A stretch of 39,427 nt of DNA, taken from positions 1 to 39,427 of the forward strand of contig JABANN010000323.1 in NCBI GenBank assembly GCA_013115125.1, given 5' to 3'. The position numbers and the translations under genes were made by a program. Within the stretch, counting starts at the first letter, position 1; each line of letters begins with the position of its first letter. This document shows positions 1-39,427 of the stretch, one piece after another. The notes below the pieces were generated by a model. It had not been told where the DNA came from, ran no database searches, and was given only the letters and a program-made list of their open reading frames with translations. The stretch comes from Perkinsus olseni. Taxonomy: Eukaryota.

Positions 1-739
1 CCTCAAACACGTAGTATGTGCTGAATTAGACTGATTTTTGTGATTTGCATATCGAATTGGAACACCCTGTATAAGAAAACCAATCTCGTTAAGGGTTTGG
101 CCCAGACCGTTTGGGGCGAGAGTATGTTCAAAAACATGACAAGGAACGCTCGTGTTCGCCGAGACGAACGCACGCACAGCGTGCACAAAGAACAAGGCGC
201 GTACGGAGCAGCAATGAAGGTTTGCCGTTACTGTAGTGCACATAATTGGCGCACCAGAGTGCCCGCCTCCACCAAGAGCATCGTGTAATTGTTGCATCGC
301 TGATTCTGCCATGCTTCGATAAGAAGTTACGCTGCAGTTGAGTGGCCGATGATAAGAAGAAGACAGCAGATGATAGATTGGATTCCGGACGACAAAACTC
401 GGGTGCTGTGTTCTCAATCGGTCTCTTCTATGCGCCGACGACCTTAGCCCTGCGCGGTAACATACTGTGGCTTCTCCGTTGTTGCTCATAGTCAACGCAA
501 GGCGAGAAGGGGAGTAAAGTCTTCTACTTGGATCTATTCGGGGGGCGGGAGTATCAGCAATGCACGCATGCACAAGACGATCAGCGCGCAGTGAGTGCCA
601 TACACATATGCGGTAGTTTCAACCCCACCAGTGTCAGAAAGGGCAGTCGTTACTACTGAGAATGCTCTCCAATAGCGCGAGACGGCTTCCGCAGAGAGTT
701 CCGTGATCGCCACTGAACACTACAGCGAGATACTCAACA

Positions 740-1748
740 TCATGACAATGCAGCACACGGGAAGGCATTAAATCGACTTGTGTCCGCCGTTCCCGACGGT
801 TTTCGTTGTAACTCTTGGTATCTTCGCAGCACATCGCGATGATGCCTACGGTCTCGCTTGTGCCGGGACCTTGCCAGTACTGCACGGACATCGGGCGCGT
901 ACAGGGATAAATCGATAGCGAAAGTGGGACGATCTGAACAGTGGATATCGTCAAGGACATCTGCAGGACCACAGGATGCATCTGGGTGTCTCAGGGTCAG
1001 AAAAAAGATTGAGTAAGGCATCATACTTTTCATTGGAGGCTTCTCAACTCGATCGCCTAGTTCTCGGCTATGCGTTCGGGGACGATCGGCTCGACACTTC
1101 CACCGTGGGGTCTGCGAACGAACAGACACGAGCAGGCTCACCATATAGCTCGATATTGACGATAGAGAAAGGTGTACGACTGCTGGAAAATAGTCTCTGT
1201 CACGATAATGCAGCCAATCAGGAGAGAGCAAATTGCTCATTCGCGGATGACGCTCAACTAGGAGTGGATGGGAGAACAGCGAAGCAGTTACCTGTCCAAG
1301 AGCGGGCAGACTCATGGCCAGCTCAAACGGCATACAGCTGGTTTTGTAACTGACCGCACGAAAGCTGTGCAAGAGCAGTAAGCGAAGCTCATTCAAGTAG
1401 AAGCCTTTGACCACTATAATCTTACTAAAGAAGTTTGTTCCGACTCAGATGACGTCCTCGGACCTCCCTCGTTTGGGCGTCGGTATGGTCGTCATCATAT
1501 TCAGTTCTTTTCACCATTCGCTTGCCATCTGGGTAACGTATTCTCCTCGCAATTTGTCTCATGTCATCTACTGTTCTATCGAAGATGTAACAACGTCTTT
1601 TCATTTCGGCCACCGCAGCTGGATCGATTCGTTTCGTGACTTCCTTCGCGCGGAGCGCCTCGAGTTGAACCTTCACCAGCAGCGTCAACTTACTAGTGCT
1701 TGCAGTCAGACGCTCTTCCTTGGGCGGGCCTGAAGGAACTTCAATCAT
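740..1748 (-). CDS. Hypothetical multi-exon protein (both ends unresolved; may start near 2092 and extend below 740)
   Basis: ORFs 1425-1748 and 740-1414 contain phase-consistent GT-AG introns around exon-like blocks (VVKGFYLNELRLLLLHSFRA | VTASLFSHP...ISSYM | TPRWKCRADRP...PMK | ASCGPADVLDD...). No domain recognised. Confidence 0.45.
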
Positions 1749-2254
1749 CTCCGGACCGCAGCGAAGGAGGTGTTCTTACTTCGGTTCATACGCGTACATG
1801 CGTGCGAAGTAAATTCTGTATCGTGCGCGTTCTGCGCATCGCTCCGCTGCCGAAATGGTGCATGTTTGTGGATTTTGTAAAGATCATCTTCTTCCTTTCG
1901 TCATGAGGTCATCAGCCAATTCTCATTACGGCGGGCCCCTCAGAAGGCTGGAGTCGCCACCATCATCATCAATCACGTCATGGAACAGAGATGATAATAA
2001 CGATGGAAGTAGTAGCTCGACGACTGAGGCCTGATTCGACAACGCTGACCCTTTTGTGACTGCTTTTCGACTGTGTCGTCTTCAATGCTCATACACGATA
2101 GTTGGTCTTGTCTGTAACGAATAATTTGGTACTGATATGGGGACGCTTGCTATTAAAGGCGACAAGTTAGCAAGCTTTACTTCGCCTCAGTGACGCTTTC
2201 GGTGGTTGGGCATGTCTTTTTTTGACAGGTCCCGTCCGTCAGTTGACCTCACAA

Positions 2255-5200
2255 ATGTCGCGGATGAGTCTATCAGCTCGGGGAGACACGTCCAGAGCAA
2301 TGAGTTGCAGTCCATCGCCATCGAGGCCGTCCCCGGTCACTTTCAAATGGGAGAAGGTTCGGACCACCGGTGAGGTGTTCACGCCTCGTACAGGGCATTG
2401 CTGCGCGAGTGTTGGCGACCGTATTTACCTCTTCGGTGGTACGGATGGGGAAAGCAGAAAGTGTGATGTGTACTGTTACTCATGCACAAGACAGGAGTGG
2501 GACCGTGTTATGGTAGGCAACAACGGGTACTGCAATGATCAGCTCCATGAAAATCACGAGTAGTTGGAAACTCCCGTAGTTGTCTATGTGTTATCAGTAC
2601 TTCGATCATCACGCGAATCATATCTTGTTTCGACCGGCTCCTGTCCCGTCGGTCGTGTAACGTAGAGTAGCATCAATTCTGCTGCCTGGGTCTAGAAAGT
2701 CGCAGCTAGGTGGTGCGTCTTCTCAGGTCCAGCGATGCCACGGCGGACATGTTAGCGAACCTCCCGCCAGATCGGGCGCCCGATCTGTCGTGTACGAAGG
2801 AATAGTTTATATTTTTGGTGGCTACACTAAGAAGGACGGCGACTACTTCAACGACACTTGGGCGTTCAACCCCCTCTATCACACGTGGGCTATGCTGACC
2901 GCCGCCGGTGATGTTCCTTCGCGAAGGACCGACCACTCGATGGTTCTGTACGAGGGTAGCGTTTACACGTTTGGCGGTTTTGACGGAAGAAATCGCTACA
3001 ATGATGTGAGTACCATGGAGTTGCCAGCGCATGGGGCCTTCCGAGAGGGGTCTCCGATGGCGAGATGGGAGCTGGTGGATGGACCGGCCACTCGGGCAGC
3101 AACCGGGCAGGAGTGCCCTAGTCCGAGATTCGGTCATTCGGCGGTGGTTCACGGTTCCTGTATGTACGTCTTTGGTGGGTGGGATGGACATGATACCCTT
3201 AATGAGCTGTGGGAGTTCAACTTCCCTTCTGGGAGATGGTAGTGGGGGCCCAGAGTCAGAATAGAGTCTGCAGGTCGGAGCTGTGTCTCCCAGAGGCCCT
3301 CCTCGAACTCCGTTTACGCTCTTGAAAGCACATCCTCAAAAATATGTCACATAAAATATCTCGTGTATTATTTGGTACGTGATGGAACTAAAAACTGGCT
3401 GTGTGCCTAGGGTAATTACCTACGGAAGTTCAGTTAGTAAAAAAACCTGACTGATTTTCGCGCGCGCTCCCGTGAATCAGAATTTGCGCGTTCAAAACAT
3501 TACATCGCGCTGACCACAAGTTCATTGTTGAATCGACTACAGCACCTCGTTGATCCTTCGCTGTGCGTGAAGATACGCAAAGATATGTCGAGGAGTATCT
3601 TTGCTTATAAGGTACCCTGTAGCCCAGCGTGGCGTTGTCCCCCGTCCACGATACCGACACGGATGTGTGGTTATTGATGATAGCATGATCGTATTTGGTG
3701 GAGTAGATAAGGAGCAGCATCGCTTCAATGAGCTGGCCGAACTGAATCTCAACACCGGGGTGTGGTCCAAGCTTGACGTCACAGGAGAGATTCCTACTGG
3801 ACGGACGTTTCACAAATGCAGAGTCTGGCATGGTAGTAACTTATGCTTCGCTCCGCCTGCTTTTCATGAAACAATCCCTATCATAGTTGGCATGACTTTA
3901 CGTGCCTTCTCTCGGAACTCACCTTAGTGTAGGTTGTATCTTCTCGTCCCCTCTGTACCCCATTGCTCATCATCTTTCTGTTTCACCAGTTCGTTGGTGT
4001 TACAGTTTAGAACGAAGGGAACGCAACTTGCGAAAATGAGGCCACTACGTATGTGTCATAGTGGCCTCATTTTTGTATGTGGCATTCCCTGCGTTCACAA
4101 TCATCATACTTCCGTGCGTTTGTCAGGCACGCTCTACCTCATAGGTGGGTTTGACGGCCGCCGGCAGAACGATATGTATCGAGTCGCGATGGAAGAGGGT
4201 CTCAGACAGAGGGCTGCTGCGCTGAATCGACACGAGTCCGCGGCTCCTTCCCGCGATATGGTGCCTTCCCATTGCCAGCAGGAATCTTGCACCTGCTGCG
4301 ATATGTCTTCGAGTTGTGAGCCTCCGCCGGTGGTGATGCCTGAGGATTTATGCAAGTGGCAGAAGGTTGAGACGAAGAATGCTACGGGAAACGATCTGAG
4401 CGGGAGAACAGGACATGCCGCGGTGGTGTGGGGGAAGCACTTGTTCGTCTTTGGCGGCACCGATGAACATGCTCGACAAAACGACGTCTATAAGTATGAA
4501 GCTCACCTAGAATTCTTTCGGAGCCTTAGAGTACAATTATTTTCAGGTTCGATTTCTCGACACAGATGTGGTGCAAAGTGCCGACATCATCTCCTCAACC
4601 CGCAGCGAGGAGCGGGAGTAAGGCTGTGGTTTACAAGGACTTCTTGTATTTATTCGGTGGATATACTAAAAAGGAAGGGGAGTATTTCAATGACATGTGG
4701 AAGCTCAACTTAGCGAAGGGGACTGTAATGATGGGGGCGAGAATAATTGGCTGCAGCGATAATCTAGTGACGCGCACACCGGTTCTTCGATGGCGAATTC
4801 GTGAAAGTGTGGTACCATCTTTCTAATAGTTCCGTTTGAGCGTTGCAGATCATAGCTCAGTGCAGTGAGTCCGAACGCGGTTTTTGGAAGGTGTTTTGAA
4901 TCACATCGGGCATCGGTATGCTGGATAGAAGTTCAGCCGTGCCGGAACAGTTTCATCTGATTTACGTGGTCAGACTCCGCTCCGCTAGGTTTTCCATCCC
5001 ATTCGGTATCCTTGTGATTGAACATTCGTGCCGGGTCTGAACTGCTGTCTGGTTCATGATATCGTTACTCCTCTTCAGTGGACACTCGTGAAACCTAGAC
5101 GGGGTTATCCGCCATCGCCGCGGACGGATCATACCTGCTGCATATTGAGGTAGTATGGAACGGGTCAGGGTTTTGCTTCATCTTCTTTTGCGGCTCTTCG

Positions 5201-7320
5201 ATGACATTCTGGGAGCGCCAGTGCGCGGTCTATGACGATCCTTTCACGGTACCCCGCCTGGCTTGCGGGAGCAGCGGGGAGAAAATTTGGCGAGGGCCAT
5301 CAGCCTCTTGTTTTTAGGTCAAACATATATGTGTTTGGCGGATTTGATGGGCGATCAAGATACCAGGATTTACACATGTAATATGCATGGACTAGGGATC
5401 GAACTCGCGACCTCTTCCAGCTAGGACTCAGTGTTGTGAACAGTCGCGAGGTATTCTTCCGACGCCATCCCGTTGGACACCGACTCAGCCACATAGATTG
5501 AATCTTCGGTACAGCGTGACTTCAGTTTCAACACCGAAGATGAATCTTGGACGGCCGTTAGTCCGGGCAACGAGCCACTGGGGCGATTCGGACACACGGC
5601 GGTTATGTATAACACGTAGGCTGCCCGGTGGTAGCCAACAGCCTTGGAGTTGCGGACTTTGTGCAGGTCGATGTATGTGTTTGGTGGATGGAACGGACAC
5701 GATACGCTTGATGACTTGTAGTATTCCTGAGCTTTGTCAGCAGCTGTTGTCAACGAACAAGAGGTATGCAATCTTAGGTGTGAGTATTCGACAGAATCGC
5801 AGAATTGGCTGTCCGTGCCGGGGCGTGGCGAGATTGTCAGTAGTAGATACAGGCACAGTGCAGGTAGCGGCTCGGGATGAAAACCGTCTGGCTTAAGACT
5901 TCTCGACCCGGGTTGTTCATCACTTTTAGTTGTTTACGGCTGCTGTATGTTCATTTTTGGTGGAGTCGACAAAAAGCAAGAGCGTTTCTCAGATCTTTGT
6001 GAATTCAACTTCGAGACAAGTAATACACGGTGTATCTCAGGAATGAGATTTTTCTCCGCAATTCTATCTCAATGAGAGGCTAGCTAACCTCTCATTTCGT
6101 CGAGTGTGCGGAATCTCCAAGAGTTACTCAGTGGACTCCCTTCCGCTCTCCATCGCATGTGGTATTTCTTCGGCTCCCATTTCTTCGGAGATATTTTTTC
6201 GCAGGAGTCTGGTCCAGAGTAAAGACGTGGGGCGACCCGTCCCCATCGGCCCGCACGTTCCATCAGGCTGTCATGTACAACGGATTCATGTACATCATAG
6301 GTGGCTTTGATGGAGTCAGAAGGAACGATATCTGGTGTAAGTACCTCCGGGTTTGCCTGCTGAGCGCGGAGGCTTTTTTGCTCATACTTATGTTTTGAGT
6401 GAAATAGATCTTTACCGTGAAGACTTCACGCAACAAGTAGCTTTCCTCTGATTATAGATGCGAGTATAGCTAGTCTCGATGCCTGTGGCACGAATGGCTG
6501 CGGCTTGGCGTTCGAAGCGCAAAATTGCACGTCAAAAGTCTGAGAGGCGAGAAAGGGTTCATCTGTGATAGTGCGGATTCCGTTGCTTCGAAGGGTGTAC
6601 AGCGGTCGCGGTAATCAGGTATTCCATTGATTGAGGAGGTGAGCCGATCCGAGAAAGGGCGGCGGAAGCGGCTAACTCTGGGACGGGGCTCGTCGAGAGC
6701 ACCTCTCCGGGAGCTCACTGATGATGACGGTCATGACAATGGTTGGACTAGCAATCCGGACCAACAGCCCGATCAAGGCACAGCAATGCCTGCCGTGGAC
6801 ACGAGCGTTGCCGGCAAGGATACGGATGAGCAACTGAGGATGAGAGCTCGCATTTCGGAGTTGGAAACGAGATTGGCTAATTTGGAGGAACAAAATTTGT
6901 GCAAGGTGGGCTGAATGGCGTCGCAATCTCATTGGGATTTTTGGGAAGGTTTGGTTAGTGAGGCAATTGTGACATTTACTTGGGCTGTGAGTTTCATTCG
7001 GTAATTAGCTGCTGGTCTCCGGAATGTCAAGTCGAATTCTCTCAATGAGATATTAGCATTTGGCTTGTCGGTTCCGCGTAGAATAACATTCGTCTTTCAA
7101 TCACGAAATAGCCGATCCACATACTCCCCAATTTAGCTTTGATGTGGTGTATGGAGATGTGAAGTATCCCTTCGATCAGATATGTTTCGATAGAGCTATC
7201 GACACAGTGCTCTTGGACTGTGCACATCGTGTTGTCTGTCATGGTTGCACTGAGCAGCTGAGCATGTGTCCGGTGTGCAGGAGTCCAATACGGCAAGTCA
7301 TTGTTACTTATGACGGCTGA
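2255..7320 (+). CDS. Multi-exon Kelch-repeat protein (12 blades) with coiled coil and C-terminal C3HC4 RING finger; probable E3 ubiquitin ligase
   Basis: Spliced exons give 12 Kelch motifs (R-x-x-H...Y-x-F-G-G...N-D), the coiled coil QLRMRARISELETRLANLEEQ, then LCK|ICFDRAIDTVLLDCAHRVVCHGCTEQLSMCPVCRSPIRQVIVTYDG* with TGA ending at 7320. ATG at 2255. Confidence 0.9.
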
Positions 7321-8814
7321 AAAGGAGATGGCAGCTACAGTACAATTTATCTAATTATCGCTAATTTTAAAATTTACCTCATTTCTCTGTTCTTGTTGCG
7401 TGGCATGGCTCGGGGGTCACTTTTACGATGGCGTGTCCTAGGACTGCGATGTTAGTGATATAGAGAAGCCTGGATTGTACCATCAGTATTGGGAATCAAG
7501 CTGCGAAGTATCGACCTGATGGTCGGACTCATGGAATTGTGCCAATACCGACGACTTAATTGTCTCCTTTCACATTTGTTGCGATGTTGGGTTCCGAGTC
7601 TATAGGTCGTGTCAGAGTCATCTTGAACGGGGACTCAATTCCCATCGTGAACGTGGACCTCTTCCCTGAGGTCTCTCCCCTGAGGACTCGGAGGTTCGAA
7701 TATTGTCGTGAACCGACCCAATTGAGTATAACGCAGACCCAATCGGATTGATTGAGATTCATTAAATTATTACATACAGACAACAGTAACTTACAGCGTT
7801 GAGATATGCGCTAAGATATTGGCGGGACATATCTGCACAGTCGTTGAGCCAGAGGGCGTTGATGCTCTGCTCTCAGTATGAGACGTCGAAGTCCTTAACA
7901 ACGTCGAAGTCCTCTGGCTTTGAGACCCATAGTCCTCTGCGGAATCTGCAGTGCAAGCGAACTTTTATCTTGCGTCGTCAGTACAGCTGTCGAGCTGCTA
8001 AAGGATGCACCATCTATCGTTAAGGCCTCCTCGCTTTCCTGTATCACGTGGATCAGCAATTTTTCTTGAAGAAGACTTGCTACATAGTTTAACCTTGGTC
8101 TCCAAGCCGGTGTTATGCTGACTCGGAGACTGATTCTTCATGAATGCATTAGCGAGTGCGTGGCTGGGAGCGAGGATCCCATGGTCGCTTGAATCTCGCT
8201 CCATTCATATACACCGGTATATCGGTGATCGGGCATGTATAGGTATTGACCTTCTGGAACAACCGTCTGTTCCAGCGAGTGACTGGCTCGTGAGCGACGG
8301 AGATGAGCGCGAAGATCCCAGGCCGAGAAGCTTTGCAACTTGCAAGATTCGGCTTAATATGCGTGATACTCTTTCAACTGCGATTTCGACCCCGATGCCC
8401 CCCTCGCTGACACTAGCAGTATGGCGTGCCACGGAAGGTGTGAAAGGCTTGAAGTCAGTTTCACAATATGGTTGACTCCGAGTTGATCTCAGAAACATGA
8501 TAGGCGATGCCTTTAGGGCTTACTCCGAGTAAGTTACTCGGCCCCGTTGAGACTTTCACCCCACCAAATGCGATGAAACAAGGTAGGCTCGGGTGGCATT
8601 CATTTACGCGCCCCTTGATGCTGCAAACCACATGGAGCGAGTCAAGCTTCATGCTCACGGTCGTAACTATCCGAGAAGAGCTTTCTTCATAGTCCAGCAG
8701 CATCCTGATCTATGTGAACGGTTCGCCGCGGATCCCCTAGTTGAAATTTCCATTACGGAGTACGCAGTGTGCCATGCTGGGACCCTGCAAGTCGTACTCG
8801 TTCGAGTCTCGAAC

Positions 8815-9015
8815 TTCGAGATCAACAGCGAGGACAGTATCGATCGTGAGTCATGACGGGGGATAGTATGGATTCACTTTGGTTCATGACACCGATATGG
8901 AAGCACCAGCTCCACTCGTACATACTTCGCGTCTATACAGCTACAGCACCAGCGAACCGCATCACCTTGCAGTCGAACGAAGCATCATTCGAGGAACTCG
9001 CTTTTCAGTTCGGAC
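8815..9015 (-). pseudogene. Decayed fragment of a Dada-type transposase (paralog of the 36395-39400 ORF)
   Basis: The minus strand reads ggtgctgtagctgtatagacgcgaagtatgta...agtggagctggtg...catatcggtgtcatgaa, matching 37439-37520 (ggtgctgtacttcgtatagacgcgaagtatgtgcacagtggggcgggtgg...catatcggtgtcatgaa) with indels and a stop codon. Confidence 0.8.
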
Positions 9016-10614
9016 TCCGAGTCTTGAAGCCCTTTGAGTAAGCTTGAAATTTCGTAATCACCGGTAACAACCGCCTTAATCATCGAAGCTCGACGACTTG
9101 ATCCGATCATCATCACTAATATCCTTCAATAGGTCCTCATCCTCATTACTCATATCCTCATCACTGATGATTCATCAGTAGCCTCTGACATCGCATGAAC
9201 AAGAAAGAACAGGGCACAATAACAGGTCTCCCTTTATCCCAAGGCTAGGCTGGTCAGCTAGCCAGGCTCGTGACTAGCGAGTGACTCGCTGCGAGTCGCT
9301 AAGCGCGGCGCTTAGTTAGCTTAAAGCGCCCCTATCTCAGCATACTGAGAATAGCTACGTTAGGTTACTCACAATTTCACTGGACAGGTTCTTTCCTTCT
9401 TCGTTGTGCTACTTCCATTAATCCCAGAAAGTGTTCCAAAATCTCTCAAATTTCCCTCTCAAACTGCAGCATTTGCTTCGCGGCTACGTTTCCGCAAATC
9501 CTACGGACGTGGATTGATGTGGTTCTGGAGAACATGCGGAAGGGGCACACCGATTATGTCCTGCACAACTGAGTGGATCGTCGGCGACGGGAGGGCGTAC
9601 GACCAAATGAAAAGCGTTCAACTGATTGCCCTCTGTATTACAAAGATTGTAACAAGAGCGTAGACGAGGCAACCCTGAGGATAACCAGGTGGATCCGCAG
9701 TTCATTCCGGAGGATTGGGAAGCGTGAGTTCTTGCTCGTAGATCATAAACTATGATTCATAATATGATCTTCATATCCCCTACCTGCACCTTCAGGTACT
9801 TCGTTGAGGGCATCGATGGCGACAGGCACTATTGGCACTGCTTTGTCTGTGGCCGGATCCAGCTTGATACTGTGATAAGCTGATAAGTTGTGTGAGCTGT
9901 AATTGTAACATACAACATACAGTAGCTAAATGTATTCGAGAAGATTAGAACCTAGACCGTCTAGGCTCAGCCTAGTAGGCTGGATGCTCCGACTATGAAT
10001 CGATGATACTAACTGCTCCATCAGTATATCTAGAATCTTTTGTAACCCTGCTCCGCGAGGCTGTTTCCGTCGGAAACTTTCCGATCAATCTTGAAGCGCG
10101 TGATGATTTATACGTATGGACGTACATTCGTGTCGAGGTAGATACGTACTGTCAGTACGGTACTGATGTAGGACGACGCATGTTGGGAATATGCACAATC
10201 TTGTTGTCTCCAATATGACGATGTTCCATGCACCTCTCAGCAGTTCGCGTTCATGCGTGAAAACTTCAACTCGGAAATTCCGAGTCGGAATGGTTTCTTG
10301 TCAGTCATGCTATTAAGGTTAATTATATTGATGGTTGAATGAAGCTGTGACAGCTAAGCTCTCAACTCGACGGGTTTTGAGAGTCCAAACGATGAATATT
10401 GTCGGGATCGTCAATCTCGATTTGATGACGTCTTCCATAACATTATTATGCATGAGTTGAAGCGCTCGGCAATGCCCGCGGTTAATATGTGATGGGCAGA
10501 GAACGACAAATCCTTGAATCCTTGAAGAGTTCGGAAGTTCCGAACTCTCCTACATGCTCATCTGCATCAACACGTTTCACGGACAAAAAATTAACTAACA
10601 GTGACTAAAATGAC

Positions 10615-10701
10615 TAACAGATCCTTGTTTCGGTCAGGACTCCTGAGTCGGGAGGCCTGTTGGTTATGAGCCCAACCCGCCATCCACTGCGCCAAGCTTC
10701 T
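10615..10701 (-). pseudogene. Initiator tRNA-Met(CAU)-like pseudogene
   Basis: The minus strand reads AGAAGCTTGGCGCAGTGGATGGCGGGTTGGGCTCATAACCAACAGGC...TCCTGACCGAAACAAGGATCTGTTA. It has A-box TGGCGCAGTGG, GGG-CT-CAT-AA and an initiator-type A-x-CGAAA T-loop. Stems are damaged and there are ~14 extra nt before the T-arm. Confidence 0.65.
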
Positions 10702-10757
10702 AAGACAGGAATTTGTTTCTGGCCTCCCGCTTGTTCAAGACTTGAATTTCAAGTCCG

Positions 10758-10827
10758 TACACCGTTCTAGCATTGAACCCGAACAACCTGCTGGAGACAG
10801 ATATCCTAATTATTTGACGAACGGGGC
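10758..10827 (-). pseudogene. Degenerate tRNA-like sequence (most similar to tRNA-Gly)
   Basis: The minus strand reads GCCCCGTTCGTCAAATAATTAGGATATCTGTCTCCAGCAGGTTGTTCGGGTTCAATGCTAGAACGGTGTA, with partial acceptor pairing, a GTC..TTAGGAT D-arm, a TCTGT/GCAGG stem with a shortened loop, and a GGTTCAAT B-box. Confidence 0.5.
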
Positions 10828-10887
10828 ACAAATTCTTACTAGCGGACGGACAGTCTCGCGACACACCCGTGACGCCTTCATAGCAGT

Positions 10888-10933
10888 GCTATGATATGAT
10901 AGCTATGATATGATAGCATGATGCTATGATAGC
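10888..10933. repeat. Short tandem repeat (gctatgatatgata x2 plus degenerate copy)
   Basis: Directly visible. Confidence 0.7.
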
Positions 10934-11609
10934 ACCACATTACAATCAATCTACTAAGACCACAAATCGAGCTGGGGATCTCCCCCCGCAGAATCACGCC
11001 CTAATTTTTCATTCAATGAAGTGGAAGATCCTCATGTTCCCAAAAATCATTTTTGAAACGTCTCAAGGGTGTTTCAAAACCTCGTGAGCACTTTTGAGTT
11101 CACAGAAGTCAGTGCCGCGTGAGAGTTAAAGCTCAAACGGTGCCTGAGACGCTGGTTTAACTTAAACCGTACAGTCCTGATTGTGCGATAAATGCACTGC
11201 GATTAGTGAACTGAGAGATCGTCGGAATCGTGACGAACTTGCCCGAAGTGAACGCGCACGCTTCTCATGCCCAGCATACGGCGAAAGCTCTACCCCCAAG
11301 ACACGGAGACGCGACGCTCTTCAATTCACGTCTGTCTCCAGTAGAGACTCCCCACCCATGAATCCATCAATAACCTACCGCTCAGTCTAAGGCGAAGAAA
11401 ATTCTGGTGAGGATGTAAGCCCTCCCCCTAGAGAGAGCCAGTGCGGAGAGCTCGGATAAGGCGGCAATGAAAGCGAATCACTCTGAGCGATCTCGTTTCT
11501 GTGCAGAAGTTACAGACTGCAAGGTGTATGCTATGGTATGACAACTGCTACGGTAACCGTAGTACGGTTGTCAGTTGTACAAATCCTCAGCACTTCCCCA
11601 CACTGTTAA

Positions 11610-12486
11610 ATGGTCTCCTTCATCGTCTCCGCCTTGGGCTTCCTGCTGGCCTCGTCGCACGGAACGATGGCCATGCAGACTACTTTCGAACCAGCACCAG
11701 AGGTACACGGGAGCGATGAATGGCAGAATGTGCTCTTATCGATTATTTCTCGACAGATGAACGAGGCAAGCAGACTTAGCCGATTAGAAGGTCAAGTGTC
11801 TGTGTTGAGCGCTGTCGCGACTACGCTGCACAGAGAAATCGACACGATTATCGGTGATATCTCCGAGTTAAAGCGAAAACCGTCTGAATCGGTTGCCTTC
11901 AAACGAGAGGTATGATATCAGTCGCCTGAGTCCACTGGAGGACAATCATTATCGTCCTATAGCTGGAGAGTGGCCTCGACCGTTGCGATGCCAAGTATGC
12001 AGACAGTCTCTTGACCATGTTGAAACCAAGTACTGGTGGTCACAAAATCGCCTGGATAAGCACTACGTCTAGGCGATACGTCTCTTACTGGTGATAGTGG
12101 GGGTCAAGTTGACCAACTCAGCTTGCATGAACAGTTTCTCCTATGTGTCTATTGTCAGGAAAACCAAGAAAAGGACGACCCTCACGTTCTTTGACGAGAT
12201 GGGAGTGGGAAATGTGACGGGGCGACCGGGCGAAATCATGATTAAATTCCAAGACGTCTTCCCTTTTTATCACCTCATGGATATGATCACAGGAAAACTG
12301 AAAGGCAAGATGAGTGACGAGAGTTGTTTAGAAATGATCAAAGGCATCGAATCTAACCCGCCCAAGCATTACCAGGGAGAGATGTACCCAGTTGTACTGG
12401 TGCGTGACTCACCCCAAATAACTACGTGGATCAGGAAGTTCATCGATGACAAGATGCCCACGGCGTTGAGGATAGCTGCCGAGTAG
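11610..12486 (+). CDS. Predicted secreted protein with coiled coil, multi-exon, unknown function
   Basis: Signal-peptide-like MVSFIVSALGFLLASSHG and a heptad region RLSRLEGQVSVLSAVATTLHREIDTIIGDISELK. GT-AG introns start at ~11911, ~12030 and ~12098. The last exon ends ...CLEMIKGIESNPPKHY...WIRKFIDDKMPTALRIAAE*. Confidence 0.7.
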
Positions 12487-13412
12487 AACTCCTAGCAGTG
12501 CCTTCAGTTGGTACGCCCAACCATGCAGAGTGCGATGGCGGCTACCTACCAGATCTCATGTTTATCGATGTGGCTGTTCTCCTGTTGAGTTTAGTGCCGG
12601 GGCAGTGCCCCGCGGGCAGTCGGGCACTCCGGTTCGGTAATGTTGAGCTCAACGCTGGTGGGAGATGCCCGAATCCGTTCCCTTCGCCTGAGGTCGCCCC
12701 TAGAAGGAAATTCCACACGCGTTACCTTTCCAATTAACTTGGTAAGAGAATGCTATATCTTCCGAATTCTCAACAGGGTTGAGTCAACACATTGTGGAGA
12801 TTTTTTCCCTGTGATTCGCTACCACAAGAAAGACAGATCTTGTCAAATAGCGACATTGAAGACTGTCAGTTCCGCGTTGAAATACTCTTTAATATAACGT
12901 ACTAACGCGTCGGCCGCAGGATGCATGAGACGATTAGGAGATCCCGGATCCGCGTAAACGAGATCGTATAAATGCATGCTATCATATACTTTTCCACAGA
13001 GTGGGAGCTGAAGCCAAAGGCGACTCTGAACTCGGTCTACGGCATGTAGCCGTGAGCTAGCTGTTCACACTGTGCATTTGCCTGCTTTCGACTCTAAAGT
13101 TTGAAACTGCAAGCTTCGATGCCTCCCCACTATCACCCTGCAACGTGAAACGAAGGGCTGTTGTGCTTCTACTGATCGAGTTGATGGGCAGGAGCCGGTC
13201 TCGTAACTCCATAGCTCTGCTGATGGCAGCGATTAATCATCGCCACCGACGCAACTGTAGTAGATTGGGGTCCCGGCGGATGTAGAGACACCGAGACAGT
13301 AGCTGTTAGCTTCAGCGATGGGGGTAGGAAAATTTCTGTTATCTAAAAAACGCTCATGTAAATCCCATGTCAAGCTCAACACTGCGCAAGCAATTCATCA
13401 GAAACAACCATT

Positions 13413-15229
13413 TTAGACGTTCATAAAGTGCTCGAGCCACGCTTTTTCGATGCCAACACAATGGCCCATGCCTACAACTCCCACCATTTTCCGGTGACTC
13501 GACCGACACAAATAACCTGCAGCAAGCCCGTAAAACGAGATCCCAAACTCTTACTATTCTACCTGCCATCGTTCTATCCCTGTCTTCAATCATAACCTCG
13601 TACACATGAGGAGCACATTTACGCATGGCTGCGTTAATCTGGGCAGCTTTTTCTCTGCTCTTCAGCTGCTCAGCAGTATCCATGAAACCTGATACCATGG
13701 TACGGCGCTATGATACGCCCGCTCAACTTGACGATCGCCGTTGCCGGGTACATGGATTCAGTGCAAGCCGTCAACTTCCATCGAGCAGAATGTTGTGCTC
13801 AGGAGCAGCCGACTACATAGGACGGTATAACTGTGGAACCTTCATATTTAGTCGCCTGTTACTCCTGTACTGGAAGGTGGTCTGTAATTCTACTACAGAC
13901 TGTGAAAAACTAATAGCATTCTTCGTACGCTTATACTCGCACGGAGTTGTGAACAGTTCGTTGTTATCTCGAAGGTCAGTTTGACCTTCGCTTTGAAAGC
14001 GAAAGTCCGAGCGCGCCGTGAGTACAGTGTAGTCGAAGCCAGTTTTGTTGAGGACACGAGAACATCTCCAAAGTCTCCCAATTAAACACTTGACGAGGCA
14101 GGCTAGTAATTCTAACACCGACTATGCCGATCCTATGAGAATAGCGCAGTCCTTCATACTACAAGCGTGTGTTCCTACCTCTGGAATGGTCAATGTCTAG
14201 GTCAAGGAGCTCTCTGCATGCGAGCATCTGTTGCCAATCCTGCTGTAAAGCCCGAGTGAGGCCTTCCATCGTCAATGTTATGTCTATGTCACCAGCAATT
14301 ACCTGATCAATCCAGGAATCGCGACGAATGGTCAAAAGCCCAAACCCTCCGACGGTCAAACTTCACCAAAGCGAGCAAGTGCACTTGATAACGGGATTGC
14401 TCCGTGTTACAAAAGACTAACTCTCCAACTTCAACTGAGCTGCACGGCGCGTAGCATAGAGTCCGCATAAATACTGCAACCCTGCAACTCGCAAATCCAT
14501 CGAACGTTTTCACGCTCTCACTTTGGCGCCGACCTCCTCGGCAGCTTCCATTGCATTCTTGAACTCGGCCCCTGGTTCTATTCCCATCGACTTGAAATTC
14601 CCTAAGAGGTTAACCAGTAGGGTCACTGTCGAATACTCTTCAAGACGCTCAGGTCTGTTGGTATACCACCCGATGTCAACCCGCTCGCCAAATTCTCCTG
14701 CACACCTCGTGAAATTCAACGGTCTAGATACGTGGAGACGGTACGGTCCAGACAGATCCACTCTCTTCACGACGTCAGGCTGGACCAGCCTGGCTGGTAT
14801 TGCTCATTCTCCCTCGAGCCACCATCGGCCGCATGTGACCCCACCATAGAAGCCTTTGAGAGCTTGTTCCAATAGTCCTTGCATCGGTAGTCCGCCGCCA
14901 CTGCCCAGTCCTCGGAGAAGTACTTTGAGCATCTCTCCCAACCCTCCCGGACTAACACCCAACCCGCCATCTCTCATCTGCCACCAAAATACCGTACCCT
15001 AACCTCACTACTCTCCGTAGCAGTGGTCCACCTTCTGGATTCTTTTCGGGCATAGCTCTACCATAACGCCGGATGGACGCTCCTTGATAATCATGTCGCG
15101 AACCTCTTGCGCGCTCGACGACGAAATATGCGCTGTTCCTGAGACGAGTAGGAACCAACTTCCACTACATAACCACGGACCGCCCTCTAGAACTGATTTA
15201 AGCAGAAAAATTATACTGTCAGATTTCAA
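13413..15229 (-). CDS. TraB/PrgY-family protein (TRABD-like), multi-exon; 5' end unresolved
   Basis: Family motifs GTAHISSSSAQEVRDMIIKERPSGVMVELCPKR, PGAEFKNAMEAAEEVGAKV-IAGDIDI, VMIEDRDRTMA and KMVGVVGMGHCVGIEKAW. Stop at 13413-13415. Confidence 0.85.
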
Positions 15230-16840
15230 TAATTACTCTGAGTGAAATGATGCAGTGGTTCCCGAGGGCGGCGTTACTCAATAATACAGCGACAGCATAG
15301 TGCACCTCGTGCTGGAATGTCACTTTCGATGGAACTCCCGAAAAGCGACAGATGATGAGGCACACGAGAAAGTCAGAATTTCGCGTCAAGAAATGCACAT
15401 GATCGATCGGCACAGGGCTTACGAGTTCACGACATGACGGGCAAGAGACCCAAGCAACCATCCAGTCGAGCGACTCGACTAACAAGACGGACCTATCAAG
15501 ATAACCTCGCGGCCCGGTGCCCTGAGGTAGCTGATAGTCTGGTTAGCAGAGTTGTACTCCACTGATACTCCCGTGGTGGCAGTGCAGAATCGCCGTCCTC
15601 TCAGCATAGGACGCAGCCACGGCCGAAGCATTCGGGAGCAATGGGAGTCAAGCATTCAAAATACAACAAAACTAACAAAGTACGACCATCATGCTCAGCG
15701 GGGTGCGCCCCCAAGTGCGACCTACACTAATATGATCGTACCATCGGGGATACGCCATTCTGCTCTTATTGTACTGTGGTCCGCTTGAACCTCAGACTAG
15801 CCCTCCTCCGTTACGTGGGGAAGTTTAAGCGCGTACCATAAGTCAGGAGCGAATGATGCGCACGGAAACACAGGCCAGTGATATTACCATTTTCAATAAA
15901 TATCATCATCTCCACCACCTGATCTCGCGCCCAGGTGCAGGGTACCGCTCTCTCCGTTAATACATGCACGGGAAGTGAGCGCATGGGAATGTCGGCCAGA
16001 GCTGGAGAAGTTGAGGACTCTAGTATCAAGCTTATCAACGCGGATTCCGGAAAATTGGAGGATAAATCACGCTTGCGGTGCATCGGAGAACTAGGGACAT
16101 GCTCGATAATCATGGATCATCACCGACAGTACCGCGCAATGAACAGCCAACTCTACCTCGTGAACAGCCAAGCATTGGCCGAATGAGCTCACATTCCTGG
16201 TCCTTTCCACCACTATTAACAAACGCAATTGATGTCGTACTAACGTGAACCGGTTGTAGTAGCGAGGATGAAGAACAAGCTGAATACGGACAAATGATGC
16301 TAATGGTATCGGCGCTACCGCTGAGCAACGGTATACTGTTGAAGTACAGGGGTATCAAATTTGAAAATATAACATAATATCATATCGACATGGCACGCAT
16401 ACGGAATGTTAAAAACGATTCACCTTCATCTCGCGCCTCTTTTTGACGTTGCTGAGTCGCCAAGATAAAGATACCCATCACCGCAGATCAAGCCCACCTG
16501 TTTCCATGCCCATTTCCGCATTCGGTTGAACTCAGCTACTGACATCGGGTCGCTAGGCGGCGAGAACGACGATTCACACGGATGCGTGCGCTTTTCAAGG
16601 CCTATGTCTGAACACGATAGGCAGTGTGAAGGTATAAGGAAGCCCGAGTACTGATTATTCCATAACGATCGAATGGATGGACTCAATCGCGGAGAGAGGC
16701 ACGCCTTCCACTGGGACGTGTGTGGAGGGCGGTACCACTGAAAAGCGCGCGCAAGATTCAAGATGACATCAGACACTTGAGCTGAAAATACCGAATAGCA
16801 ACATGATGAGGCGCAACACAGCCACCCTTCCCTCAATCAC

Positions 16841-16894
16841 CGTCCATCAGGCGTTATGGTAGAGCTATGCCCGAAAAGAATCCAAAAGGTGAGT
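16841..16894 (+). pseudogene. Inverted partial copy of the TraB exon (RPSGVMVELCPKRIQK followed by a GT donor)
   Basis: cgtccatcaggcgttatggtagagctatgcccgaaaagaatccaaaaggtg differs at only two positions from the reverse complement of ~15029-15079. Confidence 0.75.
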
Positions 16895-17879
16895 GGCTCC
16901 AGGGATTCGAATCAGTGCTCCCTCAATCCGCTATATATTATTGAAGAGCGCATCGGACACTATACAACGCTTCATCATCGAGGGATGAAGGTGGATGACG
17001 ACTCAAGGGGAACATTGAATGCTTCGAGCGACCAAGAATCAACGGATTCTTTATTTGAAGCTCGCTGTTACCATTTCACTAGCCACCCCCACCAGTAGTA
17101 TTAGTACCATTGAACGACACATGATGCTTGCCATGCTCGTCTATCCTCTCGCCATTGCGATCATAACGCAACGGAACCAGCAGACTATGTACCCGATCTC
17201 GCGTCCACCTCGGTTCTTCAGAGCTCGTCTCATCTCGAGAACCTTCACCCGAGCAATGACGATCGCCAAAACCACCCAGCGACTTCAAATTACCACCGAA
17301 CTCTCCAGGCTCTTCACAAGTACGTTTCAAGATGCTGAATACAGGAGTCTTGCACTCCTGCGCCACCTCCGCCGGATCGACCATAAAACCATTGTTGACC
17401 CGATGCTTCGGGGGGTGTACCGCGAAGAAGCCTGCGTGCGGGCAGGACGCAATCGTTGGCATCCTGAGAAAATCCGCCGCAGATTATTGACCGCCATTTG
17501 GCCAATTCCGCATGCTCATCGAAGTTGATCACTCGAGACACGGGAACCCCTTCCAACGACCAATCCCAAAACTCCTGGTGCTATTCAAATGCTAGGAAGA
17601 CCCTTAAGGGGAGGCGATCAGCCGTAAATCGCTTTTCAATGTGAAGGACGCCGAGCAGAACCCCGACGCAACTGTATCGACAGACGCCGGTATCCAGCTA
17701 CGATGCAAAACATAATCTGCTTAAGATTTTCCAAAAGCCTTTTTCATACTACTGATAATTTAATCGTAAAATTCGCTACGAAATCGTATACCGAGCGCCG
17801 CCCAGCTACCGTTTCGGACTCCGGTCGCCGCTGTTGCCGATCCCACGATGGAAGGCCGTATGCCGATGCACAGACGTAC

Positions 17880-18738
17880 CTCCTCCTGCTCCTGTCGGAG
17901 GCTCCTAACACGTCACCAATAACCCCGAGGCAGACGTGGAAATACGTAGTACTTGCACTGCCTCCTCGTCAAGCGATAGAGAAATACCCTTCGCGGGCTC
18001 TGTTGTCGGACCTGCAGAAACCACCAGTTCAGGCTTTGAGCTGAAGACACCGGAAAACTGAGCGCTGCCACCAGTTACTCATTAAGCGCTGACCGTATTG
18101 CGCATGCGAGCATACCGAATACTCCAGACCCCGAATAGATTTTTAAATAGACTTATGAACCTCTCCCGACTGCGTTGTCTATGAACATCAACGGAGGAGC
18201 AGTACTCACATCGACCTACGCCCGCTCATTATACTGGACGTCGTCCAGTGGACGACTCTGTGGTGAAGAGAAAAAGCAGCATAAGATTCTATCCTCCCCG
18301 TCAAGGGTTGCGGCATTCAATAGCTAATTTGTACTTGCAAATGATAACAGAGGAGAGGGTTGCTCGATAGGGGCGAAATGCCCCAATCGTTAAGCACGAC
18401 GGATCCCCATACCCTTCAATTTGCCAAAAAGTTGTCATTCAACAAGGTTACGAAGCGAGCGCTCCGTAAGAAACTTTTTGGAGGCTTTCAAGTACGATGA
18501 CAATAACAGGACTGTAACAGGACTGTGTGATCGCAAAAAGTACTACCTGAGTTTTTCCTGCTCTTTCCTTTTCGGCCATTGTCTTTGCCAAAAACAAGTG
18601 ATAACCCTCGTACACAAGAGTCGCAGCATTCTCCCAGTCCAATGGTCGAAGCGCTCGGCGGCGTTGTTCTTGCGTCTCTTGAAGTCGAAGGCGACGGGGA
18701 CATTGCGTAGCCCAACATCCAAAAAATGCAAGCCTCAA
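17880..18738 (-). CDS. Exons of a hypothetical protein (model incomplete)
   Basis: Exon-like ...RLQETQEQRRRALRPLDWENAATLVYEGYHLFLAKTMAEKERAGKTQ|gtagta, plus small AG..GT-bounded blocks at ~17989-18012 and ~17880-17905. Confidence 0.35.
18234..18255. repeat. 22-bp direct-inverted-direct scar (8-mer ctggacga)
   Basis: ctggacg-tcgtccag-tggacga. Confidence 0.75.
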
Positions 18739-19458
18739 CAGACAACACCGAGTGGATTGAAGGTGTATTTTAGTATAGCGAAGAGCTGATACTTACAGGA
18801 AGCTACCTATGTGCAGTCTTCATGATGATGATGATGATGATGAGGTTACCGTCATCTCCGACGTTTCGAATTAGACGACTGGAAACAAGTGCTATACAAT
18901 TCAAGGTTTTGCCAGGCTCGGTCGTGGATTATTACCCAACCTGACAAAACCCTAGGTATTATTGGCACTTGTGGTTTTATCAAATTGATTATCACTCCGC
19001 CATCATGAAACCTGATCATATAGCAACGGTTCGTTGATAATCAATAGAGTTCCACCCACGACATGAAGAACGCTAGCGAGAAACAGATTCCACATTTCAC
19101 ATCGCCAAATCCTCATTTGGTAGGTGAGCAACGCGTAAAAAACATTTTCTTTCACTCGCGGAAAACGCCACTTTACGTATTACGGGCGAACCTCCAATAA
19201 TTATCGATACACGCCCTATCAAGAGTCGTCAACTCTGCCGAAAGGCGTATCCTAGGAGCGGCATACCAGAAATCATTCTTCCGCTGACCATTAACACACT
19301 TCGAGCCGAACAACAACGGTATAACAGAAACAAATAACTGACATGCCGAAAAACGATATAATCAACGTAGAGCTCAACCTGGCTTCCCAAGATACCTAAA
19401 TCGCCTAAAAGATTCTGCCGAGCTCGTATGCAGCAGCTAAGCTCACTGCTGATGATGC

Positions 19459-22400
19459 TCATGAGTTGCACGACGTGATGAGCCCACTCGCGACGGTCTT
19501 CCCCCCTTCGCGAAGGGCAAAGCGCAAACCTGAACCGTGTTATCGCGTGAACGAGATCCCGCACACCTGCTGAATTACCAACTTCGACCGCCTGGGGTCT
19601 GTCCAGCTTGAGAGTCGCCTTGATACTGTCACCTGCAAGTCGAAACCACAGTCGATCGATCTAGCTGATATGAACACTACTGAGGGTTACCAGGCATCGC
19701 CATATCGACATCATCAGGCAGGATAATCCTGCACGAACAATCGCCTGTCCTGATGTACGCTTGGGGACGATACTCGCTGTGGAACGGGTTCTTTCTACCA
19801 CCTAGGGCGAGGCGGAGTCAATGCTAGCCAGCCCATCACCCAATTTCTCTCTACCCTCGTCTTCCTTTAATACGTACAAGTCACTCTCGAACTCAGTGTA
19901 TGTTTTGGCCGCTCCAGGCTTCGTGAGGACCATACCTCGCCTGATCTGAAGCGACGACGGTCACGAGGAAAATAACAAGATTTGCATACAAAGCAGACTT
20001 CGAAAAATCGGCAATGATGACACTACCTGATTTTTCTTGACCCCCTTGAGCATGACACCGCACTGATCACCAGCCATACCCTGATCCAGGGTCTTGTGGA
20101 ACATCTCGACGCCCATACATTGGGACTTGAATTTCTCCTTTCCCTGATCAAACATTGCGATACAGGAAATCTCTCCATGAGAGAAGGAAAATCGCCACAG
20201 AACGGGAATAATAGAATGCCAAACTTGAAATGTAGAAGACCTCAGAGTCTATTGACATCCACAGAAAGACAAGCTCGGGAAGGGGCGCCTGTAACCGACC
20301 CCACAAGAGGCTCTCTCCCAGTCAAACGACATGCGGCAATACCGTACGGACGGGACAGCGCTGTTTGCAAGTCGCTCCACGACACTCAGAAGTTCGGATA
20401 GCACGACGGTAGCAGCCAACTAAATATGGTCATCGACCCAGAGGCTCTCGTGAGTGGCTAGCGCGGCAGAGACAGTTGATAGAACACTACTGTGTACAGT
20501 AATGATGAGCATCGCGGGCGAGCAATGATGACATTGTAGACTAAGGACTATCGCTGGCCGGAATGTGCATGATACCGTGCATACCGTAAATGATGATGAT
20601 GATGACGCAACGGACATCCATATCCAGTAGCTAGGTACTAACCTGTCCAACAATCTCTAGGGCATCTCCCACTTTAACCAGACCTTGCTCTATCCGACCA
20701 GTAACAACATAACCTGAACGACCATCTTGCACACAACCTCGTCCAACCAAGATATTCCCTACCTTTTCCTTGGATGTTAACTACCGTTTCAATCGGCAGT
20801 AAAAACGGCTTGTCTTGGAGTCGAGCTACAACAACTCAAAAAGCTGACCACATTACTGGACCACTTCTCCCTACGTGGCTCAGGTATGTACTCATCCACA
20901 GCATCCATCAACTTCAATATCGCCTCCTTGCCATACTCGCCATCCTCGCCGCGAAGTGCCTTCAATGCTGAGCCCTTCACGAACGGCGTTTCTTCGCCTG
21001 ATGAAAAACCCGACCGTGGATGCATGCGCAGTACCGCTCGGTCTCACCAGGATATTTATAGAACTCCAACAGCTCCCTGACTTCAAGTTCGACTAGCTCT
21101 ACCAGCTCCGGATCATCTACTTGGTCCATCTTGTTTAGAAAAACTACCAACCTGCATCAACGCCATTTTCGCAAGGTATTTCGACTGCACAGCGCGGAAG
21201 TAATAACAGGGAAGATAACGAGAATGAAGCGCTGAGAATTCTGAAGAGCTTATCATGCGTGCAGAGATGAGTAAGAAGAAGTGAAGTCAGTCTGTGACTG
21301 CAAATAAAGCAACAAAAAAGTAATGCGGAAATCTCGTTAATATTTTCTATACCCTACCCTTTATGAGACGTTACCCATTACGATCATACAAAATGGGTGC
21401 AAACCATCATCACTGTTCCAGCGCATTCATACACAGTACTACATGCATCGATAAATATCGAATTTACAAAATCTCTCAATGCACGAAATTGAAAATAAAT
21501 TGACAGTAATAACAATATTGTTTCCTACCTCGGCACACCGATCTGTTTGGCAAGTAAGATGTGCTCCCTAGTTTGAGGCATCGGACCGTCGAATGCCGAA
21601 ACGACGAGAATCGCTGCAATACAGCAGTATCATAGGATGGAGACCTTACAGCGTATCTTACCACCATCAACCTGAGCAGCGCCGGTGATCATGTTTTTGA
21701 CATAATCGGCGTGGCCAGGGCAGTCAACATGGCCGTAGTGCCGCTTGTCCGTAGAGTACTCGACGTGAGTCTGGTTGATGGTGATACCTGACGAGGGAAG
21801 AGAATACGACAGCGACAGCTGGGAGGAACGGCTGACTCAAACGCGCAACTCGAAATGGTTATATAACATATACGACGAATAATAGTGAATTCCTAAAAAG
21901 AGCAAATATTAAAAACCTTAATATGACAAACTACAGATAATTTATGTACTATTATCATTCCGATACTACTGAAAAATGTAGATCAAAATTGAATCTCATA
22001 GATCCTTCACAGTAGCTAAGTTATCATGCTATCTCATGAACCTTCAATGCACACAAATGAGTCTCACATGAGAAGGACAAATTTCACATAGTCGGTTCCT
22101 CCGGGCCGAGTGGTGAAAAGGCTTTTCACCACTCTTTTCAGAAAAGCGTTTACAGATGAATATCCAATCACGCCATGAAGCAGTAGTTGACAAAAATGAT
22201 GGAAAACTTCGCAGTGGAAGAATCGAAGGATTTTTTAAGGAGGCGCTTGCGCTCATAGTATATGTTAAAACAACTATCCCAGTATTGGCATATAGAGGGT
22301 AGACTCTATTCAAGAATCGTTCCATCGCGTATCGCAATGCGAGCATGACCGAGGAACAAACGGAGCTATAGGAAAGCATAGGGAGAGCGAAATGCTCGTT

Positions 22401-22810
22401 TCTCCTGGCAGAAATGACACATACGGTACAGGAAGGAAATTATTACCTAAATGGTATCAGAGTATATGGACAACAAAGACTCACCTCTTCGCTTCTCCTC
22501 GGGTGCTCTGTCAATCGCCTCGTACGTTTGGAAGTCCGCCAAGCCTTTATCGCTGAGTATCTTTGTGATGGCCGCAGTTAGAGTCGTCTTACCGTGATCA
22601 ACGTGACCTAATAGGCAACCTCAAGATGCACATCTTTACGGCCATGGCTTCCACAGGTTAACCTACCCCGCAAAACTTACCAATGGTTCCAAGATTCAAA
22701 TGGGGCTTAGTCCTCACGAACTTGCCAGTAGCGAAGCCACGAAATGCTACGACGGCTGCCGATCGAGATATGACGAACGATGGTCGACTCAGCGCGAGGG
22801 AGGTTAACAT
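19459..22810 (-). CDS. TUFM: Elongation factor Tu, mitochondrial (13 exons)
   Basis: Presequence-like [27 protein letters not shown], then [62 protein letters not shown] and [17 protein letters not shown]. All introns are GT-AG. Confidence 0.96.
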
Positions 22811-23084
22811 AGAGGGATGTGATACGAAGTTAGAATACTCGCAGAGCGGTTTTTGAGTGAAAATGAAATTGTACACGTTTGGCATGGCAGATTTCACGGA
22901 TCATAATCGATACGTTTATCAACAGCCTTAACCAGCCGCGCGGTCAAACAAACAGCAACCGAAAGCACAGGGCGGCCGAGTAATGATATATGTCCAGTTA
23001 CTGCTGTTGTTCAAAGTTCATAAATCGATCAGAATTGCGAGCGCGAACCACAACGCGCTGATCTATCAAGTACTAAGCGCAGGA

Positions 23085-26000
23085 ATGTTTGACGATGATA
23101 ATCTACTGAAGGCATTTAATGAAGTCGCCCACGCGCTTGCGGATGAGCGGGGACTTCTGGGCCGGATCAGAGCCGAGCATGATGAACTTAAGGTGGGGAA
23201 GAGGGCGGATTGCCGTCAGTAATGGGGGTTTCAAGATAAGATTTTCTGGGTAACCTTGTGAGAAGGAGGAAATTCGTAGAATCCCGTCGGCCGTGGCCTA
23301 TAGGGAAATGCCTAGAATAAAACGCACAGAAAATCCTTCAATCGGGCAAAAATTCTGAATCGGGCAAAAAAATCTTCAATCGGGGGGAAAGTGGTTCGTG
23401 TTGACAACAGCGTCTCTATTATAGACAGAATTGAAGGACGACCATTCCCCCTCGTCTCCTATTAATAACTGTTCGGTTTCATAAATTATGCATAGAGTCG
23501 TCGAGCATACCATTACGATCTTCATAGTAATTTCCGAGGTTGAGAAGGAACAATGATTACATGATGATCAGAATCTGCGCCTCTCACTAAGGCTTTCCGT
23601 CAGGACTTCTGGTCATTCGACGTAGCTGAGAGGCAATTGCTGAACTACAACGTAATATCTCTCCCGTTGCTCAGGTTGCAGAGTCGGTCATTGCCGATCT
23701 CGCCAGGCTGCGTGCAGCAGCTAGAGCCACTGAGGTACCTCCGGTCGCGCAAAAGAAAGAAGAAGATACCACGAGCCAACAGCAGCAGCAATCTGAAGAT
23801 AATGTTGAATCTCCTCCCAAGAAGGATGTTATTGACGACCCGGTCGAAAGGATATTGAGCAGAGCAAAAGAGGCGTTGTTGGCTGAGAAACTGGAGAGGA
23901 AAATCGACAGGTATTGATCGGTCGGGTTATGTGTCTCGAAGTACGTCTGGAAAACGCGTAATACCGAGCAATGAGGCGCTAGAAATTGAAACGAAGAAAT
24001 CGAAAAGTTTCTTGTCTGCTGCTATGCGTCTACTCATGCTGTATGAGATATCTTCGAAAATACACATCTCGAGTGATGTATTTCCAAAGATACTCGATGA
24101 ACTAAACTTGCAATCTTGTTAACGCAGTGGTTGGCATCTGTTGTCTCCTCCCTACCTCGCTGGGATGCGTTTCGCACTAGCGTTCGTATCATGGATGAAA
24201 CGTATACTACTTTCTTTTTTGCGTTCGATTGCATTCGATAGGAGTCACCGTGCACGACTGGCGCCCTAGGTAGGTTCGGTAGATTTGCCTTATGATCTTG
24301 GCGTGATCCTTCGCTATCAGACCATCATACAAGCGAGAGACTGCGCGGAGAGTGGGGAAAATCGAGGAAGCCCGAGATGGGAAGGCCCGCGGCAAAGAAA
24401 ATACCAAAAGTAATGATCTATATTTCGAATTCGTCTACTTCGCTATCGGAGGTGATTCCGCACCGCACAGCTTCCCTAGGGGGCATGCGCTCACGTGAGC
24501 GCCCATAGTTGGGTATGAAGGGTCCTTCGTCAGGAGGGGCCCCGTCTTCAACTGCGCGTAAACCGCCGGAGAGACCAGGCGTTGCTGGCACAGCGGGTCC
24601 GGGAGATCTGAAGAAGGAGGCTCGCAATGAAGGAGTGAGTGGCAATGTGGCTGCCACACATACTCTGGAATTTTTCGCGGATCCGAAAATTTACGAATGG
24701 ATCGCCGCCAGCGATTTTTCGAGGAAATTTTTTGGCGTTTAGATTTTTTTATGAGTAAAGAGAAAGCGGCTCTGATTTAGTACACCGTTACGGTGAGAAG
24801 TTTCGATAGCGGCCCACTAGAACTTCTAGTCTAGAAGCCATAACTGACTCGCTATGGGTGAACCCGTGCCAGGTCGCCTTCCTGTAGTTCGATCGCACCG
24901 GTCGCAACCTTGATCACCCTTTGAGCCAGTCGACACCACAGATCCCTTCACCATTGATACAACACTAGTATGCAACTTGTCGGGGAAATATTATCCAACA
25001 GGAGAAGGAACAAGCAGAACAATACATTACTAACAGTAGCTGAGGATAAGGGATCCAGCACTTCCCACAGCACACAGCGATTGGGCGATACCAGTGATCA
25101 ACCTCGCACTGTGTATCCCGCAATAGCGGCGGTGGATTGAACGTTTGTAGAACACTTGCAGTCTATCGCGTGAAGGGTTTTTATCAGGAGAAGTCGTCCT
25201 CAAGTTTGAAAGCATTTATCGACGAATCCAGAATCCGCGTAAATAGGTGCAGGGAAGAAACAGAGCAGGCACGTCGGAGGGCCTGCGGTCATCCAGGTAA
25301 TTGTAGTGTTAGTAGCATAATTTCTTGCATTCTAACCATTCTTGCTTGAATTTTGATGCCACTGTTCTATTAGGGGCATTAGATTCGCCCCCGGAAGCGG
25401 CATGGGATGGTTCGAAGTACCGAATGGAACTCCTCCAGATGTGCTTGCCGCTCCTGAGAGCGCTAAAGGATGATATAGGGAAGAACGCGGGAGGAGAAGT
25501 AGTTCGGATTAATGGGTATCAGCGTTTCAGTTATCAACCTCGGATGTCGAATCGGCTGCATATCGCCGTCGGAATTTCATTTTCTACTAATAACTTCGAG
25601 TGGTGCCTATAGGCGAGAAAGTCTGAGATAGAATGATTGAGACACCAGATATTTACGGCCGCTCGCGACCGTCTTATGTGTCGCTCCGCCTGTGATTGGG
25701 AACTCAATACCCAAGGATAATAGATAACAGATACAAGTTTATACGAAGATAAGTGGTAATGGAATAGTGTAGTACGCCATAAGTGAGCTAAGCTAAGATA
25801 TCTGTATCATAACAGCTAACACAAGAGTATTACACGCCGAGTGCGCTTGAACTGGTGAAGTATCTTGTGGTTGACAGGTGGACATAACTAGGTTAACCTT
25901 ATGGTCGGAGATACTCTGTTGTATGTGGTCAGTTCGACACGCGAGGCGCCTGTCTGTGTGGCTGCCCACAGGAGAAGGTGAGATATGGTCGACTGAATTA

Positions 26001-26096
26001 AGGCATTCGAGAGCCCTGTTAGAGATCCTTGGTGACGAGCCCAGTGGCATGGGGAGAGGCGATTCTCTACAATTAACTGCTACTAATGGAGGCTAA
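23085..26096 (+). CDS. Hypothetical multi-exon protein, head-to-head with EF-Tu
   Basis: Spliceable exons: MFDDDNLLKAFNE...HDELK | VAESVIADLARL...ERKIDR | PSYKRETARR... | ...VYRVKGFYQEK...GHP | GALDSPPE...AGGE | VDITRLTLWSE... Confidence 0.6.
23332..23390. repeat. Three imperfect ~19-nt tandem units (aaatyyt-aatcgggc) in an intron
   Basis: aaatccttcaatcgggcaaaaattctgaatcgggcaaaaaaatcttcaatcggggg. Confidence 0.6.
24816..24837. repeat. 22-bp direct-inverted-direct scar (8-mer actagaag)
   Basis: actagaa-cttctagt-ctagaag. Confidence 0.75.
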
Positions 26097-26707
26097 CTCC
26101 GTGCTCACGTTTTTGGTTGATTATTGTCAATTCAGGGACCCAAATTAGCATGAATTTGCGGGAAGTGACGAGTGGCATAAATTGTTATGGAGTAATCGTG
26201 TTGAATGATCATTAGTATCGTGGCACTCAACCGTCTATTTTGACACAGTAGGACTGCATTCTCATCGGGATGCGTTTATAGACGGTAGATATATGACTGA
26301 TGGATAGCCGTATGAACAGACACGCGCTTACTCGGGAATGTCATTGGAAGCGAAGATCGTTAGGCTGATCGCTTCTTTTGGAAACATTGCCGTGTTGTAG
26401 CAACTTTCATGACGATGGCTAGTGGTTGTTATGATCAACAATCAATATCGGGTCAACGATCATCCCTTAGAATGTATAAAGAATAGACGAACGCTTCGAG
26501 TTACAACTTGAAGGCGATCATTCTCTCTATAGCACCATTGCCATCACGATACTAAAATATCGGATAGCGAAAAAACGAGATTGAACATTTCGAAATGCTT
26601 GTGACATTTACTGAAGTATTAGGTATCGAAAAATTGAAATAGCTTTGCTTTGTGAATCGTTCGTGGGCAGTGAAAAGCTTCTTCCCCCGGGGAATTTCCC
26701 CGCCCTC

Positions 26708-27163
26708 ATGGCTGCTATCGAAGATGCTGCGCCCAAGAAGAGGGGTCAGTACCAATCATATCCGAGTTCGACTCGGACGAAGGTCGTGCAAGCGGCGATG
26801 GAGGGGAATCCTTGGCGGGACGTCGCGCGTGCATTGGGCGTGAAAATGAGCACCGCGCGGAGTTGGGTGAAGTCAGGCAGGACAGCATGCTTGCCAAGAG
26901 GGGGCAAAGTTGTTGAGCCGAAGAGAAAGATTTCAGAGGAGTACGGAGACTTCATTTTTGAAGTGTTTAGAAGATCTCCGACAACCACCTTCGCTGAAGT
27001 GGGAAGGCTGTTGCGCCGTCGGTTTAGCCTTCAAATCGATCCGACTAATATTTCGAGATATATGAAAAAGGAGGAGAAATTCAAGGAGGTGGGTGGGATG
27101 GGCAGCTTGGGAACTGCAGTGTGTAACGAAAAATGGCACATGAAAAATCGTCCTCAAAAATGA
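26708..27163 (+). CDS. Tc1/IS630-transposase-like bipartite HTH DNA-binding domain; probably first exon of a spliced gene (possibly to ~28592)
   Basis: YPSSTRTKVVQAAMEGNPWRDVARALGVKMSTARSWVK...PRGG...KISEEYGDFIFEVFRRSPTTTFAEVGRLLRRRFSLQIDPTNISRYMK. A donor GAG|gtgggt lies at 27089. No DDE domain is seen downstream. Confidence 0.75.
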   Translation: MAAIEDAAPKKRGQYQSYPSSTRTKVVQAAMEGNPWRDVARALGVKMSTARSWVKSGRTACLPRGGKVVEPKRKISEEYGDFIFEVFRRSPTTTFAEVGRLLRRRFSLQIDPTNISRYMKKEEKFKEVGGMGSLGTAVCNEKWHMKNRPQK

Positions 27164-28986
27164 GGCCACTATGATAAATGTTATGATGAGGCCACTATGG
27201 CGCATGATAGCAGCAGCTGGGGCTCAGGCGTCACTCAGTAGTTCCTCACTGTTTTGATTGTTCGACCGTCGTCCGGTGTTATCCTCTCCGTTACGGACAG
27301 TGAGCGTGAAGCCTATCATTCCGAGGTGGGTCAAGAAGGCGGAGAACACTCTCGTTACCAAGCTCAGCAGTTCCAAAATTGGAAGGATTTCCGGCGCCTC
27401 ACAATTTTCGTATAGGACGAACTTCCGTTTCACTATATTATTATGAAGTATAATTTGTTCTCATCGGTTCAACTGTATAATAACAAGAGATGATCGATTC
27501 CTTCATAGCCAGGATAACGCTTGATTACGTGAGGTTACGTCATGATTCGTCCGACAAATCCTGCATAACAGATTAGGTTGTTGGTCAGATCCTCGAGCTA
27601 CGTCAGATGCGTCCAAGAGGAGGAGGATCCAGTCTGATGGCGAAGCCTACTGCATCGGTGAAACCGTCTAGTCTGAATTTACGGCTTGTCCTCGCTCAAT
27701 GTTTCATCCACAAATACTCGAGTCTCTCGAGGACGGACATACCCCCTCTCTCAGGAACCACGCCGGACTACTAGCGAGCTCCTCAGATCGGGCCCTATCC
27801 AATCCTGTGGGCGATTTGACCAATTACCTGTGATCTCGCGACGTCCGACAAGCAGCACTCTATTGCCGAGGATGCGGAAGAGCGGAAGATTATCGAAATG
27901 AAGCACCAAGGTAGAGCGAGATCGTTTAGGTTACATCGATCTTCGCGGGTGAGCACGAAAATATGAAATTAAATGAGCAATATCAATCGCTGGATCGTTC
28001 GGAACTCGCCGGTGGAATGAGGGCATGAGAGGGCGATCGCGAGGGCACTCGCGTCGCTCCCACTTCGAGCCTTCTTGAATTCTAGTGTGTCGGCAGTTTA
28101 GTCTGACCGGCGGGTGCTCGTTTTTGTGAAACCGGTGAGCTCAACTTTCACCGATGTGCTTATTTCATGCGGGTGGCATCAGCGTGGCGCTCCGGTATCG
28201 TGGGAGTATTTTTTTAACCTCGAGTAGTTTGGAGACTGAGCAGAAGAAGAGTTAGAAGTGGGTTCAATCATCTTTGTGATCTCTACCTTCGTCTTCATTG
28301 TGGCCATCTCAGATGCAGATTTAGAAATTTCATGAAAAGGAGTTGCCGACAACCTCATCGCTACGTGAGAGCCGCATCTGTGTTTTGTGGTTCGACGCTT
28401 GAGAGTCAACGCATGCGATTTTCATTTCCGTCACTTCAGGACGGCCGTACCATGTACAATCGAGAACGAGAGGGTCCCTTCGTCGTAGCGACCGATTGCG
28501 TGGGCAGCCGGACGGCGGGAGCTGGAGCGGCTCAACAGTGGAATATTGCGAGCAACGTCTTGGAATTCGATCATTGCGCTGCTGTGGCATGATTTGCTTT
28601 TCTTGTGTGTCTTACTTTTCGCGAGTTTGGTTTTCTCAGAGGGCCACCGGCTCTTTTAATCAGGCATAGTTGACTGGGAACACTATATCATGGCCGAGAC
28701 TTTACACGTGTGTATCATGCACGGATCAATAATGCCCAGGACCTATGTTATGATATCATAGCTCTAGTGTATTATTTAGACCACTAAACCATAGATATAT
28801 CAGTCACGTCTCGTTCGGATTCTGCTATAGCCGCGATAGGCTATCGTCGATAGCAATCACCACTGGTTGCTGCCGATCATTTAGTGATCAGACGATTGGA
28901 TGATCGTGATATTCTGTGTCGTCGGGGTTATCCGGAGTGGTACTAGCTAGCCCTGTGCTAGTGAGTGCCACTGAGGGTGCTCAGAA

Positions 28987-29058
28987 AGGTTCTATCGGGA
29001 TTCGAACCCGAGTCGCTGGATTCAAAGTCCAGAGTGCTAACCGCTACACTATAGAACC
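28987..29058 (-). tRNA. tRNA-Gln (anticodon UUG)
   Basis: GGTTCTATAGTGTAGCGGTTAGCACTCTGGACTTTGAATCCAGCGACTCGGGTTCGAATCCCGATAGAACCT forms a complete cloverleaf. Confidence 0.97.
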
Positions 29059-29287
29059 ACAAGATCATGTCGTTACTGGCCATACTCGTCTTCAGGATCT
29101 ATTCTTCGTGCGAACATTTCATGGACAGCAAGTCGGGCTTGCGGAGAATTAAATCTAGGAGCAGAAGGTAGTCGACGCGCACCCCAGAGATTCGAACACA
29201 ACGCCGCGCGGTGAAGAAAGAATTTGTGTTGAGCTGAAGCACTCGTGTAACGTGATTAAGGAGGCAGGTTCCACCGGTCCCCCACCA

Positions 29288-29328
29288 ACGGGTATGCATT
29301 ATCCAACTACGGGTATGCATTATCCAAC
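29288..29328. repeat. Perfect 20-nt tandem duplication (acgggtatgcattatccaac, 1-nt spacer)
   Basis: Directly visible. Confidence 0.85.
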
Positions 29329-29923
29329 ATGTAAGGTCACGGCACGCTTATCGAGCTGAAGCCTTATGCGCGTCGTGTGCAACGACGTAGAAGGACTCGG
29401 TTCTTCATCCAACCACCACCATCCCTGGATACGGCCATGCCAACCCAACAGTGACCCCCCTCACACGGCTGCGCGTTGCAGCCCGAAGTTGAGTTGTTCG
29501 AGCTACTGTATGAATAGCCGACTTTCACTATGGGTCTCAGTATCGCGACGACACCTCTGCCATAGTGAATATCAGCAACCTGCGATGCTGGCGAGGCCGA
29601 TGGCCACAGGCTTGCGGCAATTACGCACCACAAGCGCGTCTAACCGCAGGAGGCTGGTGCGGGTCGGCCGTGCTCGGCTAGTGATGTGTTCACTGCTGCG
29701 GAGACTTCGGAAACACTGCAACCTGGTCCAGTGCCATCTAGAGCATGGATGTTCGCGGGTCTCGGGTTTGGTGTTTTCCTTCCCGCACTCCCGTATTATT
29801 CTTCGGGATTTTACGTGGTAGCTCGTGACAGAGACAGCCTATCAATTCCACGACTCGTGGACCACGAGTTAAAATAGATGCATCTTCGCGCTTGTCCATG
29901 TTGTACTGTATCGAACAGAACGG

Positions 29924-31867
29924 CTACATGATGAGGCCGCGTTGAGGTCTCATCTCGGTCTTCTTCGCCTTAGCTCGAATTGAGCGATGCCACAAGCCCT
30001 GTTTAAATGCTTGCGTCAAGACTCCATATCGAAACGGCGATCTTCTCTTGGGCTCCAACGACGCAGCGGGACACTCTCGTCTGCTGATTCCGTGAGTTGA
30101 TCTCACTCGTGCTGATATCATAACCGGAATTTCAGGAGGACATTTTCGATGAGAGCCGGAAGCTGACGATGGGCTCCCCAGATGTAGCGGGTGGCGGCGA
30201 CAGCAGAGAGGCTTTGGTCAACATAGGTGTGCTAGAAGTCAAGTAGGCAAACCCTTCAGCGCTTGCGGTGAATGTAAATAGTGTGCACAGATCGAAGTCA
30301 TGGCCGCACGATTCGAAACTGCTGCTGCATGACCGTGGAGACTGCGTCTTTACCAGAGTGAGCCTTCGCCATACTAGCTCGACCAGGAAACTCTCTCAGC
30401 ATTTTCGTATCCGACCAAACCCAGGGCGGAAATTCTTCGTTACCCGCCTGAATTGTGAGATTAACATCATGTGCGAGGTTGCCAAGGTAAGCCCAACCAA
30501 TCATTGCGCGAGCTGGCCTGCGATTCGAGGGTCCCTCACAAAAGCTCTCAAATCGCTGCATTGGCGAGTTGTTAAGCCTAGCTTTCCTACGAATTCTGTA
30601 GAGTTATCTCCCAATCCCCACAAAATTGCTTTGCTTTCTCAGCGGAACCGTCTGATAATGAGTTCATGTGTTCTTCGCGAAATGGTCTTTATTGCCACGT
30701 GTATTTCACGAACTGATTTGACTTCATATCCATCGCGATTTCGCGCCTCACGCATTACGGGGTTCGTGTAGGATCCAGCTGGGGCCTGATCAATCTCAGG
30801 AATACCTGTTTGAGTTTTGGAAGGCCATCGGTCATCTGATGCATCCAGAGACCATCTACGTTGACAGAGTCCTGCTGGCTAAGCGTTTAGTAATCCCTAT
30901 GTGAAAAAAAACTTAGCCAGAGAGTCTCTGGCAGGTCCACGAGGTCATCAGTTCCACTGAGCCTTCGGAACCTGCACAGAATTTTGGTAACGAGACAAAG
31001 CTGTTGAAGCCATGAATCTCGTTCGTATTTCCTACCTAGCCCCGACACTACCCCACAGGTACCCTTGATGAGGCACTCGGCTCATTCGAAGGGCTTCCTG
31101 CGGAGGTCGGAATCGGGTTGCCACGCTCCGATCGCCACCAGGGTTGCCGTTTTACGTCTTCCCACCTTAGCGAATCTCGTGACGGGTTCCATCAAGGCAC
31201 AAAAGAGGAATTCTCATATCAGCAACTATTTATGAACTACATTCTTAGTTCATTCTCGTACATTCATCTCTGTATTTCGTGAGCTGTGCTCGACTCGCGG
31301 ATGTTCAGATACCGGACCACCCGTCGGCGGCCCCGCGCCTTCCGAGCCAACCTGCGGATTCGGTCGACAGTGAGACCCATTCGCCACACTATTTTCTCTA
31401 TAGCGGAAGCTTGCGAAACCTCGTCGTACATTCGCAGGCCTAAAACTCTCCGCAACGCCTGCAATCTGGTGAAGAGAATTCGTGTTGAAATTCGAGCTTC
31501 CTTCATCAAATCCCAAAATAAGAGAAAGTCGAGTATTTCAGTACGTGAAAACTCAAGTCCGGAGAAGAAAGGGTTCGGGTAGCACTATAAATAGCGTCAC
31601 CATTTTGTATGCTTTCACTGCAACAAACTCACCGTAGCGAACCGGTAAAGATCTCTCTGAAAGTTGACGAGGAAAACCATGTAGGCAAAACAGTCCGAAC
31701 CTCGGATGGTCGTGGTGGTATAATACCACTGGTATTGACTCATCAGGTGGTTTCTCCGAGAAGCAACCCGTTTTGAGTAAGCCGGAAGTGCTGTTCGAAA
31801 TATCGATCGAAAGAGGAAGGTCAGATTTATCATAAGTCGAACCTATCGGTATCCTGAGACGACGCAT
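29924..31867 (-). CDS. Hypothetical multi-exon protein
   Basis: Series of AG..GT-bounded coding-like blocks: DESIPVVLYHHDHPRFGLFCLHG..., RILFTRLQALRRVLGLRMYDE..., FRRLSGTDDLVDLPETLW, DSVNVDGLWMHQMTDGLPKLKQ, AGNEEFPPWVWSDTKMLREFP, and a final ...RPQRGLIM*. Confidence 0.5.
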
Positions 31868-31933
31868 TCAGTCATTCGATATATCATGCCGTGCTTTAGC
31901 GCGACTTCCTTTTGAAAGTTTTGAAAGAAAGTC

Positions 31934-31965
31934 GCGCGAAACTAGCGCGAAACTAGCGCGAAACT
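31934..31965. repeat. gcgcgaaacta x3 tandem in the short interval between divergent genes
   Basis: Directly visible. Confidence 0.8.
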
Positions 31966-32116
31966 CTCCATCACGGCGGAGTTTCGAACCGAAACTTTCC
32001 CGCTTTTCGGGGGAAAGTCCGCAATAATTGCGTCGAAATTAGTGGCGAAAATTCGAAGCTCAATCGTACTTCGCCTTCCGTCCTCCGTTTGAGGAGTCGA
32101 CAATGTTTGATCAACG

Positions 32117-34819
32117 ATGTTGATCATTTAGGTGGGCGACAGTACGGGTACGGTCTAGTACGGAGTACGGTACGGGTACGGGTACGAGTACGGCTCCGTA
32201 CCCGTACTACCCGTCGCAGCGGTTCCCAAGTACCGTACTAGTACGCCGTACTCGAAGTACGGCGTAATTTACTACACGTATGCGTTATTTAATATATTTA
32301 ATACGTACTAATTCTCCGTACCCGTACTAGGTTGTCAGTTTGAAGCGTACTCCGTACCGTACTTTCCTCGACCCCAGTACGGTTGCCCAGCTCTAGTTGA
32401 TCACTCCAAAGTGGGGATCTGTCTCTGAATCTAGGGTTGACCTAACACAAGATTCGACAAATGTTCACTCTCAAAGCGCTCGAAGGGATCCAGCGTTGCA
32501 CGTGTCTCGAAGATGAACGATTGCCTGATTGAAAGTACTGGCGACTTCTCAAAATCCTGACCCGAAAATCACAAGTGCGGTACTCCCTAATCGCAGTAGA
32601 AATTGTTCTATGTGTATACAGTCTGTCAATTATGCTGTACTCCGCGCGCTCTGTCCTCTGTCATGGTTACGAGCCTTCATACGCCTCACGTTCATAACGC
32701 CTGACAAAATTGAGTAGAATTTCACTTCCAAGAATACAATAGTAGACGTGTAAGAAATCTTTTTTCTCAAGGTATACGCTGTGCGCTGGGGCCGATGATA
32801 CATCTGGTTCGCCGTCGAATGAAGCACTGTGGCAAATAGTGGCTGGTGAGAAAGCGAAAGATTGTCTTGGCTCGATTGGGATGCTCTTCAGTTGACAAGG
32901 AGATGAAGCCACCGCGTAAGGGACTAATGTCCGCTACTATCGGCCGGGCTAGGTCGACCTTGAACCGGTGCGGGTATCTGAATCCAACCTAAAGACTTCA
33001 TGCTCTTTTCCCAGTCCATTACAGACGGTGCGCCGCAAGCTCCCTGGAGGTACCACTCCCTACATCTCAACGTATCTTGAGAAGGGTGACGTGCTCAGGT
33101 CAGCCATTCGATGCATCGCCAGATTGATCTCTCCACTGTTCTCAGATTCGGATCACTTCGTCTCATCATAGCCGATGTGGTGCTCGACTTCAGTGCTCAG
33201 CGGCGGACTGCACACTCCTCTCAGATGACTACTCTCAGCGTCTCCAGGAACCAGTCGGGTGAGCCATTTCGCCTGAGTGAGATCTTGCAACCTCTCTCTC
33301 CATAAATCGCATCACAACATGCTCGTCTTACACGCCTAGAGGCTCCCTTTTAGGCGATTGTTCCAATGATGCCTCCTCAGCAAGTCTCCGGGATCTCAGT
33401 GAGAGCGGCCACGGCACTTCGGTGAGAGAATGCAGTCCTCGCCGTTCACTGACTGCCACAGGTATGTCGTATTTGTTTCGACGAAGAGTCGCCCGATGAT
33501 CCCCTCTTGCGGCCCTGCGACTGTAGAGGCAGTGTGAAGTTCGTTCACAAGAACTGCCTCCAGTGAGCAGCGGCTTGGTTGCGAAGTTTGTAGTTTCCTT
33601 TCAGGCGATGGGTCGAAGGACAAATGAGAGTTCGGCAGCTCCATCACGGTGGAGGAGAGTACCTCTTGGTGCCGATGAAATGTGAAATATGCCAGCAACT
33701 CTATCATGACCATGCCTACTCCCCTGAGCTCCTCCCTCGGTATGTCGCACTCTTCCCTTCGGGAATAGAGGGCATTTTTACCGGCAATGGGAATTACTTG
33801 CCGTAGTGGCGGTCCAGCAAAAAAAGCCTTCTGACCAGAAGTTGTGGAAATCTTTTCAATGTTGTTTCCGCTGGAGAATAAGTAGGGCGGAAACGTCACT
33901 GGCAATACTTCCGAGAAACGAACCTCACGAGAGCGCACTCCTGAGGACCTCAGGGACATCTCGGCTGAGGTGTCCTAGGCTAGGACTCCTAGCCATCATG
34001 ATTCATAAAAGAGGGGAGTGAAAGACGTATAACGCAAACGTTCCGAGCATTAGAATGAAATGCAGCTTCTGCACCTCGGCACCACCTTCCGGCATACTCT
34101 CATTTTTTTGCAGACCGGTGTGTCCCCATGTAGTGCTTGAGGAAGAGCCAACCTACCACCGTGGGACCGGGCAGATGATAGGCCGGAAAGTGACCAAGGC
34201 ATCGGTTTCCGTCGTCTATGATCGTTTCACCATCAGATCCACATAGTGCCCTTCCCCAAGCCCAATTATGTCGCCACTGTAGGTCGATCTAAAGATTGTG
34301 ATGTACTTCTCACCGACATTGGAGTCAGCCGGTCTCACGCTGCTATGAAGTCGGTCAGGCATGAGCACGATGAACTTCTTGTCGCCATTTACTTGTTAGA
34401 TTCTCACAAAATCGGATACTCCTTGTGGACCGAGGGAGTAAATTCGGCACTCTGCGAAAGTTGAAAGACGACAAAGTGATCCCTAATGGACTCCGAATTT
34501 TATGGCGCGCGGTCGTATTCAGGTCGAGTTGCAAACAGGCCGCACCTTCGCGGTCCAGCACAGCTCCAGTATGCTTGAACTCTCTGTTTCTAAAGTACTC
34601 AAATACAGATTATTTCCCGAACGATATTTGCCCCCGGTAATCCGTCGAAGTGAAGAGACGAGAAGCATTGAGCCAGAAGGTCAGGTGCTGTCGTCTGAAG
34701 AGGCGGAGCAGTCCCGCTTGAGGGCGTGCTCTCCTGACAGCATCGACTCCGAGATCATGGACGATGCTGGAATACAGGCGCAGCTAGCACGGCTCTTCCC
34801 CGAGACGGGTGTTCGGTGA
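32117..34819 (+). CDS. FHA-domain plus RING-CH (RINGv) protein, probable E3 ubiquitin ligase; multi-exon, may splice on to ~35950
   Basis: ALWQIV and LEKGDVLRFGSLRLII; RINGv VCRICFDEESPDDPLLRPCDCRGSVKFVHKNCLQRWV...CEICQ; FHA VGRSKDCDVLLTDIGVSRSHA...LVDRGSKFGT. Start and end are uncertain. Confidence 0.85.
32127..32395. mobile_element. Non-autonomous hAT-like MITE (269 bp) with 8-bp TSD GTTGATCA
   Basis: TSD at 32119-32126 and 32396-32403. Imperfect TIRs tttaggtgggcgacagtac versus tagagctgggcaaccgtac (14/19). Many subterminal GTACGG/CCGTAC repeats surround an AT-rich core. Confidence 0.85.
33972..33993. repeat. 22-bp direct-inverted-direct scar (8-mer gtcctagc) in an intron
   Basis: gtcctag-gctaggac-tcctagc. 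An adjacent variant cctgagg-acctcagg...ctgaggt lies at ~33940-33971. Confidence 0.75.
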
Positions 34820-36286
34820 GCCCTCCACATTCACGAGGTATGAAGGTTATGCACTGAACAGGATGTATCGGTCGACTCTACCATCACACGCTGCGATAGA
34901 GCAGGCATGGCAGCCTCGTGCTCGGCAGAACGAGCAAGAAAACTACAGTCTTCGACTCATTCGAGGGGTGAGTGTGCGCTCATTATTTCGGAGAGAATAT
35001 ATACTAGATTGTGTGCCTCCAAAATTGCCTTAACTCGCACCTGGCGGGTTGAGATTCCAAGAAGGGATGCACGTGTGAGGGGATTTCGGAGGACCTGGAA
35101 CCCAGGGACTTCCCGCGAAATCGATAATAACGTGTTTTTATCGACATTTGGTGATGAGCATGATAATCAACGACAATGTATCGCCATGACCTTATATGTA
35201 CGCTCCGCCGGAAATTTTCGTCGAACCATGGTACGCTGGTTCATTTGAGTATGAAGTTGTGTTTCCGAAAACTTCAGGCAAAATTTGAATTCATTCAGTT
35301 GCCCACAACAAGATGGCCGGAAGATGTTGCTGAGCTCAATGCAGCTTCGTTCGTAGCTGGAACCGGTATTGTAGCCTACTCTCCATCACGTTTACTCCAG
35401 CGTCCTCGTTTTGCAGGCCATCGGACTGCCATGAATGCCATAGAGCGTGCGTTGGTGGCCCCTGCTGTTAGAAGGCTAAGCTACTCCCAGGTCATACATC
35501 GACCTTGTCCTATTGTACTGTGATAGACTTTCAGTTATTACCGGCGCGTGACGAAGTCAGAGCTCCGCGTCGAGCTCTCACTCTGCCACAAATCATCGGT
35601 CGACTACCCACCACTACCTCCAATTTCGTGCTGCCTCTGCAAGTAACCAGTCTCGGATGATTACTGTATTGCCGGGCCGAGTCAGATCAGTTTCTAGGCT
35701 CTTACTCCTCCGCCGTAAATTCTCGCTCTCCACGTAGACAAATAGTAGTTTGATTCTTATCAGCAGAGTGTGATCTCAGATGCCTGGCCTAGACTCAGAA
35801 GTGTCCCACGAGGCCCAAACCGCCCGAAACATTGCGGACTCTACTCTCGGCCGATATAGCGTGAGATCGGCACTACTACTCGTCTGTTTGCGGCTATTTA
35901 TAATCTCTGAGTTGGAAATGTTGGGCAGGCAAGACGACTCGAGGAAGTAATCTCGCCGATCTCGGACTACTTGAGTTCTTCCCAAGGCTCAGGGAGTCCA
36001 GATTGAACGTCGCATATGTGACCGTGGTGTTGATGCAGTTGTCCAATCACTAAGTTTCCGAGTTCAATATGGTGGAGAGCTTCCACCGGAGACCTCCTCT
36101 ATGATAGAGGCTCTATCAGACCAAGAGTGGTTCAATGTCGAAATCGTGACGCAAATTAGCATTTTTGAGTCTACTAGCGCGTGTCGGCACGCCGGCGAGC
36201 GGAGACAGTGTGAAGAAGAGATTTCTGATAGTGTCAAGAAACGGTCGCGCGAAAATTTGTGAAACGCCCTTGTCCAGAAGAAGCTC

Positions 36287-36347
36287 TTCCACGGCCGAGA
36301 ATTGAACTCGGGTCTCCTGCGGGGCAGCGCGGGATTCTGACCCACTA
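36287..36347 (-). pseudogene. 5'-truncated tRNA gene (GCC in anticodon position, Gly-like), interrupted in the A-box/D-arm
   Basis: The minus strand reads TAGTGGGTCAGAATCCCGCGCTGCCCCGCAGGAGACCCGAGTTCAATTCTCGGCCGTGGAA, with a perfect T-arm CCGAG/CTCGG and a 3' acceptor strand CCGTGGA. The matching 5' strand (TCCACGG) is absent and the anticodon stem is imperfect. Confidence 0.8.
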
Positions 36348-39300
36348 ATCTAAGACTAAACTAACTACTTTAGAGTAATATAATAAAAAGCCCATTGGAG
36401 CTGCTGGGTGGCTCGAGTTCATCTCTCGAGCCTCTCTTGGTTGCAGAGCAACCACCAGCAGGCAGTCAAGGCGAAGTCGTTGAGATACCGCAAGTCTCCG
36501 GCGGGTCACAGTTGAACTTGGTGGGCTCTGAAGGAGGGGCCGCAGGATCCGATCAGCCGGCTACAGTTCAATCCTCACTCGAACCTAATCGGGACGGCTT
36601 GAACACGGACAGGAACCCCTTCTTCAGGGCTGCGTTTGCCATTGATGATAAGGAACCTGGATTGCCAGCTAGCAGCAGTCAGTCTGGCTGGTCTATCTGC
36701 CCGCAGTGGCAACGTAAGGCGTGGCAGAAGGTCCTGAAAGATAGCGGGTCGACGTGTCTGGCACGTGAGGAGTGTGAGTGGGTTGAACAGCCCAAGATCA
36801 GGAAGAGCTCCTTGCCGGACCCGGAGATGCTGGCGCTCAAGAGGATTTTTATCTTCAACCCAAGCCCAACGTCTCTGAAGTGTCCAGGGTGCGGCAAAGC
36901 CGGGGTGCTGAACCGCAAGGGAGTATCTACCCTCAAAGGGTTCGTCGCCCCTGGCTCACGGGGATATGTTGTCGGTGTACGCGTCCACTGCGTCCGTGGC
37001 GACTGTGGCGGTCGTGTGTTCTCCACGAACTCTTCTGAGTTCTTGGACGTGCAGGATCCAGATATTCAGGACCTGTACCCGACGCGCCTTCCGCGTAGTG
37101 GGACGTCCGTAGTGGTCGACGATAAGTTGCTGGCTCGCATTGGGAGATACTTCATCGGTGGTGATGCCAATTTCTCTCGTCTGTGCGAAGCTATTAGGGA
37201 GGAGGACTGGGTGGACTATATGAGGGTGGGCCGGGAGTATTGCAGGTGGGTCAAGACCTGGAGGAGGTCGGCCGTGGCAAAGCCGCAAGGTGTCGTGATT
37301 CGGCCTTGGATGACTTTTGAGGAGTTTTACCATGGTATTTTCCTGAGCGAGGTTCAGCTTCGCGATATATTTATCGAGCTGTCCGAGCGCCGCAGGGGCT
37401 TTGTCAAAGGGTGTCTCCTTCAGCCGCAGGGAGACGTGGGTGCTGTACTTCGTATAGACGCGAAGTATGTGCACAGTGGGGCGGGTGGTTTGCCGCGTGT
37501 ACATATCGGTGTCATGAATGAGATGGGGTCCATAATAGCCCACGTCATGATTGACACCGACAATACCGCGGATTTGGAGGGTATGGTTGATGGTCTCAAG
37601 ACGCAGTATGCCGGCCGTGGGGAAGACCTTAAAGCTGTCTATGTAGACCGGGGTTGCTGTTCGGCCGAGTTTGTGCGGCTTTTCTCCCGCATAAACCCCA
37701 CCGTCGCCATAAAATTGGATTTATTCCATTGGGCACGGAGGATCGAACAGTATGTCCGTGGTTACCATCCGATTCGGTCCTCATTCTTCTCCGCTCTGCG
37801 ACAGTGTGTCTTCATCGTAAACCGCGATGATGAAGAGAAAGCACTAAGAGCGGTGCGGAGTACTGGTCGGTGGGCAGAAGGTCTGAGCAGAAGAGAGTAT
37901 AGTCGTGATGTACGCAAGGTCATTCCAGAGCCTTCGACTTTGCGAAGTCGCCTCGATGCGTTTCACGACTACTATACTCGGCTCAACGGGCAGCTTAGCC
38001 GGACAGGAGAAGGCTTCTTGCTAGAGGGGTTCGAAGAGCAGTGGCTGGAGAACATGAAGCACGTTGACGGAGGGTGTCTCAGTGACCATCCAAGCGCTCC
38101 TCTCTACACCAAAGTGGGGCAGGAGTTGGTCGGGGAATACACTCTTCCGATATGGAGGGTTGCGCGCTCTACCTCTCAACTTGAAGGCTATCATGCCGAG
38201 TTGGCAAAGTCCTACAAGTCTTCGAGGATGAGTGCGAATCTCCTGAACGCAGTGGTTCACGAGCTCGCAGCCCAGTGGAACCGTCGTGCTCTCCAGAAGG
38301 TTGGGAAAGATGTTTGCCCCATCACAGACTTGAAGGAGTGGAGTGATTTCAAAGCTGGGATGGGGAAGTTGTTGTTGTCGGAGGAAGAAGGAGGGTTGCC
38401 GAAGGGTCGGTATTATGATGAGCACGCTGCCACGAAGCTGAGCTTCGGCCTTGACTATGCTGCAGACTTACATCACTCTAAGTTGCTGCGTCACCTGGTC
38501 GAGGAAGGTGCAACGGACATGGCCGATCCGAAGTGGCTTCAGTGCGAACCATCCTCCAGCTCCTCCACCGCTGCCCCTGTGGTCAACGATGAAGACAGCG
38601 ACACGGAGTCTCTCTGGTTTGATCTAGGGGATGTCGATGAGAAGTTTATCATGGAGGAGACGGCTCTGGAGGAAGGTGATGAAGAAGGGAACCCACCAGC
38701 GGGCACTGCAGAAGAAGGGGCGAGACAGGTTGCTCAGGGTGGCTCAGTCGCTCGACACGGTCAAGGGGATTTGCGGAAACAATCATTGAAGTTCCGCACG
38801 TCTGTGTTCAAGACTCAGAATCCTCTAGCGAACCCACGGTCAGCGACGCTGTTCAGACAGTTAGATGGTAAGTATCAGTCACTGGAGGTTGCTGATCGTG
38901 CCGTGCGGATATGGGCCGATTTCGAGCTTCAGCGGAATGTCGAGGCCACTTCTGCTTCTTCGTTGAGGGGAAACTTCCCTCCGCGGGACCGGATCGTGAA
39001 AACCAGCATCACATGGTGCATGAAAGCTTTGCGGCAGCTTTCGAAGCTGAAGGATAGTGCGGACGTCTCAGGGGGAGGGCCTGACATTCCACCGGCACAG
39101 AGTAGTTTCGAGAGAGAGTACACGTTCAATCCGGAGTTGGGCAATCTTGATCGTAGAGATGATCCTGCTGAGCCGACTCCCCTAGCCGAAGAGCCCGGTA
39201 TATGCGTTGGTGGGGAGTCCGTCTACCGCACAGTGGCTTTGGAACTCCAGGAGCTGATAAGAAAGAGGGAGCTCTATATTTCTAGAGGCACTAAGCGCTG

Positions 39301-39427
39301 CGGCACATGCGGGGTACCATTCAACGTCCCCGATAGGCCACAGACACATCCGTTTACAGTGCGAACCAAACCGTTATGCAAATCACCATTTCTGAGGTAA
39401 CTTGCTCAATAAGAAGAGTTTATCAAT
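36348..39427 (+). mobile_element. Dada-superfamily DNA transposon inserted in a tRNA gene (right end outside window)
   Basis: Begins where tRNA similarity stops, has a short AT-rich end, then one intronless transposase ORF. Confidence 0.8.
36395..39400 (+). CDS. Dada-type DDE transposase (first in-frame ATG at 36827)
   Basis: N-terminal CPGC...CVRGDC zinc motif. Candidate catalytic motifs LRID, VYVDRGCC, IKLDLFHWARR (DxxH), CLSDHPSAPLY and RVARSTSQLEGYH. C-terminal CGTC...H...C. Intronless in an intron-rich neighbourhood. Confidence 0.85.
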   Translation: MELLGGSSSSLEPLLVAEQPPAGSQGEVVEIPQVSGGSQLNLVGSEGGAAGSDQPATVQSSLEPNRDGLNTDRNPFFRAAFAIDDKEPGLPASSSQSGWSICPQWQRKAWQKVLKDSGSTCLAREECEWVEQPKIRKSSLPDPEMLALKRIFIFNPSPTSLKCPGCGKAGVLNRKGVSTLKGFVAPGSRGYVVGVRVHCVRGDCGGRVFSTNSSEFLDVQDPDIQDLYPTRLPRSGTSVVVDDKLLARIGRYFIGGDANFSRLCEAIREEDWVDYMRVGREYCRWVKTWRRSAVAKPQGVVIRPWMTFEEFYHGIFLSEVQLRDIFIELSERRRGFVKGCLLQPQGDVGAVLRIDAKYVHSGAGGLPRVHIGVMNEMGSIIAHVMIDTDNTADLEGMVDGLKTQYAGRGEDLKAVYVDRGCCSAEFVRLFSRINPTVAIKLDLFHWARRIEQYVRGYHPIRSSFFSALRQCVFIVNRDDEEKALRAVRSTGRWAEGLSRREYSRDVRKVIPEPSTLRSRLDAFHDYYTRLNGQLSRTGEGFLLEGFEEQWLENMKHVDGGCLSDHPSAPLYTKVGQELVGEYTLPIWRVARSTSQLEGYHAELAKSYKSSRMSANLLNAVVHELAAQWNRRALQKVGKDVCPITDLKEWSDFKAGMGKLLLSEEEGGLPKGRYYDEHAATKLSFGLDYAADLHHSKLLRHLVEEGATDMADPKWLQCEPSSSSSTAAPVVNDEDSDTESLWFDLGDVDEKFIMEETALEEGDEEGNPPAGTAEEGARQVAQGGSVARHGQGDLRKQSLKFRTSVFKTQNPLANPRSATLFRQLDGKYQSLEVADRAVRIWADFELQRNVEATSASSLRGNFPPRDRIVKTSITWCMKALRQLSKLKDSADVSGGGPDIPPAQSSFEREYTFNPELGNLDRRDDPAEPTPLAEEPGICVGGESVYRTVALELQELIRKRELYISRGTKRCGTCGVPFNVPDRPQTHPFTVRTKPLCKSPFLR

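Follow-up and report, generated by a model that had tools for sequence, protein, structure and literature searches.

The window analyzed here, a 39,427-nt contig of Perkinsus olseni (JABANN010000323.1), is interspersed with 22-bp tracts in which an 8-mer X appears as its first seven letters, then as its full reverse complement and finally as its last seven letters. The question raised by this locus is what process leaves the same inverted format so many times. As shown in Table 1, a string scan of the whole window for X(1-7)+revcomp(X)+X(2-8) returned 15 exact 22-mers, each representing a net gain of 14 bp over a single X. The ten scars listed in the original prediction all proved exact, and five further ones, marked in the table, were added to them.

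Table 1. Scars, variant footprints and resident element in the window (d, minimum number of substitutions separating a 22-mer from the ideal form).
Feature	Positions	Strand	X or TSD	Remarks
Exact scar	8519..8540	.	CTTACTCG	absent from original list
Exact scar	8800..8821	.	GTTCGAGA	
Exact scar	9276..9297	.	AGCGAGTC	
Exact scar	9961..9982	.	CTAGGCTG	inside older d2 scar, X=CCTAGACG, spanning 9951-9986
Exact scar	10063..10084	.	GTTTCCGA	
Exact scar	10145..10166	.	CGTACTGA	
Exact scar	10270..10291	.	CTCGGAAT	
Exact scar	11548..11569	.	CTACGGTT	run X8: 13-nt allele, 9 letters fewer inside
Exact scar	14777..14798	.	AGGCTGGT	absent from original list
Exact scar	18234..18255	.	CTGGACGA	RNA-supported intron 17463-18544; also in X10 contig
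Exact scar	24816..24837	.	ACTAGAAG	
Exact scar	29847..29868	.	TCCACGAG	absent from original list
Exact scar	31715..31736	.	GTGGTATT	absent from original list
Exact scar	33972..33993	.	GTCCTAGC	
Exact scar	36096..36117	.	CCTCTATC	absent from original list
Scar, 1 substitution	94..115	.		
Scar, 1 substitution	6409..6430	.		
Scar, T in place of x1'	9157..9178	.		position 15
Two nested scars	9741..9776	.		9742 d1; 9741 d1 once the first is collapsed
Scar, T in place of x1'	10733..10754	.		position 15
Scar, 1 substitution	12769..12790	.		
Scar, T in place of x1'	26681..26702	.		position 15
Scar, T in place of x1'	28833..28854	.		position 15
Scar, 2 substitutions	9631..9652	.		
Scar, 2 substitutions	10342..10363	.		
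Scar, 2 substitutions	10633..10654	.		near-match 10632 of original list
Scar, 2 substitutions	11183..11204	.		
Scar, 2 substitutions	11334..11355	.		
Scar, 2 substitutions	11470..11491	.		
Scar, 2 substitutions	12598..12619	.		
Scar, 2 substitutions	32019..32040	.		position 15 = T
Long variant footprint	22108..22147	.	TGAAAAGC	RNA-supported intron 21786-22482
One-sided footprint	10526..10548	.		single 1-nt-centered palindrome, arm 11
Variant footprint	9299..9315	.		single 1-nt-centered palindrome, arm 8; x2..x8 9 nt downstream
Complex nested palindromic tract	10879..10934	.		ATAGCA/TGCTAT mosaic, period-14 array
Empty site, single X	10853..10860	.	GTCTCGCG	run X8: exact 22-bp scar here
Ds-like MITE, 269 bp	32127..32395	.		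imperfect TIR, inverted hexamer arrays, foldback structure
MITE TSD, left copy	32119..32126	.	GTTGATCA	8 bp
MITE TSD, right copy	32396..32403	.	GTTGATCA	8 bp

The format is highly specific for length. At an offset of one nucleotide (k=1), the exact counts were 15 for n=4, 2 for n=5, 0 for n=6 and n=7, 15 for n=8 and 0 for every n from 9 to 13, while the 8-mer pattern gave no exact match at offsets k=0 and k=2, and the offset-0 pattern X+rc(X)+X was absent from the window for n=5-12. Ten dinucleotide shuffles contained no exact n=8 scar (the shuffle comparison concerns n=8). The sharp peak at eight anticipated for such a length scan was therefore observed in the window; as is typical of hAT-type footprints with their 8-bp TSD, the exact pattern among n=6-13 occurred at n=8 only, and the TSD of the resident MITE is 8 bp as well.

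Beyond the exact copies, the scars decay in a graded fashion. The window contained 15 22-mers at d0, 8 at d1, 9 at d2 and 11 at d3, compared with means of 0, 0, 0.05 and 3.15 in twenty Markov shuffles and with 0, 0 and 8 at d0, d1 and d2 in 677,418 nt of unrelated metagenome loci. Decayed and nested copies included, there are 33 scars with two or fewer substitutions, about 0.8 per kb, which contribute 462 nt (1.2%) to the window. They are built of X-derived letters alone and have no non-X sequence in common. Both near-matches noted previously are real scars, 10632 being scored at 10633 (d2) and 28833 as d1. In the transcript span 16246-22839, both the single scar of d<=2 (that at 18234) and the long footprint fall within RNA-supported introns, outside the 17 exons.

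The centers of the palindromes carry further information. Enrichment was confined to 1-nt-centered palindromes (33 vs. 1.85 expected for arm 7; 14 vs. 0.5 for arm 8), and even-centered and 2-nt-centered palindromes showed no excess over expectation in the window. When the centers were left unconstrained in the 19 22-mers with fitting 6-nt cores, position 8 was the complement of position 22 in all 19 and position 15 the complement of position 1 in 15, and in none of the 19 was a center identical to the original base. Centers that are complemented and never the same base match hAT-type cleavage, with a flank hairpin formed at a 1-nt offset: the palindromes are centered on the complement of the flank base that would have adjoined the element, as expected from a nick 1 nt into the flank. 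The two centers do not decay equally, since the x1 pair (positions 1 and 15) is mismatched in 8 scars of d<=2 and the x8 pair in 1. In five scars of d<=2 position 15 is T instead of x1'. This imbalance counts against an excision model, because the pattern should be strand-symmetric.

The composition of X also resembles a hAT target site, although chiefly in one half. The original prediction pointed to an nTnnnnAn-like preference, and T at position 2 or A at position 7 indeed holds for 8 of its 10 8-mers. Across 32 scars the T2 half was strong (19/32, p=3.6e-5; A at this position in 1/32), whereas enrichment of A7 was weak (12/32, p=0.09). The nTnnnnAn preference with 8-bp TSD is that described for Hermes (PMC10368747).

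A candidate relative of the responsible element resides in the window, as had been predicted. The MITE at 32127-32395 is flanked by an exact 8-bp TSD, its TIR matches at 15/21 positions, 17 GTACGG hexamers are arranged in inverted arrays, and its DNA fold has z=-6.8. It thereby combines the short TIRs, subterminal short repeats and 8-bp TSD of a hAT element; we presume that the hexamers resemble the AAACGG subterminal motifs of Ac. The MITE is single-copy in the window and is the sole resident element found with an 8-bp TSD, vs. about 33 scars. A Pfam search for hAT transposase domains (BED zinc finger, hAT dimerization) gave no match in 143 stop-to-stop ORFs of the window; these were 7 selected visually among the 58 ORFs of >=100 aa plus 136 of the 152 ORFs of >=75 aa, the rest being partly covered by the 7.

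In the light of these data, the 22-mers are probably donor-site footprints of a cut-and-paste transposon with 8-bp TSD and hAT-type excision, the most likely agent being a member of the hAT superfamily, e.g., the family of the MITE. With similar confidence, we consider that they were resolved through annealing of inverted TSD copies. In the route that we infer, insertion would duplicate the 8-mer X. The excising transposase would then nick 1 nt into each flank, and the flank 3'-OH would attack the opposite strand, giving on each flank a hairpin with the element-adjoining base at its tip (left, x1..x7-x8'-x7'..x1'; right, x8'..x2'-x1-x2..x8). Both hairpins would next be opened by host nucleases on their 5'-terminated strand, 8 nt or more away from the tip, leaving long 3' tails. 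The left tail x8'..x1' and the right tail x1..x8 could anneal perfectly over 8 bp, and after flap trimming, gap filling and nick sealing the top strand would read x1..x7 / x8'..x1' / x2..x8, net +14 bp. The product would be stereotyped because the outcome does not depend on the exact position of the hairpin nick. The idea that hairpins opened far from the tip are joined through TSD complementarity came with the original prediction and is supported here: the geometry yields the 22-mer exactly, and n=8 with offset 1, the complemented centers, the alleles of run X8, the variants, the nesting and the MITE all agree with it. About 0.8 scars per kb would need very many fixed events, and we count this against the excision model, as we do the single resident 8-bp-TSD element, the negative hAT transposase search in the 143 ORFs, the weak A7 signal and the failure to find filled alleles in the four runs described below.

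Variant and nested footprints follow the same geometry. In the footprint at 22108-22147, the left palindrome arm measures 13 nt and extends 6 nt past X into the flank, the right arm measures 6, and the base at both centers is complemented. Longer footprints of this kind, with arms of 11 and 13 nt that reach into the flank, are predicted by the hairpin model. The single 1-nt-centered palindromes reported previously at 9299, 9951, 10526, 10739 and 11154 are real (arms 8, 7, 11, 8 and 7, respectively); that at 9951 is part of an older scar split by the 9961 scar, and that at 10739 belongs to the 10733 scar. In two cases an older scar is broken by a younger one.

The scars also differ between isolates. 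We compared Logan contigs of four runs with the window over 8001-28000 (20 kb). Run X8, which bears the organism label of the window and comes from a diverged sample, links window 10859 to 10929 via 34 letters and, with flanks, reads GTCTCGC+CGCGAGAC+TCTCGCG; the window shows GTCTCGCG once at this place. In that contig the site of the palindromic tract is plain, 49 nt of the window sequence (10880-10928) being missing. Unscarred alleles were thus found as one clean case in each direction, X8 being scarred in one and the window in the other. Over 9756-10482, 8898-9767 and 8001-8645, contigs of X8 fall short of the window by 14, 43 and 36 letters, respectively, values that are length totals only; judged from the total difference of 14 letters, most of the five scars within 9756-10482 are probably shared with X8. 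At 11548, X8 has a 13-nt allele that corresponds neither to the empty site nor to any footprint we could derive, and this counts against the excision model. The X1 contigs, possibly from the source sample, showed 0 differences from the window over 8001-28000, all scars included, and a contig of X10, from another study, spans the 18234 scar with 0 differences. The differences between X8 and the window indicate that the scars are +14-bp presence/absence polymorphisms and not artefacts. The search for alternative alleles proposed with the original prediction was therefore successful for single X vs. scar; the full element, lying between two X copies, was seen at no scar site in the four runs over 8001-28000, in contigs that drop rare variants.

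An origin in assembly or sequencing can be practically dismissed on the same data. Some library artefacts can in principle make palindromes, and we found no evidence supporting such a source here. Against it, all scars of 8001-28000 are reproduced by X1 (itself possibly the source sample), the 18234 scar recurs in X10, X8 has one scar that the window lacks and is only 14 letters shorter over the five-scar span, and the decay is graded from d0 to d3. A transposon-free origin is very improbable. In this case a single X would be converted directly into the 22-mer, either by template switching or fold-back or by a host (perhaps domesticated) nuclease making 8-bp staggered breaks, the ends of which are filled in and turn into hairpins. 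It would accommodate the observation that empty and scarred states are seen and the filled state never, as well as the presence of far more scars than resident elements in the window, yet many more scars than copies would be expected of a cut-and-paste element at constant copy number. Template switching or fold-back should give varying lengths and no rule for the center base, and we find a single length class at offset 1 with complemented centers. Moreover, a preference for T2 is in keeping with a hAT target site, and the direct route calls for more steps without precedent than does insertion with later excision. As for other transposons, P elements have an 8-bp TSD and leave remnants of their ends at the donor site, which the X-only composition of the scars does not fit.

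It is unlikely, though to be taken more seriously, that the same mechanism (8-bp TSD, 1-nt-offset flank hairpins, annealing) was run by a non-hAT agent, e.g., the uncharacterized DDE-like transposase family of an intact, intron-less 1008-aa ORF at 36374-39400, or else an element of Zisupton/Dileera or MULE type. This ORF has 531 homologues, and an alignment with 31 of them drawn from the 150 best (A1) revealed near-invariant D362, D425, D449-x-x-H452 and E604, which we take to be a DDE plus (C/D)xxH arrangement. Pfam DUF6729 was detected in 12 of the 15 partners scanned, and a decayed minus-strand copy of ORF residues 337-742, at 9014-7958, overlaps the region where the scars are most closely clustered. 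Zisupton and Dileera are described with 8-bp TSDs (PMC12730594) and the MULE Muta1 with flank hairpins (PMC5499845). On the other hand, the ends and TSD of an element around the ORF were looked for and neither was found, the ORF and its partners did not match the Pfam KDZ or hAT models, no KDZ match occurred among the window ORFs scanned, and the sole resident 8-bp-TSD element looks Ds-like. In addition, the Muta1 flank hairpin is reported as 43+43=86 nt, with no offset discernible on the gel, and excision of Muta1 in yeast as precise in >90% of cases (PMC5499845). A MULE footprint (offset-free hairpin, TSD of 8-10 bp, mostly precise excision) does not correspond to the scars, the offset-0 pattern being absent, an argument limited by the gel resolution.

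Excision by hAT-type chemistry can be compared with several known systems. V(D)J coding joints likewise acquire palindromic nucleotides by off-centre opening of a transposase-type hairpin; there, most P tracts measure 1-4 nt, the hairpin tip is even, with no 1-nt offset, and there is no TSD, hence no in-register annealing. Colot et al. reportedly described in 1998 diverse excision footprints with long palindromic tracts for Ascot-1, a small Ds-like element of Ascobolus; in contrast to that spectrum, we observe one stereotyped product. Ac/Ds footprints in S. cerevisiae, Arabidopsis and Candida albicans are described as palindromic P-nucleotide tracts centered on the complement of the element-adjoining base, with hairpins opened by host factors and joined at microhomologies (PMC5873905, PMC1978519). 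Arms of up to 20 nt occur in yeast, where the arms measure at least 3 nt in 47% of footprints (PMC5873905); the scars are also consistent with cleavage at the 5' flanking nucleotide (PMC1978519). The hairpin of hAT elements is reported to form on flanking DNA (PMC5499845), and Hermes shares the 8-bp TSD and nTnnnnAn preference (PMC10368747), although the A7 half is weak here and no transposase was found in the window. For mPing the TSD serves as microhomology and repair is also stereotyped (PMC4561436), but direct TSD copies anneal and the site is restored precisely, whereas here inverted, hairpin-made copies would anneal, with a gain of 14 bp. Ac/Ds reporter assays gave heterogeneous spectra, with 28 footprint types in 128 Candida revertants. 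Unlike the Ac/Ds spectra compared, one class dominates the recognizable natural footprints in the window, in which both arms equal the whole TSD and joining is in register, and the scars, either fixed or polymorphic, reach about 0.8 per kb in the genome of a wild organism.

Excision footprints are usually studied a few per reporter assay and are too heterogeneous to be recognized in bulk sequence. The footprint described here has one exact, searchable format, and thus past excisions can be counted, mapped and approximately dated with a simple string search; in the window, scars outnumber the resident 8-bp-TSD element found by about 30 to 1. As they vary between isolates of the same organism label, they represent an active source of indels and possible markers. 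Their stereotypy is informative on hairpin opening and end joining in this organism, the closest named proteins being those of Perkinsus olseni. A tentative reading is that this alveolate lineage may repair transposase hairpin breaks near-deterministically, opening them far from the tip and annealing the inverted TSD copies; a possible cause is that hairpin opening near the tip, or classical end joining, is lacking or circumvented. If this is true, each excision would leave a fixed-format 22-bp tally mark, and a fossil record of cut-and-paste activity, open to dating, would extend over the whole genome. In a bolder form of this reading, the agent would be the uncharacterized DUF6729-associated DDE family of the ORF at 36374-39400, and hAT-like chemistry would then be assigned to an unnamed superfamily. 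The tally marks would rank among the major classes of indel polymorphism that separate isolates and would seed new palindromic and period-14 repeats such as those of the nested tract at 10879-10934.

To establish how often the 22-bp pattern occurs, we searched the window for 22-mers in which an 8-mer X is present as its first seven bases, its full reverse complement and its last seven bases, a net gain of 14 bp over a single X. The ten such scars of the original prediction (8800, 9276, 9961, 10063, 10145, 10270, 11548, 18234, 24816, and 33972) each proved exact, and a full scan raised the number of exact scars to 15 by adding those at 8519, 14777, 29847, 31715, and 36096. We then scanned the window for the general pattern X(1..n-k) + rc(X) + X(1+k..n), with n the length of X and k the offset, and found enrichment at n = 8, k = 1 only. 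The exact pattern was absent at k = 1 for n = 6, 7, and 9–13, and neither k = 0 nor k = 2 yielded it at n = 8. The sharp peak anticipated at n = 8 was thus seen within the window, while the shuffled sequences held no exact case.

Classified by the minimum number of substitutions from the ideal form (d), 15 sites were found at d = 0, eight at d = 1, nine at d = 2, and 11 at d = 3, vs. means of 0, 0, 0.05, and 3.15 in 20 Markov shuffles; ten dinucleotide-preserving shuffles also gave no exact scar. As real-DNA control we used 677,418 nt from 80 unrelated metagenome loci matched by the EF-Tu exon frame, all of them distant (≤71% identity). These held no site at d = 0 or d = 1 and eight at d = 2, which by eye were mostly of low complexity. 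Palindromes centered on one base were enriched in the window (33 vs. 1.85 expected with a 7-nt arm, 14 vs. 0.5 with an 8-nt arm), and even or two-base-centered palindromes showed no excess over expectation. A spacing scan for short "plant-like" footprints was dominated by microsatellites and gave a clear excess at the scar spacing only. Collapsing the 31 non-overlapping scars with d ≤ 2 to single 8-mers uncovered two older, interrupted scars at 9741 and 9951, so that 33 scars have added 462 nt; 19 of the 31 are located between 8.5 and 12.8 kb.

To examine the state of these sites elsewhere, we compared window positions 8001–28000 with four public sequencing runs. Contigs of one run (X1) matched this region with 0 differences, an agreement which is not independent because X1 may be the source sample. 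A contig of run X10, from another study, covers 18005–18321 including the 18234 scar, again with 0 differences. Run X8, a diverged isolate under the same organism label, differs from the window at many sites, most pieces being 90–99% alike. One X8 contig bridges window positions 10859 to 10929 via 34 other letters. Read with the window flanks, this allele is ...ACA GTCTCGC CGCGAGAC TCTCGCG ACACACCCG..., an exact scar of X = GTCTCGCG, at a position occupied in the window by the 8-mer alone (10853–10860). The same contig continues ...CCTTC ATAGCACC..., and here it is the window that has 49 extra letters (10880–10928, nested ATAGCA/TGCTAT palindromes). One site is therefore known both with and without the scar, the two alleles differ by the predicted +14 at a single X, and differences between X8 and the window run in both directions. 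Assembly artefact, considered from the outset as a possible source of the structures, does not account for them: X10 covers a scar without differences, X8 bears a scar of its own, and the scars are polymorphic.

Across 9756–10482, a span with five scars, X8 is only 14 letters shorter than the window, so most of these scars are probably common to both. Other shortfalls amount to 43 (8898–9767) and 36 letters (8001–8645); all three values are totals over spans, not per site, and are only suggestive of scar polymorphism. At the 11548 scar, X8 has 9 letters fewer inside, which leaves a 13-nt allele that is neither an empty site nor any product we were able to derive. A filled allele, with an element between the copies of X, was not seen in the four runs over 8001–28000; of the two allele types proposed for other strains, the single X was thus found and the full element was not.

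We next determined the identity of the two center bases, using the 19 sites in which the six core positions agree in all three segments while both centers are left free. Position 8 was the complement of position 22 in 19/19 sites and position 15 that of position 1 in 15/19, and at neither center was the base the same as its partner. In two reports on Ac/Ds footprints, a complemented base adjoining the element is the reported signature, as in the scars described here (PMC5873905, PMC1978519). Among scars with d ≤ 2 the outer pairs behave unequally: the pair of positions 1 and 15, which involves x1, is mismatched in eight scars and the x8 pair in one. Five scars (9157, 10733, 26681, 28833, and 32019) carry T at position 15 where the complement of position 1 is expected, giving a 7-nt arm pair that flanks a tip A. 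The mirror-image variant, with A at position 8, did not occur among the d ≤ 2 scars (5 vs. 0, p about 0.06). This asymmetry runs against the strand symmetry expected of the pattern. The T at position 15 may stem from a flanking nucleotide that rides on the element's 5′ end between sites, which hAT chemistry permits; such a cause leaves the single orientation of the variant unaccounted for.

We infer that the scars arise by excision through hairpins and annealing. Insertion of an element would duplicate X. A hAT-type transposase would then nick one base into each flank, and at the end of the element the 3′-OH of the flank would attack the other strand, yielding a left-flank hairpin x1..x7-x8′-x7′..x1′ and a right-flank hairpin x8′..x2′-x1-x2..x8 (prime, complement). 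A nick on the 5′-terminated strand of each hairpin, at least 8 bases from the tip, would leave 3′ tails bearing x8′..x1′ on the left and x1..x8 on the right, perfectly complementary to each other. Annealing, flap removal, fill-in and ligation would give x1..x7, x8′..x1′, x2..x8 in succession. The scar would be stereotyped because the product is identical wherever the nicks fall beyond eight bases. In yeast, Ac/Ds footprints have palindrome arms of up to 20 nt, with microhomology in 88–89% (PMC5873905).

Variant footprints support the hairpin origin and are as expected if hairpins are opened at a variable, often long, distance from the tip. A long footprint at 22108–22147 parses as GAGTGG-TGAAAAG-G-CTTTTCA-CCACTC followed by TTTTC-A-GAAAAGC, with X = TGAAAAGC. 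Its left palindrome has an arm of 13, reaching six bases past X into the flank, and its right palindrome retains six. Both centers are complements, and the halves join at a one-base overlap, not via 8-nt complementarity. One-sided palindromes are listed in the table.

A separate tract at 10879–10934 is an ATAGCA/TGCTAT mosaic with a period-14 array in three copies (TRF), of which X8 is without 49 nt. It did not reduce to simple nested scars, and no step-by-step derivation was found; it resembles the outcome of recurrent insertion and excision, or of slippage, at a single site.

Features located in the window
Feature	Position	Strand	Remarks
Multi-exon gene	2171–7317	+	Kelch repeats and C-terminal C3HC4 RING finger
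HTH ORF (HTH_28/HTH_23)	26615–27160	+	182 aa; 97–99% identity to three proteins named Perkinsus olseni
tRNA-Gln (TTG)	28987–29058	-	ARAGORN and Rfam; 28833 scar about 130 nt off
Transcript span	16246–22839	-	defined by RNA contigs (runs X7, X10)
ORF1008	36374–39400	+	1008 aa, intact, intron-less
Decayed ORF1008 copy	7958–9014	-	aa 337–742; 27–62% identity in pieces, several frames
MITE, Ds-like	32127–32395		269 bp; exact 8-bp TSD GTTGATCA on each side
One-sided palindrome	10526–10548		arm 11
One-sided palindrome	9299–9315		arm 8
One-sided palindrome	13987–14003		arm 8
One-sided palindrome	30916–30932		arm 8
Inverted repeat pair	15029–15087 / 16833–16891		59 nt, 92% complementary, 1745 nt between
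Repeat, ~925 nt	24911–25834		X1 depth 3–6 times baseline
Foldback	4010–4096		87 bp; 38-nt arms, 84% complementary

As to the agent, several features favor a hAT element. The target preference of Hermes is given as nTnnnnAn (PMC10368747). Of the likeness proposed for the scars, T at position 2 of X was found in 19/32 scars (p = 3.6e-5) and A at position 7 in 12/32 (p = 0.09). The expected hAT-like MITE with an 8-bp TSD was also located, as a single copy in the window. Its TIRs match at 15/21 positions, and of its 17 GTACGG hexamers those at the left end are mostly plus-oriented and those at the right mostly minus-oriented. The element has an AT-rich center and forms a foldback structure (z = -6.8). 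Strict TSD + TIR scans of the window returned either no element or weak, chance-level pairs (33381/36498, 16795/19027, and 28752/30121); they overlooked this MITE because its TIRs agree at only 7 of the first 10 bases. No hAT transposase domain was detected among the window ORFs scanned against Pfam (7 ORFs, plus 136 out of the 152 with a length of ≥75 aa).

The scars could instead be the work of the family of ORF1008, which itself has no Pfam match but has 531 homologues. Those closest to it (53–61% identity) carry the names Perkinsus olseni and P. chesapeaki; more distant ones belong to amphioxus, sea urchin, a crinoid, and a chytrid. Pfam DUF6729 was present in 12/15 scanned partners, and an alignment of ORF1008 with 31 homologues chosen from the 150 best has near-invariant positions D362, D425, D449-x-x-H452, and E604, residues which suggest that the protein may be an unclassified DDE transposase. 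In addition, the decayed copy overlaps the dense scar cluster at its beginning. Yet ends and a TSD of an ORF1008 element were looked for and not found, and the regions upstream of the two copies had nothing in common that we could find. Searching PDB sequences by profile yielded no credible match, and the metagenome contigs held no relative. When 7000–12000 was de-scarred (17 scars reduced to single X) and searched by tblastn with ORF1008, three HSPs fused into one frame, the score and E-value being no better. The window ends 27 nt past ORF1008. At 31895–31965, three tandem GCGCGAAACTA repeats come after a palindromic unit, and a 32-nt stretch is 72% like one just upstream of this ORF (36223–36254).

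Turning to the surrounding genes, the identity of the HTH ORF to Perkinsus olseni proteins makes this species, or one closely related to it, the probable source of the window. Introns of the minus-strand transcript are GT..AG and mostly 46–81 nt long, several reaching 377–1082 nt. Splicing of the exons between 22839 and about 19400 yields the reading frame of a 431-aa mitochondrial-type EF-Tu; the span may comprise two genes, with RNA contigs running downstream into a second reading frame. The 18234 scar and the long footprint at 22108–22147 are both intronic, and the 17 exons of the span contain no scar with d ≤ 2. The last RNA-supported exons lie inside the unit bounded by the inverted repeat pair, which is single-copy by X1 depth and whose flanks, CAGTGGTC and AGTGGCTC, are like an 8-bp TSD with one indel. 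The ~925-nt repeat starts with TG and ends with CA, shows loose ends of other copies at both borders and no visible TIR or TSD, and may be a solo LTR. The foldback, within the Kelch gene region, has no TSD by eye; its inner motif, ATGAGGCCACTA, is found twice more at 27155–27205.

A literature search, with Yu et al. 2004, Colot et al. 1998, and supplements outside its scope, yielded no account of the 22-bp product, nor any of scars of this kind in Perkinsus. Both the excision chemistry and the concept of long P-tracts are already known. What appears to be new is a single in-register product that dominates among recognizable footprints, as well as the density and polymorphism of such scars in a natural genome.

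Follow-up and report, generated by a model that had tools for sequence, protein, structure and literature searches.

We analysed a stretch of 39,427 nt of Perkinsus olseni DNA (GCA_013115125.1, JABANN010000323.1:1-39427), referred to here in its full length as the window, and find that its right end most probably (at a likelihood of roughly 70%) carries one copy of a cut-and-paste DNA transposon of the Dada superfamily, residing in a perkinsid genome, with a left junction at tRNA nt 8, a chimeric tRNA flank, a repeat nested within its transposase gene and, probably, no capacity for autonomous transposition. The part of the element inside the window consists of its left terminus and the transposase gene up to codon F990 (36353..39354, plus strand). 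This part lies within a single unbranched contig in each of two runs (3,090 nt in X1 and 3,092 nt in X2), and in both its k-mer depth equals that of its unique flanks.

According to the mechanism published for this family, the DDE transposase would recognise a hexamer at tRNA nt 8-13, in the A box, and staggered cuts would be followed by insertion of the element, leaving the tRNA split and the hexamer duplicated. The left junction in the window would then read as a tRNA remnant starting from nt 8 with TAGATT, followed by the element, whose transposase gene runs away on the opposite strand. A TA-flanked multicopy repeat would have become nested in the gene at codon 990, which falls within the C-terminal zinc finger.

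The tRNA junction and its chimeric flank

The tRNA remnant on the minus strand (36287-36352) adjoins the plus-strand open frame (36374-39400). With cmscan we obtained a tRNA match at 36295-36352 (minus strand, model positions 8-63) of 14.6 bits, which is under the 29-bit gathering score; its E-value is 2.7 in a search of 4227 families against 301 nt, corresponding by arithmetic to about 6e-4 for the tRNA family alone. ARAGORN and Rfam at its gathering threshold made no call at 36287-36352, and by eye the remnant extends to the discriminator base at 36287. Since the D arm is complete in the cmscan alignment, where it is also covered with high posterior probability, the break falls at tRNA nt 7/8 (36352/36353). 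The initial annotation was right that a minus-strand tRNA body stops in its A box, but it placed the break at 36347/36348, whereas the actual position is 5 nt further right.

With the junction at nt 7/8, the hexamer of tRNA nt 8-13, TAGATT in the tRNA sense (36347..36352, minus strand, positioned by cmscan), would be one copy of the target duplication (TSD). Directly across the junction, on the element side, stands TAGTCT in the tRNA sense (36353..36358, minus strand), a hexamer identical to the published TSD of Dada-tG_PMar and possibly carried along by the element; TAGTCT occurs 12 times in the 39,427-nt window when both strands are counted. Perkinsus marinus Dada families insert at tRNA nt 8-13 and have nt 8-13 as their TSD according to PMC8869645, and their insertion position in tRNA is likewise given in the Results of PMC3706591. 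The opposite orientation of the element against a tRNA broken in the A box, which had been recognised from the start, is the arrangement published for these P. marinus families. Contigs from other copies (X8 record 27, X8 record 26 and a loose end of X1 at 36357) join the nt 8-37 piece to the element in the same way. We consider this junction the likely true insertion site, seen from one side, in a chimeric tRNA that scores below the Rfam gathering threshold; insertion at nt 8-13 is read from this one junction, because the window ends before the right terminus, the other TSD copy and the 5' half of the tRNA are reached.

The flanking tRNA is composed of two different tRNAs. Its 3' part, approximately nt 38-73 (36287..36321, minus strand), comprises the 3' anticodon-stem strand, variable loop, T arm, acceptor strand and discriminator, and is common to a high-copy array tRNA ('tRNA-A') that we take, by resemblance, to be Asp-like. 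Downstream of it in the tRNA sense is the spacer of the array unit (36124..36286, minus strand; unit of about 239 bp), whose very high copy number is evident from k-mer depth: summed depth in X1 amounts to 251,484 and 189,214 in bins 36136-36371, versus 139-154 in neighbouring stretches. Loose ends occur before 36124 in X1, X2 and X8. Contig sequence from run X7 agrees with the window up to 36321 and diverges beyond, joining 36321 to 41 other letters and then to 36124; these 41 letters stand in the array tRNA in place of the segment 36322..36352. Unique contigs begin at 36294 in X1 and 36292 in X2, as expected for 31-mers first reaching 36322-36324. The segment 36322..36352 (minus strand) aligns in cmscan as nt 8-37 of a second tRNA ('tRNA-B'), with a complete D arm, the 5' anticodon-stem strand and a loop with the anticodon GCC. 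As read from the sequence, the anticodon stem of the composite tRNA has no pairing.

The flank thus unites nt 8-37 of a Gly(GCC)-like tRNA with nt 38-73 and the spacer of the Asp-like array unit, a chimera that explains the otherwise puzzling combination of a Gly anticodon with an Asp/Glu-like acceptor. A new target specificity had been proposed on the basis of this combination; the mixture reflects two joined tRNAs rather than a novel one. Because the nt 8-37 piece runs through single-depth contigs of X1 and X2 without a branch, no identical intact tRNA-B gene is evident in these two runs, which is odd for a multicopy target. A search of metagenome contigs with a 24-nt stretch of the piece returned 0 matches.

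The chimera also bears on where the mobile unit begins. It is conceivable, but in our judgement unlikely, that the unit starts at 36322 and not at 36353, carrying 31 nt of a former target at its left end, and that its insertion site was the anticodon loop of the Asp-like array tRNA, at nt 37/38. Such a boundary would agree with the end of array-type sequence at 36321, with X8 record 27, which has only 36319-36394 in common with the window and differs on both sides, and with the nt 8-37 piece showing no sign of a multicopy gene in X1 or X2. Moreover, the anticodon arm of tRNA-Asp and tRNA-Val is the insertion site of fish Dada-tD and Dada-tV, the sites used by Dada elements are concentrated at nt 8-13 and around the anticodon, and the composite keeps canonical tRNA length while its anticodon stem is unpaired. 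However, the nt 7/8 junction fits the Perkinsus rule exactly, as set out in PMC8869645, and the chimera could equally have come from recombination between tRNA genes after insertion. No published Dada element is known to bear a tRNA piece at its end, the sole known case being subterminal target-like repeats of 7-9 bp (PMC3706591).

The 31-nt tRNA piece (nt 8-37) is bounded by the A box and anticodon-loop hot spots and travels with the left end in every copy seen. A related and rather doubtful proposal is that a Dada transposase made an alternative cut in the anticodon loop of the flanking tRNA and so moved flank plus element together into the anticodon loop of a different tRNA, from an array of roughly a thousand copies. 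If true, this alternative cut would amount to flank transduction and dual-site recognition by a single Dada lineage, and the copy would also stand for a new family in Perkinsus, one whose target is TAGATT (Gly-GCC-like). Our preferred reading remains an element that starts at 36353, next to tRNA nt 8.

The transposase frame and the nested repeat

The open frame extends over 1008 codons from stop to stop (36374..39400, plus strand) and begins 21 nt past the tRNA break, in agreement with the initial observation of a frame of about 1000 codons on the opposite strand within 50 bp of the break. The other five frames of 36374-39400 contain 20-53 stops each, and their longest open run is 254 codons. 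The catalytic core extends from D358 to E600 (37457..38185, plus strand; P0001 numbering), with the intervening motifs D421-R-G-C424-C425 and D445-L-F-H448. The residues D358, D421, C424, C425, D445, H448 and E600 hardly vary across 18 aligned sequences, and those of the DDE and DxxH motifs are similarly constant in an alignment of 49 sequences. The first and second D are spaced by 63 and the second D and the E by 179, the corresponding values for Dada-U6_DR being 68 and 176 (PMC3706591). An N-terminal CCCC zinc motif (C166, C169, C202 and C207; 36881..37006, plus strand) has the consensus CPxC...CxxC in the alignments, and such a motif is named for Dada in that paper. The C-terminal CCHC zinc motif (39299..39355, plus strand) retains C972, C975 and H988 and is cut before its fourth ligand; C998, which would complete the finger, is encoded by the nested repeat and not by the Dada element. 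Relatives run on after the His-Pro-Tyr/Phe of this finger, whereas the window copy stops there. Thus, the catalytic motifs (D...D-x-x-CC, DxxH and E) and the first of the two zinc motifs originally listed are borne out, and the second is present without its fourth ligand.

The sequence that interrupts the gene (39355..39427, plus strand) is the terminus of a multicopy dispersed repeat, reading TA and then CAGTG..., which runs off the window. Its boundary lies at 39355, the modal position: among the 23 loose ends listed as preceding 39347-39359, 16 fall there. Sequence from 39355 on has many different upstream partners, and the X1 contig over 39359-39427 has a depth of 1367. The window ends 72 nt into the repeat, to which the last 15 codons of the open frame (39356-39400) belong. 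A second, diverged terminus is found in inverted orientation at 40-71, with the same TACAG start and 25 of 32 nt alike. The repeat may be Tc1/mariner-like, elements of that type having a TA target duplication and terminal inverted repeats that open with CAGTG; here TA followed by CAGTG stands at the modal boundary. Comparison of the last 98 nt of the window, whose bases are those of the nested repeat, with the left end, inverted or direct, gave a score of 13 against a shuffle mean of 16. When the right-end repeat was examined as a possible small RNA, the sole Rfam match was a chance one, of 14 nt, to a snoRNA, and there was no match to the P. marinus spliced-leader exon and intron oligonucleotides (Table 1 of PMC3101222). 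A possible splice donor (ctgag followed by gtaac) is located at 39393-39402, and the frame may continue after an intron.

At the 5' side of the gene, the first in-frame ATG is at 36827 and conserved codons begin from about 36569. In several distant relatives the protein begins no more than 35-45 residues ahead of the zinc finger, and translation from 36827 could still yield a protein with a complete core. Alignment of P0010 begins at 36569 and that of P0156 at 36575, and the 80-82 residues at the start of these two proteins match nothing in the window; at the other end, P0002 and P0007 run about 130 and 115 residues past the end of similarity at 39352-39355. The view of the element as apparently intact and potentially active is not supported: no ATG precedes the conserved codons, the N-terminal domain seen in relatives from P. 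olseni is missing, and the C-terminus is cut at 39355. The start codon, full C-terminus and two termini of an autonomous element are not found together in this copy, which is probably no longer autonomous.

A diverged copy in X8, about 89% identical, allows coding constraint to be examined. Among the 32 listed differences (of about 300), 20 are synonymous and 20 are at third codon positions. The diverged copy is itself frameshifted, having gained 14 nt at both 37532 and 38160 and lost 1 nt at both 36694 and 37684. The window copy looks recently inactivated, because its frame has no other break and most of the listed differences to the diverged copy are synonymous. The X8 copy has the same chimeric flank and may represent this very locus, or a segmental duplication of it, rather than an independent insertion. 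Run X7, which we guess to be RNA, yielded few low-depth contigs over the gene, and the non-coding flank was covered too. Around a second Dada relic in the window (6000-11500), no tRNA fragments were found at E<=10.

An immobile Dada-derived gene, retained by the host (domesticated) and no longer a transposon, would also be expected to show a depth equal to that of unique flanks in X1 and X2, a long unbroken frame and mostly synonymous differences among those listed to the X8 copy, and domesticated dDada genes are known in carps and minnows. We nevertheless regard this as very unlikely: all catalytic residues are kept here, whereas dDada genes often carry mutations in the D residues and the DxxH motif, no ATG stands before the conserved codons, the repeat cuts the 3' end, and the diverged X8 copy has frameshifts. 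Very little credence can likewise be given to an intact autonomous element that starts at 36827 or at a non-AUG codon and whose frame continues past 39397 after an intron. The unbroken 1008-codon frame, the AG followed by GT at 39397/39398 and the short N-termini of some distant relatives are compatible with it, but similarity to relatives ends at 39355 and not at 39397, sequence from 39355 on is a multicopy repeat with many upstream partners, and a diverged terminus of the same repeat is present at 40-71. In addition, P. marinus Dada elements are reported to be without introns (PMC3706591).

Family membership and predicted fold

A phmmer search against 1.84 billion representatives returned 531 matches at E<=1e-3. 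Proteins of Perkinsus olseni and P. chesapeaki are the closest relatives, with 52-68% identity (53-68% in the phmmer search), and no near-identical transposase was present in the public collections searched, where the best match is 68% identical. A Kelch/RING exon likewise has no close match, its best ones being only about 50% identical and coming from dinoflagellates, Amoebophrya and Chromera, and we describe the host as Perkinsus-like. Distant matches from fish and Branchiostoma cover the core (25% identity over 439 columns, E 1e-21). The AF2 model of the core (pLDDT 88.4, pTM 0.87) adopts a predicted RNase H-like DDE fold with an inserted helical domain. Its top PDB match in Foldseek is the transposase of ISCth4, of the IS256 family (E 2.5e-4), followed by the integrase cores of RSV, PFV and HIV and by Hermes, in agreement with the kinship of Dada with such transposases stated in PMC3706591. 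The best Atlas clusters (0.92-0.96) are annotated as DUF6729 or are unnamed and come from Chordata and Basidiomycota; the next are Mutator/MULE clusters (0.81-0.83). Relatives thus come from taxa listed for Dada, namely Perkinsus, fish, Branchiostoma and Basidiomycota. Pfam at E<=1 gave nothing on the protein except a chance zinc-ribbon match, and comparison of the single transposase protein with metagenome contigs gave 19 pattern matches and no relative. Our literature search found no paper naming DUF6729, and nothing relevant with both 'Dada' and 'Perkinsus' beyond PMC3706591 and PMC8869645.

Motifs, relatives, modelled fold and Atlas clusters agree with the initial assignment, and they indicate that the protein is a Dada-type DDE transposase, placed beside Dada by the published description. 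That it belongs to another DDE superfamily (MULE/MuDR, KDZ/Zisupton or hAT), with the tRNA a coincidental neighbour, is extremely improbable despite the Mutator/MULE clusters at 0.81-0.83 and the IS256-family and hAT transposases among the PDB fold matches, since no Pfam MULE, KDZ or hAT domain is detected at E<=1, the best Atlas clusters (0.92-0.96) are the DUF6729 or unnamed ones, the motif set and spacing match the published description of Dada, and the junction is at tRNA nt 8. MULE or KDZ membership was rejected on the missing Pfam domain, the Dada motif set and this junction.

Relation to known elements and significance

The copy most closely resembles the published Perkinsus Dada elements, with which it shares the host lineage, the DDE and DxxH motifs, the CCCC zinc motif, the first three ligands of the CCHC zinc motif and a frame that no intron interrupts within the window. 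It differs from them in its flanking hexamer, TAGATT followed by AG instead of TAGCTC with AG or TAGTCT with AA, and in its flanking tRNA, which reads GCC (Gly) rather than TCC in the anticodon loop and is chimeric with an Asp-like array tRNA. Among fish elements, Dada-tY, -tK, -tN, -tR and -tS (nt 8-13) and Dada-tD and -tV (anticodon arm) define the same two hot spots, and the tRNA-B piece spans exactly the interval between them, from nt 8 to nt 37/38. For Dada-tA and Dada-tY, too, cases are known in which the hexamer beside the element does not match the native sequence of the target; unlike in those elements, the foreign hexamer here is added beside the target hexamer and does not replace it. 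Fish Dada proteins are only about 20-26% identical to the protein of the window, belong to a 1400-aa class and are encoded by elements with introns. IS256 (ISCth4) and MuDR/MULE transposases have in common with it the RNase H-like DDE core, the helical insertion and the C/DxxH signature, but are without tRNA-site specificity and the Dada zinc motifs, and no Pfam similarity is detectable.

To our knowledge, Dada elements are the only DNA transposons that insert at fixed sites in multicopy small-RNA genes. Because of this fixed-site insertion, active Dada copies are of interest as safe-harbour integration tools, and the element had been put forward as a candidate for targeted-integration work. 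As the copy looks disabled, it is not a ready tool of this kind, and in itself it offers no usable, demonstrably active element. It appears to be one disabled copy of a known kind of element, Dada in tRNA genes of Perkinsus-like parasites; tRNA-targeting Dada elements of Perkinsus, including a tRNA-Gly family, have been in print since 2013. What the copy adds is a further diverged Perkinsus Dada lineage, which appears to follow the nt 8-13 rule and to do so with TAGATT, a so far unlisted hexamer, and, in its chimeric tRNA flank and nested repeat, a view of how such insertions decay.

Transposase of the open frame

An open frame of 1008 codons runs over 36374-39400 on the plus strand, opening 21 bases past the break in a tRNA, and the remaining five frames over this interval hold 20-53 stops each. 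A Pfam search of its protein gave no match. A full phmmer scan recovered 531 relatives at E<=1e-3, the closest of which (53-68% identity) are partial hypothetical proteins from Perkinsus olseni and P. chesapeaki, with two unnamed fragments from a public-run assembly (P0011 and P0013); remoter relatives come from fish and Branchiostoma. DUF6729 occurs among the first five matches once above and once below the Pfam cut-off. Residues D358, D421, C424, C425, D445, H448 and E600 are near-invariant in an 18-sequence alignment, an N-terminal CCCC zinc motif is present, and the C-terminal CCHC motif has its first three ligands. In the available text of Kojima and Jurka (PMC3706591), a DDE triad with DxxH, corresponding here to D358/D421/E600 and DxxH, is the Dada signature, and the catalytic spacing of the window protein resembles that of Dada-U6_DR. 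The AlphaFold2 core model (pLDDT 88.4) best matches ISCth4, an IS256-family transposase, followed by retroviral integrases and Hermes, kinships stated for Dada in the same text. Neighbours in the ESM Atlas are DUF6729 clusters (Chordata) and an unnamed cluster in which Basidiomycota is the most frequent phylum, with Mutator-like clusters next. We conclude that the frame encodes a predicted Dada-type transposase, assigned via published Dada descriptions; motif set, spacing, predicted fold and relatives agree on the identity proposed in the initial annotation.

A second, decayed Dada-like relic lies at 7925-8950 (minus strand), with 32% protein identity to residues 186-338 of the relative P0002 in two frames and a 112-nt stretch sharing 73% identity with 37439-37550; a search of 6000-11500 at E<=10 gave no tRNA fragment close to it. 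Exons of a Kelch-repeat/RING-type gene at 2661-4713 (plus strand) have their best relatives (~50% identity) in dinoflagellates, Amoebophrya and Chromera, evidence in favour of an alveolate host genome.

Junction with a chimeric tRNA

The sequence at 36287-36352 (minus strand) reads as a tRNA remnant made up of the 66 3'-terminal nucleotides, as delimited by cmscan and extension by eye. Model positions 8-63 were aligned to 36295-36352 with 14.6 bits, below the gathering score of 29; E was 2.7 when 301 nt were compared with 4227 families. The acceptor strand and discriminator reach down to 36287. Neither ARAGORN nor Rfam at gathering threshold called the remnant, the sole call in the window being a tRNA-Gln (anticodon TTG; 28987-29058, minus strand), which is intact, scores 71 bits in Rfam and has no element interrupting it. 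Since the cmscan alignment shows a complete D arm, the first base of the remnant is nt 8 (36352), 5 nt rightward of where a break within the A-box had originally been marked; the break itself stands.

In tRNA sense the remnant opens with TAGATT, then AG. The six element-side bases at the junction are TAGTCT, the same as the Dada-tG_PMar hexamer and present only 12 times in the window on both strands together; we infer that this hexamer was brought along by the element. According to the accessible part of PMC8869645, Perkinsus Dada target site duplications correspond to tRNA nt 8-13, fish families cluster at nt 8-13 and the anticodon arm, and flanking hexamers are sometimes swapped for an 'ancestral' hexamer. 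The window junction appears to fit the Perkinsus rule. The element's first bases (36353-36376, minus strand) consist of short TAG-starting units in tRNA sense (TAGT, TAGTT, TAGTCT) directly before TAGATT, a run that may represent either stuttered target-like hexamers or repeats to which the transposase binds.

The flanks were analysed by aligning Logan contigs from four public sequencing runs (X1, X2, X7 and X8) to 35900-39427. Summed k-mer depth in X1 over 36124-~36321 was 251,484 and 189,214, compared with 139-154 in adjoining stretches, a difference of three orders of magnitude, and one X7 contig passes from 36321 through 41 different letters to 36124, implying a tandem unit of ~239 bp. The window locus holds only one, partial unit of this array of tRNA plus spacer (36124-36321, minus strand; depth roughly 1000-fold that of single-copy sequence), connected to unique DNA at 36124. 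The reverse complement of the loose letters preceding 36124 gives a tRNA acceptor strand and D arm, from a tRNA that we take to be Asp-like; this D arm is unlike the window's, and therefore the window has in common with the array only the tRNA 3' part (~nt 38-73) and spacer. Unique contigs begin at 36294 (X1) and 36292 (X2), where they should start if the earliest private 31-mer extends to 36322-36324. Judged from these contigs, 36322-36352 (nt 8-37, loop GCC) derives from another tRNA, making the remnant a chimera, which explains its unpaired anticodon stem. The Gly-like anticodon and Asp/Glu-like acceptor remarked on in the initial annotation are both seen, but the odd mix is accounted for by the chimera, and we found no evidence for the new target specificity that it had suggested.

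The best supported left end of the element is 36352/36353, at the nt 7/8 junction, favoured because this junction agrees with the published nt 8-13 rule. Alternatively, the left end lies at 36321/36322, in which case a 31-nt tRNA piece would move with the element and the array tRNA would be targeted in its anticodon loop. One X8 record (27), common with the window only over 36319-36394, and one X1 contig, the same as the window up to 36357 and different thereafter, fit either placement.

Missing gene ends and a nested repeat

The earliest in-frame ATG is at 36827, and alignments with the P. olseni relatives P0010 and P0156 begin at 36569 and 36575, so ~85 conserved codons precede it. Neither the first 80-82 residues of these two proteins nor the first 77 of P0008, a Met-initiated relative, match anywhere in the window. 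At the other end, likeness to P0002 and P0007 stops at 39352-39355, just past the CCHC-finger His, beyond which these relatives have ~130 and ~115 further residues. The sequence from 39355 (39355-39427, plus strand; TA then CAGTG, cut by the window end) is the terminus of a multicopy repeat, and therefore the frame's last 15 codons and stop are foreign. Of the 23 loose ends listed 'before' 39347-39359, 16 lie at 39355, across all four runs, and a short X1 contig spanning 39359-39427 has a depth of 1367. A diverged inverted terminus (25/32 nt) lies at 40-71 on the minus strand, starting with TA then CAG and likewise cut by the window end; the two are ends of a single dispersed repeat family, which all four runs contain in multiple copies. 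A start of TA and then CAGTG is a Tc1/mariner-type signature, and the repeat may have an end of this type.

With conserved codons left without an upstream ATG, the CCHC finger cut at 39355 and ~115-130 residues gone, the description of the element as apparently intact does not hold. This copy was probably disabled, and recently, as the unbroken frame argues.

Copies and relationship to perkinsid Dada

The element forms one unbranched contig each in X1 (36294-39383) and X2 (36292-39383), of depth 139 and 80, beside left-flank contigs of 154 and 79; the depth of a contig cannot be read as copy number, and no second near-identical copy is evident in the X1 and X2 contigs. Long contigs at the right end (depths 156 and 89) match only 39355-39420, with 9 differences. 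A copy in X8, ~89% identical, departs from the window after 39348 and continues for 457 nt. Of its roughly 300 differences, 32 are listed (36756-37049); synonymous changes make up 20 of these, and third codon positions likewise account for 20. The synonymous share indicates that the transposase gene evolved under constraint. Frameshifts in the X8 copy come from two insertions of 14 nt and two deletions of 1 nt. Both insertions, at 37532 and 38160 in window coordinates, consist of a 6+1+6 palindrome with one additional base, and they look like hairpin-type excision footprints.

Eight Dada families of Perkinsus marinus are described in the available text of PMC3706591, none there with introns and five within tRNA genes (Leu, Ile x2, Gly, Tyr). 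The window element (36353-39354, plus strand) may be one of these. On its sequence, it appears to be a diverged addition to the known tRNA-targeting Dada of perkinsids, seen from one junction.
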